Virus record (IMG/VR): IMGVR_UViG_3300025154_000049
Coordinates: 94,518-158,517 of that record
Reading direction: 5' to 3' (one strand)
Length of the DNA: 64,000 nucleotides
Origin: a virus
In this document: one piece after another, positions 1-64,000 of the stretch
Numbering within the stretch: the first letter of the stretch is position 1
Layout of the letters: every line of letters begins with the position of its first letter
Translations under genes and position numbers: made by a program
Notes under the pieces: model-generated
Told to the model about the DNA's origin: nothing
Databases searched by the model: none
What the model saw: only the letters and a program-made list of their open reading frames with translations

Positions 1-468
1 ATTATAGGTAGCATAAATGTTGGGGTCTCCTCCGTCAAATCCCGACTTATTACCATCTTCTGTATTATAATTTCCAAAAATATTAGATATCTGTTTAAAT
101 GTGGCTTCCTCTATCTTGTTACTTTCCCCAGTAGAAGAATCAGCTTCCCAATATCTTTCATGAGTTCTATGTTCGGTAGTGTAATAGGTAGTACAAACTT
201 CGTTCTTACCGCTACCCGAGCAAGATGTATGGGCTTCTTGATATTCTTCTATCCACTCTGGATAATAGGTAGCTCTTATTATATGACCCGACCAAGTTTC
301 TGTATCGGAGGTCATTCCAGCATATAAACATCCGTGAATAATTCCAACTGTTGCGAATCCTATTAAAACACTAAGTAGCCACTCCCACCAAACTATTTCT
401 TTTTGTGTTATCCAAAGATAAAATCCTACTATAAGAGGGATAAAACAAATCAAATATAATGCACCCAT
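1..468 (-). CDS. membrane protein (partial, runs off window)
   Basis: Read manually: MGALYLICFIPLIVGFYLWITQKEIVWWEW..., two N-terminal TM segments, AGGAG RBS. Confidence 0.75.
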   Translation of the reverse strand, partial: MGALYLICFIPLIVGFYLWITQKEIVWWEWLLSVLIGFATVGIIHGCLYAGMTSDTETWSGHIIRATYYPEWIEEYQEAHTSCSGSGKNEVCTTYYTTEHRTHERYWEADSSTGESNKIEEATFKQISNIFGNYNTEDGNKSGFDGGDPNIYATYN

Positions 469-552
469 TATTGTCTCCTTATTATATGCAATAATATCAT
501 ATTAGCACACAATTAATTAAATATCAACTATTTCGTTATAAAAATTTACAAA

Positions 553-782
553 TAAAAAGAGTAGTCCAGCTCGACTACTCTCTAAATTAAAAGGAATCCC
601 TCAGTCTAAGATTCCTTTGGCTACTAATAGAGTACCCGTAGTCTGCCACACTACACGGAACCAGAGTATTTATAACAGCACGTAATTGACTGATGACGTA
701 CTGTTTTTATTTACCTCCGAAACGCAACTTAGCTTTCGTGGATAGCTACTCCCTACTTGCTGGGAAGAATACGTCTCACATG
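553..782 (-). ncRNA. candidate structured ncRNA
   Basis: ORF-free unit between a perfect promoter (788-816) and a terminator; several hairpins with G-U pairs on the minus strand. Confidence 0.55.
554..581 (-). terminator. intrinsic terminator
   Basis: AGAGTAGTC-GAGCTG-GACTACTCT followed by a T run. Confidence 0.75.
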
Positions 783-787
783 ATATT

Positions 788-816
788 ATTATACCACAAC
801 CGTATTATTTTGTCAA
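788..816 (-). promoter_or_regulatory. sigma70 promoter
   Basis: TTGACA-17-TATAAT with extended TG. Confidence 0.85.
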
Positions 817-820
817 GGGG

Positions 821-1633
821 CTAACCCCATTCCCATTCAATTTGTTCTTTAGTATATCCAAGTCTTTTTATGTCTGGGTCATTACAGAAGGATTCTGCTA
901 ATTCGTCGGTATCTTCTTCCTTTAAAAATTCTTCTTCATCCCTATAACCGAAAGAGTTCATATAGATAGAAATAGAATCTGGGAATATTTTACCTTTATA
1001 TTCTCCGTCCATTTTGCTATAGTCGTCAGCTAAAATATCAGCATGTAGTCCTAATCCGTTCCAAACGTATAAAGCATCACCCATAGAAAATCTTAGATAC
1101 CTAAATTCTTTGAGCAACTTAGCAAGTTCTTGTCTTGAAGGATTTTTAAAAACATCTATATTTGTTCCGCCATAATCTTTTCTCCAACCAAGAGGAGGTA
1201 ATACTACACTTTTGTAGTACTCTTCTTTTAAACCGTGTTTTATATATAAGTTAAGTATCATACCACCTTTTTGTATCTTTTTGGGAGTATTACTAAAAGT
1301 CATGTTATCCCAGTCAGCTACATATTTTCCATCTTTTAGTTCTATAACTCCTCCGACAAGATATTTCCAATTTAACTTTTCTCCAGCTTTATTTAATTTA
1401 TCTACAACGGGTTGGTGAAGAGCTGTTACATCCCAAACATAGACATCTTCATTTTCTAAATCTACAACAAATCTCATTCTAAATTTTTTATCAAAATATC
1501 CTCTATTATCTTTTATGTGATTTATATCTGATATAGTAGGATTTTTGAACACATCTGTTTCGTCATGTGTCCAAGGAAATTTATAGGAAGTTACATATTC
1601 TTCTTTTATTAATTTTAATATCTTATTAAACAT
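821..1633 (-). CDS. putative virion-internal protein with two 'VFKNP..R..W..H' modules
   Basis: N-leader MFNKILKLIKEE; internally duplicated module. Confidence 0.6.
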   Translation of the reverse strand: MFNKILKLIKEEYVTSYKFPWTHDETDVFKNPTISDINHIKDNRGYFDKKFRMRFVVDLENEDVYVWDVTALHQPVVDKLNKAGEKLNWKYLVGGVIELKDGKYVADWDNMTFSNTPKKIQKGGMILNLYIKHGLKEEYYKSVVLPPLGWRKDYGGTNIDVFKNPSRQELAKLLKEFRYLRFSMGDALYVWNGLGLHADILADDYSKMDGEYKGKIFPDSISIYMNSFGYRDEEEFLKEEDTDELAESFCNDPDIKRLGYTKEQIEWEWG

Positions 1634-2091
1634 TATCTTCTATCACTCACATCTACGATTAAAACTTTAGGTTTAACCCCTAGGATAAAAGCAGTATCTA
1701 ATCTAGTATTACCCGACATAATTCTATACCCTCTGCTGAATTTTAGTACTATTGGGACAGGCATAGCTTCGTTGTTTTTAAATCCTTTTACTATCCTATT
1801 GACATCTCTTGGAAATTTATAGTGGCTCACAAGCTCTTTGAGGTCTTCTATAGAACTGGTTTGACTTCTATAATCTATTTTATCATCAAAGCTTTTATCT
1901 ATCTCTACAAGTTTTCCTTCTTTAGCTTTCTTTATAAACTCTTTCTCGTTATCAAAGAGGCTCCAATTTTTAATATTTCTTATTTCATATTCCCAGTGAT
2001 ATTCCTGACTCAATTCTTTATCGTCAGGAAGTCTCCAAGAATTGTAGTCTAAGAAATTTTCTTTTATTATCTTTAGAATCTTCTTAAACAT
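1633..2091 (-). CDS. ParB/Srx-like domain protein with N-leader
   Basis: PVPIV...IMSGNTRL motif; leader MFKKILKIIKE. Confidence 0.55.
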   Translation of the reverse strand: MFKKILKIIKENFLDYNSWRLPDDKELSQEYHWEYEIRNIKNWSLFDNEKEFIKKAKEGKLVEIDKSFDDKIDYRSQTSSIEDLKELVSHYKFPRDVNRIVKGFKNNEAMPVPIVLKFSRGYRIMSGNTRLDTAFILGVKPKVLIVDVSDRR

Positions 2092-2092
2092 G

Positions 2093-2878
2093 TTATTTTC
2101 CAGTCATTCCTTTAACACGTTCTTCTATTTCATTATTAACCCAGTTAAAGTCTACTGTATTATATTTATCTAGTAATTTTCCGTTATAATGACTTAAATC
2201 CTTCAGTTTATCAAACTTAACTACTAAATCTTTTATGTCGTCAATATCTATTCCTTCTTTTATTTCTTTTATAGCATCTGTAAAAGATTCAGCCATTTCC
2301 ATAAAAGCAGAATCGTTTTGAACTTGTTCTCCTTTTAATTCGTTTAATATATCAAATAAATCGTCATCATCAGCGTTTAAGTATTTTGTAGAGGAAACAC
2401 CCTCTTCGGTATCTTCATAGTTGTCTTCTTCGTATATATAAGGCTCAACTAACTCTCTTAATTTATTTTCGTCGACACTACCAAAGTAGTGTTTTCCGCC
2501 AAGCACGTCTGTTATAGTATCTAGTAGACTAGGAGAGTATTCCTCATCCCTAATAGCTTCCTCTAAGTATTCCCTGAGTGAATCCAATTGATAAAATTCT
2601 GAATACTCTTCCCTAAAATTTTCATAATCTCCTCCAACCGACTCTCCCCTATTTCTGAGACCGTGTTCAAATAACCACTTACTTATTACATCCTCAGATA
2701 TTTGTTCTGTTGCTTCTAGGATATATTCTCTTAGTTGGTTTTCTTTACTATCGTTAAGTTTTCCAGCCTGAGCTAGATATGTTAAAACTCCTATCTCTAC
2801 TAGCATATTATCCAAGTCGAGGTAGTCTTCCAATAAACTTTCTGTAAGTTGTTTTAATTTTTTAAAATAGTTACTCAT
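2093..2878 (-). CDS. acidic hypothetical protein with N-leader
   Basis: Starts MSNYFKKLKQLTESLLE. Confidence 0.6.
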   Translation of the reverse strand: MSNYFKKLKQLTESLLEDYLDLDNMLVEIGVLTYLAQAGKLNDSKENQLREYILEATEQISEDVISKWLFEHGLRNRGESVGGDYENFREEYSEFYQLDSLREYLEEAIRDEEYSPSLLDTITDVLGGKHYFGSVDENKLRELVEPYIYEEDNYEDTEEGVSSTKYLNADDDDLFDILNELKGEQVQNDSAFMEMAESFTDAIKEIKEGIDIDDIKDLVVKFDKLKDLSHYNGKLLDKYNTVDFNWVNNEIEERVKGMTGK

Positions 2879-3137
2879 AAAAATGCTCTATTCCACTATG
2901 CTGAAAATAATAAATCCTGCCATCTTCACTTCTACCATATTGATAATCATTGGGGTATTTTTTCATGTCCAACAATACATTTTTATCTACATTACATTTA
3001 CTAAAGAATTCTTCTTTAGTGATATCTTCCCCATAATAAGTAGCCTCATAATACCTCTTTTGGTCTTTTTTACATATACCAACACAGGTTTGAGTGAAAT
3101 CTAATTTTTCTATTAAACTAATAATTTTTTTAAACAT
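2871..3137 (-). CDS. hypothetical protein with N-leader
   Basis: Start moved to MFKKIISLIE. Confidence 0.6.
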   Translation of the reverse strand: MFKKIISLIEKLDFTQTCVGICKKDQKRYYEATYYGEDITKEEFFSKCNVDKNVLLDMKKYPNDYQYGRSEDGRIYYFQHSGIEHFYE

Positions 3138-3138
3138 G

Positions 3139-3420
3139 TTACTTTCTCGAATATAATTCCCTAAGTTTTGATTCACCCCTCTTAGTGAGATAATATTTAC
3201 CTTTCATATCTTTAGTTATGTACTGATTAGCTATAGCAGAATGAAGTTGCATTCTTATATCATTTATAGTTTTAAATCCTTCTTCTGGGCTTCTATGGGA
3301 GGCTATATTATAAAGGAGGGTTGTCATTCCTAAGCCTGTTCTATTTTTTGCAATATCCATAGGAATAACTGCTTCCCCCAAAATGTCTTCTGTTATTTTC
3401 TTTAATCTCTCAAGGGACAT
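3139..3420 (-). CDS. hypothetical protein with N-leader, wHTH-like C-terminus
   Basis: MSLERLKKITE; YITKDMKGKYYLTKRG. Confidence 0.55.
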   Translation of the reverse strand: MSLERLKKITEDILGEAVIPMDIAKNRTGLGMTTLLYNIASHRSPEEGFKTINDIRMQLHSAIANQYITKDMKGKYYLTKRGESKLRELYSRK

Positions 3421-3758
3421 TATTCTCCTCCTCCGTCTCCACCATCCCCGTCTCCGTCATTATCATCATCCCCATAATGCCCTAAATAAGGGAATCCAAT
3501 AATCCCCTTACGAGATTTTCTTTTCTTATGTTTTTTCTTTTTTCTCTTCTCGTCTATCTCTTGAGGAACTTCTACAGAATTACATAAAGCAATTATAGTA
3601 TCAAAGGATTCTTTTTTTGAACTATATGCAATACCACTAGCTATCTCCTGAGCATGTTTCATATCCCTAGGAGTAGTATTTCCTATTTTTCCAGTACGTT
3701 CATATTTATCTAAAAGTTCTTTTATTATCACATCTTTAGATTTTCTTTTGTCTATCAT
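3420..3758 (-). CDS. hypothetical protein with basic stretch and D/G-rich tail
   Basis: ORF track. Confidence 0.6.
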   Translation of the reverse strand: MIDKRKSKDVIIKELLDKYERTGKIGNTTPRDMKHAQEIASGIAYSSKKESFDTIIALCNSVEVPQEIDEKRKKKKHKKRKSRKGIIGFPYLGHYGDDDNDGDGDGGDGGGE

Positions 3759-3937
3759 TTTTACTTTCCTTACTAATTTAAACTAAAGCTTCTTGAGAGT
3801 AGGGCATTAGATTTTTTCTAGCATTTTTTATGTATAATTTGTCAGAAGAGATAAATGTTTCTAAATTTCCATATTTTTTACTTTTAATGAATATGGTAAT
3901 CTTATCACTATCCATTAAATATTCATTTTTCATAATA

Positions 3938-5452
3938 TTATTCTTCATCCTCTTTGTGTATAAAATTAGTAATAGAATATTTAACAGCAGATAATGTTTC
4001 GTCTGCAAAATATTCTTCATCAAAACCATCAAAACCATAATAAGGTTCACTGATTCTAATCATGTCCCCCTTATTCCTAGATTTAACATAGGAAGTTAGA
4101 AATCCATCATACTCCATGTCTTCATAACTACCAAAGTAATCTATAGTATCTTTTATATCGTCTAGGGTAAAATGGAAAATAAAATTATCGTCTTCACGAA
4201 CTATATCGGGGAAATCATCTTTTATAGCACTCATTATTCCGTTGTAGGCTTCTGATTCAGTACCAGAGGTCTTAGCGTTTCTAGCACTACTGCTTATCTC
4301 GTCTAGCATTTCCTCTATATCATCAAATCCTGATTTCTCTTTAAGCTCTTCGAGGATATCATCGTCTCTTCTTTCATCAAAATAATTAATTATATCTTTC
4401 AGGGATAAATCAATTTTATACAGATACTCGTCTATGTTTGCATATCTTTCACTTTTTAAGTATTTTAGAGCATGTCCAATACTACTATCGTCTATATCTA
4501 TATCGTAAAAAATGTTGGATTCTCCCGTCAATATTTCAGTGGCTGAGTCAGGGCTTACGTAATCTCCTCTTCCGCTTTCTGTAACGGTACTTTCTATGAA
4601 CGAAGGGATATTTTCTTTATATGCTATTTTTTTAGTTTCTGGGTCGTATTGTAAATTACTATCAACACCTTGTACAAATTTATATATCTCTTCATCAGTA
4701 TGTTCTTCTATCAGAAAGAACAATTGAGGAGCATGCTCTAGTATCTCTGGTTTTTCTTTAGTCAGATTAGCATAGAACATTTTAAGTGATGGGTTATAGT
4801 CTAAGAAATCCATAAGTTCTATACTACGGTCATCACTGTCCATAAAAGAACTTGTTTCAAAATGGAACTGATATTTATCTTCTGGGTCTTCTTTATTTAT
4901 CATTATATACAAGGTTCCATTCCTTGTATAGTCGTCGTAGTATCCGCTATGTTTTCCACTAGCGGTACACCAAGCAGTTCCAGCCCCCAACTTACAAGAT
5001 GCTTCATAGGAAGTAGGAGTCCAGACTTGCCACTTTTCATCTTCAAATAAAAGCTTGGCATCTTTCATGCCTTGCTTTTTTAATTCTCTTTGTTGTTGTC
5101 TGGCTGATAGTTCAGTATCTTCTCCAGATATTTGTTGTATAGCATTATACAAATCAGGAAGAGATTTAAATTGGAATATATCTTTGTTAGTAAATTTCTT
5201 TTTATTTTCTTCAAAAGTATTTAAATAATCTGTTACTTTATAGAAATCTTCTTCCTTTAAATTTCCTTTATTGTATATAGAAAGAATCCACCTACCGTAA
5301 TTACCCAAATTCTCATTACCCCTATAGGTAGGGTCTAAGGCTATAAGCTTTCTAATCATATCTTCCTCTATGTTAGGAAAATATTTTTTAATCTCCGCAA
5401 TACCCTCATATATTAATTTATCGACTAACTTTGTAATCTTATTAAAGTTCAT
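3938..5452 (-). CDS. large-phage protein with 'DPTY...GTxWCTAS' domain, paralog of 13243-15249
   Basis: Shares NLKEEDFYKVT, KDIFQF, SYEASC, WCTAS and KYQF blocks with the paralog; N-leader. Confidence 0.7.
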   Translation of the reverse strand: MNFNKITKLVDKLIYEGIAEIKKYFPNIEEDMIRKLIALDPTYRGNENLGNYGRWILSIYNKGNLKEEDFYKVTDYLNTFEENKKKFTNKDIFQFKSLPDLYNAIQQISGEDTELSARQQQRELKKQGMKDAKLLFEDEKWQVWTPTSYEASCKLGAGTAWCTASGKHSGYYDDYTRNGTLYIMINKEDPEDKYQFHFETSSFMDSDDRSIELMDFLDYNPSLKMFYANLTKEKPEILEHAPQLFFLIEEHTDEEIYKFVQGVDSNLQYDPETKKIAYKENIPSFIESTVTESGRGDYVSPDSATEILTGESNIFYDIDIDDSSIGHALKYLKSERYANIDEYLYKIDLSLKDIINYFDERRDDDILEELKEKSGFDDIEEMLDEISSSARNAKTSGTESEAYNGIMSAIKDDFPDIVREDDNFIFHFTLDDIKDTIDYFGSYEDMEYDGFLTSYVKSRNKGDMIRISEPYYGFDGFDEEYFADETLSAVKYSITNFIHKEDEE

Positions 5453-5478
5453 ATAACATACCCATCAAACATTTATCC

Positions 5479-5486
5479 TATTTATA
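5479..5486 (-). promoter_or_regulatory. T4-like late promoter TATAAATA
   Basis: TATAAATA about 30 nt upstream of the N-leader operon 821-5452. Confidence 0.45.
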
Positions 5487-5496
5487 ATTTAAAAGA

Positions 5497-5530
5497 AATG
5501 TAGTAGAATTGTTCAAAAACTACTACATTT
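5497..5530. terminator. hairpin terminator
   Basis: AAATGTAGTAG...CTACTACATTT inverted repeat. Confidence 0.6.
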
Positions 5531-5712
5531 TATTTATTAAGTTTACAGCTACTATTTATGGGTTATTGTAGCTATCCTTAAGCCTCCATCAGTGGTAAGT
5601 CTCACATCATATACTTCAGGGTCTCCACCTTTTTTTAAATAGTCTTCTATGTAACCATTAACTTTCTCTTCTAATACATCTAATTGTAGGCTAGTTTGAA
5701 AAAATTTTACTC

Positions 5713-5907
5713 TCACTTTCTTTCTCCTTTTATAACTTTTGTTAAGTGTTTAATAAAGTCGTAAGTATCTTGTAAGAAATCTAAGGTTACTACTGGGAAT
5801 AGTATTCCTTCATTTCCGTGTGCATCCGTTGTTCTGGCGAATACTTTCATCTCTTTACTTTCATCATCAATCTCGATGATGTAGCAGGAATCTTCGTAAT
5901 ATTTCAT
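5713..5907 (-). CDS. hypothetical protein
   Basis: ORF track, coupled to the pilin stop. Confidence 0.6.
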   Translation of the reverse strand: MKYYEDSCYIIEIDDESKEMKVFARTTDAHGNEGILFPVVTLDFLQDTYDFIKHLTKVIKGERK

Positions 5908-6548
5908 TAAGGTAAGTTACCTCCTGTTATTAATTGTCCCGAACAAGCCCAACCAGTTCCATTCTTCTGACAATCATTAGTGTAACCTTTTAAGTATATA
6001 GGGTAAGCATCGTTAGGAGAATCAACTCTATTAGCAACAATACCCGTAGATGTAATCCAGAAATAGAACACATCTTCTCCTGCAACACTTCTACCTTTAG
6101 CTCCATCTACGTTTACTATGATATCTCCACAAATATTATTCATGTGTTGTTGAGCGTAATCACAATTAGGGAATATCATTCTAGGCATTATGACTATACC
6201 ATTAGCCAGAGCATACTTCTCATTATTAAATGTCTCTGGGAACATACTTCCGTCTTGTAATGATACATTTCTTAATCCAAGACTGTTATCATTACCTGAA
6301 GCTGTTTTAAGGACTATTAAGTATTTTTTTAAGAAATCACTATTTAGATTTTTTAAACTTCCGCCATTTTCGTTGGAAGCCAAACTTCCAGCATTACTTA
6401 ATACACTAGCTATAACTTGAACCTGACTTCTTCTTTTAATGTCTCTTATTTTTGTTATTGTCGTGGGAATTGTTAAAGCACATACAACTCCTATAATAAC
6501 TAGAACCAATAATGTCTCTGCTAAAGTAAATCCGCTTCTTCTTTTCAT
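5907..6548 (-). CDS. type IV pilin/pseudopilin (Melainabacteria-type)
   Basis: G/FTLAETLLVLVIIGVVCALTIPT prepilin N-methylation motif; C-terminal VDGAKGRSVAGEDVFYF. Confidence 0.85.
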   Translation of the reverse strand: MKRRSGFTLAETLLVLVIIGVVCALTIPTTITKIRDIKRRSQVQVIASVLSNAGSLASNENGGSLKNLNSDFLKKYLIVLKTASGNDNSLGLRNVSLQDGSMFPETFNNEKYALANGIVIMPRMIFPNCDYAQQHMNNICGDIIVNVDGAKGRSVAGEDVFYFWITSTGIVANRVDSPNDAYPIYLKGYTNDCQKNGTGWACSGQLITGGNLP

Positions 6549-6582
6549 TTTATAATCTCCTTTTATTTAACCTTACTTAAAT

Positions 6583-6645
6583 AGTATAGCAAAGAAAAAG
6601 GACTTTTTCAAGTCCTGAGTTACATAAGGTTAAGCTATTGTTACA
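6583..6645 (-). promoter_or_regulatory. terminator-fused sigma70 promoter plus upstream operator
   Basis: TTGAAA-17-TATACT with -35 inside hairpin GGACTT-GAAA-AAGTCC; 35 nt identical to 10501-10535. Confidence 0.8.
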
Positions 6646-6646
6646 A

Positions 6647-6928
6647 TTAAATTAATTCTACTAACTTACTAAATCTATAGATGAATATTAAATCTTTAGG
6701 ATTCTCTACTCCTTCAAAGTCGGGGAAATCTTTAAATAAATTTTTAATCTCCACTATCTGACTTCTACTAGGTATACCGTGGATAGAAAAACTTATAGTT
6801 ACTTCGTAGTTTTCTTCTTCTGCATTAGTTATCTCTATGCCATGTTCTTTTAGTTTATCCTTGAGTTCGTCTACATATATTTTTAAGTAACCGTCTTCAA
6901 GTATACTTTTTAATTTCTTGTAGGACAT
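6647..6928 (-). CDS. hypothetical protein with N-leader
   Basis: MSYKKLKSILE. Confidence 0.55.
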   Translation of the reverse strand: MSYKKLKSILEDGYLKIYVDELKDKLKEHGIEITNAEEENYEVTISFSIHGIPSRSQIVEIKNLFKDFPDFEGVENPKDLIFIYRFSKLVELI

Positions 6929-6938
6929 CGGTTCTCCC

Positions 6939-7487
6939 CTATTTATTGAATACTTTAACGTCGTCGTCTTTTCCAGTTTTGAATGAATTGTCCGTTCTAG
7001 TTGATGTTACTATAGTTACTTCTATTTCATGTCTTCCTAATAAACTTAAGAATAGTCCGCTTGGAAATTGTCTTAAAAGTTGTTTATGTTGTCTATTCAA
7101 GTCAAGTAATTCCTTTTGTCTCATCGTGAAAGAATCTCTCGAAGAGGTAATAATATTTTGCAAGTTCTGAAAGGTTTTTGTATCTATGGTAGGACAACTC
7201 TCTTGAACCCAGTTCATAATAGCTTGACCAGAATCTTTACCCTTTCTTGCATCGGCATACCCTACGATAATTTCTTTAAGAGCATCTTTTTGACCCTGAG
7301 TTACCTGAGCCACTTGGCTAATCTTTTTCCACATATTATCATACTCACTAGAATTATCTTCTTGTTTAGTTTCAATAGCTGTTCTAAGGGTTACTTCTTG
7401 ATTTGAATAATTTACAAACATGCTTCCGATAAAAAATACAGCCACTATAACTATAGTAATAATACCTAATAAAATTCTAACTAACAT
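6939..7487 (-). CDS. LemA-like membrane-anchored protein
   Basis: N-terminal TM, helical body, C-terminal QFPSGLF similar to the LemA FP motif. Confidence 0.55.
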   Translation of the reverse strand: MLVRILLGIITIVIVAVFFIGSMFVNYSNQEVTLRTAIETKQEDNSSEYDNMWKKISQVAQVTQGQKDALKEIIVGYADARKGKDSGQAIMNWVQESCPTIDTKTFQNLQNIITSSRDSFTMRQKELLDLNRQHKQLLRQFPSGLFLSLLGRHEIEVTIVTSTRTDNSFKTGKDDDVKVFNK

Positions 7488-7716
7488 AATTTCTCCTTCT
7501 TTTAATTCTTTATATACTATAACATGATTTAATTTATTTTTAAAGTACTTGTTAAGAAATATTAATCTAGGTAATTCTCATGTCCTTTTTGAATTGCCTT
7601 TCTGGTTGTTTCATTATTTAAATAAACTAATCCACATCCAGAACAAACCATCCAAGGAATACATTTTAATTTTCTAGGCTTATGAGGTTCCCATTTTATC
7701 TTAGGTTGTTCATTCA

Positions 7717-7959
7717 TTAATCTTTACCCGTATAAAAATATAAGGATGTTTCTATGGTAAAGGGTATTTCTAAGTTGAATAAAAACATATCGCAACATTT
7801 ACACCCGTTTACATACCTAAACCAAAAGTCATCTACAGATATTGGTACAAGATATAATTTAAATTGAGCTTCCTTAAAGGGGATACTAATAGAAAACCCA
7901 AATAAACAATACTTAAATAAATATATTCTTAAAAAATCAAATATTTCCAGTTCAAACAT
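7717..7959 (-). CDS. hypothetical protein
   Basis: ORF track. Confidence 0.5.
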   Translation of the reverse strand: MFELEIFDFLRIYLFKYCLFGFSISIPFKEAQFKLYLVPISVDDFWFRYVNGCKCCDMFLFNLEIPFTIETSLYFYTGKD

Positions 7960-7963
7960 CTTG

Positions 7964-8266
7964 TTACTCCGTTAGTTCTATCAAAGACCTTATTACTTCT
8001 ATAGATATATCTCTATATTCTTCTGTATTTTTAGGGTTAAAACAATCAGCTACCAAATTTAATACTTTATTAAATTTTGAATAGGATTTCTCTCGTGTGT
8101 TGTCTATCATGTCTACAGGAATAAATAGTTTAGCAGAAGATTTAAAAGTAAATTCTATGCCAATCCACTCACTTTCTGAGTTTTCACTAAATTTACTTAT
8201 CTTGATAACATATCCAGCTACTTCTTTAGTATCTATTATTCCGTTCCCTATTATATTTATTATCAC
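7964..8266 (-). CDS. C-terminal xELxx-tag protein
   Basis: ends SLIELTE. Confidence 0.7.
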   Translation of the reverse strand: MIINIIGNGIIDTKEVAGYVIKISKFSENSESEWIGIEFTFKSSAKLFIPVDMIDNTREKSYSKFNKVLNLVADCFNPKNTEEYRDISIEVIRSLIELTE

Positions 8267-8712
8267 AGCACAAGTTCTCTCATCATAGTGTATGTTGTTT
8301 TGACTCCTTTACATCTTAAGTATATTTCAAACTTATCATTTATATTAGTTGTAGAGTCATACCTATATTTTATAAATCCTACTCCAACACCATAAATAAC
8401 ACTAGAAGTGTGTTGAAGGAATAAAGGTACGTTATTATTTTTCAATACTACTAACACTTTAGAAGCAGGTTTATTAGCTTGTAGTGTCTTCATCAATTCT
8501 CTGGTATCTTTACCATACTCTTTTATCTTTTCTGCATTAGGTTTTTTCCAATCCTCTTTAAATAGAACTACATCAAAAGAATTATAAGCCTCAGAGGATA
8601 TGTCTGAATTTTCCACGTATGGATTTATATAGGTAACTACATTACCTTCCCAGATAGATTCTTCGACTTTTAAAAATTCTATTAAAGAATATAATTCTAA
8701 TTCTATGTTCAT
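8263..8712 (-). CDS. C-terminal MxEL-tag protein
   Basis: ends MMRELVL. Confidence 0.75.
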   Translation of the reverse strand: MNIELELYSLIEFLKVEESIWEGNVVTYINPYVENSDISSEAYNSFDVVLFKEDWKKPNAEKIKEYGKDTRELMKTLQANKPASKVLVVLKNNNVPLFLQHTSSVIYGVGVGFIKYRYDSTTNINDKFEIYLRCKGVKTTYTMMRELVL

Positions 8713-8975
8713 CCAATAAGTTCCCTCATAGCTACAAACTTAATCATGAACTCGCCATAACTTTTTATATCTTTGAATATTTTTAATTTACAACCATCTT
8801 TTATATTACTGTTTATAAAGTTTTCTGCATCCCAATTATTCATAGTATTCACTAATTCACAGTTATGGTCATAAGCTACATAACATAATGATGTTACGTT
8901 CTTAATAACGTAATAAGTTTCTTCGTCATATACCAAGTAGTAATAACTAGGGTTTATATCTTTTATTTTACGCAT
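8709..8975 (-). CDS. C-terminal MxEL-tag protein
   Basis: ends AMRELIG; start moved to MRKIK behind AGGAG. Confidence 0.75.
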   Translation of the reverse strand: MRKIKDINPSYYYLVYDEETYYVIKNVTSLCYVAYDHNCELVNTMNNWDAENFINSNIKDGCKLKIFKDIKSYGEFMIKFVAMRELIG

Positions 8976-9033
8976 TGATTCTCCTAATAAAAATAGAGTT
9001 GTTGCCAACTCTGGGGAAAGGGAAAGGGATTTA

Positions 9034-9234
9034 TTATCTTATTAATTCTTTCATCACTCTCTCTCTATTCACACAATCTTGATTATGGTATCTTTTGCTA
9101 CTGTACCACATTCCTGTTTTTTCTTTGATATTAATACAACTGCTTCCTTTATCTATCCATTTTTTGCACCCATCACACACAAATGATTTTCTACTTTTCT
9201 TTACGTAGATTACCTGTCTTCCGTCAGTATCCAT
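9034..9234 (-). CDS. Zn-ribbon-like MxEL-tag protein
   Basis: CDGC...HNQDC; ends VMKELIR. Confidence 0.7.
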   Translation of the reverse strand: MDTDGRQVIYVKKSRKSFVCDGCKKWIDKGSSCINIKEKTGMWYSSKRYHNQDCVNRERVMKELIR

Positions 9235-9422
9235 TAAAGTTTCTCTCCACATAATATACAATGATGATTCATTTGACAAGTGTAACAAACATTAGTAAAG
9301 CTAGTTTTAAATTTTTTCTTACATACTTTACATTTTATCTCTATAGCTTTATCTCTTTTTATCTCTTTGTCTTTACACTTAGAACACTTCATGATGTCTG
9401 CTTTCTTTTTTGTTATGTTATT

Positions 9423-9475
9423 AATATACCACAGCTTATTAATTTTTACAAGGGGTTTGTTAATAAATTGTTACA
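9423..9475 (-). promoter_or_regulatory. sigma70 promoter plus operator
   Basis: TTGTAA-17-TATATT; TGTAAC-N6-TTAACA 6 bp upstream of -35. Confidence 0.7.
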
Positions 9476-9988
9476 TTATTCAACAAGTTCTATCATAGTT
9501 TTCCTAACACGGTTTAATTTTTCCATAGTGCTCTTAGCTCTTCTTTTTACTTTTGCCCTGTCGTACCCAGTAAAAGTTATAAATGTTTTATCTTTAGAAG
9601 CAATACTCTTATGTAATTCTATCTCTTCTATCTTTCTGATGTCTCTGGTTGGTACAAGTTTAGGGAAGTCTTCGTCTTCTTCTAGTTTTATCCCGTCTTT
9701 GTCTTCACTTGCTTTTATAGTACAAGGAACTCCTACAGAATAATCAGAGTATTCATCAGGTATAAAATATTCTACTCTAGCTATAGAAGGAATTTCCTCC
9801 TCTTCAAATTTAGCATTGTATTCATCTCTGAGTCTATTAGCTTCGTAGCCAGAGGTGAATACTCCAACAACCTCTATACTGCTGGCAGAGTAAGAACCGT
9901 AGTTAGATTTATAGCTACCCATAGTAATCCACATGTTACGAACATCTTCATGGATTAGATATAAAGTATAAATAAGATTATCTTTCAT
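9476..9988 (-). CDS. C-terminal MxEL-tag protein
   Basis: ends TMIELVE. Confidence 0.75.
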   Translation of the reverse strand: MKDNLIYTLYLIHEDVRNMWITMGSYKSNYGSYSASSIEVVGVFTSGYEANRLRDEYNAKFEEEEIPSIARVEYFIPDEYSDYSVGVPCTIKASEDKDGIKLEEDEDFPKLVPTRDIRKIEEIELHKSIASKDKTFITFTGYDRAKVKRRAKSTMEKLNRVRKTMIELVE

Positions 9989-10479
9989 TATTCTACCAGC
10001 TCCTGCATTGTTTCATAGTGTGGAAAAGCATCTAAAAATATTTCAGAATGCCATATAATCATACTTACTAATTGTTCGTATTCTATTTTATTCATGAATT
10101 CTTCTTTAGCTTCTTCTAACATCTCTGCCTTATATAAAGCTCTTGACATCACGGGGGTTAAATTCGCTTCTGTTTCAAAAACCTTATCGGGGAGTAACTT
10201 AAGATTCTTAAAAACATCTTGAGCTATTAAATTAGCCGTAGCTTTAGTAGCCTCTCTACAACTGGCTACTTTCATTTGGGGATACCCTCCAACAAATCTT
10301 GTTCTTACCTTAACTTCCATACCCCATATATTACGCATTGCCATATCAATACCCATAACGTACTCAGAAGATTTTGTAGTTTTTACTATAGGCTTGGGAA
10401 TATTATTTTTACCGTACAAGTTATTATTGTGAACGTGCCCTAATTTATTTAAGTGCATTCCAAAAGGCTTTTTACCCAT
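9988..10479 (-). CDS. C-terminal MxEL-tag protein
   Basis: ends TMQELVE. Confidence 0.75.
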   Translation of the reverse strand: MGKKPFGMHLNKLGHVHNNNLYGKNNIPKPIVKTTKSSEYVMGIDMAMRNIWGMEVKVRTRFVGGYPQMKVASCREATKATANLIAQDVFKNLKLLPDKVFETEANLTPVMSRALYKAEMLEEAKEEFMNKIEYEQLVSMIIWHSEIFLDAFPHYETMQELVE

Positions 10480-10501
10480 ATATTATTTCCTTTCTAAAAT
10501 T

Positions 10502-10563
10502 AGTATAGCAAAGAAAAAGGACTTTTTCAAGTCCTAGGTCATGAGTATTAAATTATTGTTACA
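10502..10563 (-). promoter_or_regulatory. terminator-fused sigma70 promoter plus operator
   Basis: Copy of the 6582-6616 element. Confidence 0.8.
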
Positions 10564-10565
10564 AA

Positions 10566-10886
10566 TTATCCTTTAAATCTTTTTTCTTCTTTTAATTCAT
10601 GTATCATATCGTATTTAAGCATTATATCTTTCCATTCTTCATTACCCTCAAACATTTCACATCCTATACCATGTCTTCCAGATAACATAAAACTCTCTGT
10701 TTCGTTATATGTGAAAGAACATACATAACAATAGGGAGTAGAAATGGATTTTCCGTTGTGCCACGGGTGCCCGCACACAAGTCTGTGGTGAGTACATTGA
10801 CAACAACAGCCTATACAAGGTGCCCCTGTTGAAGGCTCGTAAGTATAGTGAGGAAATTTATCTATATTATATTTTTCTACACCCAT
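10566..10886 (-). CDS. Cys-rich protein with subterminal tag
   Basis: CCCQC; MIHELKE near the end. Confidence 0.65.
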   Translation of the reverse strand: MGVEKYNIDKFPHYTYEPSTGAPCIGCCCQCTHHRLVCGHPWHNGKSISTPYCYVCSFTYNETESFMLSGRHGIGCEMFEGNEEWKDIMLKYDMIHELKEEKRFKG

Positions 10887-11224
10887 AATCGTAATCTCGC
10901 TAAAGATTTTGGTAATAAACTTTCTTCTATAGGATAAATAACTATTCCTGTGAGAGTTCTACCATTAAATTCGGTAAATCCTTCATCAATAATGTCATTA
11001 TATGCGATATTATTGTCTTCTAAAGTTTTTCTAAGATTGTTTAGTTTCTCCAAAGAAGAAACTTTTAATAATATTTTTCTTCTATATGATTCTTGCACCC
11101 ACTTAGCGTGGTTATCCTTTGCACCAGACCAAATAAGGTCAGTTCCATGTCCAACTTGTATTCCCAACTTTGAGATGGACATATTTAAGTCTTCTCTTAA
11201 TAAAAAATATGCTTTAACGACCAT
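10877..11224 (-). CDS. pth2: peptidyl-tRNA hydrolase, Pth2 family
   Basis: LREDLNMSISKLGIQVGHG, KILLK, IIDEGFTEF..RTLT motifs. Confidence 0.85.
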   Translation of the reverse strand: MVVKAYFLLREDLNMSISKLGIQVGHGTDLIWSGAKDNHAKWVQESYRRKILLKVSSLEKLNNLRKTLEDNNIAYNDIIDEGFTEFNGRTLTGIVIYPIEESLLPKSLARLRLWV

Positions 11225-11256
11225 AAGATACTCCTAAAGACATTCTTTTATAAACA

Positions 11257-12393
11257 TCATATCTTGGTATAATTTTGTAAGTTTTCTTCATATTTTATCC
11301 TATATGGGTTATTTAATCTACCTACGTACTCATGGGAGTAACATAATCTTCTGGTATCTAGTTTCATGTGATGCCATAAATCTTTTTTACTTTGTTTTTG
11401 AGACTTCTCCCTACTTTTTAAATTTGTGGAAGTGGGTCTCCACAAACTACTCGTTTGTCTATACTCCCCCATTCTTATATGAGCTGTTTTAGAAAAATAT
11501 CTATATCCCTTATTTAGAAACATTTCTCCAATGCTATCAGAGAATCGGGTACCTATTCCCATTCCTTGATAATCAGGGAGAACTACCAATCTACTTTCTC
11601 TAAATTTATTCCTATTATCTCCTTCGTATAGAGGAGGAATTCTACTAGGTAAAGATAAATTACCAGAAAACACTATTTCTTGATTTCCCCACAATCCCAC
11701 ATAACACTTCGCTGCTATATTCATATCATTATTTAGATAATGATGTTTTGAGAACAAGTTCCAAGTTTTATAATCTGTCTCATATATGTCGATTTTGATT
11801 TGAGGTCTACATCGAAGTAACCTCCGTTCGGTTAGTTGTCCAGAATCAGTATCAAAAATCCAATCTGGGTCTAACCACTCCACTATATCTCTATGACAAC
11901 TTGATATAGTTATGTTCTTTAAATTATTCTTCCTTATATACTTAGATATCGCAACAGAACAAGCCTTAGCTACATTTCTATCTACTACTGAAGTGAATTC
12001 ATCTATAATAGCATTATCTCTTAAAGACATAGCTAACTCAGCCCTGAATTTTTCTCCATTAGATAAAACATAGTAAGGTTTTGTCCAAGAAGGTATGGTG
12101 TTTAGACCAACTGCTGATAATTTATCTATAGCTTCTTCAGGAGTATCAAAATGACTCGCAATACATCTATCATAATCCCACACACTATGGAGTTCTTTCC
12201 CGAATTCTCTAAGAAGCGTAGTCTTCCCACTACCCGAAGAACCCACTATTAAACCTACATTATAGTTATTATCGCTTAGATTAGGTTTTTCCCAACAATT
12301 AAATATATTAACACCACTAAATTCATAATCAAAACATTTCGATATTTTTTCAGTGTATTCATCAGTTTTAACAGTACATTTAACTTGTCTCAC
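11257..12393 (-). CDS. ABC-type ATPase fused to GNAT (Mom-like) acetyltransferase
   Basis: GSSGSGKT, LSNGE, IIDEF; C-terminal RLVVLPDYQGMGIG acetyl-CoA motif. Confidence 0.85.
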   Translation of the reverse strand: MRQVKCTVKTDEYTEKISKCFDYEFSGVNIFNCWEKPNLSDNNYNVGLIVGSSGSGKTTLLREFGKELHSVWDYDRCIASHFDTPEEAIDKLSAVGLNTIPSWTKPYYVLSNGEKFRAELAMSLRDNAIIDEFTSVVDRNVAKACSVAISKYIRKNNLKNITISSCHRDIVEWLDPDWIFDTDSGQLTERRLLRCRPQIKIDIYETDYKTWNLFSKHHYLNNDMNIAAKCYVGLWGNQEIVFSGNLSLPSRIPPLYEGDNRNKFRESRLVVLPDYQGMGIGTRFSDSIGEMFLNKGYRYFSKTAHIRMGEYRQTSSLWRPTSTNLKSREKSQKQSKKDLWHHMKLDTRRLCYSHEYVGRLNNPYRIKYEENLQNYTKI

Positions 12394-12396
12394 CGA

Positions 12397-12618
12397 TTAA
12401 CCTCTCTCATCAAACTCTTCAGTCATCTCTTCATAGAACTCACAATCTTCCATGGATTCTAATATCTCTTCACAAAATTGTTTTCTTTTGATACAGAAGA
12501 ACTCTAAATCGAAGGAGTAACCTCCATTATCCGTACTTCCTTCTCCAATTGTTTTTAATTCAGAGTAGCTACAATTAGAACAATATTTTACTTCCAAACA
12601 ATCTCTATCTCCACACAT
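12397..12618 (-). CDS. small Cys-rich protein
   Basis: Start moved to MCGD behind AGGAG. Confidence 0.6.
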   Translation of the reverse strand: MCGDRDCLEVKYCSNCSYSELKTIGEGSTDNGGYSFDLEFFCIKRKQFCEEILESMEDCEFYEEMTEEFDERG

Positions 12619-12640
12619 GAATATACTCCTTTTTAAAAAC

Positions 12641-12669
12641 ATTATACCATGAGATATTTAAAATGTCAA
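12641..12669 (-). promoter_or_regulatory. sigma70 promoter
   Basis: TTGACA-17-TATAAT. Confidence 0.85.
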
Positions 12670-12671
12670 GC

Positions 12672-12750
12672 AATAAAAAAGTAGTTAAGTTTGTAGGGCA
12701 AACAGCTACATTTTTAACTACTATAAGAGAAAAGGCAAAAAATGTGTATA
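12672..12750 (-). ncRNA. candidate ~80 nt sRNA
   Basis: Own promoter (12756-12783), no ORF, ends in AGTAGTTAA...TTAACTACT-T6 hairpin. Confidence 0.5.
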
Positions 12751-12755
12751 CTTTT

Positions 12756-12783
12756 ATTATACCACTATTTAGTTATTTGTCAA
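12756..12783 (-). promoter_or_regulatory. sigma70 promoter
   Basis: TTGACA-16-TATAAT with TG. Confidence 0.75.
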
Positions 12784-12792
12784 GTGATAATA

Positions 12793-13110
12793 TTATTCTA
12801 ATTCTATTAAAGTTATATCATAGTCTTTATTAGTCTTTTGAATTCTTATTTCGTAATCTGGCTGAGATTGCTTAATAGTGTCTAGCATATCTTTATTATT
12901 TAATTCCGCTTCAAAGTCAGGTTCATTTCTTTTATAGAGACTTTTGGCTACGTGAAAGGTATCCCCATCTACTCTGGTATAAACAAAATCAGTATCTCCC
13001 TTTGTATTTAAATAAAATACATTCTGCACTTCTGGAAATACATAATCTAGTCCTCGAGGAGGAACATCTGATTTTATATAATCTAATAGTTCTAAAATTC
13101 TTTTTAACAT
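12793..13110 (-). CDS. hypothetical protein with N-leader
   Basis: MLKRILE; late motif upstream. Confidence 0.6.
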   Translation of the reverse strand: MLKRILELLDYIKSDVPPRGLDYVFPEVQNVFYLNTKGDTDFVYTRVDGDTFHVAKSLYKRNEPDFEAELNNKDMLDTIKQSQPDYEIRIQKTNKDYDITLIELE

Positions 13111-13153
13111 AGTTTACCCACCACTTCTCCAATACATTCTACCAATGTTTCTT

Positions 13154-13169
13154 CTCATTTAAAATATAA
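13154..13169 (-). promoter_or_regulatory. putative late promoter TTATATTTTAAATGAG
   Basis: Same motif at 16184, 33454 and 44085. Confidence 0.55.
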
Positions 13170-13171
13170 AA

Positions 13172-13196
13172 GAAACGTCATTTATCATGACGTTTC
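13172..13196 (-). terminator. intrinsic terminator
   Basis: GAAACGTCA-7-TGACGTTTC followed by TTTT. Confidence 0.7.
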
Positions 13197-13242
13197 GATA
13201 ACCCATTACACCTATAGTGTAAGTACTCATGGCACTTGGGAA

Positions 13243-15249
13243 TTAGTCTTCCATTAGGTCTAATTGTTTGAGAATAGCTTTTATACTTTCATGACCTAAT
13301 TTTAATTTTTGTTGTTTATTTCTCTTGTCTGTTAATATGTCTTTATATTTTTGGAATACTTTCATAACATCATTAAAGAATTCTTCAGACTCCTCGAAAG
13401 GCTTTTTAAAGTCTTCCATTATATCTTCTATCTTCTCTTCTTGGTTTTCGTCTAAATATATCTCATTGTATCTTAGATTCTCTTCCGCCATCCACTGTGC
13501 ATTACTTTTTATACTTTCCCCAATATCTCCAAAGTCAGATTTTAATTCATAGTATTGAAAAGGAACCCATAAGTATTTAAGATAAGAACCATGAAAATCT
13601 TTTTTCTCATATCCTACTATATCTTCTATCTGTTTTATAGTTTCCGAACTTATAACACCATATCTATGTAGTAAATTAACTAAATCTCCGTGCATACTTG
13701 GATACAGAGTTAAGAAAGAATCGAGGGACTGTTCTCTCATATTAACATCAAAGAATTTTTTAACATAACTGGATATTTCTTCATTCTGAGTTAAAGACCT
13801 CCAGATAGATTCTTTAGTTTCGTCTGCATAAACAATATCTATAAAATCTGCTATATCACTATCCATCTCTTTCAAAAATTCTTTGATCTGAACTTCTTGA
13901 TAAACCCAATTATCTTTTACTTTGAAAGCATATCCAGTAAGTTTGTTCATCCCCTCGGATATAGCTTCACTAGAGGGGTTATCTACTAACATAAACAGTT
14001 CAGGGTGCTCTTCCAGATGTGCTTCTGCCACCTCGGAGAAGAAATCTTTAAGACCTTTATGTTCTGATAAAAACTCTAATAGATTTATCTTCCTATCATC
14101 TTTATCCATAAAGGAACCTGTTTCAAACTGAAATTGATATTTTTCAGAAGGGTTTTGATTATTTATTATTACGTATAGAATACCTTGTCCACTATAAGTA
14201 TCATAATAAGACCTATCAGAAGTAGAAGCAGTACACCACCTAGTTCCAGAGCCTAGGTTACAAGATGCTTCATAACTGTTAGGATTCCAAACTTGCCACT
14301 CTTCGTCCTCATAAGCTTTTTCTGCCCTTTGAAAACCTTGTTTTTTAATTTGTCTTTGTCTTTGTTTATTAGATAAAGCTAGTTCTTGGTCTTGAACAGA
14401 ATCCAATCCTACAGCTAAGTCGGGTAATGTCTTGAATTGGAATATATCTTTATTAGGAAATTTCTTTTTATTAGCTTCAAAATCATTTAAGTACTCAGTA
14501 ACTTTATAGAAATCTTCTTCCTTTAAATTATTAGTAGTCCAAAGTTTTAATATCCATCTGGCATAATTTCCAGCGATATCTCCTCCTCTGTAGGTAGGGT
14601 CGAGATTAACAAGTTTCCAAAACAACCCATTATCAATAGCTGAATAGTACTTGTTGTACATATCAGATAAACCTTCATTCATGGATTCGTCTTGGGAATT
14701 ATTCGAGTTAGTTATTTCTACAGTAGTATCGTTTTGAAAGGATACTTCTTTTACTCCTAATTTGAGAGCTATCTCTTTTATAAAATAGGAATCCATCAGT
14801 TGAGAGATAAATTTATTTTTAAATTCTTCTACATCTGAATCTGAATAGTAACCATCAACATCTAAAATTAAATCTTTTTTCCAATAATATAGATGCAATT
14901 GGATTCCTTCTAATCCTAATTGTTCCATTACGTCATGATGTAATGCTTTAGCATTCCACACGTAGTAGTCATTATCCCAGACTAACAGTCTAATAGCTCT
15001 ATTCTTATAAAGCATATTCTTTATTAAATACAAATCTGGATTATGTTCTACTGGATAGAGTTCACCATCTACGTCAGCCTCAACGTAATCAAAGAATTCT
15101 TCAGTTACCTGTTTCAGTTTCTTCTTTTTCTTTTTATGTTTCTTAGGAGATTCTGGATAAATAGCAAGATTAGTAGCAGGAGGATATGATATTTCCACAT
15201 CTCCCTTTAAGATACCCTCAACTATTTTTTTAACTTTATCCAAGCCCAT
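13243..15249 (-). CDS. multidomain putative virion-internal protein (NP-module plus WCTAS domain)
   Basis: Leader MGLDKVKKIVE; VEHNP..IRLL..YVWN..LHH module; paralog of 3938-5452. Confidence 0.7.
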   Translation of the reverse strand: MGLDKVKKIVEGILKGDVEISYPPATNLAIYPESPKKHKKKKKKLKQVTEEFFDYVEADVDGELYPVEHNPDLYLIKNMLYKNRAIRLLVWDNDYYVWNAKALHHDVMEQLGLEGIQLHLYYWKKDLILDVDGYYSDSDVEEFKNKFISQLMDSYFIKEIALKLGVKEVSFQNDTTVEITNSNNSQDESMNEGLSDMYNKYYSAIDNGLFWKLVNLDPTYRGGDIAGNYARWILKLWTTNNLKEEDFYKVTEYLNDFEANKKKFPNKDIFQFKTLPDLAVGLDSVQDQELALSNKQRQRQIKKQGFQRAEKAYEDEEWQVWNPNSYEASCNLGSGTRWCTASTSDRSYYDTYSGQGILYVIINNQNPSEKYQFQFETGSFMDKDDRKINLLEFLSEHKGLKDFFSEVAEAHLEEHPELFMLVDNPSSEAISEGMNKLTGYAFKVKDNWVYQEVQIKEFLKEMDSDIADFIDIVYADETKESIWRSLTQNEEISSYVKKFFDVNMREQSLDSFLTLYPSMHGDLVNLLHRYGVISSETIKQIEDIVGYEKKDFHGSYLKYLWVPFQYYELKSDFGDIGESIKSNAQWMAEENLRYNEIYLDENQEEKIEDIMEDFKKPFEESEEFFNDVMKVFQKYKDILTDKRNKQQKLKLGHESIKAILKQLDLMED

Positions 15250-15252
15250 TAA

Positions 15253-15459
15253 TTATTCTCTTCCATCAATAAAAGATTTTAACTTGTTAATAAAGGGTTT
15301 TAATATTCTTCTTACTTCCTCGGAGTCAGAATCGGTACTCATAGAATAGTATAGACCGTCTTCTATCTCCTCTAATTCTTTTACTAAGTCAGACAACTCC
15401 GAGCTGTCTTCGTAGTTGTATCCCTCATTTACTATCTTTTGTATTTTTTTAAACGACAT
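15253..15459 (-). CDS. hypothetical protein with N-leader
   Basis: MSFKKIQKIVNE. Confidence 0.6.
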   Translation of the reverse strand: MSFKKIQKIVNEGYNYEDSSELSDLVKELEEIEDGLYYSMSTDSDSEEVRRILKPFINKLKSFIDGRE

Positions 15460-15468
15460 TTTAAAACC

Positions 15469-15738
15469 TCAAACTATTCTATTCTTAGTATACTCTTTTT
15501 TAATACGTTCCCTCATTATACCAAATTTGGATTCTCCAAGAGAGGATATCAGGGCATCTTGTATACCCCTTAAATAATATTTATTCTTTTCTGATTTATG
15601 CTCTCGATAATCATAGTATGCTTTTCTATATAAGCTTATTGCGGATTTATCCATAGCATCTCTAGTAGGAGTACCCTTATTTGATATCTCCTCGAACAGC
15701 TTTGTGTTTTCTACATTTTCCAATATCTTCTTGAACAT
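15469..15738 (-). CDS. hypothetical protein with N-leader
   Basis: MFKKILE. Confidence 0.6.
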   Translation of the reverse strand: MFKKILENVENTKLFEEISNKGTPTRDAMDKSAISLYRKAYYDYREHKSEKNKYYLRGIQDALISSLGESKFGIMRERIKKEYTKNRIV

Positions 15739-15739
15739 T

Positions 15740-16144
15740 TTAATATCTCAGTATCATTACCGCTTGTTTTACTTTAGCATTAAAGTAATTTCTACAATAC
15801 TCTTCTGCCATTTTTTCGTCATAATTTTTACAGGAGTAAATATTTAATGAAACCCTATTAAGATTATCAAAGGTGTGTATAGTTATATTAGATGTTTTTA
15901 AGAATAATACAGTGGAACATCCTTTAAGGTGCTCAAACTCTTCAGGTGTTTTATCAGGGTCTTGTACTGTGTATTCCCAAGTATGTATTTCTACCGAAGT
16001 CATATCTATGAAATCACATAAATCTTGGGTAAACTTCTCTACTCTGTCTTTATTGAAATCTTTTAAATTACAATTGTGTAAATCCAAAATTAATTCTTTT
16101 CCAAGTATCTCCCCCGAATTTATTTTATCTTGTATTTCCGACAT
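15740..16144 (-). CDS. speD: S-adenosylmethionine decarboxylase-like pyruvoyl enzyme
   Basis: GKELILDLHNC; LKTSNITIHTF; NIYSCKNY. Confidence 0.8.
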   Translation of the reverse strand: MSEIQDKINSGEILGKELILDLHNCNLKDFNKDRVEKFTQDLCDFIDMTSVEIHTWEYTVQDPDKTPEEFEHLKGCSTVLFLKTSNITIHTFDNLNRVSLNIYSCKNYDEKMAEEYCRNYFNAKVKQAVMILRY

Positions 16145-16181
16145 TTTAGTATTCCCTCAACTAATGCTAAAAACAATAATT

Positions 16182-16206
16182 ATCTATTTAAAATATAAAT
16201 TAATCA
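16182..16206 (-). promoter_or_regulatory. putative late promoter
   Basis: 25 nt identical to 33452-33476. Confidence 0.6.
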
Positions 16207-16220
16207 ATTGTTTTTTAACA

Positions 16221-16541
16221 CTAATTTACTAATTCGTGCATGGTGCCAAATATCTCTACATCTTCTTTAGAGTATACATCTACTTCATAGACACTTCCCG
16301 TATTTCTACTAAGCCAAACTTTTATCCTACTTTTCCAACAGGGTCTAACTCTATCGTTTACTAAATTAATAACACTGCGGAAATAGTTGTATATATCATT
16401 TATGTTTTCAAATTCCCATACCCAATAGTTATTATTAGGCATAGTTTTAATAACTAAATAAGAATTCCCCAAAAAATTCCTAGATATTCTTATGTAATAT
16501 TTATTTTCCGTAGCCTCATCTATGGAAGTTATTCTTTTCAT
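16221..16541 (-). CDS. MxEL-tag protein
   Basis: ends TMHELVN. Confidence 0.75.
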   Translation of the reverse strand: MKRITSIDEATENKYYIRISRNFLGNSYLVIKTMPNNNYWVWEFENINDIYNYFRSVINLVNDRVRPCWKSRIKVWLSRNTGSVYEVDVYSKEDVEIFGTMHELVN

Positions 16542-16879
16542 TTTATTAATTCATCCATCATCTTTATACTGATTATCTCATCTATATTATCCAATTCAAA
16601 TATTTTAATGTCATAGCTTCTTAATCTAAATCCATACTCAAAATATCCTATCTTACCCTTAAATACGTCTATCAGGAGACCTTCTGTTAAAATAGTATTA
16701 TCCTGTCTGGGATTTCCGTAACGATATTCTCTCCATTTACTTTTCTTTCCTCCGCAGGTGTAAAAGAATCTATACTCAGGAAACTTGGAGAGAGAAGAAT
16801 CCCAATGATGCACTCCAGTTTTCTTATAACAGTATACTTTAAGGGGATTTAATTTTTCAGGAGGGTCTATAAGTCTCAT
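16538..16879 (-). CDS. MxEL-tag protein
   Basis: ends MMDELIK. Confidence 0.75.
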   Translation of the reverse strand: MRLIDPPEKLNPLKVYCYKKTGVHHWDSSLSKFPEYRFFYTCGGKKSKWREYRYGNPRQDNTILTEGLLIDVFKGKIGYFEYGFRLRSYDIKIFELDNIDEIISIKMMDELIK

Positions 16880-17088
16880 TATTGGATTAACTCCTGCATA
16901 TACTTTCTAGCTTCCCTAAATTTATAGGATAATCTAAACCTATGGCACTTCTGGGCATTTCTTTCATATCTGGCATTATGGCAAGGCTCGGATTTACTTT
17001 CATTATGCTCACATATTCTACACGTCCTATAGATACATCTACTTGCATTACACTTAGCTTTTCCTCCGTTACAGTTTACACAACTCAT
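16879..17088 (-). CDS. Cys-rich MxEL-tag protein
   Basis: ends YMQELIQ. Confidence 0.7.
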   Translation of the reverse strand: MSCVNCNGGKAKCNASRCIYRTCRICEHNESKSEPCHNARYERNAQKCHRFRLSYKFREARKYMQELIQ

Positions 17089-17348
17089 CCTATAAGTTCC
17101 TTTATCATTAGATGATTTTTATATTCAGTATAGGTCATACATTCGTAAGATATTAATCCCCCATCTTCAGAGTAGACATCAATTACCTCTTGTATACTTG
17201 TGTATCGGGTATCGTGAAACTTACCTTGGTAATTGTACAAAACATACAAATATTTACTCCTACTCTTCTGTTTATAAATAGCAACATCGTCAGCTTCATC
17301 ACTGCTGAACCAAGGAGCACGTACTCTTAATTTGTGATATACCGTCAT
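17085..17348 (-). CDS. MxEL-tag protein
   Basis: ends MIKELIG. Confidence 0.75.
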   Translation of the reverse strand: MTVYHKLRVRAPWFSSDEADDVAIYKQKSRSKYLYVLYNYQGKFHDTRYTSIQEVIDVYSEDGGLISYECMTYTEYKNHLMIKELIG

Positions 17349-17659
17349 GATGTTAATTCTTCCATAGTACCCATCGTCAATACATAGTCGTCCAATTCTT
17401 CTTCACTATCAAATTCAAATAGCTTTACCCTAGAATCGTATACCTGTTCCTCTACGAACCATCTTTCTAATTCAGAAATTCCAGAGAACTCAGTTCTTCT
17501 AAACTTATCTGGTTTCGTTTGTTGTTTATAGAATACTTTACCTTTCTTACTTATCTTATAAGTAGCCCAAGTATTACCGCTAAGTATTCTACTATCGGGG
17601 CAATATATTAAAGTATAGGAATTTAATTTTAGAAATCCTCTTATCTTTATTTCTTTCAT
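17345..17659 (-). CDS. MxEL-tag protein
   Basis: ends TMEELTS. Confidence 0.75.
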   Translation of the reverse strand: MKEIKIRGFLKLNSYTLIYCPDSRILSGNTWATYKISKKGKVFYKQQTKPDKFRRTEFSGISELERWFVEEQVYDSRVKLFEFDSEEELDDYVLTMGTMEELTS

Positions 17660-17877
17660 GATATGAGTTCTCTCATAGTTTTATAGTTATCTACCGCTTC
17701 CCAGAATTCCTCTTTGGTTATTTTAGTCCAATTCCTTTTAGCCAACTCACTGGAACCTGTTGTAGTTAGAGTATAATATTTTTTAGTAAATATCTCATTG
17801 ATATGATAGCTATGTGTTAGCCCCCAGTCATTTATTAAATGGACATATCCATAAGGGTCTCTGTAATACTCCGACAT
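17656..17877 (-). CDS. MxEL-tag protein
   Basis: ends TMRELIS. Confidence 0.75.
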   Translation of the reverse strand: MSEYYRDPYGYVHLINDWGLTHSYHINEIFTKKYYTLTTTGSSELAKRNWTKITKEEFWEAVDNYKTMRELIS

Positions 17878-17889
17878 TATTTCCTCTTA

Positions 17890-17968
17890 ATTGTAACCTA
17901 TAGGTTACATTTTACTCTACTGATTGTAACCTATAGGTTACATTTTACTTTATTATCTATAGGTTATA
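17890..17968. repeat. tandem palindromic operator-like repeats
   Basis: TGTAACCTATAGGTTACA at 17892-17909 and 17925-17942 within a 27-nt direct repeat (period 33), plus a degenerate third copy. Confidence 0.9.
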
Positions 17969-18004
17969 TTTATTATTTAAAAACATAATAGATAGGTTAT
18001 AATT

Positions 18005-18361
18005 TTAAGATACCAACTCCTTCATCATAAAGTAACTATTGTAGTGAGACTCGTTTTCAAACTCTAATAAGTCCATGTGAGGTTTTTCATAATAAACATG
18101 AGCGTACCCAAAATGCTTAGTTAGATAAGAAACCAGATGATTTACTTTTAAGCAATGCCATCTACCCTTATCGTCTTTAAGATAGATACCGCTCTTATCT
18201 CTTTTTATAGCCAATTCTTTAAAGTCGTCATTTTTAAATAATGTGGTAGGGAAAGCTATAGCATAGAATTTACCTTCCTTGAATAGCTCACTAGGAATTT
18301 TATAATTCTTAGTTATGTTAGATAGTTTAATCTTTTTGACTTTATTAGTAATTTTACTCAT
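18005..18361 (-). CDS. MxEL-tag protein
   Basis: ends MMKELVS; start moved to the ATGA overlap. Confidence 0.75.
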   Translation of the reverse strand: MSKITNKVKKIKLSNITKNYKIPSELFKEGKFYAIAFPTTLFKNDDFKELAIKRDKSGIYLKDDKGRWHCLKVNHLVSYLTKHFGYAHVYYEKPHMDLLEFENESHYNSYFMMKELVS

Positions 18362-18594
18362 TCCGTTAGTTCCCGTATATGTTTCCACTTAGCCATACTT
18401 TCGTCATCTATCGTAAGACAATCATAGGGACAATGTTCTACTGCCTTTATTATCTTTAGTTCATTACCTTCTATGTTCTGCTCCTTTATCTCTATCAAGA
18501 AGAAAGAACGAGGGCTATCTATTAGAAAAACTTCAGGACAATAATACTCACAATGCTTACATAGTTGGCATTCATCTCCTATGTATATTATCAT
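18358..18594 (-). CDS. ferredoxin carrying the C-terminal tag
   Basis: CxxCxxCxxxCPEVF...AVEHCPYDCL; ends HIRELTE. Confidence 0.8.
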   Translation of the reverse strand: MIIYIGDECQLCKHCEYYCPEVFLIDSPRSFFLIEIKEQNIEGNELKIIKAVEHCPYDCLTIDDESMAKWKHIRELTE

Positions 18595-18941
18595 CTGACA
18601 AGTTCTTCCATAACTTTGATTTTATCTATCTCTTGCTGAATCATAAAATCGGGCATGTCGTGAAGTTTCTGAAAATCTTCTCCGCATAGATTATAAATTC
18701 GTTCTATTATCTTGAATTTTATTGCATCGGAAGTTATCCTAGATACATGAGAGTATAGAAAGGCTGTGCTTATACAATTAAATATCTCTTCCTCGTAGGT
18801 CTTCTGAACTATCAATTTTAATAGTTCAGTTCGTAAAGGGTCTGAAATACAATCATCTGTAAAGAATTCAATATTTATACTACATTGAATTTCACCATGT
18901 ATACTATTAGTTATTTCTATATCTATCCTTGGATTTATCAT
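18591..18941 (-). CDS. MxEL-tag protein
   Basis: ends VMEELVR. Confidence 0.75.
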   Translation of the reverse strand: MINPRIDIEITNSIHGEIQCSINIEFFTDDCISDPLRTELLKLIVQKTYEEEIFNCISTAFLYSHVSRITSDAIKFKIIERIYNLCGEDFQKLHDMPDFMIQQEIDKIKVMEELVR

Positions 18942-18945
18942 GTTT

Positions 18946-19323
18946 CTATTTCATTCTTAAAACTAGAATTATTCCTGTAACTGTGAATATTGAGAAGAAG
19001 GCATACGAGAATAAAAACAATCCTACGGAGTTTATTAATCCTGAGGATATTCCCCAGAATAGAGACATTATAGGAAAGGCTATAAGAGCAATAATAGTAT
19101 ACACTATTCCAACAATCTTATGGGTTCTTATCTCATTTTTTATTCTTATTATTAGTTGTTCCTTAGAAGACCACCCATTTCCTACAAACCCTTCCACACT
19201 TTTAGCTATGGACAGAATCTTAAAAGCTTTCTCTTCTATTTTCTTTTCGTCTACAATTTTGGATTTCAGAAATTCCATTATTTCTGCTATTTTTTGTACT
19301 ACTATTAAAGATAGTTTAATCAT
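18946..19323 (-). CDS. membrane protein
   Basis: Two C-terminal TM segments. Confidence 0.6.
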   Translation of the reverse strand: MIKLSLIVVQKIAEIMEFLKSKIVDEKKIEEKAFKILSIAKSVEGFVGNGWSSKEQLIIRIKNEIRTHKIVGIVYTIIALIAFPIMSLFWGISSGLINSVGLFLFSYAFFSIFTVTGIILVLRMK

Positions 19324-19393
19324 TTTATTCTCCTTTTTAATTACCTACCTACATAATATCATAAATGTTATTATTTATCAAGTGTCTTCGAGA

Positions 19394-19636
19394 TTAATTA
19401 CTTAACTCTAACATGACTAAAATACTTTCTAGTTCATCTAAACTTTCAAATTCTTTTATTATATTACATCTCCAATCCTTTTTAATAGTTGATAACACGT
19501 CTTCTCTACTTTGACCCTCTAATAAAGTATTTGCTTCCTTATTTAAACCAACATCTAATGCTAAATAAACCTTGTTATCTTTAAATTCATAAACAACCAT
19601 AGCATCATTTAACCAACCTGTTAGTAAATAGCTCAT
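19394..19636 (-). CDS. MxEL-tag protein
   Basis: ends VMLELSN. Confidence 0.75.
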   Translation of the reverse strand: MSYLLTGWLNDAMVVYEFKDNKVYLALDVGLNKEANTLLEGQSREDVLSTIKKDWRCNIIKEFESLDELESILVMLELSN

Positions 19637-19899
19637 AGTGTCAATTCTTTCATTACATAGTATTTAAATATACATTCTTCAATTTCTTCCTTAGCTAGGA
19701 AAGACCAATCTATTAGTTGTTCCAAGCTTCGTTTACCATTACCACATTCAAGTAATTTATCTAGTCTTTCATCAGAAATACTCCAATTATTTTTACCTAA
19801 ATAACACGACAATATCCCAGACCAAACATTTAATCTATAAAAGGACTTATAATTATAACCATTGTCAAATAAATAATATACGTAGTCTATAGGTTTCAT
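19633..19899 (-). CDS. MxEL-tag protein
   Basis: ends VMKELTL. Confidence 0.75.
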   Translation of the reverse strand: MKPIDYVYYLFDNGYNYKSFYRLNVWSGILSCYLGKNNWSISDERLDKLLECGNGKRSLEQLIDWSFLAKEEIEECIFKYYVMKELTL

Positions 19900-20135
19900 A
19901 AAGTTAGTTCCAACATAGTAAGCATGATATTTACTCTATTCTCATCTTCTATTACTTCTCTTTTAATACCCTTTTTAGCCAGATATAACATATCATCATA
20001 AGATTTTACCCACATTCCATCATCCTGCAATTTTTTATTAGAATAACGCTCAAAGAATACATATTTACCTTTTTCGTAAAAATATGTAGTATGCTTGATT
20101 CCTTCTATTATTTCTATAGTAATAAATCTTCTCAT
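19896..20135 (-). CDS. MxEL-tag protein
   Basis: ends TMLELTL. Confidence 0.75.
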   Translation of the reverse strand: MRRFITIEIIEGIKHTTYFYEKGKYVFFERYSNKKLQDDGMWVKSYDDMLYLAKKGIKREVIEDENRVNIMLTMLELTL

Positions 20136-20353
20136 TTTATCATCTTATTCAAATTATCTAACAAGGATTTTATAACTGGGTCTTCATCTCTTTCGTTATC
20201 ATTTTCTTGAATTAATTCTTTCATCATATCTGTTTTCAGCTTGATATTCTTCTCCCTAATATCGATATAGATATTTATAACGAGGGGTACCCCAACACAA
20301 GCCAATGTCATTATTATATAAACAGCAACTCCTATTCCGAAAGCTTCCATCAT
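20132..20353 (-). CDS. TM protein with subterminal tag
   Basis: TM segment, then MMKELIQ. Confidence 0.65.
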   Translation of the reverse strand: MMEAFGIGVAVYIIMTLACVGVPLVINIYIDIREKNIKLKTDMMKELIQENDNERDEDPVIKSLLDNLNKMIK

Positions 20354-20631
20354 CTCCAATACCACTCATCCCAGACTTCTGATTCGTCTTGTGTCAATTC
20401 ATTCATCATTCTTCTCTTAAGCATATCATTTTTGTATTTTCTTTCTTGTATCCAAAAATTAAGCATACTTATTCCCACAGTAGTAAAACATACTACCCAA
20501 GCCCCTATATGAGCTTTTTCACTATGCAGAGAATTAAGATATGCTATTATGGTACAACTAATAACACATTGTATTAAATTACCGTATTTCTTTATTTTTT
20601 CAATTTGTTTTTCGTTGAAAGTTCGTAACAT
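20350..20631 (-). CDS. TM protein with subterminal tag
   Basis: Two TM segments, then MMNELTQ. Confidence 0.65.
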   Translation of the reverse strand: MLRTFNEKQIEKIKKYGNLIQCVISCTIIAYLNSLHSEKAHIGAWVVCFTTVGISMLNFWIQERKYKNDMLKRRMMNELTQDESEVWDEWYWR

Positions 20632-20891
20632 GTTTTAATTAATTCTAACTCCTTCTGTTTTTTCTCATAAAGGTATTTAATAAATTCCAGAGTATTTTTA
20701 TCACTTGAAACTATGTTGACGTGAATACCAAATCCATCCGAACAAAATGGTTCGTAGTCATAAACCACATAACTATTGTATTTACTTTTCCATTCAACTT
20801 TTTCTATACTTGCATTTTCTTGACCCACTAGATTAATCAAATCATCAAGAACTTTCTTATCGGGCACTTCAATTTCTAAACTATGTGTCAT
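20592..20891 (-). CDS. hypothetical protein
   Basis: GAGG RBS; first gene after the 20997 promoter. Confidence 0.65.
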   Translation of the reverse strand: MTHSLEIEVPDKKVLDDLINLVGQENASIEKVEWKSKYNSYVVYDYEPFCSDGFGIHVNIVSSDKNTLEFIKYLYEKKQKELELIKTCYELSTKNKLKK

Positions 20892-20996
20892 TTAAATACC
20901 TCTTATCTCATATACCTTTTTGAATATAAGATATAGGATACGAAAGAATAGCTCCTACTATATGAGGTATCGTTGCGTATCCCCTACCTATTTATA

Positions 20997-21058
20997 ATAC
21001 TACCATAAAAAGAGAGAGCCGTCAAGACTCTCACTGTAAATATTAAATTATTGTTACA
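20997..21058 (-). promoter_or_regulatory. terminator-fused promoter plus operator
   Basis: GAGAGTC-TTGAC-GGCTCTC hairpin; TTGACG-17-TAGTAT; operator 15 bp upstream. Confidence 0.7.
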
Positions 21059-21060
21059 AT

Positions 21061-21309
21061 TTATTTTAATGTGGCTATTCGGGAACCATCACTGAAACCA
21101 AATTTCTTTTCTTCATTATTCTTAGTTGCTTCTTCGACTTGTCTTTTCTCTGCCTTCTCCGCAAAGAAAATCATTTCGTCTAACAACTGTTCCGCATATC
21201 CTCCCTCTTTAGCCTCTAGTAGCCACTTTGAAATTTTCTTATCATAAGCTTCAATCTCGCTGGAAGCTCTGAATTCTAATATTCCTTTTAGAAAATCCGA
21301 CAATTCCAA
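21061..21309 (-). CDS. hypothetical protein
   Basis: ORF track, AAGGAG RBS. Confidence 0.6.
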   Translation of the reverse strand: MELSDFLKGILEFRASSEIEAYDKKISKWLLEAKEGGYAEQLLDEMIFFAEKAEKRQVEEATKNNEEKKFGFSDGSRIATLK

Positions 21310-21315
21310 TCTCCT

Positions 21316-21582
21316 TTAACTATTAATCTGTTTCAATTCTTTTGGAGGATTTTTAAGAGTCTCCAGTTTTGTACTGTATCTGTTGAAGGGGTGAGAACGA
21401 AACACAGTCTTACCTTCTTTAAGTTCTTCCACATTATCTATCTTAGTGAATCTTGTCCAAGTACCATCACTATTTTCATAGATAACCATGTCGTCGAGAT
21501 TTTCTTCTAATCTTGATTTTTCTTCTCCGAGTTTATCCATCTCATCTTTTATTTGTTTTAATCTTTCAACTTTATCTTTCAT
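21316..21582 (-). CDS. hypothetical protein
   Basis: ORF track. Confidence 0.65.
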   Translation of the reverse strand: MKDKVERLKQIKDEMDKLGEEKSRLEENLDDMVIYENSDGTWTRFTKIDNVEELKEGKTVFRSHPFNRYSTKLETLKNPPKELKQINS

Positions 21583-21723
21583 GTTCTTCCTCTACTTTTT
21601 TGTAGGGTTTGCTTCCGAGCATCTTATGAAATAACCAAGGAGCTAGACCCCAAGGTAAACTTATTTTATAAAATTCACAAAAGTCCCAAATATATGACCA
21701 GATATTATTCTTAAAAGTAAACA

Positions 21724-22023
21724 TTAATCTCTTAATATTCCTATAATATCTCTTTCAGTAATAATCTTATATGGTTTATGGTCTACTTTTATTTCAACAC
21801 CAGCCATTCTATTAAATACAACTGTATCTCCTACCGAGACTTCAGGTTCAATTCTAGCACCATTGCTAAGAACTAGACCAGTTCCTACAGCTATAACTTT
21901 AGCTTTCTGAGTTGTTTCTCTTTTATTTGTAGATTCTGGTAGAACAATTCCACCTTGGGAGACAGCTTCGCCATCAAAAGGTTCAATAATAATTCTATCA
22001 CCTATTGGTTGTAATTCTGACAT
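21724..22023 (-). CDS. groES: co-chaperonin GroES
   Basis: LQPIGDRII, SQGGIVLP, VIAVGTG, VGDTVVF, ERDIIG. Confidence 0.95.
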   Translation of the reverse strand: MSELQPIGDRIIIEPFDGEAVSQGGIVLPESTNKRETTQKAKVIAVGTGLVLSNGARIEPEVSVGDTVVFNRMAGVEIKVDHKPYKIITERDIIGILRD

Positions 22024-22055
22024 AGTAATTTCCTTTCATACTAATATACTTCTAC

Positions 22056-22084
22056 ATTATACCATTTTGTGATTCTATTGTCAA
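22056..22084 (-). promoter_or_regulatory. sigma70 promoter of groES
   Basis: TTGACA-17-TATAAT. Confidence 0.85.
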
Positions 22085-22086
22085 TC

Positions 22087-22476
22087 CTATAATTCTTCTA
22101 TCTTTAGTTTAAATTTTTCTTCAAACCAATCAGCAAATATTCTTCTATGACAAAATTTATTCTTACCCTCATAGCAAAGAAAAAGATAAAGAGTTTTCTC
22201 CTTGTGCATTTGTTTTATTATATTTAATACTGCTCTGCCATCAGTAGAAGTTTCAAAATATTTTTCAATTCCTTTTATATACATTTCTTTAAATTTATCT
22301 TTATTTATTGCTTCTGCTTTATGTAGATTAAATAAGGTTTCAGAAGGGTATAAACAGGGAAGTTTCCTAGCTTTATCTGTAATTTCTCCTCTAGGGAAAG
22401 TCCTAGAAATTATAAATAATATTGTTTCTTTTGGAAATTTTCTCCAGTTAGCGTAATAGGATGTACAGATAGTCAT
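22087..22476 (-). CDS. DUF488-like protein
   Basis: TSYY, LYPS, FLCYE...FCHRRIFADW. Confidence 0.7.
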   Translation of the reverse strand: MTICTSYYANWRKFPKETILFIISRTFPRGEITDKARKLPCLYPSETLFNLHKAEAINKDKFKEMYIKGIEKYFETSTDGRAVLNIIKQMHKEKTLYLFLCYEGKNKFCHRRIFADWFEEKFKLKIEEL

Positions 22477-22479
22477 GGA

Positions 22480-22728
22480 TTAGTCCTTATGAAATTTATT
22501 ACAATTACCACAATATTTATGTTGTACGTCCATTGGATGATAAGAAGTTTTATTGCAGATTAGACAAGTTATCCTAGGCATAAATCTTAGGGTAGAACCT
22601 GCCATATCTATGAAATATGTTTTTTTATTTTCCACAGCTCTTCTCCTAGGAATATTATATATCCACGATATTAGATATAAAAATGATATAGAAAATATTA
22701 ATAAGAATAGTATAAAACTAGATATCAT
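22480..22728 (-). CDS. TM plus Zn-ribbon protein
   Basis: CLIC...YCGNC. Confidence 0.6.
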   Translation of the reverse strand: MISSFILFLLIFSISFLYLISWIYNIPRRRAVENKKTYFIDMAGSTLRFMPRITCLICNKTSYHPMDVQHKYCGNCNKFHKD

Positions 22729-22928
22729 GATACTAACTCCCTTAATGTCATATAAGATAAGAAATGGTCTTCATCTATTTCCTCTAACGACGTATAGGCT
22801 GATTTCATTGGTATACCAGAATGCTCCCAACTATGTTTAACTTCGTCCCAAAAGTATAGAAATCCAGTTGGAGAAGTCCTATAATAGGAGGAGCCTAAAT
22901 TAGTTGTATATTTAAAATATTTAGCCAC
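22725..22928 (-). CDS. tag protein
   Basis: ends TLRELVS. Confidence 0.75.
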   Translation of the reverse strand: MAKYFKYTTNLGSSYYRTSPTGFLYFWDEVKHSWEHSGIPMKSAYTSLEEIDEDHFLSYMTLRELVS

Positions 22929-23211
22929 TCACAAGTTCTCTCATTATTTTTAATTTTTCTATATCATGAGTATTGTCTATTATTTTATAACCCATGTGAA
23001 CTTCTAAAAAATTTCTTTTACCATAATTTTTAATATCACCGTTATGATTAATTATATACCAACCATTAGATGTATAGTTTCCAGTATAACTACTTACATT
23101 ACATTTAATTAACCTAGCTAAATAATTTCCTTCTATCTTAATTATCATGACTTTACCATCTGGGTCATGAACTAAGTAGAAAGGTTTTCTTCTAAGACTT
23201 TCATCAGGCAT
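22921..23211 (-). CDS. tag protein
   Basis: ends IMRELVSG. Confidence 0.75.
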   Translation of the reverse strand: MPDESLRRKPFYLVHDPDGKVMIIKIEGNYLARLIKCNVSSYTGNYTSNGWYIINHNGDIKNYGKRNFLEVHMGYKIIDNTHDIEKLKIMRELVSG

Positions 23212-23470
23212 TTATATCACCTACTAATTCTTTCATAGCATGATAAGCTCGTATCTCATCTTTACACTGTTCTCTTGTAAGTTCTACAACGTGTCTATCT
23301 CCGAGAGGAGGAACACTATGAAAAGAAGTACACCAGCCGTTTAAATCATAACGATACATCATAGTATCAAATATCTTAGGATACTTTTCTCGGTCGTCTG
23401 GATAAATCATATAATATTCCCAGATACCCCAGATGGTACAATATCTTTTACAGAATCTAACTCTGTCCAT
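23204..23470 (-). CDS. tag protein
   Basis: ends AMKELVGDINA. Confidence 0.7.
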   Translation of the reverse strand: MDRVRFCKRYCTIWGIWEYYMIYPDDREKYPKIFDTMMYRYDLNGWCTSFHSVPPLGDRHVVELTREQCKDEIRAYHAMKELVGDINA

Positions 23471-23987
23471 CTTTTTTCTTTCTAGTTCTTTTAGGCTTAG
23501 GAGGATTATCTCTTTTCCAAAGATACTCTGACAAAGAATAATAATCTCTACAGTATACTTGGTCTGGGTCTATTTCTTTCTTTTCACAATCTTTTATAAA
23601 TTCTTTAATACAATTTTCATAAAATTGAAATTCTCTGGGATATTTCTCTTGTTTATATCTAAACATTTCTATGTGGGTGGGAATTTTAACATCTATTGGT
23701 TTTGCATCCATTATTATTTCCACTTCGACTATTTCTAGTTCATCTGCTTTGTAATAATGAGTAGGAGTAGCATAGTCAGCATTATACCACTCAGTAGAGT
23801 TATGTCTTACCCATTCTGCATGTTCAGGAGTCATAGACATCCAACAATTTATATTGTCATTATCCACTTCTAGGATATATTGAAATTCTCCACAGAAATC
23901 TCCTCCTTCGTTAGAGGATAATCTTACTTTTAAGAATTCGTTCTTAGCTTTATGTCTTAATCTATATTCTTTCACGGTTCCTGCCAA
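23457..23987 (-). CDS. hypothetical protein
   Basis: ORF track. Confidence 0.65.
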   Translation of the reverse strand: MAGTVKEYRLRHKAKNEFLKVRLSSNEGGDFCGEFQYILEVDNDNINCWMSMTPEHAEWVRHNSTEWYNADYATPTHYYKADELEIVEVEIIMDAKPIDVKIPTHIEMFRYKQEKYPREFQFYENCIKEFIKDCEKKEIDPDQVYCRDYYSLSEYLWKRDNPPKPKRTRKKKDGQS

Positions 23988-24083
23988 TCTTCACAAAACT
24001 CTTGTTCTGGGTCAGTAACATTGTCGCCCACAGAACAAGTACCATCTAAATAGTATTTACAATTTTTACAACAAAGTTTCATA

Positions 24084-24290
24084 CTATTCCTTGTAAGTAA
24101 TAAAGAAAGTTACGATATAGGAGTTAGCTTGATTGTAAGGAGATTTAATTCCTTCTATATTACTTTGTATTCCCAGTATCGATTCCTCTGGGATATTAAA
24201 TCTAGTTAATATTTCGTTCAAAGTCTCCGTAAGATTTTCATTATTAACATGATTCTTTACATTTACCGCTTCTTTTACAACTTTAATCAC
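24084..24290 (-). CDS. hypothetical protein
   Basis: ORF track. Confidence 0.6.
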   Translation of the reverse strand: MIKVVKEAVNVKNHVNNENLTETLNEILTRFNIPEESILGIQSNIEGIKSPYNQANSYIVTFFITYKE

Positions 24291-24559
24291 AGGGTCTCCT
24301 CTATTAATTCACTCATAACTCTTTGTACATCACGTTTTTCATATTGAGATGCTTTGATATCTACTACCTCATCGAGAATTCCATACATCCACATTTCATT
24401 AAACAAGTCTAATCCATAATAATCGAGCTGGTATCTCATAGCTTCTGCTATGTGTTCTTTTTCTCTTGGAGGAAGAGTTTTATAATCTTCAGAGAAACTA
24501 TTCATATTACTTATTGTGATTAACGGTAACACTATAACTAAACATCTCCGATAGAACAA
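24287..24559 (-). CDS. tag protein (start uncertain)
   Basis: ends VMSELIEETL. Confidence 0.6.
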   Translation of the reverse strand: MFYRRCLVIVLPLITISNMNSFSEDYKTLPPREKEHIAEAMRYQLDYYGLDLFNEMWMYGILDEVVDIKASQYEKRDVQRVMSELIEETL

Positions 24560-24693
24560 ACATTGCTAAGAAGGGATGTAAGTTAAAATAATGGAATAGT
24601 CCATTTACTGTTAAACCATTAAAACTTAAAGTACTGTCAAATGCTATTATCAACAATAAGATAAACATTTTTACTCCTTTTAATTAGTACTCT

Positions 24694-25170
24694 CTATAGT
24701 ATAATAGCTACGATACTAAATGTCAATACTAAAACTATAAATATTAAGATAAGTGAAGCTATAATTTTAGCAGGTTTATTTTCTATTCTATAATCTTCCT
24801 CTTCTACCACAATATGTCCTCTGACCTCCTCGGCATGTTTTCTTTTTTGTTCCAATATATCTAAATGTTTTTGTTCTAACTTATAAGTAGTTACAAAATA
24901 TCTAGTATCACCTTTGCCCTTACAGACAATAACAATATCCTTGTTTCTACATTTAACTTTATATATTCTAGTTGTCTTACCAAATCTATTTATTAATTCG
25001 GCATTCCCAGTATCAATCTGGGAGAACATATCATCAATGTCTAATTTAGATAAATTGATTCCGTGTCTTCCTTGAAATCGATTCATAAGGTGAAGAAGTC
25101 GATTTCTTTGGGGGGTCTTATCCTTATTAGCGAATAAGTACTGTGAATTTGTTTTTCTCTTGTTGCTCAT
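24694..25170 (-). CDS. hypothetical protein with C-terminal TM
   Basis: ORF track. Confidence 0.65.
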   Translation of the reverse strand: MSNKRKTNSQYLFANKDKTPQRNRLLHLMNRFQGRHGINLSKLDIDDMFSQIDTGNAELINRFGKTTRIYKVKCRNKDIVIVCKGKGDTRYFVTTYKLEQKHLDILEQKRKHAEEVRGHIVVEEEDYRIENKPAKIIASLILIFIVLVLTFSIVAIIL

Positions 25171-25214
25171 GATACCAACTCTTTCATATATAAAAATCTA
25201 CCTATTTCTTTCAA
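25167..25214 (-). CDS. 15-aa tag-only mini-ORF or remnant
   Basis: TTG-KEIGRFLYMKELVS-TGA, overlapping both neighbours. Confidence 0.45.
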   Translation of the reverse strand: MKEIGRFLYMKELVS

Positions 25215-25447
25215 GCTGTTAGCTCCCTTATCATTTTTACAGAATCTATAAAGATTAGACATTCTTCTTCTGTTATTTCATTAACATACATATCGGGAAT
25301 ATAATTAGATATAGTCTTTTCAATATTATTTATAAAACACCACTCTTCATATTTAAAGTTGTAAAAATAAAGAAACTTATTATCTCCATATAATTTATAG
25401 AAGACTTCAGGATTCGCTTTACTTTTAAAATATTTTATATGACTCAT
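25211..25447 (-). CDS. tag protein
   Basis: ends MIRELTA. Confidence 0.75.
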   Translation of the reverse strand: MSHIKYFKSKANPEVFYKLYGDNKFLYFYNFKYEEWCFINNIEKTISNYIPDMYVNEITEEECLIFIDSVKMIRELTA

Positions 25448-25746
25448 CCGATTAGTTCATTCATAGCTAATAAACTGTCTATCTCTTCTTCTGTTATTTC
25501 ATACATATCGTCGTTATCTATTAAACTGTTTATAAAACATTTATACAAGTCTTTACTAACTTCATTGTTGTATATTTCAATACCACATCTTTTACCTTTG
25601 ACATAATATCCAACACCGACCCATTCGTCTGTTTTGGGATTAAAGACTATAGCCACTTTACTATTCGTGGCAGGTTCATAATAGAATTTACTGTTAAACT
25701 CGTCCCTTTTAGGAATATGATTAAGTTTTATCATTATCTTCTCCAA
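25444..25746 (-). CDS. tag protein
   Basis: ends AMNELIG. Confidence 0.75.
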   Translation of the reverse strand: MEKIMIKLNHIPKRDEFNSKFYYEPATNSKVAIVFNPKTDEWVGVGYYVKGKRCGIEIYNNEVSKDLYKCFINSLIDNDDMYEITEEEIDSLLAMNELIG

Positions 25747-26086
25747 ATAAATATCTTATTGGAATTTTAACAGCATCCGCTATACCTTCACGTATTTTAT
25801 TTAATTGACTGAGTTCAAAAAAGTTTTCTTCTTTAGGTTTGGATACTAATTCTACCATTACAAGAACAGCTTCTATTTCCTCTTCGGTTAGTTCAAAAGT
25901 AGTCAATGGATTAGCTTGTAAAAAATTTACAAACTCGTAATCCATATAAGATGACCTACACCATTCACCGTCTTTAAGAATACATATTGTATTAGAAGTA
26001 CGAAAGTTAGCCCCACATCTTCTATAGAAGACGGGACTATCTTCATCATTGTTATATACACTTTTATAATATTTATATTCTTCCAT
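25721..26086 (-). CDS. protein with internal tag and extension
   Basis: ELTEEEIEAVLVMVELVS followed by about 38 aa. Confidence 0.7.
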   Translation of the reverse strand: MEEYKYYKSVYNNDEDSPVFYRRCGANFRTSNTICILKDGEWCRSSYMDYEFVNFLQANPLTTFELTEEEIEAVLVMVELVSKPKEENFFELSQLNKIREGIADAVKIPIRYLFGEDNDKT

Positions 26087-26237
26087 TAAATTTAGTTCTC
26101 ATCTTATTATTCAGAATCCAATTCTTTTCTTACTTTTTCTACCAAGGGTTTAACCAAGTGATACACTCCCATCTTCTTAGCCATTGATTCTAATTCACTT
26201 ACTAAAACTCGGATAACTCTTTCTAACTTTTCTACGT

Positions 26238-26504
26238 TCATCCTATTAACTCCATCATACTTTGTTGTACTATACATTCTTCTTCAGTTATAAGCTCTGA
26301 GGTATAACTAGAATGATAATGTTTATTATATCCAGCCTCTGCTAATAAGTCAAACAAATTATACCACTCAAAACAAATAGCCCATTGTTTACCCGTCCAT
26401 ACACGAAATATACTTTTATGGATAGTTGGGGTATATTGTATTAATTTAATCTTATTTATTTTATAATCTACCATAGTAACTTTAAAATATTTAACCACAG
26501 ACAT
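26238..26504 (-). CDS. tag protein
   Basis: ends SMMELIG. Confidence 0.75.
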   Translation of the reverse strand: MSVVKYFKVTMVDYKINKIKLIQYTPTIHKSIFRVWTGKQWAICFEWYNLFDLLAEAGYNKHYHSSYTSELITEEECIVQQSMMELIG

Positions 26505-26599
26505 TAGTTGCTACCTAATAATTTTATTAAAAATAACATTCCTACAATACATGCCATCATACCCAACATCTGTAATGGTACTAAGATTAATGCTTCCAT

Positions 26600-26806
26600 T
26601 TATTCTTTCTCCAATTCTTTTGTTATATTTTCTAAGAGTTCTGAGTCCTCTATATTAAACACATTTCTTTTAGGGTCGAGATTAGAAATTATTTGTCCGA
26701 CTCTCAGATAGGGATGCTTGCGTTTGTACTGTCTCAATTTATTGAACAGTTCGTCTATCTTCTCTTCATTGAATCTAAAGTTGTAATCTTCTTCGTGTTT
26801 TTTCAT
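26600..26806 (-). CDS. hypothetical protein
   Basis: HPYLRVGQII motif. Confidence 0.6.
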   Translation of the reverse strand: MKKHEEDYNFRFNEEKIDELFNKLRQYKRKHPYLRVGQIISNLDPKRNVFNIEDSELLENITKELEKE

Positions 26807-27123
26807 TCTTCACAAGCTCCGTTTTCCCAGTCGGCTATTATTAGTTTACTTCCAACTTTATTTTTGACACAAGTACTTGTATGAGATTCTGTATAGACAT
26901 CTTTATCGGTAGCTATAACACAGTAATCTCCATCTAGGAAAGAACGACCATAGGTTATAGACTTAACAATTTCTGGATAAGTTCTTTCTTTTAATATTAG
27001 ACATTCTTTAGGCACGTGCTCTATCCCGAAATTGTTAAGTCTATAACCTAATAGAAAAAATATTAACCCAAGTATAACACTAGCTCCACTGTCATCATTT
27101 CCGATATTTCTTTTAATTCCCAT
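26803..27123 (-). CDS. membrane-anchored protein
   Basis: N-terminal TM. Confidence 0.6.
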   Translation of the reverse strand: MGIKRNIGNDDSGASVILGLIFFLLGYRLNNFGIEHVPKECLILKERTYPEIVKSITYGRSFLDGDYCVIATDKDVYTESHTSTCVKNKVGSKLIIADWENGACEE

Positions 27124-27185
27124 AGTATTTCTCCTTTTATATAATCATAGCATAATTATAACAATAAGTAAAGTATTTATTAAGA

Positions 27186-27476
27186 TTAATTTACAAGTTC
27201 CTCCATACTACGGACAGCAACCATTTCGTCTTCAGACATTTCAAATACCATGAAATCGTTCCAGAACCAATAGAAATTCCCTAGAGTTTTACTTCTTTCA
27301 AAGTCGTGGGGCTTATCAAAAGTTTCACTAAGGTTTACATAGTGTTTTTGTTCTTTTCCAGTTATAAAAATATTTTTATAAAAGCCATGTTTATGTTGGA
27401 CGTAATAGTATTTATCGTCCCGCATGTCATACTTATAACCTTTTTCTTTACTGTCGTCAGAATATATTCTTATCAT
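27186..27476 (-). CDS. tag protein
   Basis: ends SMEELVN. Confidence 0.75.
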   Translation of the reverse strand: MIRIYSDDSKEKGYKYDMRDDKYYYVQHKHGFYKNIFITGKEQKHYVNLSETFDKPHDFERSKTLGNFYWFWNDFMVFEMSEDEMVAVRSMEELVN

Positions 27477-27703
27477 GAAGTTAGCTCCTGCATAGCTAAA
27501 TAAGCAAAGTATTCTTCTTCTGTAGCTTCCCTGTATTGACCATAATAGTGTTTTAATAATTCTTCTAGGGTATAGCTGTTACTTTTATGTAAGTAACCTA
27601 TTTCATTTGCATAGTAGAGTCTGCCATCCTTTTCAACATAAAATTCAAAATATCTGGCACCTTCATCAATAGGGAAGTCTTCTCTTATCCTAGCATATCT
27701 CAT
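27473..27703 (-). CDS. tag protein
   Basis: ends AMQELTS. Confidence 0.75.
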   Translation of the reverse strand: MRYARIREDFPIDEGARYFEFYVEKDGRLYYANEIGYLHKSNSYTLEELLKHYYGQYREATEEEYFAYLAMQELTS

Positions 27704-28032
27704 GATATTAATTCTCTCATCATTAATAAAGAACGTAACTCTTCTTCTGGATTATCCGTTTCTGGTTCGTAAAGAACTCCCTCATATTTTTGACATTCGT
27801 GTGGATGATTACTGTCATGAAGATAGCATTCCCAATTGTCTTCATTTATAAATTTGAAAGTTCCTGTCTGATGCCAAATACCATTATAGTCTCTCTTAGA
27901 CTCTATTTGATAAGAAACTAATTTGAGTCTTTTTATTAAGATGGCTTTTTCAAACTCTTCATACAAAAGATAATATGTTTTATTATAATCAAAGCTCCAA
28001 GCCTTTCTTAATAAGTCATCTATCTTTTTCAT
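27700..28032 (-). CDS. tag protein
   Basis: ends MMRELIS. Confidence 0.75.
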   Translation of the reverse strand: MKKIDDLLRKAWSFDYNKTYYLLYEEFEKAILIKRLKLVSYQIESKRDYNGIWHQTGTFKFINEDNWECYLHDSNHPHECQKYEGVLYEPETDNPEEELRSLLMMRELIS

Positions 28033-28262
28033 TTTGTAAGTTCTTTCATATATCTTCCTAAGTCTACTTTAGCATTTATCTCTTCAGAAGTCAATCCCCT
28101 ATCAATAAGTTCTTTTTCTATAATCTCATAGTAACATTCTAAATCATAGTACTCTCTATTCATATAAGAACTCATACCAGATAACTCATTATCTATCCAA
28201 ACTAAATCAGATAATAAACTATCACTTGTCTGTTCTTCTATGTCTTGTAACATATTAGGCAC
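28029..28262 (-). CDS. tag protein
   Basis: ends YMKELTK. Confidence 0.75.
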   Translation of the reverse strand: MPNMLQDIEEQTSDSLLSDLVWIDNELSGMSSYMNREYYDLECYYEIIEKELIDRGLTSEEINAKVDLGRYMKELTK

Positions 28263-28800
28263 CTATAAGTTCTTCCATAGCATGAAGACTTCTTAGAGCA
28301 TCCTCGAATTTACAATATATTCTAGGAAGAGTCTTTATAAAATTAAAAACCTCAGACCCAGCTAAACTTGGATGACTAAAAGCATAATCCCAACTATTCA
28401 TATACCTGTCATTATTTCTACCAGTATAATATTCTATATTTTTACCATAAGAATCAAACCTAACTAGGTAATTTTTATCTTTAATGTTAGCTAGAATATA
28501 CTCTTCTCCAAGACCTAATTTTCTAGCAATATCATGTTCACATTCTACCCTATAGTATATATTCCAAATGTTATTAATGCCAGATAACCATTCATCTAAT
28601 TCTTTAGAAGTCTTGTTAGGTTTATAAATATTATCCATAGTACTGTCCCTATCGATAGAAGTATCAGAGACATTACCCTCTTTATCATATAAATAATGAG
28701 ATGCAATAGCAGAGAACTCAAGACCTTTTTCATTCTTAATTAATTCGTAGTATTCTTGGTCTACTGTGTATATGTTATGTACTACACGAGAACTTTTCAT
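28255..28800 (-). CDS. tag protein
   Basis: ends AMEELIGA. Confidence 0.75.
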   Translation of the reverse strand: MKSSRVVHNIYTVDQEYYELIKNEKGLEFSAIASHYLYDKEGNVSDTSIDRDSTMDNIYKPNKTSKELDEWLSGINNIWNIYYRVECEHDIARKLGLGEEYILANIKDKNYLVRFDSYGKNIEYYTGRNNDRYMNSWDYAFSHPSLAGSEVFNFIKTLPRIYCKFEDALRSLHAMEELIGA

Positions 28801-28898
28801 TAGTTAGTAAGCTCCAACATCATGTATGTCCGACCAATGTATAGTAGCTTCGATGGGTTCCTCATATTCTTCTTCGTTATTAATCATAGCTTATCTCC

Positions 28899-29147
28899 TT
28901 AGCGTATTAACTCTGTCATGGTTATTATTTTAGTACAGTCTTCTTCTGTTATTTCTTGTACCTGATTTACTTTTACCAATCTTTTTATTTTATCTGATAT
29001 CCTATCATAAGGAACCGACTCTGCAAGAACTGTCCAATTATTTCTTTTATAATCATACATATAGGTATAGTCATCTTCATCTACTTTATATAAGTAGTAT
29101 CCAAATTCTAAATGGAAACTATTTCTTGGTTCTTTATAATATCTCAT
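28899..29147 (-). CDS. tag protein
   Basis: ends TMTELIR. Confidence 0.75.
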   Translation of the reverse strand: MRYYKEPRNSFHLEFGYYLYKVDEDDYTYMYDYKRNNWTVLAESVPYDRISDKIKRLVKVNQVQEITEEDCTKIITMTELIR

Positions 29148-29153
29148 AATTTT

Positions 29154-29215
29154 AGTATAACAAAAATAGAGAAGGCAGTCAATACCTTCTCTTTAATAAT
29201 TAATATAATGTTACA
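29154..29215 (-). promoter_or_regulatory. terminator-fused promoter plus operator (also ends the tRNA operon)
   Basis: AGAGAAGGTA-TTGAC-TGCCTTCTCT hairpin; TTGACT-17-TATACT. Confidence 0.8.
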
Positions 29216-29273
29216 AACTTTGGAGGAAGCACAATAAGCTAATTTTAGTAAAACACAATAAGCTAATAAAAAA

Positions 29274-29347
29274 TGGAGCGGGTAGGGAGAATCGAACTCC
29301 CTTCATCAGCTTGGAAGGCTGAGGCACAACCTATATACCATACCCGC
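29274..29347 (-). tRNA. tRNA-Gly(TCC)
   Basis: Cloverleaf, loop CTTCCAA, CCA. Confidence 0.93.
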
Positions 29348-29354
29348 TTAATAA

Positions 29355-29437
29355 TACAGGTGAGAGGATTTGAACCTCCACGCTTTTTAAGGCACGAGTG
29401 TCTAAAACTCGCATGTCTACCATTCCAACACACCTGC
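29355..29437 (-). tRNA. tRNA-Leu(TAG)
   Basis: Loop TTTAGAC, long variable arm, no encoded CCA. Confidence 0.92.
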
Positions 29438-29449
29438 ATAATATATAAA

Positions 29450-29523
29450 TGGCTGAGGAGATAGGAATCGAACCCATATTCACTGAGTCAAAGTCAGGTG
29501 TCCTGCCGTTAGACGACTCCTCA
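29450..29523 (-). tRNA. tRNA-Gln(TTG)
   Basis: Loop CTTTGAC, CCA. Confidence 0.92.
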
Positions 29524-29534
29524 ATAATTAAAAA

Positions 29535-29609
29535 TGGCTCCCTCGGCAGGACTCGAACCTACAGCCATTCGATTAACAGTCGAACGCTCTACCATTGAGC
29601 TACGAGGGA
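29535..29609 (-). tRNA. tRNA-Asn(GTT)
   Basis: Loop CTGTTAA, CCA. Confidence 0.95.
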
Positions 29610-29615
29610 ATAAAA

Positions 29616-29687
29616 AGCCCTTTGTCAGATTTGAACTGACAACCTTCATCTTACAAGGATGTTGCTCTACCATTGAGCTAAAAGGGC
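29616..29687 (-). tRNA. tRNA-Thr(TGT)
   Basis: Loop CTTGTAA, no CCA. Confidence 0.92.
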
Positions 29688-29690
29688 AAG

Positions 29691-29765
29691 TGGGTGGAAG
29701 GACGGGACTCGAACCCGCTTTGCTTCGTTCACAGCGAAGGATATTACCCATATATGACCGACCAC
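29691..29765 (-). tRNA. tRNA-His(GTG)
   Basis: Loop CTGTGAA, G-1:C73, acceptor stem mismatches. Confidence 0.85.
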
Positions 29766-29766
29766 A

Positions 29767-29840
29767 TGGCGGAACTATGGGGATTTGAACCCCAGACTTC
29801 TCGCAGACAACGAGTAGTTTTACCCCTAAACTATAGTTCC
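29767..29840 (-). tRNA. tRNA-Asp(GTC)
   Basis: Loop TTGTCTG, CCA. Confidence 0.88.
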
Positions 29841-29847
29841 AAATATA

Positions 29848-29920
29848 TAGATACTGAGAGACTCGAACTCCCGACTTCCTCCGTGTAAGAGAGGCACTCT
29901 ACCGACTGAGTTAAGTATCC
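29848..29920 (-). tRNA. tRNA-Val(TAC)
   Basis: Loop CTTACAC, no CCA. Confidence 0.93.
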
Positions 29921-29921
29921 A

Positions 29922-29997
29922 TGGTCTAGGTGGAGGGACTTGAACCCCCGACTCCCTACGTCCAAGGTAGGATTTCTACCAACTGAATTACACCTAG
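29922..29997 (-). tRNA. tRNA-Pro(TGG)
   Basis: Loop CTTGGAC, CCA. Confidence 0.93.
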
Positions 29998-30008
29998 ATT
30001 ATAATTAA

Positions 30009-30082
30009 TGGTGTTTCCTAGAAGAGTCGAACTTCTGTCTAACGCTTATGAGGCGACCGCTCTGCCGTTGAGCTAAGGAAAC
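30009..30082 (-). tRNA. tRNA-Met or Ile2 (CAT)
   Basis: Loop CTCATAA, paired 1:72, CCA. Confidence 0.88.
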
Positions 30083-30083
30083 A

Positions 30084-30161
30084 TGGTAGCAGGAGTTGGA
30101 TTTGAACCAACGACCCCCAGCTTATGAGACTGGTGAGCTAACCAGACTGCTCTATCCTGCG
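30084..30161 (-). tRNA. tRNA-fMet-like (CAT)
   Basis: CGCAGGATAGAGCAG start, C1xT72 mismatch, loop CTCATAA. Confidence 0.88.
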
Positions 30162-30167
30162 ATAATA

Positions 30168-30241
30168 AGTACCTGATTGGATTTGAACCAACGACTACAG
30201 AGGTTGCAACTCTGCCCCTTAGACCACTTGGGTACAGGTAC
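30168..30241 (-). tRNA. tRNA-Cys(GCA)
   Basis: Loop TTGCAAC, U73. Confidence 0.9.
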
Positions 30242-30242
30242 A

Positions 30243-30317
30243 TGGTGGGAGTAGTAGGTACCGAGCCTACCTCTGGTGCTTTTCAGGCACCCGCTAATCC
30301 ATCTCAGCTATTCTCCC
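30243..30317 (-). tRNA. tRNA-Phe(GAA)
   Basis: Loop CTGAAAA, atypical T-loop CTCGGTA, CCA. Confidence 0.85.
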
Positions 30318-30321
30318 ATAA

Positions 30322-30395
30322 TGGTGGAGCTTGGGAGAGTCGAACTCCCGACAAATGGTTGCAAACCAATCGTTTTACCACTAAACTAAAGCCCC
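30322..30395 (-). tRNA. tRNA-Ala(TGC)
   Basis: Loop TTTGCAA, G3-U70, CCA. Confidence 0.92.
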
Positions 30396-30400
30396 ATAAT

Positions 30401-30658
30401 GGGAGGAGTTACCCTCCCCGACTTCTAGGCTACGAGAGCCATTTTACGTCCGAAGTCTAAAGACACTGTGTTGTTTCCGTTTGTTGTTTTTTGCTATTTT
30501 TAAAGAGAATGCCCTCTTACTTGCGAGTTTATCCCTACCTACCACGTCTAAACCTGGCGACCCCATGGTGGAATCGGTGGGAATCGAACCCACGTCCGCA
30601 ACAGACATCAATAAACCTTCTACAAGTTTAGTCCTATTTGTAAGAGTTAGACTTCTCA
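30401..30658 (-). ncRNA. ssrA: circularly permuted (two-piece) tmRNA
   Basis: 3' piece (...GGACGTGGGTTCGATTCCCACCGATTCCACCA, ends 30566) precedes 5' piece GGGGTCGCCAGGTTTAGACG (from 30564); G3-U70; tag ORF 30478-30425. Confidence 0.9.
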
Positions 30659-30678
30659 TTTAAGTTTTCAAGGTGCAA

Positions 30679-30709
30679 TAAAAAGAGGTTCTTTTTGTGA
30701 GAACCTCTT
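30679..30709 (-). terminator. intrinsic terminator
   Basis: AAGAGGTTCT-loop-AGAACCTCTT followed by TTT. Confidence 0.7.
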
Positions 30710-30727
30710 GAAGAATTTTTTCTTTTA

Positions 30728-30980
30728 TCGTTGGAGCCTATTAAACTCCTCCGTCAGAGGTTCTTGTTCTCATGCCTGTGCAATCCACGCTATGTCCTTC
30801 AAAATTAATTGACGGATTCGCTATGGTATAGTTTTGTTGTAGCATGAGTTCCATTTTATTTTCTTTCTGACCCGTTAAGGATATCATCTTTTCTAATTTG
30901 AGTCCTAAGTATTTGTTACTCGGTATGAACTTAGGGATAACCGAAGATAGTTTTTAGTTGCATAGCTATCATAACAACAA
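30728..30980 (-). ncRNA. candidate structured RNA upstream of tmRNA
   Basis: Nested stems GTCAGA/TCTGAC, CTCATGCT/GGCATGAG, AATCCG/TGGATT. Confidence 0.4.
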
Positions 30981-31054
30981 ATATTTGATTTTCTAATTAT
31001 AATATAAAGTAGTGTAGAAAAAACTATTATATTTTTTCTTTACCCTATGTAAAC

Positions 31055-31083
31055 ATTATACCATGAGATGAATTCTTTGTCAA
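31055..31083 (-). promoter_or_regulatory. sigma70 promoter
   Basis: TTGACA-17-TATAAT. Confidence 0.85.
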
Positions 31084-31092
31084 GTGTTTAAA

Positions 31093-31602
31093 TTAAATTT
31101 CTTTTATGGTAACTCCGAAAGATTTTAATTCTTCTATTAATTCCTTATAAGACCATTTGTATTTTTTATACAATGCTGATTTTTTATATTCTTTAGGATA
31201 TAAAATTATTTCTTTTATATAATCTTTAAAGTTTTCTATTCCTCCCTCATCATCTTTGAAGCTTATTCTTTCTTCAGACTCTTTAGCTTCTGGGTTGGGA
31301 GATATTCCTCTCTGGGTATAATAATATTCTATCGGATATATCTTATATTTTTCCGATAACTTATCTCCATCCACTACTATTGTACATTCTAGGGGAATAT
31401 TGTACACATAACCTTTTTTAAAATTTTTATTTCTCGTAAAAGAAATAGAGTAATTATGAGTGTCCATAGACCATTGAGATTTTAATTTATTATCTCTGAG
31501 AATTAAAATAAGATTATTTAACCAAGTGTAGTGATATAAAGTTCCTACCTGTTTGGCTTCGTCTAATTCTTCTGTTATCTTTTTAATTTTCTTTAAACTC
31601 AT
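31093..31602 (-). CDS. ADP-ribosyltransferase-fold-like protein with N-leader
   Basis: LYHYT...ISFTR...ESEERI (H-S-E pattern); MSLKKIKKITEE. Confidence 0.55.
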   Translation of the reverse strand: MSLKKIKKITEELDEAKQVGTLYHYTWLNNLILILRDNKLKSQWSMDTHNYSISFTRNKNFKKGYVYNIPLECTIVVDGDKLSEKYKIYPIEYYYTQRGISPNPEAKESEERISFKDDEGGIENFKDYIKEIILYPKEYKKSALYKKYKWSYKELIEELKSFGVTIKEI

Positions 31603-32072
31603 AGGACTTCCTCGGCTTGAACAGTTGCTTCTCTTCCTAAGTTATCTGTTAATTTTCTTATATTACTATTTTTCTTAAACTGTTTAGTAAATTTATTAAT
31701 TTCTTTCCAATCCGATTCTCTGTCATTATCCAGATTTTCTCTTCCGATATCGAGTCTTATATTTATACCACCGTAAGGATTAACTCTCAAAATACCGTAG
31801 TAGCCTCCTCCATATAATTCTGGTAATTCATTTTCTACTTCGTGGTGAAGGATATTAGAATCCCATACGAATAACCCAGAGTTGTTTAGTATAAATCTAA
31901 AACTGTCATACTTTCCACCCCTACCCTCTTTCCACAATTTTTGAAGCTCTGAGTAGGAAGGATTTTTAAATATCTCAACATAAGCATCTTCGTCGGTTAC
32001 TAAACGCTCTGCACTAATAGTTATACCTTTATAAAATTCTTCTGTTATCTTTTTAATTTTCTTTAAACTCAT
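31599..32072 (-). CDS. NP-module protein with N-leader
   Basis: IFKNPSYSEL..FRF..FVWD..LHH; first 38 nt identical to the 31602 gene. Confidence 0.65.
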   Translation of the reverse strand: MSLKKIKKITEEFYKGITISAERLVTDEDAYVEIFKNPSYSELQKLWKEGRGGKYDSFRFILNNSGLFVWDSNILHHEVENELPELYGGGYYGILRVNPYGGINIRLDIGRENLDNDRESDWKEINKFTKQFKKNSNIRKLTDNLGREATVQAEEVL

Positions 32073-33430
32073 AACCAAGACCCTACCACTACTTCATTTA
32101 TCCCCGCTCTTTTTAAACTCTGATACATGTGGGTTTTTAAAAATTGTTCTTTAACATACTTGGTATTTTCTTCAGTACCACTACCCCAAGGAGTCAGCAT
32201 GGGAGCATTTATGTTGTAGAATTCATTAGCAGACCCGTAATAAATATAAACACAAGGTTCTTTAACTTCCTTATAACCTGTATTAGAAGTTGAGAAAACT
32301 ATCCCAAGTAAATCTAATTTGATATCAAATTCATTTCCTAACTTAGCATGTTTAATAGCACTACTATGAATCATTTTATCCGCATCCCATAAGATATAAT
32401 CCTCGGAAGAATTCATAGAAAATCTAAGATTACCTCTTTTAGATTCTTTAATAAGCCTTGCTATTTCTGGATAAGAACTATTTTTATACACATCTACTTC
32501 TAGTTTTCTATTAACCAGACTCTGTGGATTATACCAAGTTGCAGTAGCTACGTAGTCTTCATCTACTACTTCTTCTTCCCAATCCTCATCTCCATATTCC
32601 ATATTTTTTATTTTAGTGTTATGTATAAAGAAGGATTCTCTAAATTCGTCTTCGTTAGAATCATCCTCTTCGTCTAAGAAGATAGCAGATAGATTATCCT
32701 CTTCCTTGTATATTATAATTCTAGTATAATCTCTTAACTTTAATATTTTTTCAATAAAAGGATGAACGGCTTTTGTAGCTAACCAAACATAATAATCATC
32801 CGTACTTTCTGGAGATGCTGGAATTAGTGCTCTAAGCTCTCTTCTTCCTTCAGAATCAGGTTCTGCCATCTTAAGCAATTTCATTATTTCAAAATAATTT
32901 GAATTCTTATAGACATCCATGGGAGGATGTTCTATTGAAGTAAAATAATCTTCGTTTTCTATTCTTGCTACATTTTCTTTAACATTAAATATAATATAAT
33001 TAACTATACCATCTTCCAATATTTTAGCTGAATCAAACCCCTCTATGCCTAAATTTGGAATAGTGTCTAAAAATTGTTCCGTAATTTCCCAAGAGTTTCC
33101 AGAATTTGCAATTATGGAAGGGTCTTGTATATCTATAAATTGAGATAAATATTCGTCGTCCTCTTCTCCGTATGCGTAAGGGTCTGTTATCTCTCCAACA
33201 GTATCCTTTAACATCCTAAAATGTTCAGGATTAGTTATGTCAAAAGTTCTTCCTAAGTCAACTTTGTATTTTTTAACATTTCCTTTTTTACTATATAACT
33301 TCGCAAAATCATAATTAGTGGAGAAATAATTTCCCACTCCAAACTCGTCGTCAAAATCAGAACCTCTAAATAAAAGAACAGGATTGTTCTCCATCTTTTC
33401 CACTATCTTTTTAATTTTCTTTAAACTCAT
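32069..33430 (-). CDS. polyvalent protein: ART-like domain plus two NP-modules
   Basis: LFRGS..GNYFSTNYDFAKLYS; two VYKNS..R..W..H modules; MSLKKIKKIVE. Confidence 0.6.
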   Translation of the reverse strand: MSLKKIKKIVEKMENNPVLLFRGSDFDDEFGVGNYFSTNYDFAKLYSKKGNVKKYKVDLGRTFDITNPEHFRMLKDTVGEITDPYAYGEEDDEYLSQFIDIQDPSIIANSGNSWEITEQFLDTIPNLGIEGFDSAKILEDGIVNYIIFNVKENVARIENEDYFTSIEHPPMDVYKNSNYFEIMKLLKMAEPDSEGRRELRALIPASPESTDDYYVWLATKAVHPFIEKILKLRDYTRIIIYKEEDNLSAIFLDEEDDSNEDEFRESFFIHNTKIKNMEYGDEDWEEEVVDEDYVATATWYNPQSLVNRKLEVDVYKNSSYPEIARLIKESKRGNLRFSMNSSEDYILWDADKMIHSSAIKHAKLGNEFDIKLDLLGIVFSTSNTGYKEVKEPCVYIYYGSANEFYNINAPMLTPWGSGTEENTKYVKEQFLKTHMYQSLKRAGINEVVVGSWL

Positions 33431-33451
33431 TAAATATATTTTCCAATAGTA

Positions 33452-33476
33452 ATCTATTTAAAATATAAATTAATCA
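33452..33476 (-). promoter_or_regulatory. putative late promoter
   Basis: 25 nt identical to 16182-16206. Confidence 0.6.
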
Positions 33477-33904
33477 TGTTTATATTTCTCATTTAAGTCT
33501 TTGAATAATTCTTCTCCATCTAACACAGCTTTGCCCTGAGTGAGTTCGTCCTCGGCTTCATTAAGCTTGTTAAATAAATCTTCTATACTTTCACATCTCG
33601 TGAGGTTGATTCCGTTCTCCACTTCAAACATGGCTTCCAATGTTTCAGCATTAGGTTCATGAGAACTATACTCTAAAGAGGCACTTGGATATTCTTCATC
33701 GTCATCTGTTTTAATATAATAGTTATCTATGTCTTTAGCATCTACTTCTATCTCGGAAACATAGTAGAAATCATAATCTCCATAATCATCCGTCTGAGAA
33801 TACATCTCACATAACCTATCGGCATGTTCTTTATTACTAAATGCTTCTACAGTATAATCCCCGTCCATACCCAGATTGTGCATTACAACATAAACTTTAC
33901 TCAT
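33470..33904 (-). CDS. phage protein ending in DinJ/RelB-like and Phd/YefM-like antitoxin tails
   Basis: EPNAETLEAMFE..ESIEDLFNKLN then EAEDELTQGKAVLDGEELFKDLNEKY. Confidence 0.55.
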   Translation of the reverse strand: MSKVYVVMHNLGMDGDYTVEAFSNKEHADRLCEMYSQTDDYGDYDFYYVSEIEVDAKDIDNYYIKTDDDEEYPSASLEYSSHEPNAETLEAMFEVENGINLTRCESIEDLFNKLNEAEDELTQGKAVLDGEELFKDLNEKYKHD

Positions 33905-33924
33905 TGTTCCTCCTAATTATAAAA

Positions 33925-34087
33925 ATAAGAGCTATCTTCCTCTTTCGTTATCTAGCACTTAATAAGTATATACTACCGTCGTAGCTTTCCTTACTGAGCT
34001 TGCGTAATCACTTTGGACTACGGAATCATAAACCGATTCTACGATACCCAAAGAAATAGCGGGTTTATCACTACTTGTCGCTCTTAT
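33925..34087 (-). ncRNA. candidate structured RNA
   Basis: Closed by ATAAGAGC/GCTCTTAT, internal hairpins, no ORF. Confidence 0.4.
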
Positions 34088-34294
34088 GTGTTATCTGTAT
34101 TAAAGGAGTTCCTGTCAGGACACCTAAGCCCATAAACAGTATTCCTAACCCTGCAAAGAAACCAAACAGTTCCATTATTTCTCCTTGTGATTTATTGTTA
34201 TAGTTATTCCACCATGGATGCAAAGACCAAAAGCTAAAACTATTAAAGCTAGTCCCGCAAAGGCTCCGAATAAATCCATATTGTTTCTCCTTAT

Positions 34295-34624
34295 TTAAAG
34301 AATACTTCTGTATTCTACGGGTATTCCTTGTTTCATTGCTAAGTCTATTCCGTAATTCATACCCTTAGATATACCTCTATCCGTATATACTACAGATTTA
34401 TTTGCTACTACTCTCCAAGCCAAACCCGCATCAATACCCATTTGTCTTTCTTCTGGGATATTGTCATCTAGGATGCTATCTTGAGTATATAACAAATGAC
34501 TCGCTATAGGAGATTCGCCTCTAAGTAGAGAGTCTCTAACAGCTAGTCTTGCATACTTTATATTTTCTTGTAACTCTTCTTCGGTCTTACCAGCGAAGGG
34601 GGATTCAACTATTACTAAATCCAC
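34295..34624 (-). CDS. nucleoside deoxyribosyltransferase-like (DUF4406-like) protein
   Basis: VIVESPFAG, PIASHLLYTQ, GISKGM motifs. Confidence 0.65.
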   Translation of the reverse strand: MDLVIVESPFAGKTEEELQENIKYARLAVRDSLLRGESPIASHLLYTQDSILDDNIPEERQMGIDAGLAWRVVANKSVVYTDRGISKGMNYGIDLAMKQGIPVEYRSIL

Positions 34625-34648
34625 TTAGTTTCTCCTTTATAAAAATAA

Positions 34649-34776
34649 ACTTGTCTGAGATACTGTAGGGAATTCCACCCTAATGTCCGCTACTTAAACA
34701 TCTTCTAAAAGAGACGACCAACTTGTATGGCATACTAACTACTCTTAGAATCAAACGCATGATTTCCCAGACAAGC
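34649..34776 (-). ncRNA. candidate tRNA-like structured RNA
   Basis: 12-bp closing stem; T-arm-like TAGGG-TGGAATT-CCCTA. Confidence 0.5.
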
Positions 34777-35099
34777 TAAACTTCTACCTCCTGTATATAG
34801 AATGCTAAAGTTCTGTCAGGGTGTTTCTGTTCAGAGTACTTCTGCATGTAACTAGAACATTCTATGGCTTTCTCTTTGGTATTGAATTCATCTAACTGAA
34901 TATCTTCTCCGTCTTCTCGTATCAATCTGACACGATATCTCTTATTAGATGGTTCGATTCCTGCTAACTCAGGAAGATTCTCTGCTATCATTCTCTCGGC
35001 ATCTGCCCTTAATTCTGGAGGCAGATACTCCTTAAGTTCGTTTAATTTAGTGAATAGATGTATTCTATAAGCATCACTATCTTGAGGTTCCATTGTCAT
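34776..35099 (-). CDS. hypothetical protein
   Basis: ORF track. Confidence 0.65.
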   Translation of the reverse strand: MTMEPQDSDAYRIHLFTKLNELKEYLPPELRADAERMIAENLPELAGIEPSNKRYRVRLIREDGEDIQLDEFNTKEKAIECSSYMQKYSEQKHPDRTLAFYIQEVEV

Positions 35100-35102
35100 T
35101 TA

Positions 35103-35621
35103 TTATCCCTTTACTAATTTAGTGATTCCTTTTTTATCATTTTCTTTGTTGTACCTGATTAAATCATGTACGCTTATTAAAGTAACTACGTCTTGTCTTC
35201 CACGTCTATTGTATAGTTTATACAAAGCTTGTTCAGGATAATCTACGTAAACATCGTAGTTGCATTTAGTTTCTATATACTCTCTTAAGAGTTCAGTTTT
35301 AACAAGCATGAAACCTTCTCCAGTTTCAAAAGCTATGTATTCTGATTTACCATAGACCCAACCAAAGTCTCCATTGACATTGGTTAATTCTATCCAGAGG
35401 AAATTACTTTGTACATCATAATCTTTTCTACTTATTTTCTTTTCGGCTTTAACATCGAGTGAGGTGTAGAAGGAACCTTTCTTTACATAGAAATCTATGT
35501 GGTCAAACATGTTCTCTTCTCTAGTTGCATTGGTAACTGTAAACCCTAGGTTTACAGCTAATTCCTTAAACTTAGTTTCGGCAGTTACACCAGAGACTCT
35601 TGATTGGTCTTGAACTCTCAT
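35103..35621 (-). CDS. PD-(D/E)xK-type nuclease
   Basis: AE..F, HIDF, LDVKA, WIEL. Confidence 0.6.
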   Translation of the reverse strand: MRVQDQSRVSGVTAETKFKELAVNLGFTVTNATREENMFDHIDFYVKKGSFYTSLDVKAEKKISRKDYDVQSNFLWIELTNVNGDFGWVYGKSEYIAFETGEGFMLVKTELLREYIETKCNYDVYVDYPEQALYKLYNRRGRQDVVTLISVHDLIRYNKENDKKGITKLVKG

Positions 35622-35694
35622 GTCTATCTCCTACTTTACTTATACATATAATTATAATAGCATAAGACAGAAAAGAATTCAAGTGTATGTTAAG

Positions 35695-36438
35695 TTATAT
35701 TAAACTAAGTCCATAATTAATCATAGATAACTTAGCGTTAGCATAAGCTGTAGAGTATTGTTGATTAGCTAACGGATAACCTCCGTTAGTTTGTATAGAG
35801 TTAGAATAAGCTTGCCACGCTTGAGAAGTAGCACAAGCATTATAAGCTTCTACTGCATAATCAAATCCATTGTTGTCTGTAGCATACCCGTGAGTTATTA
35901 CAGGATAAGCATTACTATAACAAATATTAGAAGCATTCTCAGCACAGTACGCAGAGTTAATGGAAGTATTAGAGTTAGCCTCAGCTAAAATAGTATTATA
36001 TATTTTAACTTGGTCGTCTGCGAAATTTAATACTGAGTGTGGATTTATATCTTCATTAATAACTGCCTTAGCTACATCCGCTGCCATGTTAGAACCTGTT
36101 GACTTAGTAGCACAAATAGAAGCGTTCTCTGGAGTTGGGTTATTCAGATAAGCTATAGCAGAAGCTAGAGCTTCAGAAGGTCTCCCGTCATTAGGATAAG
36201 CACTGGTGAAATTATTTATACACTGTTGAGATGCAAAGATTCCATATTGTATCTTCTGACTATGAGTAAGTTGTCTTAATACTAAAAAGTTAGCCCAATC
36301 GTATTGATGTTCGGATAATAGTTCAGTTATAAGTGTTGAAGAATCTATCTGGGTTTGTACTCCAAAATAAGTTACAGCCCATGTATAAAATTCTTTGGAA
36401 GCCTCATTATCTTTAAGCCATTGTAATGTTATTTGCAT
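35695..36438 (-). CDS. Imm5-like helical domain protein
   Basis: YPNDGRPSEALASAIAYL. Confidence 0.5.
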   Translation of the reverse strand: MQITLQWLKDNEASKEFYTWAVTYFGVQTQIDSSTLITELLSEHQYDWANFLVLRQLTHSQKIQYGIFASQQCINNFTSAYPNDGRPSEALASAIAYLNNPTPENASICATKSTGSNMAADVAKAVINEDINPHSVLNFADDQVKIYNTILAEANSNTSINSAYCAENASNICYSNAYPVITHGYATDNNGFDYAVEAYNACATSQAWQAYSNSIQTNGGYPLANQQYSTAYANAKLSMINYGLSLI

Positions 36439-36689
36439 TTACTCTCCTTTGGTTCGTTATCAGTTATCTCGGTGAGTTCTCTCATCATAAGAGCTTTAGT
36501 CTCCCATTCTCTGAATTGCTCTTCGGTCATTATCTGATAGTCTTGGTGTTCTATATAAAATTCTAAGAAGTAAGATTCTGGATTACAACCCGCTAAATCA
36601 CTTCCAACATAAGTTTGTATTACATCCCCGTCTTCGTATCTTAATAGATAATGTCCACTATCAGGACTTGTTAAATATACTTTATTCAT
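36429..36689 (-). CDS. tag protein (extended)
   Basis: MMRELTE plus 12 aa. Confidence 0.7.
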   Translation of the reverse strand: MNKVYLTSPDSGHYLLRYEDGDVIQTYVGSDLAGCNPESYFLEFYIEHQDYQIMTEEQFREWETKALMMRELTEITDNEPKESKCK

Positions 36690-36991
36690 GTAGTTAATTC
36701 CCTCATCATGTTTAAGGTAATAAGTTCTTTGTAATCATCTATCTGATATATTCTCTCTTTACAGGGAGCAATTAGTTTACTTATATATTCTAATTTAGTT
36801 TCATAAGTATTAGCGTATACAGGAAGAATTTTATGTTTATCATCAGATAAGTCTATTAGTATTATATCAACTTTATAACCTTTTTGCAAGTCGTCAGTTA
36901 CCAAGCATATTCCATTACCTTCCCTGAAGTAAGCATACTCTTTAGAAGGGTCATAGTTCTGTAAGAACTGTTCAAAGGTATATTCTATCAT
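36686..36991 (-). CDS. tag protein
   Basis: ends MMRELTT. Confidence 0.75.
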   Translation of the reverse strand: MIEYTFEQFLQNYDPSKEYAYFREGNGICLVTDDLQKGYKVDIILIDLSDDKHKILPVYANTYETKLEYISKLIAPCKERIYQIDDYKELITLNMMRELTT

Positions 36992-37332
36992 TCCGTCAAC
37001 TCCCTCAACGTCTTTTTAATTTCCAGAAATTCCGTAGCTTTTTTCTGGGAATCAAATTCATATATCTCCCAGATATTCCTTAAGTCCCTATACTGCATTA
37101 AGGAACCTTCCATGTCATGTAGGGAGGAATGTGTTTCATATTGATTTTCTTTATCCAACCAGTAGGTAGAAGATATTTCATATTCTATCCAAGGATAATC
37201 TTCTTTATTCCATTTACTTCTATTGGGACAGTGCATATAGCCACAAATAAATTTTCCATCCTTCTCGTCGTATTCAAGAACGATATATACTTTCTTAGGA
37301 TTTATATTTGTTTTAATCTCAAACCTAGTCAA
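36988..37332 (-). CDS. tag protein
   Basis: ends TLRELTE. Confidence 0.75.
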   Translation of the reverse strand: MTRFEIKTNINPKKVYIVLEYDEKDGKFICGYMHCPNRSKWNKEDYPWIEYEISSTYWLDKENQYETHSSLHDMEGSLMQYRDLRNIWEIYEFDSQKKATEFLEIKKTLRELTE

Positions 37333-37556
37333 CTTACCAGCTCTCTTAGGTATCTTATTCTTTCTACTTCTTCTTTATTCTCTAACAGGGTTACACTATT
37401 TATATTAAAGAACTCATTACGATAATCAGAGTCGTAAAACTTATGAACTATTTTATAACCGCTTCTTATAAACTCTTGTCCTCTTCTGTTAGTATATAAG
37501 TATTTTGAATGACGACTCCTTTTCATAATCTGGTCGATACTTGTAATCTTAATCAT
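37329..37556 (-). CDS. tag protein
   Basis: ends YLRELVS. Confidence 0.75.
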   Translation of the reverse strand: MIKITSIDQIMKRSRHSKYLYTNRRGQEFIRSGYKIVHKFYDSDYRNEFFNINSVTLLENKEEVERIRYLRELVS

Positions 37557-37853
37557 CTAATCCACCAGTTCCATCATCATTAGCACTCTGGTCATTTCTT
37601 CTTTTTCTTCGGGAGAACATTCCCACACATTAGTTATGTATCTATTATTTATGTGCATCTTTAGATTTGCTTCATCCCTTCCTCCTCGACAAGAATGCTT
37701 AGAGGGATTCTTAGATACGTAAGTAAATCTCCAAATATCAAACATGGCTTTCTCGGCTCTTTCAAATGTATAATAGCCGATAATCCCATCATCTTCTTTA
37801 GAGAAATATAATTTATTATAATCAAATTTATTTATATAATCTATCTTTCTCAC
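37557..37853 (-). CDS. tag protein
   Basis: ends MMMELVD. Confidence 0.75.
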   Translation of the reverse strand: MRKIDYINKFDYNKLYFSKEDDGIIGYYTFERAEKAMFDIWRFTYVSKNPSKHSCRGGRDEANLKMHINNRYITNVWECSPEEKEEMTRVLMMMELVD

Positions 37854-38114
37854 TTAGCTTGCTAACTCCAGCATCATTAATCTTTTATTTATCTCATCTT
37901 GATTTATAGAATAGCTTATAGTATATAAGGAGGGTTTACATAACTGTTCATATACATCTCTTATACTATAAAAGAGGATAGCTATCTCAAGGAGTCCAGT
38001 GTTAGTAATGACATAATGCTTTACTCCACTACCTTCTTTGATATAGACATGTTCGCCACTACAGCTTCGGATATATATTTTAGTTATGTCATTCCAATTA
38101 TATAACTTAGCCAC
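37854..38114 (-). CDS. tag protein
   Basis: ends MMLELAS. Confidence 0.75.
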   Translation of the reverse strand: MAKLYNWNDITKIYIRSCSGEHVYIKEGSGVKHYVITNTGLLEIAILFYSIRDVYEQLCKPSLYTISYSINQDEINKRLMMLELAS

Positions 38115-38422
38115 TACTCTTCTATCCCTTGAAATAAATCCATTATTGATATCTTATACTCTCCCATAGCTTCTATGAGTTTTGGGTCTAAAGTATCAGG
38201 AGTGTTCTCATCTATAATAGCGTAAAGTTTTACCCAATCTACTTTAAGATTGGTCGAGATAGCAGTTTGTAAAAACACTATAGTAGCTTGAGAAGCTGCT
38301 CTGAGATAGTTGAATTCGGTTCCGTTTTCACACCCCATCATCATATCATAAGACAGAGCTTTGATTAAATCAATAACCCCTTCATATACTTCTCGTTTAT
38401 TTTGTTCCATGATTATCTCCAT
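38114..38422 (-). CDS. hypothetical protein
   Basis: ORF track; promoter at 38464-38491. Confidence 0.65.
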   Translation of the reverse strand: MEIIMEQNKREVYEGVIDLIKALSYDMMMGCENGTEFNYLRAASQATIVFLQTAISTNLKVDWVKLYAIIDENTPDTLDPKLIEAMGEYKISIMDLFQGIEE

Positions 38423-38539
38423 TCATTATCATATTTAAAAAATCATAAGGCTTATATAACTTCATTATATCAAATGTTCTATCTTTGTCAAGCCCTGTAT
38501 ATTTCTTTTCTTGTATTGGTCTGGGTGCTATTAATATTT

Positions 38540-38821
38540 TCATTCTACTAATTCCTCCATTAGCCACTGAGAGAGCATTCTCTCATCAGTTACTATTTCT
38601 AATTCATCACGAGAGTTCTCTGCTTTTTTAATTAGTCCTGCTTCGTCAGATACGAAAAAAGAACGTAACCAGTTACCGTCATGTTCACAATCTGGCTCTC
38701 TATAGAATTCTACGCAGTCATCATCTGTTATTCTGTAATAAAGAAAACTTCCATAGACTAAACTATTATACAAATCCTCATTACGGTTTATATTATGAAA
38801 AATGTATTTATAGTATTTCAT
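38540..38821 (-). CDS. tag protein
   Basis: ends LMEELVE. Confidence 0.75.
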   Translation of the reverse strand: MKYYKYIFHNINRNEDLYNSLVYGSFLYYRITDDDCVEFYREPDCEHDGNWLRSFFVSDEAGLIKKAENSRDELEIVTDERMLSQWLMEELVE

Positions 38822-39159
38822 CCTACTAACTCCGTGAGTACCATGTGTTTAACTAAGTGTTCTTTCAATTCTGACAGAGAATCAAATTCTATTATACCTG
38901 TTGCTTTCTCTACGTCTTCACTTGTCGGTTTACTATTTACCATATAACTTTCTATGTCGTAACACCAATCGGCTACATTACTTTTGAAGTTCTTTCTTTG
39001 TTTAATTCTAACACTCCCATCAGAAAAGTCAAGCTCGTAAAGTTTAAAATCATCTTTTCTTTTCATATATAATTTGAAATCGGGAAGCAATAGATAAACT
39101 TTAGATGGATTAGCATCCCAGATATTTTCTCCGTCTACATATCTGTAAGTCTTAATCAT
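38818..39159 (-). CDS. tag protein
   Basis: ends VLTELVG. Confidence 0.75.
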   Translation of the reverse strand: MIKTYRYVDGENIWDANPSKVYLLLPDFKLYMKRKDDFKLYELDFSDGSVRIKQRKNFKSNVADWCYDIESYMVNSKPTSEDVEKATGIIEFDSLSELKEHLVKHMVLTELVG

Positions 39160-39434
39160 GACGAAAGTTCCTCTATCATAAGATGCTTATTAATCTCGTC
39201 CATCATCTCTTCGTAAGAATTAAACTGCTTTAGTATTTTATATTTATATAGATTTTCTGAAATAAGATAACCGTCTCTTATTCTTTCCTCGCTGTAGGTT
39301 CTTTCTAACTCATTAGACTTCCCAAATCTAAAGGCATAAGATTTATATGTTTCTTTACAAGCAAAAGACCCTCCCAATGAAGATACAAAATCATCATTTA
39401 AATAAGGTTCTACTTGTACATAATATTTAGTCAT
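39156..39434 (-). CDS. tag protein
   Basis: ends MIEELSS. Confidence 0.75.
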   Translation of the reverse strand: MTKYYVQVEPYLNDDFVSSLGGSFACKETYKSYAFRFGKSNELERTYSEERIRDGYLISENLYKYKILKQFNSYEEMMDEINKHLMIEELSS

Positions 39435-39864
39435 TGATTAACTCTTCCATAACATACTTGGATAGAAATATATTTTCTCCTTTATCTAACATGGGTTTAA
39501 AACGCTCTTTGCAATCTTCAAAAGAATCAAATAATAATTTTATAACAGGTTTTGAATTTGTGTAAAGTCTTATTAAATCATAGAATAAATCTGACCTATT
39601 AGTATTTATACGCTCCCATCTTTGAGATTTCAAAGTATGAATGTATCTGGGATAAACTCCTATCATGCTAAAATCTTCTCTACAAGAATATCTTATAGGC
39701 ATTAATCCAGTAAACTTCTTATTAAACACTTCTACAAAATAACTCATGCTAGAATAAAAGATACTGTTATCCAAGCGTTCCTTTTCTATCATAGGTTTTA
39801 TAGTAAGTTCGTACCAAACATCTTGGAACTTTAACTTCTGTACAAGTAGCTCATGTCTATTCAT
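39427..39864 (-). CDS. tag protein
   Basis: ends VMEELIND. Confidence 0.75.
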   Translation of the reverse strand: MNRHELLVQKLKFQDVWYELTIKPMIEKERLDNSIFYSSMSYFVEVFNKKFTGLMPIRYSCREDFSMIGVYPRYIHTLKSQRWERINTNRSDLFYDLIRLYTNSKPVIKLLFDSFEDCKERFKPMLDKGENIFLSKYVMEELIND

Positions 39865-40058
39865 GATACAAGCTCCCTCATATATAGAAAGGATTCCACC
39901 TGTTCTTTACTATATTCTTTCATCTTATCTAACAGAACATTTTCGTTTTCCGTGAACCATTTCTTCTGATGAAAGGAATACCAAAGTACTCTATTATTAG
40001 AATTTATTTTATATATTAAAGGTTTATCTACATCTAGTCTTGTAGCAAAATATCTCAT
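39861..40058 (-). CDS. tag protein
   Basis: ends YMRELVS. Confidence 0.75.
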   Translation of the reverse strand: MRYFATRLDVDKPLIYKINSNNRVLWYSFHQKKWFTENENVLLDKMKEYSKEQVESFLYMRELVS

Positions 40059-40288
40059 CTTACCAACTCCTTAAGCATAAAAGGAGCCAAAGCTTTTCCT
40101 TCGGATATTTCTTTAACGATGTAATCCTGCTCTTCCCAATGTAACAAAACCTCTTCAGCAGGATACCAAGATTTCATCCATAAAGGATTATAGCAATTGT
40201 CATAAAAATGAATAGAGTTCTCTTCCGAGATACTGTAAACTTTTAAAAGCTCATTACCACTCTTACTAATTACTTCGTAATACTTCAT
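40055..40288 (-). CDS. tag protein
   Basis: ends MLKELVR. Confidence 0.75.
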   Translation of the reverse strand: MKYYEVISKSGNELLKVYSISEENSIHFYDNCYNPLWMKSWYPAEEVLLHWEEQDYIVKEISEGKALAPFMLKELVR

Positions 40289-40539
40289 GATACTAACTCC
40301 AGCATAGATAACTCAGCTTCTATTTCTGACTCGTGTAGTATCTTTATTTCGTAATCAGTACTTGCTTCAACTAACAAAGCTTTCTCTGTCGGTATAATAG
40401 ATTCAGTCCATTTACCTTCTCTGAAAGAATAGTAAGATACTCTGGTACCTCTGCCTCTTATCCTATAAACAGAACAAAGACTTGGTTGCCTTTCATTTCC
40501 AGTATATGTAAATTTATAATACTTATACTTACTAGCCAT
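40285..40539 (-). CDS. tag protein
   Basis: ends SMLELVS. Confidence 0.75.
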   Translation of the reverse strand: MASKYKYYKFTYTGNERQPSLCSVYRIRGRGTRVSYYSFREGKWTESIIPTEKALLVEASTDYEIKILHESEIEAELSMLELVS

Positions 40540-40738
40540 TGATAACCTCGTAGTTTCTTATTGATTGCATGTCCCTAGCTCTGAATAAAGCTTTATGTCC
40601 GTTCTTATACTCAATCAATTTGTATAACCCGCCTCTAGTACCTTCACAGTAGTAATAGAATTTAGATTCTCCTTGTTTGAAAACATTAGGATATTCTTGT
40701 TGAACATCTACTACATGTGTTACTTTTACTTTAAGCAT
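40532..40738 (-). CDS. hypothetical protein
   Basis: AAGGAG RBS; first gene after promoter. Confidence 0.65.
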   Translation of the reverse strand: MLKVKVTHVVDVQQEYPNVFKQGESKFYYYCEGTRGGLYKLIEYKNGHKALFRARDMQSIRNYEVING

Positions 40739-40766
40739 TAATATCTCCTTGATTAACTATATAGTT

Positions 40767-40818
40767 AGATTACCATAGCTAAGACAAGAAGTCAATGGTA
40801 TGTAAATATATTGTTACA
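40767..40818 (-). promoter_or_regulatory. sigma70 promoter plus operator
   Basis: TTGACT-17-TAATCT; TGTAAC-N6-TTTACA 5 bp upstream. Confidence 0.75.
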
Positions 40819-41199
40819 CTTTCTTAACTATTACCTGTAAGTTATCCCAAGCATCTCCCAGACTATGCACTCTATACATATCCTGACTATTTCCTATCAA
40901 AAATATTTGAACATCTCCATCATCATGAAGGTCTTTTAAATAATCTTTAAGTTCATAAACTTTCATTTAGGATACTCCTTTATATTGTTACACTTTATGT
41001 ACTTCTATTATAGTAGAGAATACTCCGTCATCTACAGAAACATTATCCCTAGAGGCTAATTCTTTTATAAGTGCTTCTTTAGAAAATAGTTTAAGTATTT
41101 CTATCTTATCTTCTTTAATCATTTCTTCCTTAATATTTTTTGACATAAGTTATGATTTATTAATAGTTTTCGACTTGGCTTAATCTTTTTCGACTTTAT

Positions 41200-41430
41200 C
41201 TATCTTATCAAGTAGCTATGTTTAAGAAGTCTTTTTAATTCCAAACAATGATACTTAAGATAATTAAGTTCCGATTCCCTATCAATATCTTTATAGGTTT
41301 TAATAAAGTAGCTTCTCATCTTTATAAATCCTAGTAGGTGTCCGACTTCTCCACAATGATTTTGTTTATTCTTACTTATCTCTCTGAGTTCTACACTGCT
41401 CCCAGACTTAGTTCCATTCTGAGTACTCAT
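41200..41430 (-). CDS. hypothetical protein
   Basis: ORF track. Confidence 0.5.
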   Translation of the reverse strand: MSTQNGTKSGSSVELREISKNKQNHCGEVGHLLGFIKMRSYFIKTYKDIDRESELNYLKYHCLELKRLLKHSYLIR

Positions 41431-41627
41431 CGTTTCTTCCCTTGTACTAAATTAAAACAATAGTCCAATATTCTTTCATTAGTGTCATTGACTCTATATC
41501 CCATCACAACACCGCTATCCCCTATAAAGAAATCAGTAGGATATTTTATCTCTTCATTTAAGAATATCTTTACTTCTTTTTTAACAACTATATTTCCGTG
41601 TCTAGGTTTAGCAACGTACTCAAACAT
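41427..41627 (-). CDS. hypothetical protein
   Basis: ORF track. Confidence 0.6.
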   Translation of the reverse strand: MFEYVAKPRHGNIVVKKEVKIFLNEEIKYPTDFFIGDSGVVMGYRVNDTNERILDYCFNLVQGKKR

Positions 41628-41814
41628 TTTTAGTTTCTTCCTTTTCTTTATTCTCGTGATGTTCTACGTAGAATCTATAAAACTCCTTTAAAAAATAGAA
41701 TCCACACATAAGACAAAGGATGCCCCAGAAATATTCACCTGATTTTAAATCGTTGAATCCAATATATAAATCCATGAAAGATAAAAATAAAAGAAAAACT
41801 TGTACTCCAGTCAT
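41620..41814 (-). CDS. small membrane protein
   Basis: Two TM segments. Confidence 0.6.
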   Translation of the reverse strand: MTGVQVFLLFLSFMDLYIGFNDLKSGEYFWGILCLMCGFYFLKEFYRFYVEHHENKEKEETKNV

Positions 41815-42042
41815 TTAATTATTCACATACCTTTCCCTATCAGATTGTATTTGTCTTCTTACAATCTTAAGGTCTTCTTCATCACCTGTTATTCTAATAC
41901 GATAATCTTCAAAGAATAAACCAGAGTCTTTCTCATATTCTACCCTTACATTATCATATTTAAAATCTAAAGCTCTTAAGTAACTTCCAAAGTTAGCAAG
42001 CTTAGTACATTCAACAGTAAATTTTAATACAGCCTCTGCCAT
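41815..42042 (-). CDS. hypothetical protein
   Basis: AAGGAG RBS. Confidence 0.65.
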   Translation of the reverse strand: MAEAVLKFTVECTKLANFGSYLRALDFKYDNVRVEYEKDSGLFFEDYRIRITGDEEDLKIVRRQIQSDRERYVNN

Positions 42043-42062
42043 TAATTTCTCCTTGTATATTC

Positions 42063-42114
42063 ATCATATACTATATTGAATTATACTACAAGTGTTTGTA
42101 ACTAAACTGTTACT
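42063..42114 (-). promoter_or_regulatory. sigma70 promoter plus operator
   Basis: TTGTAG-17-TATGAT; operator near-identical to 58427-58444. Confidence 0.65.
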
Positions 42115-42431
42115 AATTCTTTTCTTCTGAGTCGAGAAACAATTCCTAAAAGTCCTTGATGTAGTAAAACATGTTCGTCATGAGACATTATTTGTAAGTT
42201 AGAAATATGATTATTAGACTTATTTAAATCTCTATGATGTACCTCATATCCATCGGGAATTTCAATATCCATTGCTAAGAAGAGTAATCTGTGTTCTAGG
42301 ATTAAGAAACTTCCTTCGTCTCCTTTGTACCTAACTAACACATACCCGTTATGAGTAATTTTTCTTTCTCCTTCTCTAAATACTTTCTTAACTAGCTCTT
42401 TGTCTCTAGTAAGTCTTTTAATACTTGCCAT
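42102..42431 (-). CDS. HNH endonuclease
   Basis: LEHRL..VHHRDLNKSNNHISNL..H...H. Confidence 0.85.
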   Translation of the reverse strand: MASIKRLTRDKELVKKVFREGERKITHNGYVLVRYKGDEGSFLILEHRLLFLAMDIEIPDGYEVHHRDLNKSNNHISNLQIMSHDEHVLLHQGLLGIVSRLRRKELVTV

Positions 42432-42460
42432 TAAAATCTCCTTGTCTTAATCTTATATAT

Positions 42461-42714
42461 TTAGCATAACAAAAAGAAGACTATATTTCAAGTCTTCTGG
42501 AATGATATCTTTTCATTTCTTGAAGATACACATAGGCTAACTCTTCAGTAGGAACAGTATAATCTATTTGTTCTTCGGTTGCTTCTCCAGTACAACAGAT
42601 ATACCAATGATTAGGATTTCTGTCTCGTTGTCCTTGAAATGCTACGCAATACATTTTCTTCTCCTTATGTATATACTTAGCATAACAAAAAGAAGACTAT
42701 ATTTCAAGTCTTCT
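42461..42714 (-). repeat. 38-nt direct repeats (terminator-promoter) flanking a 57-aa ORF
   Basis: Identical 42461-42498 and 42677-42714; TTGAAA-17-TATGCT in hairpin. Confidence 0.85.
42481..42654 (-). CDS. 57-aa hypothetical protein
   Basis: Read manually: MYCVAFQGQRDRNPNHWYICC..., AGGAG RBS. Confidence 0.55.
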   Translation of the reverse strand: MYCVAFQGQRDRNPNHWYICCTGEATEEQIDYTVPTEELAYVYLQEMKRYHSRRLEI

Positions 42715-42743
42715 TCTATTACTTTGTTACAATTATTTACAGA

Positions 42744-44060
42744 CTATACTATGCTTGTAATTTGTCCGTCTACTACTGTTATTGTTTTGCCATCTACCGT
42801 TGTAAAGCTACCATTAATAGCATTCTTAGTTACGCAATTGTTAAGAGCATCTTTAACTGAAGTTCCAGAAACTGAAGAATCGTTTGCTAATGCTGAAGCA
42901 TGACTCATCAAGTCTACGTTACCAGAGTTAAGAACTATCACGTTAGCTGGATTTTCTGGGGCAGATACTACATCATAGTTAAGATAAGCTGTAGCTCCAT
43001 CAGAAGTTAAGCTTCCCCAAGTATGACAAGTATGTATTTCTAACCAACAATTATTTATAACTGAGACATTGTTTAAACCAGAGTTAGCAATGTTTCTTGT
43101 ACCAGAATCTCCATAAACTGGGTCAGGAACTTCTAAACCTACATCATCTATTACAACATTTCCGTATACCATAGAGTCTCTTACTATCATGTGGGAAGAA
43201 TGTTGTGTAAGATTTCCACTAATTAAACAATCATTGGTAATTTGAAGGTAGTCAACTGTTCCTCTAAAATTAGATACTATACTATCAGCCCACATATCTG
43301 CTAACCAAACTGAAACTCCATTTACTACTCCCGCAGGTTTATCAAAAGTAATTGTTCCTTTGATAGTGATATCCCTTATCTCTAATCTACCACCAGTACT
43401 GAATGTACAAAGATGAGTTCCTGTTACTTTAGTAGTTTCTTTTGATTCACCTTTTAAACATACATAAGGTTTGAATGCTAAGTTTTCTGTGTAAGCTCCT
43501 GCTTTTATTTCTAACATATATTTCTTGGAGTTGCTTGCATCAGAGATAGAATCAATAGCAGATTGAATTGTCTTAAATGGTTTCATTTGAGAACCATCTT
43601 CTGTGTAAGAATCGGTTCTTGTGTTGTCTACGAATTTAACTTCTGTAACGGGGATTACTATTAAAGCATCTAGTACAGCACGGTTAGTATGAGCTATAGC
43701 TGTATGGTCATACGTTGTTTCGTGTGTAGTCATGACCCCATTAACAAAAGTAGCATCTACGGAAGAACCTTGTAGACTTACTACTTCAGTTTGAATAGTT
43801 TGAACTGCTTCATTCATTTCTGATATAGTATCTTTAAAGGCTTGTGGAGTTAATTGTTCTGCATCACGAGGAACAGGTATAGATAAATCTACTGTAGCTC
43901 CTAATAATACCAAGGTATCAAAGGGGGCTATTGCTGATATTATCTGTACTTCTGTATAACCTATTGGAGCATTTACAGTAGTTAAAGGTGCTACTGTAAA
44001 GTTAGCAAGCTCGGATATAATAACTTGGGAGCTTCCCGTATTTTGAATTTGAAGTGCCAT
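42744..44060 (-). CDS. virion structural/fibre protein with pectin-lyase-like beta-helix
   Basis: DGSQMKPFKTIQSAID..IKAGAYTENL..V.LKGE; late motif upstream. Confidence 0.7.
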   Translation of the reverse strand: MALQIQNTGSSQVIISELANFTVAPLTTVNAPIGYTEVQIISAIAPFDTLVLLGATVDLSIPVPRDAEQLTPQAFKDTISEMNEAVQTIQTEVVSLQGSSVDATFVNGVMTTHETTYDHTAIAHTNRAVLDALIVIPVTEVKFVDNTRTDSYTEDGSQMKPFKTIQSAIDSISDASNSKKYMLEIKAGAYTENLAFKPYVCLKGESKETTKVTGTHLCTFSTGGRLEIRDITIKGTITFDKPAGVVNGVSVWLADMWADSIVSNFRGTVDYLQITNDCLISGNLTQHSSHMIVRDSMVYGNVVIDDVGLEVPDPVYGDSGTRNIANSGLNNVSVINNCWLEIHTCHTWGSLTSDGATAYLNYDVVSAPENPANVIVLNSGNVDLMSHASALANDSSVSGTSVKDALNNCVTKNAINGSFTTVDGKTITVVDGQITSIV

Positions 44061-44084
44061 TTTTTAATTCCTTATATTTTATTA

Positions 44085-44100
44085 CTCACTTAAAATATAA
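44085..44100 (-). promoter_or_regulatory. putative late promoter
   Basis: TTATATTTTAAGTGAG. Confidence 0.5.
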
Positions 44101-44150
44101 AATAATTGTATAGTAGACAATTTAATCCATTAATTCCTTCATAATTTATT

Positions 44151-44447
44151 TCATTTTGTCAACTCATCTATAAATTTATCTACCACATCTCTTTTTCTTT
44201 GTTTCCATACGGCTATCATATATCTATACATAAACCAAGGAAATATTACAAATACTATTAAAAGAATGTATCTTTCATTCTCATAAATATCAAAGACATC
44301 TCTAAATACTAGATAGTCCCAAAGCTCATTACAAAAAGAAGGAGGAGAGTATATTCTTATAAAAATTAAAAATGCTATGAAATTAAAAGTACAGTATAAT
44401 ACAAAGACAAGTAGCATTATAAGTAGTATAGCAAATACTTCTTTCAT
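44151..44447 (-). CDS. TM protein with tag
   Basis: ends FIDELTK. Confidence 0.7.
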   Translation of the reverse strand: MKEVFAILLIMLLVFVLYCTFNFIAFLIFIRIYSPPSFCNELWDYLVFRDVFDIYENERYILLIVFVIFPWFMYRYMIAVWKQRKRDVVDKFIDELTK

Positions 44448-44707
44448 TAGTCAGTAAGCTCTTTCATTAAATCAGCAGTTATAAACTTAATATTAAATTG
44501 TTCTAAATCTTTAGAACAAGTCATCTTCCCATCTATAATTGCTTTCTGTATCTTACGTGTATATATTTCAAGATGCACTGGACATAAATCTATGTGTTCC
44601 CAATCGGAAGTATATCTATCATAGTCCAAAGATTCTCCATGATAAAGTTGTATCTTTCTAACATATTCTATTTCATTACATTTATCACATCGTCTTATAC
44701 TAACCAT
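44447..44707 (-). CDS. Zn-ribbon tag protein
   Basis: CDKC..CPVH; ends LMKELTD. Confidence 0.75.
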   Translation of the reverse strand: MVSIRRCDKCNEIEYVRKIQLYHGESLDYDRYTSDWEHIDLCPVHLEIYTRKIQKAIIDGKMTCSKDLEQFNIKFITADLMKELTD

Positions 44708-44708
44708 A

Positions 44709-44987
44709 TCAATCTCCTGTTAATTCTTTAAACACATCTAATTCTTGTTTCTTAATACAATAATCTATCAGAACCATATAGTCGTCTATCTCTTCAATAA
44801 ACTTATAAGTAAAGACTATTAAACTTCCACAGTCGGAACAAGTATGAGTAGTACTTAATTTATCTAGGGTTCCTTTAACATAATAGGGTTGTCTACAAAT
44901 AGGACAGGTACTAATAAATCCATAAGACCTCATACTCAAAAAGAACTTTGTAATGATACCGATTATGTTCATGCTACTAATTCCCAC
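44709..44987 (-). CDS. Zn-ribbon tag protein
   Basis: CPIC..CSDC; ends VFKELTGD. Confidence 0.7.
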   Translation of the reverse strand: MGISSMNIIGIITKFFLSMRSYGFISTCPICRQPYYVKGTLDKLSTTHTCSDCGSLIVFTYKFIEEIDDYMVLIDYCIKKQELDVFKELTGD

Positions 44988-45301
44988 ATTGTTCTTACAG
45001 TATCTATATCTTCTGTTATCCTAGTTACTATAAGATGAGGATAAACTTTATTATCAAATATTGTAGGCTTATCTAATTCAAAATCATGAGAGACTCTTCC
45101 ATCTATCCACAATCCTTTTTCCATATCCCTAACTAAGACTTCGAGCACGTTAGGAACTCCTCTGCCTAGCATACCCTTTGTTTGTAGGTATCCAGAAGAA
45201 GTTTTAATTATGAAAAAGTAAACAGGGTCAGTCTCCGTGTAACTATCAAAAGCACAAGGGTTCTTCACCATCCATACATCTTCTATTTTAATTACTGTCA
45301 T
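44969..45301 (-). CDS. tag protein
   Basis: ends TMWELVA. Confidence 0.75.
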   Translation of the reverse strand: MTVIKIEDVWMVKNPCAFDSYTETDPVYFFIIKTSSGYLQTKGMLGRGVPNVLEVLVRDMEKGLWIDGRVSHDFELDKPTIFDNKVYPHLIVTRITEDIDTVRTMWELVA

Positions 45302-45558
45302 ACTACAAGTTCTCTCATTACTCTGTACGCTTCTATTTTCTCTATGTATTCTTGTACCTTGTCTTTATCTATTTCAAAGATACCTTGAGATATCATATAG
45401 TGAGTTTGAGCTTTGATACCTTCCATACTCATAGGTTGGAAACAATCCCATTTACCATGATAGTTTAGTTCATAGGTCTTATCATTATAAGACTTAAACA
45501 CTCTAACTTTTATTATAGAATCGGGGAAGCATAATTCATAGTATCTAATCTTTGTCAA
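45298..45558 (-). CDS. tag protein
   Basis: ends VMRELVV. Confidence 0.75.
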   Translation of the reverse strand: MTKIRYYELCFPDSIIKVRVFKSYNDKTYELNYHGKWDCFQPMSMEGIKAQTHYMISQGIFEIDKDKVQEYIEKIEAYRVMRELVV

Positions 45559-45965
45559 GTTACAAGCTCCCTCATATATTTAAAAGTCTTGAAGTCTTCT
45601 TGGTTTAAATCAGTAAAGGCATAAGTAACAGAACCACCGTTGTAATAATCTATACCGAATACATGTTTCACTGGTAAATCATCATCGTAGTATACAGTCT
45701 GCCAAATCTGGTCTCTATTATTTGTCTGACCATAGTTTAATCTTATAGCTTCTAAGTTTGGCTTGGGGTTAGTTATATGCACTATAACATCCCCTTGTAT
45801 ATAATTTACCATTCCGTATCCTAAAGCACCATTGACAGGAACCAACTGATTGAATCCGTCATCCATAAGATAATTTTTAGTCAGTACTCCTTCATGGCTG
45901 AAAATTACACTCAGGGTATTTTCTCTTATGTTTCCTAGGGTCTCTATGCAGAAATCACTTATCAT
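45555..45965 (-). CDS. tag protein
   Basis: ends YMRELVT. Confidence 0.75.
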   Translation of the reverse strand: MISDFCIETLGNIRENTLSVIFSHEGVLTKNYLMDDGFNQLVPVNGALGYGMVNYIQGDVIVHITNPKPNLEAIRLNYGQTNNRDQIWQTVYYDDDLPVKHVFGIDYYNGGSVTYAFTDLNQEDFKTFKYMRELVT

Positions 45966-46483
45966 GCTACTAACTCCTGCATCATTAGAAACTTATCAAC
46001 ATTGTCTACTATCTCAATTACTTTAAGTAAGTCTCTGGCTTTTATACAGGATTCGTCCCCTTCTACAGATAGTATCATCCTACCATTTTTCATAACCTTC
46101 TTAACTTCTAGTTCAGTTTTGTTATCGAAGTTACCGTCAGTGTATATACGCAAGGACACTATAAAGATATCTCCGTTCCAGATATTATCACACATCCAGA
46201 TACTGGGACGAAAGCTAGTGTTAGCCTCAATAAGATTCTCTATCTCGTGAATATGTTTATATCTCTTATTAGTATTTGCTTTCCCAAAATCTTTATAGGT
46301 ATCTAAAAGCTTACTGTGTAGTTGTCTTAACTTCTTGTCATACCAAGGATGTAAGTTTCCTTTCCTATCTGTTACGTAGGTAGGTAACTCTTCTTCTTTC
46401 TCTTCAGTTACACTTTCTCCTATAAATAGATTCTTAATATATTCTATTAAAGAAAAGTGTTCATTACAACAAGGACATTTCAA
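45962..46483 (-). CDS. tag protein
   Basis: ends MMQELVA. Confidence 0.75.
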   Translation of the reverse strand: MKCPCCNEHFSLIEYIKNLFIGESVTEEKEEELPTYVTDRKGNLHPWYDKKLRQLHSKLLDTYKDFGKANTNKRYKHIHEIENLIEANTSFRPSIWMCDNIWNGDIFIVSLRIYTDGNFDNKTELEVKKVMKNGRMILSVEGDESCIKARDLLKVIEIVDNVDKFLMMQELVA

Positions 46484-46785
46484 CTTACAAGTTCCCTCAT
46501 CATTACATATTTATCTATCTCTGCTAAGTATTGTTCTTTAGTTCTGTACTCTTTTATTATATCGTTATAGAATTTCTCATGATTAGTTGTATAAGAAGTT
46601 TGTAACCTATTACCAACTACAGTAAGAATCTTTCCTCTCTGTAAGTCATGAGAGTTACATACGAAAGAATAAGCGAAGGCTCCTTGGATAAATCCTTCAG
46701 TTTCCCAATACATAAAGGAACACTCGGGGGAATTATAATCAGTGTTAAGACACTTTGATATTTTAAAGTACCTTGACTTATTCAT
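46480..46785 (-). CDS. tag protein
   Basis: ends MMRELVS. Confidence 0.75.
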   Translation of the reverse strand: MNKSRYFKISKCLNTDYNSPECSFMYWETEGFIQGAFAYSFVCNSHDLQRGKILTVVGNRLQTSYTTNHEKFYNDIIKEYRTKEQYLAEIDKYVMMRELVS

Positions 46786-47042
46786 AGCGTTAATTCTTTC
46801 ATAGTTAATATTTTATCTATTTCTTCTGGGTCAAATATTATAGAGAGTACTTGGAAACCTCCATCATTTTTATCTCCAGAACATAGAACTCTTTTTAAAG
46901 CTTCTGTTAAATCCTCTTCATAACATTCATAGTCAAATCCATCATTCAGATAAGTACATCTTAATTGATTACCTTTCTGATAGTAGTAGTGTTCATTAAT
47001 CTTTCCACTCCTTCTTGTCTTTACTATGATTCTTTCTATCAT
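46782..47042 (-). CDS. tag protein
   Basis: ends TMKELTL. Confidence 0.75.
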   Translation of the reverse strand: MIERIIVKTRRSGKINEHYYYQKGNQLRCTYLNDGFDYECYEEDLTEALKRVLCSGDKNDGGFQVLSIIFDPEEIDKILTMKELTL

Positions 47043-47341
47043 GATACTAGCTCTTTCATCATAACATACTTTTCTATTTCTTGCAAGTACTCTTCTTCAG
47101 AATTATATTCTTCTAAGTAACTATGAACTGTAGTAGTTGTTCCGTAGGCTCCTCGTTCCACTAACTGTACTGCATCTATTGTTTCACATCTTTTAGCTAC
47201 TGTATGTGTACATTTACAATGAACTTGTCTTTCAAAATCATATACATAAAGTATATCCCCTATTATATAAATCATAGATATACCACCAGAACAATGCTTA
47301 TCTCTCCAAGACATTAGAGGTAACTTGTAATACTGAATCAT
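47039..47341 (-). CDS. tag protein
   Basis: ends MMKELVS. Confidence 0.75.
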   Translation of the reverse strand: MIQYYKLPLMSWRDKHCSGGISMIYIIGDILYVYDFERQVHCKCTHTVAKRCETIDAVQLVERGAYGTTTTVHSYLEEYNSEEEYLQEIEKYVMMKELVS

Positions 47342-47682
47342 TCTACAAGCTCCTTTAGCGTTCTATACTTAGTAAGACATCTCTGTAATCCTTTCTTGGT
47401 TCTGAATTCATATATGTTCCACTGTCGTACTCCTTCACTATAGGATAGACTGTCGGCTATGTCATCTACCCAATCCCACAACCAATCATGGCTTGTGTAA
47501 TCACATCCTTCTAGTATTAAGTCTTCCCCCAGATTATACCTTATATAATCTCCATATCCATCCTCATCTCGTTCTTGTACTTCGTAAGCAAAGAACCTAT
47601 CATCCACTTCTGGTATTAAGGGAACAGCAAGATAGAATCTATCGGGTCTTATGTTACATACAAGTTTCTCTATCTGTTTCAT
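47338..47682 (-). CDS. tag protein
   Basis: ends TLKELVE. Confidence 0.75.
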   Translation of the reverse strand: MKQIEKLVCNIRPDRFYLAVPLIPEVDDRFFAYEVQERDEDGYGDYIRYNLGEDLILEGCDYTSHDWLWDWVDDIADSLSYSEGVRQWNIYEFRTKKGLQRCLTKYRTLKELVE

Positions 47683-47945
47683 GATACGAGTTCCTGCATC
47701 ATTAAGTAATTATCAACCTCACAGTTTTCTATCTCGTAGAAAATATCTGGAAACAACATAACATCTTTATCTATAACAAGGTCATGGAATATTAACAGGT
47801 TCTTGTGTACCTCTGCTGTAGAAGATACTCCCCATCTTATAAACTTTAATACTGTATATTTAGGGTTACTGAGGCTAGTACCTAAAGGATAATATAGATA
47901 GTGCTTCCCTGTTATACACTTATAGGTTCTCTTTAGTTGATTCAT
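47679..47945 (-). CDS. tag protein
   Basis: ends MMQELVS. Confidence 0.75.
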   Translation of the reverse strand: MNQLKRTYKCITGKHYLYYPLGTSLSNPKYTVLKFIRWGVSSTAEVHKNLLIFHDLVIDKDVMLFPDIFYEIENCEVDNYLMMQELVS

Positions 47946-48238
47946 TCTACTAATTCCTCTATCATTAGTTCATTTTGAAACCGACCCCAAGTTATTTCTT
48001 CTATAGGATTACCCTTGCTTTTAATCCAGTTGAAGAATTCTAACTGAGTATTGTGTCTTGTTGTATACCATGATTTACTAACCTTGTCCCAAACTTCTAG
48101 TATGTACTTGTCTGGTTCTTTATAAGTAAGAATGTTATGTTTTCTATAATAAACATAAACAGTCTTATCTTCTGATTTTATAGACGGGTCGGTATAATTC
48201 CAGTTACGGAATTCTACTTTGAAATAAATATCTTTCAT
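47942..48238 (-). CDS. tag protein
   Basis: ends MIEELVE. Confidence 0.75.
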   Translation of the reverse strand: MKDIYFKVEFRNWNYTDPSIKSEDKTVYVYYRKHNILTYKEPDKYILEVWDKVSKSWYTTRHNTQLEFFNWIKSKGNPIEEITWGRFQNELMIEELVE

Positions 48239-48531
48239 TCAATAAGCTCCACCAAGGATGCTCTAAGACTTTCCAAATCAGATAGGCTATTGGACTCTGC
48301 TATTATAGTATGACCTCTGCTTTTTATGAACTCTGGAAAGAGTAAAATATAGTTCTTCTGTGCTATAGTCCAGTTGGCTATATCGTTATATCTGAAGTAG
48401 AAGTAAACGTCGTCATTAAATTCATTATTAACATCAGGAACTACTTTGTAGATAAAGTACAAAGGCTTAGTAGAGTGAAGTACACTCTTAACTAAACAAT
48501 AGAAAGATGGTCTTAAAGGTTTTGCTCTCAT
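48235..48531 (-). CDS. tag protein
   Basis: ends SLVELIE. Confidence 0.75.
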   Translation of the reverse strand: MRAKPLRPSFYCLVKSVLHSTKPLYFIYKVVPDVNNEFNDDVYFYFRYNDIANWTIAQKNYILLFPEFIKSRGHTIIAESNSLSDLESLRASLVELIE

Positions 48532-48764
48532 GATATTAATTCCTTCATTGCAAGGGAAGCTTCAAATTCTTCTGTAGGAATTTGTTCTATCTTATATTGG
48601 AAAGCCTCAGCTACTCTTATCATTTCAGCCTCATCTATGAAAGAAACAGTAGACCAACAATCTTTATAGTTACCATCATAATAGCTAATAAGATTATTGT
48701 CTCTTACTCTATAGATGTCATCCGTATTGTTATCTGTATTTGTAACTCTAAAATATTTAGTCAT
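48528..48764 (-). CDS. tag protein
   Basis: ends AMKELIS. Confidence 0.75.
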   Translation of the reverse strand: MTKYFRVTNTDNNTDDIYRVRDNNLISYYDGNYKDCWSTVSFIDEAEMIRVAEAFQYKIEQIPTEEFEASLAMKELIS

Positions 48765-49000
48765 AAAATAAGTTCTTCCATTATTAAGGTTGCTTCAAAT
48801 TCATCTGAGGTAAGTTCGGTTAAGATATAACTTTCTGGATATCTACTAGCACAGTCTATACAAGAGTCTGCGTTAAGTATGGAGGTTCTATCCCACCAGC
48901 CTCTTTTCTTATTATATATCTGTGCTTTATCATTGTCAACACATTTATAATAATCTGTTACATTTGTATACTTCTTATAAACTTTAAAGTATCTTATCAC
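48761..49000 (-). CDS. tag protein
   Basis: ends IMEELIL. Confidence 0.75.
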   Translation of the reverse strand: MIRYFKVYKKYTNVTDYYKCVDNDKAQIYNKKRGWWDRTSILNADSCIDCASRYPESYILTELTSDEFEATLIMEELIL

Positions 49001-49314
49001 TTAGTTAATTCCTCCATGAATAAGAACTTATCTAATTCCTCTTCGGAGTCTAATTCCCAGAGAGACATATCGTGAGACAGATAATTCCATGTAACAAACC
49101 ACTTATGTAAATCCATCCGAAGAGTAGAATCTGTAGCTTCAGAAGTATGCCATATCTTTCTATTCCTAGTACTGGTAAGCTTCTTATAATTGAAGTTACC
49201 TATAGGAATAAACACATGTAAGTTCTCAGTAATAAAAGTTTCTCCAAGATGTACTACGTATATCTTATCATGTTCTATTTTAAAAGTATGGTGTATGTTG
49301 CCTAAGTTTCTCAT
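48997..49314 (-). CDS. tag protein
   Basis: ends FMEELTK. Confidence 0.75.
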   Translation of the reverse strand: MRNLGNIHHTFKIEHDKIYVVHLGETFITENLHVFIPIGNFNYKKLTSTRNRKIWHTSEATDSTLRMDLHKWFVTWNYLSHDMSLWELDSEEELDKFLFMEELTK

Positions 49315-49565
49315 GCCACTAACTCACTCATCATTCTTACAGACCTTCTGTAGTCGTTGACAGTTTCAAAGTCTACTTCTTTATAGGAATCTCCTATAAA
49401 TTGAATAAGAGATTCTTCACTCTTGAAATGTAAATCATTAACTGCATTGTTTGTTTTCCACATGTGGTTTTCAAAATAGTTATATTCAGCAAACCACGTA
49501 TTAATTTGTTTGTAGCAGTAAGTAGTTATGTAAGATTTATTATCTGGATTAATATAATATCTCAA
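49311..49565 (-). CDS. tag protein
   Basis: ends MMSELVA. Confidence 0.75.
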   Translation of the reverse strand: MRYYINPDNKSYITTYCYKQINTWFAEYNYFENHMWKTNNAVNDLHFKSEESLIQFIGDSYKEVDFETVNDYRRSVRMMSELVA

Positions 49566-49918
49566 GACACTAACTCCTCTATCATTCTCTCAGAGAGATA
49601 TTCTTTTTCGTCTAAGAGATATATTTTTCTGAACATATATTCATAATAAGACCTGTTAGATGTTCTTAGGTCAGCATTTATTAGATTACATATATCAGCA
49701 TGGAAGTTGATATTGTATAGTAGTTCTAGGAACTGGTCTATCTCTTTCGCACTAGAAGTTCTAAAGTCTATGTATACTTTCTTCTGTCTGTTGAAAGTAC
49801 TTGTTATGACCCAGTATCTTTTTATACTCCAAAAGAACCATCTTATTATAAAATGATTATGCTTTTTAAATACTGAAAAGATATTAAAGATACTTGACCT
49901 GTTACCTACTTCTATCAT
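49562..49918 (-). CDS. tag protein
   Basis: ends MIEELVS. Confidence 0.75.
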   Translation of the reverse strand: MIEVGNRSSIFNIFSVFKKHNHFIIRWFFWSIKRYWVITSTFNRQKKVYIDFRTSSAKEIDQFLELLYNINFHADICNLINADLRTSNRSYYEYMFRKIYLLDEKEYLSERMIEELVS

Positions 49919-50208
49919 GACACTAATTCTTTCATTACTGAGTATTTACTTATTTCTTTTAGATACTCTTCCTCTGTTTCATATATTTCCAGTATTGGGA
50001 AATTAAAGGTTCTATTAGTTCTCGACAACCAAACATGTAGACAGTCTCCTTTTATGTAGGAACAAGTCTGTCTTATCTTAGAACATCTATGCTCTCCTTT
50101 TACAAAGTTATAACCACGGTCTTGGTCTCCGTCCAGAGTTATAAAAGAAACTCCCGCAGAAGTAAAATGTTTATTAGGGAGTCCTTGCATTTTTAAATAC
50201 ATCTTCAT
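49915..50208 (-). CDS. tag protein
   Basis: ends VMKELVS. Confidence 0.75.
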   Translation of the reverse strand: MKMYLKMQGLPNKHFTSAGVSFITLDGDQDRGYNFVKGEHRCSKIRQTCSYIKGDCLHVWLSRTNRTFNFPILEIYETEEEYLKEISKYSVMKELVS

Positions 50209-50450
50209 CCGACAAGTTCCTGCATAAATAAAAAGTTATCAAGTTCTTCTTTAGTTACTTCTTTTATACCTAAGAATCTTTTATCATGTTGAGCACCTCC
50301 CAGATACCAATCCGTCGTTACCCATTCTTTGGATTTAACCATGAGTTCTTTCCATCTCCAGTATCTCTTATGAACTCCTATTTTAAAGTATCTATATCTA
50401 GGGGTACTTCTATACCCATCAAACAATGTTAGATAATAACGGTACTTCAT
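50205..50450 (-). CDS. tag protein
   Basis: ends FMQELVG; start moved to the ATGA overlap. Confidence 0.75.
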   Translation of the reverse strand: MKYRYYLTLFDGYRSTPRYRYFKIGVHKRYWRWKELMVKSKEWVTTDWYLGGAQHDKRFLGIKEVTKEELDNFLFMQELVG

Positions 50451-50638
50451 TCGACAAGTTCCTGCATAGTTATATATCTTAAGGCTTTCTCTCCTGAAAT
50501 TATATGACCAGCCACTCCGCCTACGGACAAGTTCCACTCTCCATTATACCAGTACTCTAATCTTTTTTCAATATAATCGTACCGATATATTAAGGGATTG
50601 TAAAATTCTTCTGTAGATATATGATACTGATATCTCAT
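50447..50638 (-). CDS. tag protein
   Basis: ends TMQELVE; start moved. Confidence 0.75.
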   Translation of the reverse strand: MRYQYHISTEEFYNPLIYRYDYIEKRLEYWYNGEWNLSVGGVAGHIISGEKALRYITMQELVE

Positions 50639-50880
50639 GCTATTAATTCCTTCATACAAAGATAAGCATCTATTTCTTCTGGGTCAGTAATTAAAGTACA
50701 ACTTCTACCATAATCTTTAAAATAAGATAGGTCTTCCAATTTAGCACTAGGATTATAGTAGGAGAAGATAAGCTTCTTACCTCCTATATAATAGTATTCT
50801 ATCTTATTATCCCAACCATAAAAGAATAAAGTAGATTTGGTATCTGTTGAATTAATAACTAAAAGTCTACTTAGAGTCAT
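50635..50880 (-). CDS. tag protein
   Basis: ends CMKELIA. Confidence 0.75.
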   Translation of the reverse strand: MTLSRLLVINSTDTKSTLFFYGWDNKIEYYYIGGKKLIFSYYNPSAKLEDLSYFKDYGRSCTLITDPEEIDAYLCMKELIA

Positions 50881-51203
50881 ACTGTTAGTTCCTTCATGAA
50901 TTCTAAGGTGCCATAGTCTTCTGCTTCTGCCAGTACTTCGTAACCGTACTCAAGAAAATATTGTTCTGGTTTAAGTCCTAACCTTCTAGGTAACGTAAGC
51001 CAACCATAATCTTTCCTATGAATGTCATAGTAATAATTATAAGTGCCGTCTCCGTTTAGTCCAAGAGTTAATCTACATATAGATATATCTAAGTTATTTT
51101 TAATATACTTATAACTGTCCTTGACAAGATAGAATCTCTTACCAGATTCTTCATAAGCTTTTAGCTTTCCTTGTTCATCTTCTGCTATAAAAACTTTCTT
51201 CAT
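50877..51203 (-). CDS. tag protein
   Basis: ends FMKELTV. Confidence 0.75.
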   Translation of the reverse strand: MKKVFIAEDEQGKLKAYEESGKRFYLVKDSYKYIKNNLDISICRLTLGLNGDGTYNYYYDIHRKDYGWLTLPRRLGLKPEQYFLEYGYEVLAEAEDYGTLEFMKELTV

Positions 51204-51213
51204 ATCAACCTTC

Positions 51214-51462
51214 TTAAGATATTAATTCATTTAAGTATACTAACTTCTGATATTCTTCCATAGACTCTAGCTTATAAATATCATACGTGTCAAACAGAAC
51301 GCTTACTTTTTCTGGAGTGTCGGATAAGTGTGCAAATTGCCAAACAGTGTACTTATCTAAAAACCTATGCTGTTCTTTCCTTTTATGAAACACGTAGAAG
51401 ATAGGACTGTCCGTACAAGTTACAGCTTCAGATAATGATTCCATGTTATCTAATTGTATCAT
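51214..51462 (-). CDS. tag protein
   Basis: ends YLNELIS; start moved. Confidence 0.75.
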   Translation of the reverse strand: MIQLDNMESLSEAVTCTDSPIFYVFHKRKEQHRFLDKYTVWQFAHLSDTPEKVSVLFDTYDIYKLESMEEYQKLVYLNELIS

Positions 51463-51707
51463 CCGATGAGTTCCTTCATACACTTAAGCTTTGTCTTCTC
51501 TTCCTCAGACTCTATCTCGTAGATATCATATATGTCAAAGAATCCAGAGTAGCCTTGAAGGAATGTACCCATGCCATCTGTCAGTCTGTAAGAAGTCCAT
51601 TTCATTATTCTCTTCTTATTAGTTATGCTTATCCAATTGTCTTTCTTCCTGACAGTGTAGTAGTGTTTCTTATATTTGATATCAGCCTTATTAAATATTT
51701 GTATCAT
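51459..51707 (-). CDS. tag protein
   Basis: ends CMKELIG. Confidence 0.75.
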   Translation of the reverse strand: MIQIFNKADIKYKKHYYTVRKKDNWISITNKKRIMKWTSYRLTDGMGTFLQGYSGFFDIYDIYEIESEEEKTKLKCMKELIG

Positions 51708-52033
51708 GTTGTAAGTTCCTTTACATACTTGAGAGTATTAAGAAATCTTTTAACTGCTCTAAGGGATTTAAACTCGTAGATAGAATTCCAATTCTCTATC
51801 GTAAGATGATATCTGTCGTAAATCTGACCAGACCAGTTCCTGAAAGTATCGAAGCTTTCCTTACAATAGTATGTATAGATGTTTAAATCTAAAGTAATTT
51901 CATTACAAATAAAAGTACGTTCTCCAACCTTATGATACAACTCTCCAGCAGAAGAATATCCCTCTGGGTTATTTCTTAGTACCAGATATAACCTGTCCTC
52001 TTTAATATTAATCTTAGGAATAAACTCTTTCAC
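51704..52033 (-). CDS. tag protein
   Basis: ends YVKELTT. Confidence 0.75.
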   Translation of the reverse strand: MKEFIPKINIKEDRLYLVLRNNPEGYSSAGELYHKVGERTFICNEITLDLNIYTYYCKESFDTFRNWSGQIYDRYHLTIENWNSIYEFKSLRAVKRFLNTLKYVKELTT

Positions 52034-52338
52034 GATATTAACTCCAGCATACTGTCTAATGAATCTCTCACTTCATCAACTTCTTTCGTACTATCTATTT
52101 CGTATATAGAATAGTCTCCATGTCCATAGTTCTTTCCATGATTGAATAAATGTAACAGTTGACTATCGTTGAACTTATGACGATTGTTATTCACTGGTGT
52201 GTTAGCATGCCATACGAGATAATGTAAGAATGTTCTTATTACATTAGTAGGCTTATATCCTTTATAAGAACGATAAGTATACACATATACTTTATCTCTG
52301 TTCAGTTCTTTTATAGGTAATTCTAATAATCTTATCAT
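52030..52338 (-). CDS. tag protein
   Basis: ends SMLELIS; start moved. Confidence 0.75.
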   Translation of the reverse strand: MIRLLELPIKELNRDKVYVYTYRSYKGYKPTNVIRTFLHYLVWHANTPVNNNRHKFNDSQLLHLFNHGKNYGHGDYSIYEIDSTKEVDEVRDSLDSMLELIS

Positions 52339-52571
52339 GATACTAATTCTTTCATCATTATAATAGTATTTGCTTCCTCCTCTGTTATCTCTACCATAGT
52401 ATCCCTCCATATATTAATGCTACTAAGGCTCTCCACATTAGGGAAATGGGTTTCTCTCCACCTTACCTCCCCCTCTATTTTCTCACAAACTTCTACATTT
52501 CTGATTCCTCCCGAGTTCCATCTAAAGAATCCAAAAGGGAAAGTTATATTTGATTTAAAATATCTTACCAT
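52335..52571 (-). CDS. tag protein
   Basis: ends MMKELVS. Confidence 0.75.
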   Translation of the reverse strand: MVRYFKSNITFPFGFFRWNSGGIRNVEVCEKIEGEVRWRETHFPNVESLSSINIWRDTMVEITEEEANTIIMMKELVS

Positions 52572-52861
52572 GATACTAATTCTACCATAAACTCTTTTGT
52601 TTGTCTAGCCACAGTTTCTTTTTCTATTACATCAGCTATAGCACTCGTGATAGCTTTAGGAAGACTATCTCTATGACTCTGTTCCATTCTGGGACTGTAG
52701 TATAATCTATCCCAACTACGTACTTCATTGAACAAGTACTCCATAGTGTAAGTACCTTTTCTTCTATCGACAAGTCTTAAGTTGTGTACTCTCAGTTCGT
52801 TACCTTTATTAAATAGATAATACCTACTCGTCTCGGCTATAAGATTGTATTCGTTTGACAT
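52565..52861 (-). CDS. tag protein
   Basis: ends FMVELVSW. Confidence 0.75.
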   Translation of the reverse strand: MSNEYNLIAETSRYYLFNKGNELRVHNLRLVDRRKGTYTMEYLFNEVRSWDRLYYSPRMEQSHRDSLPKAITSAIADVIEKETVARQTKEFMVELVSW

Positions 52862-52870
52862 AGTAATCTC

Positions 52871-53506
52871 CTAGCTAACTTTAGATAAGTATCTTATATG
52901 GAACTTCTGGATGTTATATCCTCCAGCATAGATAGCTTGAGTTACCAGAGTTCTTTCTAATCCAAAGGGTTTCTTAATCTTAAATGTTCCTACCAAGTTT
53001 CCTTTACTTAATGCTATGTCGACAGTTTGTACTTCATTTATTTCTACACCGTCGAAATGTTTAAGAGCGGACTGAAGTAACTTGTATCTTGAATTAAGTA
53101 TTGATTCGGTAACAGTCATGTCAATAAATCTATCAAGTTGTTTTCTGTTATGTGCTTCTATTAATTCTTTGTTAGGCTCCCCATAGCAACCATGAGTTCT
53201 TCTTCCGTCATGCTTCTTTATACCTAGTTGTTGTAAAGTATACCAACATGATTTATAGAACTCTTTATTGAAATGACTTATCTTTAATTGTAGCAATTGA
53301 AAATCATGCGGGGAATAATACTCAGAAGTATTTAAGAACTCTCTGTACTTTAATTCCCAGTAAGCTTTTATGTCTTGAGCCATCTCATCTTCTTTAACTT
53401 TAAAAGAAGAAGTCATCTTCTCGATAAGCTCTTCGTTCAATTGTTTCTTAGTCTTATCTATTTTATTAGAAAGCTTTTCATTGTTTCTTCTTATATCGTC
53501 TAACAT
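52871..53506 (-). CDS. hypothetical protein leading the 30-gene tag operon
   Basis: First gene after the 53539 promoter; C-terminal IYAGGYNIQKFHIRYL; no tag. Confidence 0.7.
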   Translation of the reverse strand: MLDDIRRNNEKLSNKIDKTKKQLNEELIEKMTSSFKVKEDEMAQDIKAYWELKYREFLNTSEYYSPHDFQLLQLKISHFNKEFYKSCWYTLQQLGIKKHDGRRTHGCYGEPNKELIEAHNRKQLDRFIDMTVTESILNSRYKLLQSALKHFDGVEINEVQTVDIALSKGNLVGTFKIKKPFGLERTLVTQAIYAGGYNIQKFHIRYLSKVS

Positions 53507-53538
53507 AATAAACTCCTATCGCTTAACCTCATAATATA

Positions 53539-53591
53539 AATATATCATGAATGCAGTAGGAGTTCAAGTGCATAGATTAATCTTTGTTACA
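53539..53591 (-). promoter_or_regulatory. sigma70 promoter plus operator
   Basis: TTGAAC-17-TATATT; TGTAAC half-site in phase. Confidence 0.7.
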
Positions 53592-53831
53592 TTAGTTTAC
53601 AAGTTCTTGTATAGTAAGTATTCTAGTTATCTCATCTTCATCTGTTATTATTTTGAGACCCACAGGAAATTCATCTATTATATCTTCTAGGCTTAAACCC
53701 ATAGTATGTATAGGACATAAGTATTCTTTCTTGTCATTTAAATATCTATAATGAATATTACTCTCACCATAAAAGTATAAACGAGAAAGAGCAGGGTTAT
53801 AAGGAATATCTACTATAAGTCTTTCAAGCAT
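53592..53831 (-). CDS. tag protein
   Basis: ends TIQELVN. Confidence 0.75.
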   Translation of the reverse strand: MLERLIVDIPYNPALSRLYFYGESNIHYRYLNDKKEYLCPIHTMGLSLEDIIDEFPVGLKIITDEDEITRILTIQELVN

Positions 53832-54091
53832 TAGTTTACTAACTCCTTCAAGACAAGAGCACCGTTGAATTCGTCCTCAGTTAGTTCTTCTACTATGTTT
53901 AATTTATCATATAAGTCCTGTATGTAATCACAGTAGGCTCCAGTATACTTATCGTAATGTTGAAATAAAACATATCCTTTGGGAACAGCTAACTGATGAG
54001 GACAGAATTTAACATACTCGAAAAGATTAGACGGGGTTATAAACTTAAAGTATCTGGGTTTAGTATATTCAAGATACCAATCTAAACTCAT
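53831..54091 (-). CDS. tag protein
   Basis: ends VLKELVN. Confidence 0.75.
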   Translation of the reverse strand: MSLDWYLEYTKPRYFKFITPSNLFEYVKFCPHQLAVPKGYVLFQHYDKYTGAYCDYIQDLYDKLNIVEELTEDEFNGALVLKELVN

Positions 54092-54318
54092 CCTTTTATT
54101 CTTTCCGCCAGTTCTATTATCTCTTTATTAAATTCGTTCTTACATTCTCCAGAACAGATATGGAGTTTGGCTCTGCTTATATGGAAAGTTATCCAGTCGT
54201 TATCTTTAATAGTATCTATTATATCTTGAGGGCATGGCTCGTGAGGAGTCTCTATGTGTTTACCACACTGGTCGCAATAGATTCTATACAGATATTCGTC
54301 ATCGTCAAAAACTATCAT
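54088..54318 (-). CDS. Zn-finger protein
   Basis: CDQCG..HICSGEC. Confidence 0.65.
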   Translation of the reverse strand: MIVFDDDEYLYRIYCDQCGKHIETPHEPCPQDIIDTIKDNDWITFHISRAKLHICSGECKNEFNKEIIELAERIKG

Positions 54319-54463
54319 AGTTATATTTGTCCCATCTTCTTCAGGTTCTCGTCAGACTGTCTCTTGTCTTTAAGTCCCGTTCCTATAAACACTTGTGCTC
54401 CATAGGTTTCATCGTAGCCTATGAATAGCAATTCTCTTTTCTTTAAGTCTTCTTGTTTTGACA

Positions 54464-54733
54464 TTAGTTTATTAACTCCTTCATGCACTTGTATATCTCT
54501 GCTTCTTCTTCAGTAACCTTCTGGAATTCCTTTGGATTATTTGTACAACCGTGGTCTAACAGTTCTCTTAATTCCACTTCTGACACATCACTCCACATAG
54601 TAACAGAGAATCCGTTGAAGTAGAATTGTTTCTTGGTAGCTACATCTCTTATCGCCCATGCTCCTCTACGACAATCGTGGAACAACTCGTCATAATAAAC
54701 TTCTACTATACTATCGTTAATCTTATAGTACAT
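54464..54733 (-). CDS. tag protein
   Basis: ends CMKELIN. Confidence 0.75.
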   Translation of the reverse strand: MYYKINDSIVEVYYDELFHDCRRGAWAIRDVATKKQFYFNGFSVTMWSDVSEVELRELLDHGCTNNPKEFQKVTEEEAEIYKCMKELIN

Positions 54734-55260
54734 TAGTTTACCAACTCCTGTAGCATTATGATTGAATCTATCTTGTCTTCTGAGTTCAACATCTCTTTTA
54801 CTTCCTCAGTTATATCTTCATCGTTAAGGAACTTCTCCAATGAATTATAGTAATAGAATCTTAAGTTGTCGTATAGATTACTACGTATCCTAGAAATTAT
54901 AAAAGCATCATTAGAGTTGGGGTAACTATAGTAATCAGAATCATCACCAGATACAATATTAAATCCTCCTGATTTAGAAAAGGTTATCTTCCACACTTTA
55001 CCTCCTTTCCAATAAGAACCTTCTTTGTGTATTACAGAAAAAGTTTCATTTGTATTATAAAGTTCTTTAATCTTATTATAGCATATTATTACTAAAGCAT
55101 CAAGTAGTTTGTAACTAAATCTTATCTTATTAGCTTCTTCTTTTATTAACTCAGGATTATCAATCGCATCTTTAAGCATACCTCGTAGAGAACTATGGCT
55201 TCTACAGTTCTCTTCTATTAAAAGTATATCTGCTATTACTTCTGAGTTAGTGTAATTCAT
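54733..55260 (-). CDS. tag protein
   Basis: ends MLQELVN. Confidence 0.75.
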   Translation of the reverse strand: MNYTNSEVIADILLIEENCRSHSSLRGMLKDAIDNPELIKEEANKIRFSYKLLDALVIICYNKIKELYNTNETFSVIHKEGSYWKGGKVWKITFSKSGGFNIVSGDDSDYYSYPNSNDAFIISRIRSNLYDNLRFYYYNSLEKFLNDEDITEEVKEMLNSEDKIDSIIMLQELVN

Positions 55261-55726
55261 TAACAGTTCCTAGTTTCCATATTAAATATTTTCTATATTG
55301 ATTTATAGTTTCTTGTAGAGGTAAGACCGTATTAGTTTCAACAGTACATTTATATTCTTTACTGTATCTGAAAGGAGCTTTGTCTGGAACTTTTAAAGTA
55401 GAGTCTCCCAGCTTACTTAGTTCTCCTAAGATATACTGGTACTTTAATTTAGTAGGGTCTTTTAGTTTAACAGTATCTTTGCAGTGGGATAGTAATCTTA
55501 GTCCGTACTTATTAATCCACTGTGGATTTTCTTTTATGAACTTTTGAAACTCCTTACCTTGAGGAATCTTTTTGTCCAGTAAACTATCTAATTCTTTACC
55601 ACCTAAGACTGAACTTATCATCTGACAGAGTTCTTTTAACATGGTATGACAATAAGCAGGTTTCATATTATTTATAAGTATCTCCGCAGATTCTACGGGG
55701 AACTCAGATAAAATATATAATTGCAT
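55247..55726 (-). CDS. pyrimidine-dimer DNA glycosylase (DenV)-like
   Basis: MQLYILSEFPVESA..KELCQMIS..QYRKY pattern. Confidence 0.5.
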   Translation of the reverse strand: MQLYILSEFPVESAEILINNMKPAYCHTMLKELCQMISSVLGGKELDSLLDKKIPQGKEFQKFIKENPQWINKYGLRLLSHCKDTVKLKDPTKLKYQYILGELSKLGDSTLKVPDKAPFRYSKEYKCTVETNTVLPLQETINQYRKYLIWKLGTVNELH

Positions 55727-55902
55727 ATTTACTTTCCTTAACGATACGTTCTTATAGACTTTGGTACAGATAATTTATCCCTTAATGATTCAATAACTAA
55801 AAATTCTTGTTTAGTGTACTCTCTTCGAGATACCGTTCTATTTAAAAGAATTTCAATAAATAGTTTTTCTTCTGGATTTAAAACCATATTCATCATCTCT
55901 CC

Positions 55903-56307
55903 TTAGTTTACAAGTTCTTCCATAACTTTAGATGCGTTCATTATACTATCGACTTCTGCTCTTCTACGAGAACAATCAAAACATCCTACGTAAGTTATTC
56001 TACAGTAGACTTTAACTATAGCTGTAACAACTCCGTCTATGTTTTCGTATGTTAGTATATTGCTTGTACTGGCTTGGTCGTATTCTATATTAACACAAGC
56101 ATAACCAGCACTGAAATCTTTAACGTGGTTTCTTAACTCTTCATTATATAAACTGGAATGATAGTAAACATTGGGTACTACTAAATCTCTGAAGGTAATT
56201 TCATTATCTGTCTTAGCAATACATTGTACTGAAGTTCCTCTTGATGGAATGCGTTCTCTCTTTTTTCTTGGGGTCATACTTTTACCAGAACATTTAAAAC
56301 CTATCAT
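55903..56307 (-). CDS. tag protein
   Basis: ends VMEELVN. Confidence 0.75.
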   Translation of the reverse strand: MIGFKCSGKSMTPRKKRERIPSRGTSVQCIAKTDNEITFRDLVVPNVYYHSSLYNEELRNHVKDFSAGYACVNIEYDQASTSNILTYENIDGVVTAIVKVYCRITYVGCFDCSRRRAEVDSIMNASKVMEELVN

Positions 56308-56321
56308 AGTGTTCTCCTTAC

Positions 56322-56570
56322 TTAATACAACTGAGGGATTATTGGTTCTTTAACCACTTCAACTTCGGTAGCTTTATAATCGAAGTTACAGAGCATGCCT
56401 GTGAAATGAGATTCTACATTCTGTGCATACTTAATCTGACCATAAGCAACTGAGTTCTTGTTCTCTAAATAATCTGGGTTAGCTTTCTTGTGGTCTTCTA
56501 TGTATTTTCTAAGTCTTTTAATTTCTTCAGAGATGCTTTCTTTTGTAAAGATGATTGCTTTTACTGTCAT
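56322..56570 (-). CDS. hypothetical protein
   Basis: AAGGAG RBS. Confidence 0.65.
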   Translation of the reverse strand: MTVKAIIFTKESISEEIKRLRKYIEDHKKANPDYLENKNSVAYGQIKYAQNVESHFTGMLCNFDYKATEVEVVKEPIIPQLY

Positions 56571-56601
56571 AGTGTTCTCCTTGTCTTAACCTTATATATT
56601 T

Positions 56602-56664
56602 AGTATAACAAAAGAGGCACCATAAGTCTAGTGTCTCTTTTATATTTATTAAGTTATTGTTACA
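56602..56664 (-). promoter_or_regulatory. terminator-fused promoter plus operator
   Basis: AAAAGAGACAC..GTGCCTCTTTT hairpin; TAGACT-17-TATACT. Confidence 0.75.
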
Positions 56665-56670
56665 ATAAAT

Positions 56671-56756
56671 GCGTAGAGGGAACAGGGGATACGCATCCGT
56701 GCACTGCCTACGTATCTCGTCGGATATTAATTAATACCCTTCAAGTTCCCAAACGC
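56671..56756 (-). ncRNA. candidate three-way-junction RNA element
   Basis: GGGAAC/GTTCCC closing stem with two internal hairpins, GC-rich. Confidence 0.4.
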
Positions 56757-56757
56757 T

Positions 56758-57045
56758 TTATCTACAAGTATATCCTATAACTCTTCCGAGCTGGTCAGTG
56801 ATTGGAACATAGCCTCCTTGTTCTAAGATGTATGTTGTTCCATAAAGATGAGGTACTACACATCCCGTCGGTTGGTATACTTGAACTGGGACAGGATAAT
56901 AGTTGGTCTGGGGATAATAAGCTTGAGGTTGTTGTGCTCCTATGATTGTAGTAGGTGCATAGTTAAGGGATAGGGAATTCCCCCTAGCATAAGAAGCCTG
57001 AGTAAATCCTAACACTATAAGTAAACTAAGTATTATTCTTTTCAT
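56758..57045 (-). CDS. secreted protein
   Basis: Signal peptide MKRIILSLLIVLGFTQASYA. Confidence 0.65.
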   Translation of the reverse strand: MKRIILSLLIVLGFTQASYARGNSLSLNYAPTTIIGAQQPQAYYPQTNYYPVPVQVYQPTGCVVPHLYGTTYILEQGGYVPITDQLGRVIGYTCR

Positions 57046-57519
57046 CTATATCTCCTTATATAATTCTTTGAAGTTACTTGTATAATTCTTTTGTTTACTA
57101 TCCTCTTCATCTAATTTTATTTTATGTTCCTCGTAGATAGGGGATAAAGTATCCTGTATAGTTTTCAGAAGAGTATACAGTTCGGGGGCACCTAGTTTAG
57201 TATCTTTAATAGATATATAATTTTTATTAGCATAGATGTTGAATATCTTTTTATTGCCTTTATAAACTGTTAGCTCCTCGTACATGTCTTCCCTACTAAA
57301 AGGATTCCCTCTTTTAGCATGTACCCTGATTTTATTATAGCCTTCTATATTTAAATCTACATAATAGTTATTCTCACCATCCCAATAGCCATTTACATTT
57401 ATATACTTATTAGCACATAAGCAATATACCGTGTAGTTGATATCGTTTAGCTGTTCATATACTTTCTCTTCAATAGTAACTTCAGGTTGAGTTTCTTTTT
57501 TCTTAAATATATTAAACAT
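57046..57519 (-). CDS. hypothetical protein
   Basis: ORF track. Confidence 0.65.
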   Translation of the reverse strand: MFNIFKKKETQPEVTIEEKVYEQLNDINYTVYCLCANKYINVNGYWDGENNYYVDLNIEGYNKIRVHAKRGNPFSREDMYEELTVYKGNKKIFNIYANKNYISIKDTKLGAPELYTLLKTIQDTLSPIYEEHKIKLDEEDSKQKNYTSNFKELYKEI

Positions 57520-57843
57520 TTAATGACTCCTCTCTATATCTTCGGTAACTCTGTTGGTTACAGTTTTATATCCAGTAACTATTCCTAAGAATGTAAGAGG
57601 CATCCTAGTTTCTTCTAGTTGTAAGAATCCTTTGCAATCATTCTTTTTATTTATATGTATGCAAGTTGTATCCCTTTCAATATCTCTTACAGGTCTTTCT
57701 AACGGGCTACCCTTTCTATTACACTCTTCTTTTATTATAACATCAGAGTTGATACAATGATAATCATCGTCGTGTATATGAACATAGTTATCATGTATCC
57801 TATAACAGTATGCACATTCTTTACAATAAACTTTATCTGCCAT
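57520..57843 (-). CDS. Cys-rich hypothetical protein
   Basis: YCKECAYC..NDCKGF. Confidence 0.65.
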   Translation of the reverse strand: MADKVYCKECAYCYRIHDNYVHIHDDDYHCINSDVIIKEECNRKGSPLERPVRDIERDTTCIHINKKNDCKGFLQLEETRMPLTFLGIVTGYKTVTNRVTEDIERSH

Positions 57844-57848
57844 GTTAC

Positions 57849-58058
57849 TTATCCAATCATACTTAATTGTAAAACTGATAATACTCTTTTGTTATTTAAA
57901 GTATACAGATGATAATCGTTAGTATATTTAGAGTGAAGTAAGTAGAATCTTTCTCCCTTACTATTCTCGATTATCTTTTTGAAGATGACAAACTCATGGT
58001 CGACAACTTCACATTCTTCTATGAATTTATATATCTTTCCTTTTATCTTGTACTTCAT
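57849..58058 (-). CDS. hypothetical protein
   Basis: ORF track. Confidence 0.6.
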   Translation of the reverse strand: MKYKIKGKIYKFIEECEVVDHEFVIFKKIIENSKGERFYLLHSKYTNDYHLYTLNNKRVLSVLQLSMIG

Positions 58059-58366
58059 TTACTAACCGCCAATACGAAACAACCGCAGGAGTTATAAACT
58101 TCTATACCTTTGAAGCTTTCGTTTTCGTATTCAGAGAAGTAATCTCTGCTACTTCCTACGAACCAAGCTCCTACTATTCCTAAAGTATTTTTAGAATAAC
58201 CGCTTCCTTTTATTTCAACTCTTTTGAAAGAAGAGTCAGCACACGATACTACACAATCTTGCATACCATCGAAGTCGGAATCGTTTCTTATATAAAGATT
58301 ATCCAAGTTCTTTTTGACAAATGATTTAACTGTAGCTAATGTTATTTTCTTAGTTGTCATATTCAT
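58055..58366 (-). CDS. early phage protein
   Basis: First gene after promoter, AAGGAG RBS. Confidence 0.7.
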   Translation of the reverse strand: MNMTTKKITLATVKSFVKKNLDNLYIRNDSDFDGMQDCVVSCADSSFKRVEIKGSGYSKNTLGIVGAWFVGSSRDYFSEYENESFKGIEVYNSCGCFVLAVSK

Positions 58367-58391
58367 CTCCTTGTCTTAACCTTATATAATT

Positions 58392-58444
58392 ATATTACCA
58401 TACATGGTTAGACAATACAAGTGTTATGTAACTAAACTGTTACA
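58392..58444 (-). promoter_or_regulatory. sigma70 promoter plus perfect operator
   Basis: TTGTAT-17-TAATAT; TGTAAC-AGTTTA-GTTACA. Confidence 0.75.
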
Positions 58445-58823
58445 AACTTATTCTATACTTACTGGTTCCAAATGCCGTAATAGTATAACCAAGAAGTTTC
58501 AAACACTTAAAGGTTTCACTTGCTAAAGGATTCTCTAACTGTACCTCAATAGTATCCTTACCAGAATTAATAGTCTTCTCTAATTCCCATAACAAATATC
58601 TGAGTTCGTTCCGATGTAGGTTTGCTCTTACTATATTAGTGATAGCTTCTTGTCTGAAGAGTACGGGAGGTTCCTTTGCATAGCTACTCTCGTAGAATTC
58701 TTTTCCGTATACTTTATCTAACTCCTGAGTACACTCATAGTCTTTGTATATAGTATTCCAACTATATAACTCAGGATGTTTATTCATATAGAAATATGCA
58801 CCGTGTTTATATAACTTAGCCAT
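58440..58823 (-). CDS. hypothetical protein
   Basis: ORF track. Confidence 0.65.
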   Translation of the reverse strand: MAKLYKHGAYFYMNKHPELYSWNTIYKDYECTQELDKVYGKEFYESSYAKEPPVLFRQEAITNIVRANLHRNELRYLLWELEKTINSGKDTIEVQLENPLASETFKCLKLLGYTITAFGTSKYRISL

Positions 58824-58921
58824 TATGTTTTCCTTTCGGTTTCTTTAATTCAATTACTTTTCCACATGCTTCACAGTAGAAACAATCTTTTATTATAGTT
58901 GTCCTAGCAACATTACCACAC

Positions 58922-59098
58922 TTACAATTCATCAGTGCATTCTCCTGAATCTATTAAGTCGGTAGCTACTCTTCCGTAATGTCCTTGCAACTGCCATACT
59001 AATTTACTATCTATTAAATCTTGGAACAGTTCTACTATCTCTTCGTTATCAAGTTCGCCTTGTTCATAAGCAATGATTCTATCTACATAATCTGCCAT
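58922..59098 (-). CDS. 58-aa phage protein
   Basis: Read manually: MADYVDRIIAYEQGELDNEEIVELFQDLIDSKLVWQLQGHYGR... Confidence 0.7.
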   Translation of the reverse strand: MADYVDRIIAYEQGELDNEEIVELFQDLIDSKLVWQLQGHYGRVATDLIDSGECTDEL

Positions 59099-59412
59099 TA
59101 GTTACTAAGCTCCTCTAACTTCTTATTAATCTTTTCTTGTACTCTTTCTTTACTATCATTGGAATTATTAATCTGAATTACTTTAAATCCTTTATTGCAA
59201 AGTTCTTTATTAATCTTAGATAGGTACTCAGATGTATATTCAAAATTCCTAGCTTCTTTCTTTCCGTACTTCTCTATGAACTCAACACCGTTGATTACAG
59301 AAACATAACCAGATAAATCTTTAATACCGAAATTAATTAGTAGCATCCATCTGTCTCTAAGGGAGATTGTTATTCCAGCTTTTCTTAAGTCTTCTAATGT
59401 TTTTAAACTCAT
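59098..59412 (-). CDS. hypothetical protein
   Basis: ORF track. Confidence 0.65.
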   Translation of the reverse strand: MSLKTLEDLRKAGITISLRDRWMLLINFGIKDLSGYVSVINGVEFIEKYGKKEARNFEYTSEYLSKINKELCNKGFKVIQINNSNDSKERVQEKINKKLEELSN

Positions 59413-59445
59413 AAAGTATCTCCTACTGCTTAACCTTATATAATA

Positions 59446-59497
59446 AGGTTATCATATCTCATATATGAATACAAGTGTTTGTAAAGTTATTGTTACA
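59446..59497 (-). promoter_or_regulatory. sigma70 promoter plus operator
   Basis: TTGTAT-17-TAACCT; TGTAAC-N6-TTTACA. Confidence 0.65.
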
Positions 59498-59858
59498 ACT
59501 TATTGATTTGTTCTTTTAGTTTCTGGAAACAGGATTTACATAAGTCGAAAGTATATTCACCAGTAGGATTAATACTTATAGAATAAGATATAGTGTTCTC
59601 ACATTCATAAACATTACAGATACATCTAGGATAATCGTTACGAGTTACTTTCATAATACTACCCTTCGGTGTCTATGTAGAATGCTAATCTGTCTATTAC
59701 TTTCTTGATTGCTCTTCTCATATCATCTTCTTGTCTATGTCCATACTCATTACTGAACTGGGTCAGGTCTTTCTTTAAAGCAACTAAATCTTTTTCTAAC
59801 ATGATTTTATGTCCTTATCTATATAATAACTTATATAATTATATTATCATATAACGTA

Positions 59859-60383
59859 TTAAAATATAATGGGTCTATCTATATTTGTTAAGTTATTGTT
59901 ACAAGATACTTTTTCTTTCTTATACGTTCCTCTTTTCTTTCCAGTGCCTTTATTCTTTTTACTATCTCCCGCAGGAACAGAAAAGATATCTCGGATATTA
60001 GCTATAATCTCTCTAGCTATCACTTCATCTACTTTAACATCTACTTCCACAGCATCCAAGAACTCAGTAACCATTTGAACTTTAGTCTTGTAACTTCTAC
60101 CAAACATCTTTTCTTTATTCTCTTGATAATGTTTTTTACTATAAGCCTTAGAATATTCTTTATATTTCTCAGAAGTTCTTTGATACTCAAGACACCTAGC
60201 CTGAGCCTTCTTTCTTTTGTCTTCCATAGTATCTACTTGTTCTTTAAGAGTTTTAATCTGTTCTTTCATGATATTTACTGTAGCTTTATCTTTGCCTATA
60301 TTATCTAAAACATCAACTTTCTCTTGTAGTATTTCAATAAGTCCTAATAAGTTCCTAGATGTAACCGTTCTTTTGTCAGCCAT
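59859..60383 (-). CDS. coiled-coil/basic hypothetical protein
   Basis: ORF track. Confidence 0.65.
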   Translation of the reverse strand: MADKRTVTSRNLLGLIEILQEKVDVLDNIGKDKATVNIMKEQIKTLKEQVDTMEDKRKKAQARCLEYQRTSEKYKEYSKAYSKKHYQENKEKMFGRSYKTKVQMVTEFLDAVEVDVKVDEVIAREIIANIRDIFSVPAGDSKKNKGTGKKRGTYKKEKVSCNNNLTNIDRPIIF

Positions 60384-60405
60384 AACTATCTCCTTTTAAA
60401 ATTAT

Positions 60406-60933
60406 CTATACACAGTTACTTCCCATTAAGGGAGAATACCTACGCTCCCAGTAACTCTCCATCCTTCTTATGAATCTTGTATCCCTTCGGATGGTTCTAC
60501 TTAATTTGTGCATAACCCTATTTTCTATCTGTCTTATTCTTTCCCTACCTACCCCAAGAAGTTTACCTGTTCCTTCTAAAGTTTCTTCCGAATAGTAACG
60601 AAATTCTATAACCTTTTTTTCTTTAGAAGATAGTTCATTAAATAACTTATTAATATAAATTATTGCTTCTTTCTTTTCTATCTCATAATCTAAATCAATT
60701 ACTGAAGTATCGTATCTAATGTTATTCAATATTATTCTATCTATCTCGAATAGTATATCTTCGTGAGTGTAAATTTTATAGTGGTACACCTGTCTTCTTA
60801 AGTATCTAAGAGTTTCGTACTCTTTTTGGTTACTAGTGTGGCAGGGAATCTTATTATAAATTCTTACAAACTTAAGTAAGTCATCAATACTATCTGCGAG
60901 TTTACCATTCTTATTTATACAATATTTTTTCAT
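60406..60933 (-). CDS. sigma-70 region 4 domain protein
   Basis: LSSKEKKVIEFRY..TLEGTGKLLGVGRERIRQIE. Confidence 0.85.
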   Translation of the reverse strand: MKKYCINKNGKLADSIDDLLKFVRIYNKIPCHTSNQKEYETLRYLRRQVYHYKIYTHEDILFEIDRIILNNIRYDTSVIDLDYEIEKKEAIIYINKLFNELSSKEKKVIEFRYYSEETLEGTGKLLGVGRERIRQIENRVMHKLSRTIRRDTRFIRRMESYWERRYSPLMGSNCV

Positions 60934-61153
60934 AATCTTATATCAATCCCTGTATCTTTAAAATTAACGGAACCAAACTTGTTATGTCTAATAGAATCAT
61001 TCCAAGTAATACATATAATAAAGATAGGTCGGATAAATTCTTGGAAGCAGGAATAATTATAAATAGATTTGCTAATATCAATAATACTATTGCAAAATAC
61101 ATGTATATATCTCCTTTTAAAGTTCGTCATTTTTCTTAAGAGCCGCAAGGTTC

Positions 61154-61399
61154 TTAACCAAATATTCTTAAAGTCCTATAATCATTATAATGGTATTTAA
61201 TATCTTGGTATATCTTATCTCCTTCAGAAGTTTTTGATTTATGGGTAATAGTTTTAATAGTATCTTCTTTAATATACATAGCTTCTACTGAAGGACTGAC
61301 AATTATATTAACTTCTTTATTCTTAAGTTTAGGAACTATGCCTTCTTGTTTTTCTATTTCATTTACTACTTGTTTTAATTCTGTCAAACTTAAATACAT
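61154..61399 (-). CDS. hypothetical protein
   Basis: Start moved to MYLSL behind AAGGAG; promoter at 61434-61462. Confidence 0.6.
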   Translation of the reverse strand: MYLSLTELKQVVNEIEKQEGIVPKLKNKEVNIIVSPSVEAMYIKEDTIKTITHKSKTSEGDKIYQDIKYHYNDYRTLRIFG

Positions 61400-61514
61400 A
61401 TATGTCTCCTTATCTATTTCGGTACTAATAATTAATATAGCATGTATGAAATAAGAAGTCAACATATTGTTAAAATTTATTAAGCTAAAGGTTTACTAGC
61501 GAATTAAACATATT

Positions 61515-61793
61515 GAATATAAAGAAAAAGCTTGATACCTTGACTATTGGTCAGCGGGTGGCAAGCTTACAGGAAATAGATTATGGAGATAATTCAAAAG
61601 AAAATATGGGGTTTTATATCAACACGTCCCTGAAACCCCACGAAAATCGAGCCGTGGAATAGAAAGCTACAATCTACCACGCACCGTTTCAATCCTTGAA
61701 CCAGTGGCTAACCTGTTGGTAGTACTCTAAAGTTTTAAGTACCCGCTACCTCGGAGCACTGTACACATATAATAGTCAAGCTTTCTTATATTC
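61515..61793. other. large GC-enriched structured intergenic element
   Basis: Long terminal inverted repeat plus nested stems. Confidence 0.5.
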
Positions 61794-61894
61794 TATTACA
61801 TGCCGTTATACTATTACTATTGTTTTAAAGAAACTAATAGAACCGATAAACTATTAGAATGAGTGTATAGCAATATAGAAGTTGTTATCGGTTT

Positions 61895-62164
61895 TTATTC
61901 TTGAGTTATTACTATCTCTTTAGTTATGATACCATCGTTTGACATTACCAGAATAGAATCAATGTCATCTATTAGTTTATCATTACTTATAGGTATTGCT
62001 ATCAGTTGTGGCATAGGAGGAATCTGTCTCAACATAGTATGTGTTTTAATTCCTCTAGGTATGAGTTCTTTTATCTCCCCTGCTTTTACTAATGTGTTTG
62101 CAAGTTTTATTAACTTCATTACTTCTGGTTCATTGTTATTTAAAGTGAGTACTATTCTTTCCAT
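61895..62164 (-). CDS. hypothetical protein
   Basis: ORF track. Confidence 0.65.
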   Translation of the reverse strand: MERIVLTLNNNEPEVMKLIKLANTLVKAGEIKELIPRGIKTHTMLRQIPPMPQLIAIPISNDKLIDDIDSILVMSNDGIITKEIVITQE

Positions 62165-62181
62165 CTATTTCTCCTTATGAT

Positions 62182-62496
62182 TTAATAGGGTTGTCCGTCT
62201 GATATATTATCAAACTCTCCGTTGATATCGTATCTTCTTTTCTGATAGTTATCTGAGAGCATCATAGCAAAGTTAGCTATGTCGGCACACTTCTCTGATA
62301 GTTCATCTACTGAGGTATCCCCCATCGGATATATTTGTTTTAATGATACGAGTCTTTTATCTAACTCATCCAGTAGGAACTTACGATTGCAAGGTTCCTC
62401 TGACCAATGGGTTTTATGTACGTTATCCATTAGTCTTTTAAACATTATGTTAGAGAAGTTATGTATTGATTTAATTAAGTTGAGTGGTGTGTTCAT
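62182..62496 (-). CDS. MazG-like/dNTP pyrophosphohydrolase-like helical protein
   Basis: KTHW..LLDEL..EKCADIANFAMML. Confidence 0.5.
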   Translation of the reverse strand: MNTPLNLIKSIHNFSNIMFKRLMDNVHKTHWSEEPCNRKFLLDELDKRLVSLKQIYPMGDTSVDELSEKCADIANFAMMLSDNYQKRRYDINGEFDNISDGQPY

Positions 62497-62677
62497 CGTT
62501 TATCTCTCCTTATATTTCTTGACATCTATTACTATAACATTCTTCACATAGAGTTACTTCTATTTGTTCATCGTTTATCTCTTTGGCATAAGGGCAGTGA
62601 GTCTCTATCACAGTCTTGTCTTGGGTACCACAGTCTTGGCATGTTAAATATTCTTCTGGGATATTAATCTCTACCAT

Positions 62678-62983
62678 TTATTCTTCCTCTAGTCTTATTG
62701 ATATGTTACAGATGTCAGGTTCCCAATCTACTGAATGTAATTCACATCCATCATCCCATAGGTCTCCTACATGTTGTTTACATACGTGAGAGTATCTATC
62801 ATAGATAGCTTTCACTCCGTCGGGAGGATAGACTATAGTATAGTCAGCATCTTTCTTACAGGGAATAAAGCAACAATATTTAGTACCAGAAGGATTGTAG
62901 CAGATAGACCTATTTCCTGTTAGCCTATCTACCAGTCCACTCCAATAGAAACTTATGTAGGCAAATATATTATTTATTTTCAT
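62678..62983 (-). CDS. hypothetical protein
   Basis: ORF track. Confidence 0.6.
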   Translation of the reverse strand: MKINNIFAYISFYWSGLVDRLTGNRSICYNPSGTKYCCFIPCKKDADYTIVYPPDGVKAIYDRYSHVCKQHVGDLWDDGCELHSVDWEPDICNISIRLEEE

Positions 62984-63493
62984 TTAGATTATATTAAATT
63001 TCTTAAGTATGTTATATAAATTATGAGGATTTACTACACTTGAGTTAGTATCAAATAATACTTTACAATGGAATAAAGCATCTGTTACTAACTCAGAACA
63101 GAAGAACTTCTTCTCCGATTCTTTTGTTTTAATCTTTGAATTAATTCCATGAAGTCCAGACATCAAAGCTTGGTAGAAATCGTAAGGTCTACCATTCACA
63201 TCATTGACAAAAGTTCTCAGGGCATTAGCATCAAACCTTTCTCTAGCACTTAGAGTTAGAGGGAAACATTCTTTACCTTGAGTTCTGTTTAATGCTTCGG
63301 ATAGAGGAACTATCCTCACTCCCGCAGTTTGAGCTTCCAACATATTTTCAGAGTCAACTGCTATTCCCGCATGGGAATACTTAGACCAAGTAAATATACG
63401 AATAACTTGTCCCATTAAGTCAGCAGGTTCAAAGAAGATTACATCTCCCGCTTGTAATTTTGGATATTGTTTTTGTTTCTTACTGAATAACAT
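62984..63493 (-). CDS. permuted papain-like NlpC/P60 amidase (YiiX/YebB-like)
   Basis: LQAGDVIFF, YSHAGI, GRPYD, FFCSELV. Confidence 0.88.
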   Translation of the reverse strand: MLFSKKQKQYPKLQAGDVIFFEPADLMGQVIRIFTWSKYSHAGIAVDSENMLEAQTAGVRIVPLSEALNRTQGKECFPLTLSARERFDANALRTFVNDVNGRPYDFYQALMSGLHGINSKIKTKESEKKFFCSELVTDALFHCKVLFDTNSSVVNPHNLYNILKKFNII

Positions 63494-63522
63494 TTCTATT
63501 CTCCTATTGTTTATATGATTTA

Positions 63523-63744
63523 TTATGTAGCATTGACAATAGTTTCATAAGACAACTGAACTTTAGTTGGGTCTAATGCTTGATAGTTTCCTTTGTCCTC
63601 GAAAGCAAATTCAACATTGTTTACTGTATATGTATTCTTTACTCCATGTATATCTGTTATAGATATTAAATCTCCCGCTCTTGGTAATAGTACTATGGTT
63701 AGATTATCAGCTACTACAGTTCCACCTACCACTAATTTCATCAT
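63523..63744 (-). CDS. hypothetical protein
   Basis: ORF track. Confidence 0.6.
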   Translation of the reverse strand: MMKLVVGGTVVADNLTIVLLPRAGDLISITDIHGVKNTYTVNNVEFAFEDKGNYQALDPTKVQLSYETIVNAT

Positions 63745-64000
63745 ATATCTTTCTCCTTTATTATTGTATTATATATCCCAGCTCACTTCTAATACTCTAT
63801 CCGTCTCTGTTGTTTTTTGTATGGTTACTTTGTATCCTTGCTCTTGATAATGGGATACTATTTCATCAGATAATGAAATAGGAATCTCATCTACTTTGAT
63901 ACTAAGTTTACCATAATGTACTCTACCTTCTATCTTATTATCAATGATAGCTATATTAGATTCTAATGTTTCTTTACGAACTCCTTCAGCAGATTTTGTC

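Follow-up and report, generated by a model that had tools for sequence, protein, structure and literature searches.

In poxvirus ankyrin proteins with PRANC/F-box-like ends, as in F-box and SOCS-box proteins, variable target-binding parts are followed by a constant C-terminal element, the docking site for one common hub. Legionella Dot/Icm E-block signals, microcompartment encapsulation peptides and the T4 capsid-targeting sequence are short terminal peptides that address diverse cargo. In ssrA-like ClpXP degrons, the final three residues are non-polar (LAA/LVA-like) and the very last one is conserved. A short hydrophobic/acidic motif that serves one partner likewise stands at the extreme C-terminus of T4-family gp43, gp33 and gp55 (SLDFLF-like tails binding the sliding clamp) and of T7 gp2.5 and gp4 (acidic tails). 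The uncultured groundwater phage described here (record G000, 158,517 bp) carries a constant C-terminal tail on 99 of its 313 called genes, about one third.

The analysed window comprises the final 64 kb of this record. Here, the strict motif [MILV]xEL[VIT]x-stop ends 68 of the 217 minus-strand frames that are open over 40 codons or more, and a looser form with 0-3 trailing residues ends 77 of them. Allowing A or S at the penultimate position as well gives 72 minus-strand matches; on the plus strand, one of 322 frames ends in the motif. By our own estimate from amino-acid frequencies, about 0.1 matches per 313 proteins are expected by chance. Counting array by array between 7964 and 56307 yields 76 clear tagged copies plus three with longer extensions, so that the figure of about 83 given in the first-pass annotation is essentially right, if slightly high. 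The exact spacing, with one residue before the stop, is kept in 68 of 85 motif occurrences. The invariance of Glu and Leu is in part a product of the search pattern itself, and a profile built from the upstream residues only is too weak to define the tagged set without bias. An acidic stretch ahead of the tag, also noticed earlier, is confirmed by E/D at position -13 in 62% and at -12 in 48%, counted from the V/I/T residue.

All tagged arrays in the window are on the minus strand. Six small tagged genes make up the array at 7964..10479, as seen from the ORF list, tails and junctions; those with ends at 9034 and 9476 are uncoupled. The array at 16221..20135 contains 12 tagged genes, one of them with a Cys-rich zinc-ribbon-like body (16879-17088), and one untagged membrane-like ORF (18946-19323). 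Two tagged genes and one with a 5-residue extension after the tag (MKELVGDINA) are found at 22725..23470. Nine tagged genes (25211..29147) lie just upstream of the tRNA/tmRNA cluster; the one at 27473-27703 is the lead sequence in subfamily alignment A1 as well as in AlphaFold2 model 1. Twelve further tagged genes occupy 36429..40539, together with one in which the motif is internal (36429-36689, with a 14-residue extension after it). Thirty consecutive tagged genes follow at 44151..52861, with ATGA overlaps at most joints. Among them are a body with two transmembrane segments (44151-44447), a member of subfamily A3 used for AlphaFold2 model 2 (48528-48764) and a member of an orthologous group known in three tail dialects (51704-52033). 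This array is headed by an untagged 211-aa gene (52871..53506), conserved in the relative L037, whose product gave no family match. Finally, five tagged genes are mixed with untagged ones at 53592..56307, including an uncoupled tagged copy (53592-53831) followed by TAATGTAAC. As to sigma-70 promoters ahead of the arrays, the AT-rich DNA gives no discrimination for such signals.

Codon usage within the tags is diverse, as had been noted at first reading. All six Leu codons occur (TTA 30, CTT 22, CTA 8, TTG 6, CTC 3, CTG 3), and Glu is encoded by GAA in 42 and GAG in 30 copies. Variants at the Met position are exclusively hydrophobic (ATA, TTG, TTA, CTA, GTA, CTT and CTC), and ACG, AAG and AGG, though expected from nucleotide drift, never appear. 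Across 68 pairs of orthologs from G000 and the genome G002, pS of the Glu codon is 0.75 and the Leu codon shows 30 synonymous differences, placing both codons nearly at synonymous saturation. The tag is nevertheless kept in both genomes in 81 of 83 tagged reciprocal-best pairs, and the other two differ by V to L only. Bodies of the tagged proteins are under purifying selection too, yet with a pN/pS of 0.27, against 0.14 for other genes, they change more quickly.

A translational signal is overlaid on the same codons. The next gene starts within a few bases of the tagged gene's stop for 73 of 90 tagged genes (G000), 68 of 83 (G002) and 42 of 64 (a third genome, G001), and the stop is TGA in 52 of 72 window copies. 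In coupled genes the Shine-Dalgarno sequence (SD, RGGAR) lies in the x-Glu codons of the tail. A G-ending codon precedes Glu in 50 of 73 coupled vs 5 of 17 uncoupled genes of G000 (Fisher p 0.005), in 43 of 68 vs 5 of 15 in G002, and in 39 of 42 vs 8 of 22 in G001 (p 3e-6), against a background G3 frequency of 13-16%. The peptide and its exact spacing persist on the uncoupled genes (17, 15 and 22 in G000, G002 and G001, respectively); the copies at 9034, 9476, 16221 and 53592 indeed have neither an SD nor a coupled downstream start. The SD is thus a conditional overlay on the tail codons that fades where no coupled downstream gene is present. Codon variety, synonymous differences between orthologs and this fading establish selection on the peptide itself, beyond SD and ATGA, as the first-pass annotation proposed. 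The purely nucleotide-level account that it set against its own proposal is contradicted by the codons, the saturation and the uncoupled copies.

The conserved unit is larger than the free 6-residue tag first described. It spans about 20 residues and consists of a beta strand (IYEF-like), an acidic cap (S/T-E-E-E) and an amphipathic helix that stops one residue short of the free C-terminus; it is likely part of a fold. Tagged proteins are mostly 75-120 aa long, and their bodies are highly divergent in sequence. BLASTP among the 99 tagged proteins left 92 singletons, and jackhmmer on the bodies left 66 singletons among 272 and produced no cluster larger than 21. Mean pairwise Smith-Waterman z of the bodies was 0.22, compared with 0.08-0.17 in controls, and hhalign of the two modelled subfamilies aligned only the last 19 columns. 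Among 98 tagged proteins scanned, Pfam and PHROGs gave five and four single weak matches, respectively, none of them shared between proteins. Nothing describing the tail system was found in the solved structures (PDB) and literature searched either, in agreement with the earlier statement that no such phage system was known to its author.

AlphaFold2 predicted the same b4-a-b-a topology for two sequence-unrelated subfamilies of 23 and 9 sequences, which stand beside roughly 65 further members; both models are read as secondary structure only. Clearly different bodies number three of 99, namely two membrane proteins and one zinc ribbon. Judging by the shared predicted topology, most tagged bodies probably form one hyper-diverged family with one fold. 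Of the proposed library of variable domains on a constant docking helix, the sequence divergence therefore stands, but the part that invoked different domains probably does not. Ordinary paralog expansion within one fold, which the annotation had posed as a counter-case, applies in part.

This bears on the simplest alternative, in which the tail has no partner and is just the conserved last helix of a fast-diverging paralog family, uniform by descent and with its spacing set by the SD and the overlapping ATG. The shared topology, with the tail as its last helix, means that the tagged proteins may simply be paralogs of one family, albeit a huge one. Since the last helix of an 80-residue protein must join the hydrophobic core, tail conservation may also be largely structural. 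The small number of other bodies points the same way, as do the 73 coupled genes in G000 and a body-only profile, which at E<1 retrieves 41-46 tagged vs 8-10 untagged proteins, although with weak E-values. We nevertheless consider this alternative rather unlikely. The tail also ends the two membrane proteins and the Cys-rich protein, which at 69 aa is too small for the fold, and it is retained with exact spacing on uncoupled genes of all three genomes. Furthermore, the core-like hydrophobic positions vary far more than do Met, Glu and Leu.

Evidence against a paralog-only origin also comes from the comparison of lineages. Five tail dialects were distinguished: A, [M]MxEL[VIT]x, in G000, G002 and L037; B, LM[TVIM]xELLK, in G001; C, MAxEL[LSM]K, in L034; D, LMMxEL[TI]x, in L035; and E, [LM][ATV]xKL[RMS][KRNQ], in L036, where Glu is replaced by Lys in all five tails. 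At positions -12, -9 and -8 the residues vary among hydrophobic ones, in a similar manner across all lineages, while Met, Glu and Leu are near-invariant inside a genome and differ between lineages. The last residue is mixed in lineage A (S 28%, N 12%, G 11%, K 9%, E 7%) and is K/R in 97% of cases in lineage B. In three orthologous groups defined by their bodies (38-53% identity), tails match the dialect of their own contig, including the change to Lys in L036; cross-lineage orthology thus covers three groups, with lineages C and E represented by contigs of only 1.7 and 7.7 kb. Helices that serve structure independently of one another would not shift in step, so lineage-matched tails count against descent alone. 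Gene conversion as the source of tail uniformity is excluded by the codon heterogeneity within each genome. Concerted change without nucleotide homogenisation suggests one shared, putative partner, and this genome-wide pattern, seen in five lineages and on orthologous bodies, is what a single partner predicts. One ortholog in an A-type genome carries a decayed tail (YVKDLQHD), so that the motif is not needed by every member.

The reading we favour, with confidence a little short of even, is that about 100 small early proteins per genome, mostly of one fold, use the constant helix as a handle for one shared, putative partner. Most of this very large and fast-diverging set would share a fold that runs from four beta strands through one helix and a fifth strand to the final helix, and a few unrelated bodies carry the same ending. 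The inner helix face (-12, -9 and -8; I/Y/F/L) may pack against the protein's own variable body, and the outer face (Met -7 or -6, Glu -4, Leu -3) would be displayed as the common interaction handle. A phage- or host-encoded partner would read this handle, possibly an unfoldase/protease, a scaffold or the tails of other members. The variable bodies might direct members to different targets in the service of host takeover or counter-defence. The tail codons additionally carry the coupling signal, with the SD in the x-Glu codons and the ATGA stop/start overlap.

If the tails bind each other, members would form hetero-oligomers or a larger body and the family would be its own hub. Genome-wide concerted change would then be explained without an extra gene, and co-expression from long coupled arrays fits, but the all-basic end of lineage E (KLRK-like) is hard to pair with itself and would need the acidic cap as its counterpart, and we regard self-association as improbable. 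Similarly improbable is a C-terminal degron or timer, a special case of a shared partner in which a protease or unfoldase adaptor clears early proteins at a set time. The fixed one-residue distance to the C-terminus in most occurrences and the early-gene context are compatible with it, and the phage's own permuted tmRNA encodes a tag that also ends in hydrophobic L-V-A. It is opposed by the variable last residue in lineage A and by the invariant Glu (Lys in lineage E), a residue unlike the known ssrA-type C-degrons; the phage proteins scanned included no recognisable protease or adaptor. An action in cis, as a nascent-peptide or RNA signal for termination-reinitiation at the ATGA overlap, is very improbable: the motif does fill the last six codons beside the stop/start overlap and carries the SD in coupled genes, but the same spacing occurs on genes without a downstream partner, where the SD has decayed, several Leu codons and hence different tRNAs are used, and dialects differ in amino acids despite alike coupling architecture.

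Extending the common handle to a genome-wide address system gives a reading that is conceivable but doubtful. A third of the proteome would be a library of small binders whose constant helix is read by one hub (unfoldase, protease, scaffold or transport route), and co-evolution of hub and handle would give each phage lineage a private dialect, up to the charge reversal from Glu to Lys. If true, this would be an undescribed way of organising a phage early proteome. Early genes of large phages are mostly small ORFans that offer no handle for study, and here about 100 per genome share one constant, peptide-selected element. The tail peptide as a single bait could retrieve the partner, opening a third of the proteome together, and the concerted dialects supply a built-in specificity control (dialect A vs dialect E peptide). 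A hub, if it exists, would place the system beside F-box/PRANC logic as its bacterial-virus counterpart, and small evolvable binders could be drawn from it. Without a hub, the set would still rank with the largest phage paralog expansions seen, and would cleanly exemplify protein and translational-coupling signals in the same codons.

Among known systems, ATGA-overlap coupled arrays show the same feature as here, with the SD inside the upstream gene and the next start at its stop. Ordinary coupling accounts for the G-ending codon and TGA stop of tagged genes, but leaves Met, Leu, Val/Ile/Thr, persistence on uncoupled genes and the lineage dialects unexplained. ssrA-like degrons were rejected as a match, the last residue being mixed (S/N/G/K/E) in lineage A and almost always basic in B.

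Clamp-type tails have a similar register, in which positions -6, -3 and -2 are hydrophobic and the last residue is small, but the tails described here have Glu instead of an aromatic residue at -4. The carriers of clamp-type tails are replication and transcription factors, whereas here they are about 100 small proteins without assigned function. Carriers of the T4 type were also looked for and rejected: in G002 and G001, proteins of at least 200 aa are without the tail, except for a 255/257-aa protein of no known function. RNA ligase paralogs and a 228-aa protein, also at least 200 aa long, match only the loose pattern. The gp45 family (PF02916) had no match in G000, G001, G002 or any of 14 control genomes.

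By analogy, E-block, encapsulation and T4 capsid signals may be compared as short, often helical, Glu-rich terminal peptides on many proteins. E-block and encapsulation signals are only loosely defined in sequence, and that of T4 capsid targeting is N-terminal, whereas the phage tails are C-terminal and their carriers look like one fold; no comparable addressing machine was recognised in the phage. No sequence or fold similarity to PRANC, F-box or SOCS-box proteins was found in the tagged proteins. The box there comprises 40-50 residues, against a helix of about 20 residues in the phage tails, and the host of the phage is a bacterium, without a ubiquitin system. The likeness to these systems would lie in the architecture, that of a large, fast-evolving viral multigene family in which a variable part is combined with a constant C-terminal element.

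On the minus strand of the window, 68 of the 217 open frames with 40 or more codons end in [MILV]xEL[VIT]x followed by the stop, and 77 of the 217 in a looser form of this tag, versus 1 of 322 open frames on the plus strand. Of 85 occurrences of the motif, 68 lie exactly one residue ahead of the stop. The first-pass annotation had counted about 83 tagged frames; the shared ending stands, while the number comes to 76 clear copies within 7964-56307 when counted by arrays, including 30 consecutive genes at 44151-52861. Genome-wide, the tag was found on 99 of the 313 genes called in the virus record (G000), every one outside the structural module. The conserved unit extends beyond six residues. 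Alignment from the C-terminus, with positions counted from the V/I/T residue, shows a hydrophobic strand at about -22 to -18, Ser/Thr/Asp at -15, Glu/Asp at -13 and -12, hydrophobic residues at -11 and -8, and the last Met-x-Glu-Leu-(Val/Ile/Thr). Upstream of this unit, information content drops to sampling noise. An HMM of tail positions -26 to -8, used as a membership test without Glu-Leu, was too weak a profile and returned 6 hits. A promoter scan gave 127 sigma-70-like sites compared with 98 +/- 10 in shuffles, and is non-discriminating in DNA so AT-rich.

G000 is 158,517 bp long (GC 31.6%), with the window as its last 64 kb; nearly all of its genes are on the minus strand. PHROG matches to tail sheath, major head protein, prohead protease and baseplate wedge indicate a contractile-tailed phage, and further matches point to two RNA ligases, RtcB and a MoxR/CobS-like ATPase. 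Its tail sheath shares at most about 53% identity with any of 50,697 phage records; in the same records, neither megablast with 8 kb of the tagged region nor tblastn with one tagged family member gave a match. The listed runs containing G000 sequence, from 11 studies, are all DNA and none RNA; they carry the labels of groundwater, soil and sediment metagenomes, with one wastewater run contributing a small share. Two relatives were retrieved via the major head protein. G002 has 190,151 bp with direct terminal repeats and is estimated to be complete; its head protein is 99% identical to that of G000. G001, at 170,200 bp and an estimated completeness of 90%, has a head protein that is 73% identical, and it has roughly 60 core proteins in common with G000. 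G000, with an estimated completeness of 83%, is a fragment of a ~190-kb phage with direct terminal repeats like G002. The segment at ~53-88 kb of G001 has no counterpart in G000, and is therefore a part of the genome absent from the G000 record.

Several other features were recorded in G000. A permuted (two-piece) tmRNA adjoining a block of 14 tRNAs (window 30425-30627 and 29274-30395, both minus strand; Rfam tmRNA_permuted, 93.8 bits) has a tag peptide ending in ...KMALVA, as read by ARAGORN. A 213-aa protein (5907-6548, minus strand) has at its start a type IV pilin-like motif, the prokaryotic N-terminal methylation site PF07963 (E 5.6e-6). Three paralogues of 736-746 aa match phrog_27227, of unknown function, with E down to 6e-124 (L003:13050-15290, L003:15308-17518 and L004:6988-9201, pieces corresponding to G000 53050-69201). 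An untagged family of six BLASTP-linked paralogues comprises larger proteins of up to 668 aa (window 13243-15249, 3938-5452, 32069-33430, 31599-32078 and 821-1633; G000 23259-23690), one of them with a weak PcfJ-like Pfam match (E 0.0025). Among the early arrays, a 99-aa protein (21724-22023, minus strand) has by eye a GroES-like C-terminus and is kept in G001 at 44% identity.

Codons of the tag are diverse: Leu is encoded by TTA (30), CTT (22), CTA (8), TTG (6), CTC (3) and CTG (3), Glu by GAA (42) and GAG (30), and non-ATG codons at the Met position encode Ile, Leu or Val only. In 44 of 72 copies the third base of the codon preceding Glu is G (background 13-16%), yielding RGGAR eight bases ahead of the next ATG, so that a Shine-Dalgarno sequence (SD) is embedded in the tag. 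This G is frequent in coupled genes, those whose stop lies within a few bases of the next start (mostly ATGA overlaps). In G000, 50 of 73 tagged genes with coupling have it versus 5 of 17 without (p 0.005); the counts are 43 of 68 versus 5 of 15 in G002, and 39 of 42 versus 8 of 22 in G001 (p 3e-6). Uncoupled genes retain the tag peptide and its spacing. Over 68 pairs of tagged orthologs from G000 and G002, pS of the Glu codon is 0.75 and the Leu codon shows 30 synonymous differences; reciprocal-best pairs keep the tag in 81 of 83 cases, the other two differing by Val to Leu only. Codon variety, the conditional SD and synonymous changes between orthologs therefore place selection on the amino acids of the tag; superimposed on these codons is a signal for translational coupling. 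This bears out, through codons, uncoupled copies and ortholog pairs alike, the initial proposal that the peptide is selected and persists without an SD. A recombination joint resembling the T4 PeSL-like cassette borders was also considered, and was discarded on account of the highly heterogeneous nucleotide sequence of the tails.

The remainders of the tagged proteins, or bodies, had been described as highly divergent, and at the sequence level this holds. In BLASTP with the last 10 residues removed, 92 of 99 bodies are singletons; the largest group joined by jackhmmer across the three genomes has 21 members, and the mean pairwise Smith-Waterman z is 0.22 versus 0.08-0.17 in controls. A Pfam and PHROGs scan of 98 tagged proteins found no family in common. 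Comparison with the relatives indicates that tagged genes turn over fast: 94 of 106 have a match in G002 (median identity 87%), and only 5 of 106 have a BLAST match in G001, versus 60 of 207 untagged genes. Body pN/pS is 0.27 in tagged and 0.14 in untagged genes, and the tagged are therefore real, constrained genes with faster evolution.

By eye, many members start with a strand and also have an aromatic hairpin, a Trp and a short helix in common. Profiles of two body subfamilies, A1 (23 sequences; window 27476-27703) and A3 (9 sequences; window 48531-48764), are aligned by hhalign over the last 19 columns only. Their AlphaFold2 models have identical topology, with elements E3-8, E17-23, E29-32, E38-40, H46-52, E57-59 and H62-75 in A1 (model 1, pLDDT 70) and E3-9, E14-20, E26-30, E36-40, H45-54, E58-62 and H64-77 in A3 (model 2, pLDDT 82, pTM 0.68). 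Because of this identity, and because clearly other bodies are limited to two membrane proteins and a Cys-rich protein of 69 aa, most members are probably one hyper-diverged family, with the tail as its last helix. The supposed library of variable domains is thus variable in sequence, and probably not in fold as far as the two models go. The modelled fold has no convincing match in PDB or BFVD: Foldseek with model 1 found none in PDB at E <= 0.001, VIA-align of model 2 against 48,161 chains gave a best Z of 6.1 (usual background 7-8), and BFVD matches were weak (E ~0.01, TM 0.5-0.65), all to uncharacterised small phage proteins. Shape and feature searches of the ESM Atlas reached at most TM ~0.5 or scores < 0.8. 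The A1 profile had only 60 hits among representatives of a 1.84-billion-protein library, 49-108 aa long save for two long repetitive proteins; the small ones align, with few exceptions, up to their last one or two residues. The shared fold is also accounted for by the main rival explanation, in which the tail helix is structural only; the identical tail on membrane and zinc-ribbon bodies is left unexplained by it.

The DNA pattern of the G000 tag has no copy in G001, where ~64 small genes end in a related but different tail, (D/E)(I/V)xK(Y/F)LM(T/V/I/M)xELLK. Contigs for three further dialects, i.e. lineage-specific tail consensuses, were retrieved via family members. Dialect A is [M]MxEL[VIT]x (G000, G002 and contig L037), B is LM[TVIM]xELLK (G001), C is MAxEL[LSM]K (contig L034), D is LMMxEL[TI]x (L035) and E is [LM][ATV]xKL[RMS][KRNQ] (L036), with Lys in place of Glu in 5 of 5 tails. 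Orthologous groups were set on bodies alone, with the last 14 residues removed, and in three groups orthologous bodies bear the dialect of their own contig. Tails of the MKEFIPKINI group (window 51704-52033) are YVKELTT in A, MAKELLK in C and LVDKISK or LADKLSK in E, those of the MRYA group LAMQELTS in A and LMAQELSK in C, and those of the third LFMQELVG in A and KMAEELMK in C. The paralogs therefore existed before the lineages separated, and their tails have altered together. Because codons are heterogeneous inside each genome, gene conversion does not account for this. The concerted change is the most informative result, and it is most simply explained if the tails have a selective agent in common, one that acts on the peptide. 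Tag loss is rare; one 79% identical ortholog of window 51704-52033, in the dialect-A relative (L037 3974-4306), has a decayed tail, YVKDLQHD.

Positions -12, -9 and -8 vary among hydrophobic residues (Ile/Tyr/Phe/Leu) in a similar way in every dialect, whereas Met (-7 or -6), Glu/Lys (-4) and Leu (-3) are near-invariant per genome and different between lineages. On a helical wheel the two groups would fall on different faces, which suggests that one face packs and the other is displayed. Dialects and Met/Glu/Leu invariance are unexplained by a purely structural helix, which we consider unlikely. Self-association of the tails would likewise account for concerted change, and we regard it as improbable; the two-copy homodimer prediction for A1 (score 0.01, without controls) weighs neither for nor against it. 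A membrane-targeting helix of MinD/FtsA type was also discarded, the helix being acidic in lineages A-D. Directly after array-terminal genes, lineages A and B have TAATGTAAC(AA), a stop followed by an ATG-TAA start-stop (window gene ends 9476 and 53592, also G002, and L037 2206; in G001 after ORFs ending at 90600, 98387 and 103319), which could be a conserved terminal signal.

Our tentative reading, given slightly less than an even chance, is that the tail would serve as an invariant handle for interaction. Small early binders, diversified as a family, would all carry it, and a single partner would read it and co-evolve with it, the coupling signal being superimposed. No such hub was found, no large enzyme carries the tail, and a search for PF02916 (gp45 clamp family) was without a match, as it was in control genomes. 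A degron or timer would be a special case of reading by a partner, and has a small chance of being correct. Action of the tail in cis on translation is contradicted by the uncoupled tagged copies and is highly improbable.

The first-pass annotation knew of no phage system of this kind, and our search of full-text literature likewise found no description. That the tags form a categorically new, phage-wide address system is possible but doubtful. We regard the tagged set as a multigene family of a virus, with a constant and putatively docking element. While its proteins are members, by sequence or fold, of none of the known systems compared, the logic is similar to that of the poxvirus PRANC/F-box families, the clamp-binding tails of T4, and signals that address proteins by their C-terminus, the Dot/Icm E-blocks for example.

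What the first reader, a model, noticed from the sequence alone, without database searches (positions are those of the whole stretch)
30401..30658. Phage-encoded circularly permuted tmRNA with a single-nucleotide intervening segment
Seen: the tmRNA 3' domain (ACTAAACTTGTAG...T-arm...CGATTCC-ACCA) lies upstream of the 5' domain (GGGGTCG..GACG), separated by one T (30565). The acceptor stem has G3-U70. Inter-piece helices are present: GCAAGT/ACTTGT, GATAAACT/GGTTTATT and GAAGTCTAA/TTAGACTTC. A PK1-like hairpin precedes the tag ORF GNNTVSLDFGRKMALVA-stop. Established: two-piece tmRNAs occur in alphaproteobacteria, some betaproteobacteria and some cyanobacteria. Inference: a compact permuted phage version with a 1-nt spacer is unusual and easily missed by standard annotation.
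Basis: partly seen in the sequence, partly recalled or inferred. Interest (0 to 1): 0.8.

Follow-up and report, generated by a model that had tools for sequence, protein, structure and literature searches.

The report
Compact two-piece tmRNA in phage
An uncultured T4-like phage carries a genuine "two-piece" ribosome-rescue RNA (tmRNA) gene with only one base between its two halves, but this is the short extreme of an already known kind of phage gene rather than something new in kind.

Summary
ARAGORN and Rfam's tmRNA_permuted model (93.8 bits against a cut-off of 47) both call a circularly permuted tmRNA on the minus strand at about 30396-30677. A single U (30565) lies between the encoded CCA and G1, G3-U70 is present, and the tag is GNNTVSLDFGRKMALVA. 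The gene heads a tightly packed 14-tRNA array in a 158-kb T4-like IMG/VR phage. A complete 190-kb sister phage and a third metagenome fragment keep the 1-nt U. The sister has four double-compensatory stem changes and no broken pair, so the gene is under selection. The novelty claim is much weaker. Phage two-piece tmRNAs are published (PMC9004378), and this scan has noted them often on other DNA. Among 124 permuted tmRNAs on viral contigs the spacer runs from 1 to 32 nt, with a main mode at 4-5 nt. A Rickettsiales MAG's alpha-type ssrA also has a 1-nt U spacer. Cyanophage S-CAM1 has a compact junction directly ahead of tRNA genes. The closest relatives are beta-type viral tmRNAs with 4-5-nt spacers, and this one is a reduced derivative that lacks their post-tag pseudoknot. 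The host is unknown and the phage encodes no SmpB.

The parts
30628..30677 (-). 5' leader of the acceptor piece. Conservation among the three phage variants starts at about 30677 (UGCACCUUGAAAA). The mature 5' end is unknown.
   Evidence: Alignments. The beta_tmRNA model's end-to-end alignment reaches 30677. There are 9 differences from the sister phage.
30566..30627 (-). Acceptor-piece core: P2 5' strands (30627-30623, 30617-30610), T-arm (30593-30577), acceptor 3' strand (30576-30570), discriminator A (30569), encoded CCA (30568-30566).
   Evidence: RF04321 alignment. RF00023 3'-half alignment, 55.1 bits. Compensatory changes in the sister phage.
30565..30565 (-). Intervening sequence: a single U. 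It is the -1 nucleotide for RNase P and can pair with A73.
   Evidence: Sequence. The same U is kept in G001/L091, L102 and L103.
30396..30564 (-). Coding piece: acceptor 5' strand GGGGUCG (30564-30558), P2 3' strands (30533-30526, 30523-30519), PK1-like hairpin (30518-30503), tag frame, stop-codon hairpin and 3' hairpin. It ends where tRNA-Ala begins.
   Evidence: RF04321 and RF00023 5'-half alignments. Constrained folds.
30425..30478 (-). Tag reading frame: GGA resume codon to UAG, encoding GNNTVSLDFGRKMALVA.
   Evidence: ARAGORN. The Rfam alignment puts GGA on the consensus resume codon. The only substitution in the sister phage is synonymous, GAC to GAU.
30401..30418 (-). 3'-terminal 7-bp hairpin of the coding piece (GGGAGGG UAAC UCCUCCC). 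It stands where beta-type genes have their terminal hairpin and has no U tract.
   Evidence: Folds. Alignment with beta-type genes.
29274..30395 (-). Array of 14 tRNA genes directly downstream, with A/U-rich spacers of 0-11 nt. Ten of the 14 encode CCA. Two junctions (Phe/Cys and Met/Met) are also a single U.
   Evidence: ARAGORN and Rfam. Spacer table.
30683..30709 (-). Terminator-like hairpin (10 bp followed by a U run) just upstream of the leader. It is present in the window only; in the two relatives a protein gene ends here instead.
   Evidence: Alignments.
31026..31083 (-). Two near-consensus sigma-70-type promoters (12 of 12 and 11 of 12 matches) about 350 nt upstream. They are the nearest candidate source of transcription into the tmRNA/tRNA operon.
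   Evidence: consensus scan only.

Best explanation
This is a functional two-piece (circularly permuted) tmRNA gene that acts as the first unit of the phage's polycistronic tRNA operon.

Shown: the gene order is 3' tRNA-like half plus CCA, then one U, then the 5' half, P2, a PK1-like hairpin, the tag frame and a terminal hairpin. The alanine identity pair G3-U70 is present. Selection maintains the stems.

Inferred mechanism:
1. The precursor folds so that the acceptor stem is closed by the pentaloop A-C-C-A-U.
2. Host RNase P cuts between U(-1) and G1. This one cut makes the 5' end of the coding piece and leaves the acceptor piece ending in CCA-U.
3. A host 3' exonuclease removes the single U.
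4. RNase P cleavage at the 5' end of tRNA-Ala sets the 3' end of the coding piece.
5. The two pieces stay joined by the acceptor stem and P2.
6. Host AlaRS charges the RNA, and host SmpB and EF-Tu deliver it to stalled ribosomes. These then append (A)GNNTVSLDFGRKMALVA, a hydrophobic ALVA-ended degradation tag.

The 1-nt spacer matches the extreme packing of the whole array, where spacers are 0-11 nt and most end in U. By descent the gene is most likely a reduced derivative of the beta-type permuted tmRNAs with 4-5-nt spacers that are found on other viral contigs.
For: Detection: (93.8 bits against a cut-off of 47). The two halves match the 3' and 5' parts of the standard tmRNA model in swapped order.

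Selection: the complete 190-kb sister phage (capsid 99% identical) has the same gene at 98.2 bits. It has 13 differences in the 52-nt tRNA-like core: two T-stem and two acceptor pairs changed on both sides, one G-U changed to G-C, no pair broken, and G3-U70 and the U spacer kept. Only 4 differences fall in the other ~185 nt, and the one in the tag frame is synonymous. A third variant (L103) also has CCA-U-GGGG.

Fold: with the canonical helices enforced, the fold is within 5.7 kcal/mol (window) and 1.7 kcal/mol (sister) of the free minimum.

Operon context: spacers of 0-11 nt and mostly encoded CCA.

Host dependence: no SmpB and no standard tmRNA in either phage genome.

Relatives: the nearest by nhmmer are beta-type at curated threshold. 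They share the tag end (ATGGCUCUCG..GC.UA.) and the resume context.
Against: There are no RNA data, so processing, charging and tagging are all inferred. No promoter was found between the upstream terminator-like hairpin and the gene, so expression depends on read-through or on an unrecognised phage promoter. The second stem of PK1 is weak. The gene fails all three lineage-specific Rfam cut-offs: alpha 19/50, beta 56.3/84, cyano 43/70. Standard Burkholderiales tmRNAs also score 40-50 bits on the beta model, so the beta affinity rests on the alignment rather than on that score. A five-nucleotide loop may hinder simultaneous CCA and leader contacts with RNase P (own reasoning). A 73%-capsid relative that is 90% complete has no tmRNA, so the gene is dispensable in this phage group.
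Confidence: 0.8

Rival explanations
1. The RNA is made and processed but mainly acts as a competitor. It would take over or titrate the host SmpB/trans-translation system, or redirect tagging to a phage-chosen tag, rather than simply supplement ribosome rescue.
For: The phage has no SmpB, so it must use the host's. The tag is long (17 aa), starts with Gly and differs from every other tag held. A phage tRNA-like-domain-only tmRNA (DS6A type) is reported to inhibit endogenous tmRNA (PMC11915505 and PMC4131195). The tRNA-like core differs strongly between sister phages, as might be expected if it is tuned to host factors.
Against: A complete, conserved tag frame with a canonical ALVA end is kept, and its one substitution is synonymous. 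A pure decoy would not need the frame.
Confidence: 0.1
2. It is a decaying or non-functional copy captured from a host or another phage.
For: It scores below all three lineage-specific cut-offs. The post-tag pseudoknot of beta types is missing. A related phage lacks the gene.
Against: There are four double-compensatory stem changes with none broken, and G3-U70, CCA, the U spacer and the tag frame are kept in three variants. The general model scores 94-98 bits.
Confidence: 0.04
3. The call is an artefact of a tRNA-like 3' end abutting an unrelated GGGG start, as happens at tRNA-Tyr junctions or at head-to-tail repeats of standard tmRNA.
For: The same search pattern does hit such false cases: tRNA-Tyr junctions (L094, L095, L098) and tandem standard tmRNAs on short contigs (L097, L099, L101), which give RF04321 hits of up to 84.8 bits.
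Against: Here P2 strands, a tag frame and a terminal hairpin follow in the permuted order. No PK2-PK4 region or second copy flanks the gene. The contig is a 158-kb phage genome, and the gene recurs in a 190-kb genome closed by terminal repeats.
Confidence: 0.01

Closest known systems
Beta-type permuted tmRNA genes with 4-5-nt spacers on IMG/VR viral contigs (for example L012, L117, L144, L189, L197; RF01850 at 122-142 bits)
   Same: Permuted order, encoded CCA, a very short spacer ending in U or C, near-identical tag end (MALAA against MALVA at the nucleotide level), a similar resume context, and the best nhmmer similarity.
   Different: This gene has a 1-nt rather than 4-5-nt spacer. It lacks their ~55-nt post-tag pseudoknot region. 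Its tag has 17 residues starting with Gly rather than about 12 starting with Ala. It scores only 56 bits on RF01850 (cut-off 84).
Synechococcus phage S-CAM1 permuted tmRNA (HQ634177.1, unannotated in the record; RF01851 at 128 bits)
   Same: An isolated T4-like phage with a permuted tmRNA placed directly upstream of tRNA genes (Arg, Val). The junction is compact, with 5 nt from discriminator to G1. The tag contains NNIV..F.R..VAA, reminiscent of NNTV...F.RK..LVA.
   Different: It is clearly cyano-type, CCA is not encoded (CUC), and its sequence is otherwise unrelated to this gene.
Two-piece tmRNAs of Methylophilales phage Melnitz, pelagimyophages and other aquatic phages (PMC9004378)
   Same: Published precedent for complete permuted ssrA genes in T4-like phages of aquatic bacteria, with the same proposed reliance on host factors.
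   Different: Those are alpha-type, some carry a glutamine riboswitch, and no 1-nt spacer is described in the text I read.
Alpha-type ssrA of a Rickettsiales MAG (JAIRTB010000079.1; RF01849 at 127.9 bits)
   Same: An identical junction...UCCACCA-U-GGGG..., which is a 1-nt U spacer in a cellular genome.
   Different: It is a bacterial alpha-type gene, not in a tRNA operon, with no sequence relationship beyond the tRNA-like domain.
Canonical bacterial two-piece tmRNAs (Caulobacter alpha type; Burkholderiales beta type such as L204)
   Same: The same permuted architecture and the same inferred maturation by tRNA-processing enzymes (PMC11915505).
   Different: Their spacers are tens of nucleotides and often form a hairpin, about 25 nt in L204. 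The Rfam consensus spacer is about 22 nt.

Membership tests
Permuted (two-piece) tmRNA, Rfam RF04321 | Score at or above the curated gathering threshold (47 bits) over the full model | tested here: met
   93.8 bits, model positions 1-213. The sister phage scores 98.2 bits.
Permuted (two-piece) tmRNA, Rfam RF04321 | The 3' tRNA-like half with its CCA position lies upstream of the 5' half, with the tag frame downstream | tested here: met
   Sequence and alignments.
Permuted (two-piece) tmRNA, Rfam RF04321 | Alanine identity element G3-U70 in a 7-bp acceptor stem, plus a tRNA-like T-arm | tested here: met
   GGGGUCG pairs with CGAUUCC and includes G3-U70. It is kept in the sister phage although pairs 4-6 changed.
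Permuted (two-piece) tmRNA, Rfam RF04321 | Tag reading frame ending in a hydrophobic degradation signal and a stop codon | tested here: met
   GNNTVSLDFGRKMALVA followed by stop. The one change in the sister phage is synonymous.
Permuted (two-piece) tmRNA, Rfam RF04321 | The transcript is cleaved into two base-paired RNAs, charged with alanine, and acts with SmpB | not testable with these tools
   No RNA or biochemical data are available. No SmpB gene is present in the phage and the host is unknown.
Beta-type two-piece tmRNA, Rfam RF01850 | Score at or above the gathering threshold (84 bits) | tested here: not met
   56.3 bits, end to end. Standard Burkholderiales tmRNAs score 40-50 bits on the same model.
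Beta-type two-piece tmRNA, Rfam RF01850 | Pseudoknot region between the stop codon and the terminal hairpin of the coding piece | tested here: not met
   In the alignment the window goes from the stop codon almost directly to the terminal hairpin, and about 55 nt present in six beta-type genes are missing.
Beta-type two-piece tmRNA, Rfam RF01850 | Sequence similarity in the tag end and resume-codon context | tested here: met
   Alignment A2. The top nhmmer hits are beta-type.
Cyano-type two-piece tmRNA, Rfam RF01851 | Score at or above the gathering threshold (70 bits) | tested here: not met
   43 bits, tRNA-like domain only. S-CAM1 as a positive control scores 128 bits.
Alpha-type two-piece tmRNA, Rfam RF01849 | Score at or above the gathering threshold (50 bits) | tested here: not met
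   19 bits, partial.
Standard one-piece tmRNA, Rfam RF00023 | Collinear 5' half, PK1, tag, PK2-PK4 and 3' half | tested here: not met
   Only truncated halves match, in swapped order: 55.1 and 21.5 bits. The best match in the whole phage genome is 36 bits.

The most novel reading that the evidence does not exclude
This phage lineage represents a separate, minimal form of permuted tmRNA that no lineage-specific model captures. The spacer is reduced to one U that can pair with the discriminator A73, and all pseudoknots after the tag are lost. The gene then behaves as just another 'tRNA' in a polycistronic array, matured by a single RNase P cut plus removal of one nucleotide. This would approach the lower limit of what RNase P and 3' trimming can handle at a CCA/leader junction, and might derive from an independent permutation event.
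Probability: 0.15. Interest if true: 0.4.

Novelty: new member of a known kind. Interest (0 to 1): 0.25.

Why it matters
It adds a clean, comparatively supported example at the short end of permuted tmRNA spacers, and shows that a two-piece tmRNA can be packed into a tRNA operon with the same spacing as the tRNAs. That makes it a convenient natural substrate for asking how RNase P handles a precursor whose 3' CCA is joined to the 5' leader by a single nucleotide. It does not change what is known about tmRNA or phage biology. Phage two-piece tmRNAs, short spacers and placement beside tRNA genes are all already on record.

Tried and rejected
1. Exact and degenerate DNA patterns for close relatives in IMG/VR found none. 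Relatives came instead through the Gp23 capsid protein and the 0-2-nt junction pattern.
2. BLAST against deposited phages found only similarity at the level of the tRNA-like domain.
3. Clan filtering hid the beta-model alignment even when I restricted the search region. I replaced it with a MAFFT alignment against six beta-type genes, in which my coordinates for the sister-phage row were shifted, so that row was not used.
4. Host identification failed. Melainabacteria and cyanobacterial ssrA genes therefore could not be compared.
5. Literature searches for cyanobacterial tag strings and for statements on spacer length found nothing useful, and PMC516066 is not held. The resemblance of the tag to cyanobacterial ANNIV-type tags rests on S-CAM1 and on my memory.
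6. I rejected it as a conserved feature.
7. I rejected a link between the tag end (KMALVA) and the phage's shared MxELVx protein tails as evidence of anything. The register differs by one residue and the last residue of the tails varies.

Full report
**What is there.** On the minus strand at about 30396-30677, ARAGORN reports a permuted tmRNA with tag GNNTVSLDFGRKMALVA. Rfam's tmRNA_permuted model (RF04321) scores 93.8 bits against a curated cut-off of 47, matching all 213 model positions. The model's ~22-nt intervening region collapses to one U.

Read directly, the order of features is:
- leader;
- P2 5' strands;
- T-arm, GUGGG-UUCGAUU-CCCAC;
- acceptor 3' strand CGAUUCC, then A73 and CCA (30568-30566);
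- U at 30565;
- acceptor 5' strand GGGGUCG (30564-30558), with G3-U70 and G4-U69;
- P2 3' strands;
- hairpin AAGAG/CUCUU;
- tag frame 30478-30425;
- a small hairpin spanning the stop codon;
- a 7-bp terminal hairpin (30418-30401);
- five nucleotides, then tRNA-Ala.

The standard tmRNA model matches only as two truncated halves in swapped order. It is therefore a true permutation and not a tandem junction. That artefact does occur: head-to-tail standard tmRNAs on short metagenome contigs give RF04321 hits.

**Context.** The window is the right-hand 64 kb of a 158.5-kb IMG/VR virus record that CheckV rates 83% complete. The DNA is 32% G+C, and nearly all ORFs are on one strand. The record encodes a Gp23-type major capsid protein, a prohead protease and a tail sheath, so this is a distant T4-like myovirus.

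The tmRNA heads an array of 14 tRNA genes (29274-30395). The array has A/U-rich spacers of 0-11 nt, mostly ending in U. Ten tRNAs encode CCA, and two junctions are also a single U.

No sigma-70-like promoter lies between an upstream terminator-like hairpin (30709-30683) and the gene. Two near-consensus promoters lie at 31083-31026. In the two relatives a protein gene runs right up to the leader, with no terminator. Co-transcription with upstream genes, followed by processing, is therefore the likely route. Neither phage genome encodes SmpB or a standard tmRNA.

**Is it under selection?** The capsid protein led to a complete 190-kb sister phage with direct terminal repeats and 99% capsid identity. 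It carries the same gene at 98.2 bits. The same phage recurs in the metagenome collection (L102), and a third variant (L103) is a truncated fragment. All three have CCA-U-GGGG.

Window and sister differ at 26 positions:
- **tRNA-like core (52 nt): 13 differences.** Both sides changed in two T-stem pairs (G-C to A-U, U-A to A-U) and two acceptor pairs (U-A to G-C, C-G to U-A). G4-U69 became G-C. No pair is broken, and G3-U70 is unchanged.
- **Leader: 9 differences.**
- **P2, PK1, tag and tail (~185 nt): 4 differences.** The one in the tag frame is synonymous (GAC to GAU).

With the canonical helices enforced, the fold lies within 5.7 kcal/mol (window) and 1.7 kcal/mol (sister) of the unconstrained minimum. 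A working gene is by far the best reading. A 73%-capsid relative that is 90% complete lacks the gene, so it is an accessory gene.

Helices 1 and 2 are the P2 helices of the Rfam model. They are invariant among the three variants, so they give no covariation. Helix 3 (leader 30655-30647 with tag-frame 30460-30452) is a perfect 9 bp in the window, which 1.7% of shuffled leaders match. It has two mismatches in each relative. In the sister's constrained fold it is replaced by the local stop-codon hairpin GAUUUC/GAAGUC, which the C-to-U change keeps as a G-U pair. I treat helix 3 as unsupported. The second stem of PK1 is weak, so "PK1-like hairpin" is a fair description.

**How unusual is the 1-nt spacer?**
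- *Literature.* Two-piece tmRNAs in phages are published. Buchholz et al. found 53 among isolate phage genomes, mostly aquatic, and describe Melnitz and the pelagimyophages (PMC9004378). The 2025 tmRNA database lists 79 phage sequences and 11,946 permuted ones (PMC11915505). Earlier notes of this scan also report many phage two-piece tmRNAs on other DNA.
- *Viral contigs.* I surveyed junctions by pattern and placed G1 by complementarity to the acceptor 3' strand. Among 124 ARAGORN-confirmed permuted tmRNAs, spacers run from 1 to 32 nt with modes at 4-5 and 26-30 nt. Only this lineage has 1 nt, and the next shortest is 3.
- *Spacers of 0-2 nt.* A specific pattern found only the sister phage in IMG/VR. 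It found three hits in about 185,000 species genomes, and eight in the metagenome collection.
- *Real cases among those hits.* Apart from this lineage, only one is real. It is a Rickettsiales MAG whose alpha-type ssrA (RF01849, 127.9 bits) has the same CCA-U-GGGG junction, and ARAGORN misses it.
- *Limits of the pattern.* It requires an encoded CCA and consensus T-loop and D-region motifs, so all these counts are lower bounds.
- *S-CAM1.* This isolated cyanophage has an unannotated cyano-type permuted tmRNA (128 bits) with 5 nt between discriminator and G1. CCA is not encoded, and the gene lies directly ahead of tRNA-Arg and tRNA-Val.
- *Placement beside tRNAs.* 12 of 134 other viral permuted tmRNAs also abut tRNA genes.

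The 1-nt spacer is therefore rare but continuous with a common short-spacer class. The same junction also occurs once in a bacterial genome.

**Lineage.** All three lineage-specific models fall below their cut-offs: alpha 19/50, beta 56.3/84 end to end, and cyano 43/70 over the tRNA-like domain only. Standard Burkholderiales tmRNAs also reach 40-50 bits on the beta model, so that score alone says little.

The best nhmmer hits among about 200 held loci are viral-contig tmRNAs that are beta-type at curated threshold and have 4-5-nt spacers. Alignment with them shows shared sequence at the tag end (AUGGCUCUCGUAGCCUAG against AUGGCUCUCGCUGCUUAA) and at the resume context (AAACGGAAACAAC against AAACGCAAACGAC). 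It also shows that the window lacks their ~55-nt post-tag pseudoknot region. A canonical bacterial beta-type gene has a ~25-nt hairpin spacer.

I conclude that this is most likely a reduced derivative of the short-spacer beta-type group. It does not meet that family's curated test. Several other viral permuted tmRNAs likewise pass only the general model.

The tag also recalls cyanobacterial-type tags (S-CAM1: ...ANNIVAFSR..VAA). The host remains unknown.

**Mechanism (inferred).**
1. The precursor's acceptor stem is closed by the loop A-C-C-A-U. U(-1) can even pair with A73, leaving a CCA triloop.
2. Host RNase P cuts 5' of G1. U is its preferred -1 base (my own knowledge) and is the usual last spacer base in this array.
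3. That single cut frees both pieces. One nucleotide is then trimmed from CCA-U by a 3' exonuclease.
4. RNase P cleavage at tRNA-Ala sets the 3' end of the coding piece.
5. Charging by AlaRS through G3-U70, delivery by host SmpB and EF-Tu, and tagging with an ALVA-ended peptide follow the established tmRNA pathway.

None of these steps has been shown for this RNA.

**Verdict.** It is a new member, at the compact extreme, of the known class of phage-borne permuted tmRNAs, and interest is modest.

Noticed in passing
L097, L099, L101, L096, L100 (short metagenome contigs Ga0005255J37291_103001, Ga0134022_1165352 and others): Standard one-piece tmRNAs are repeated head to tail, with CCA abutting GGGG directly (0-1 nt; the period is 353 nt in L097). 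These are probably assembly artefacts of an abundant RNA. They produce false RF04321 'permuted' hits of up to 84.8 bits and duplicate ARAGORN calls.
   Followed up: partly
L104:1446-1760 (Synechococcus phage S-CAM1, HQ634177.1, about 108,640-108,960): A clear cyano-type permuted tmRNA (RF01851, 128 bits; tag ANTSDSAANNIVAFSRSTVAA) is not annotated in the GenBank record. It sits directly upstream of tRNA-Arg and tRNA-Val.
   Followed up: partly
L093:1352-1676 (Rickettsiales MAG JAIRTB010000079.1): An alpha-type ssrA with a 1-nt U spacer. Rfam finds it (127.9 bits) but ARAGORN reports no tmRNA there, so very short spacers can defeat one of the standard finders.
   Followed up: partly
window 1-64000, minus strand: 67 of 144 minus-strand ORFs of at least 60 aa end in [MILV]-x-E-L-[VIT]-x(0-2)-stop, for example ...MQELVA. 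The tmRNA tag ends ...KMALVA, which is superficially similar (M..LVA) but one residue shorter and without the Glu. The last residue of the protein tails varies. I found no evidence of a link.
   Followed up: partly
window 30546-30597 against L091 (sister phage): Divergence between the two phages is concentrated in the tRNA-like core (25% against about 2% in the rest of the tmRNA body). This looks like a swapped or fast-co-evolving patch, possibly tuned to different host factors.
   Followed up: partly
L091:1311-1472 against window 30322-30395: The sister phage's array has an extra tRNA-Tyr between tRNA-Phe and tRNA-Ala, and a different tRNA-Ala sequence. The rest of the array is collinear.
   Followed up: no
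window 30710-31025: About 300 nt between two near-consensus promoters (31083-31026) and the terminator-like hairpin (30709-30683) hold no ORF of 100 aa or more. Another reader flagged this stretch as a possible structured RNA. The two relatives have a protein-coding gene here instead.
   Followed up: no
L037, L053, L013, L114, L040, L005 (IMG/VR contigs): Other permuted tmRNAs on viral contigs also pass only the general RF04321 model and none of the three lineage models. The three-lineage scheme therefore does not cover the diversity of viral permuted tmRNAs.
   Followed up: no
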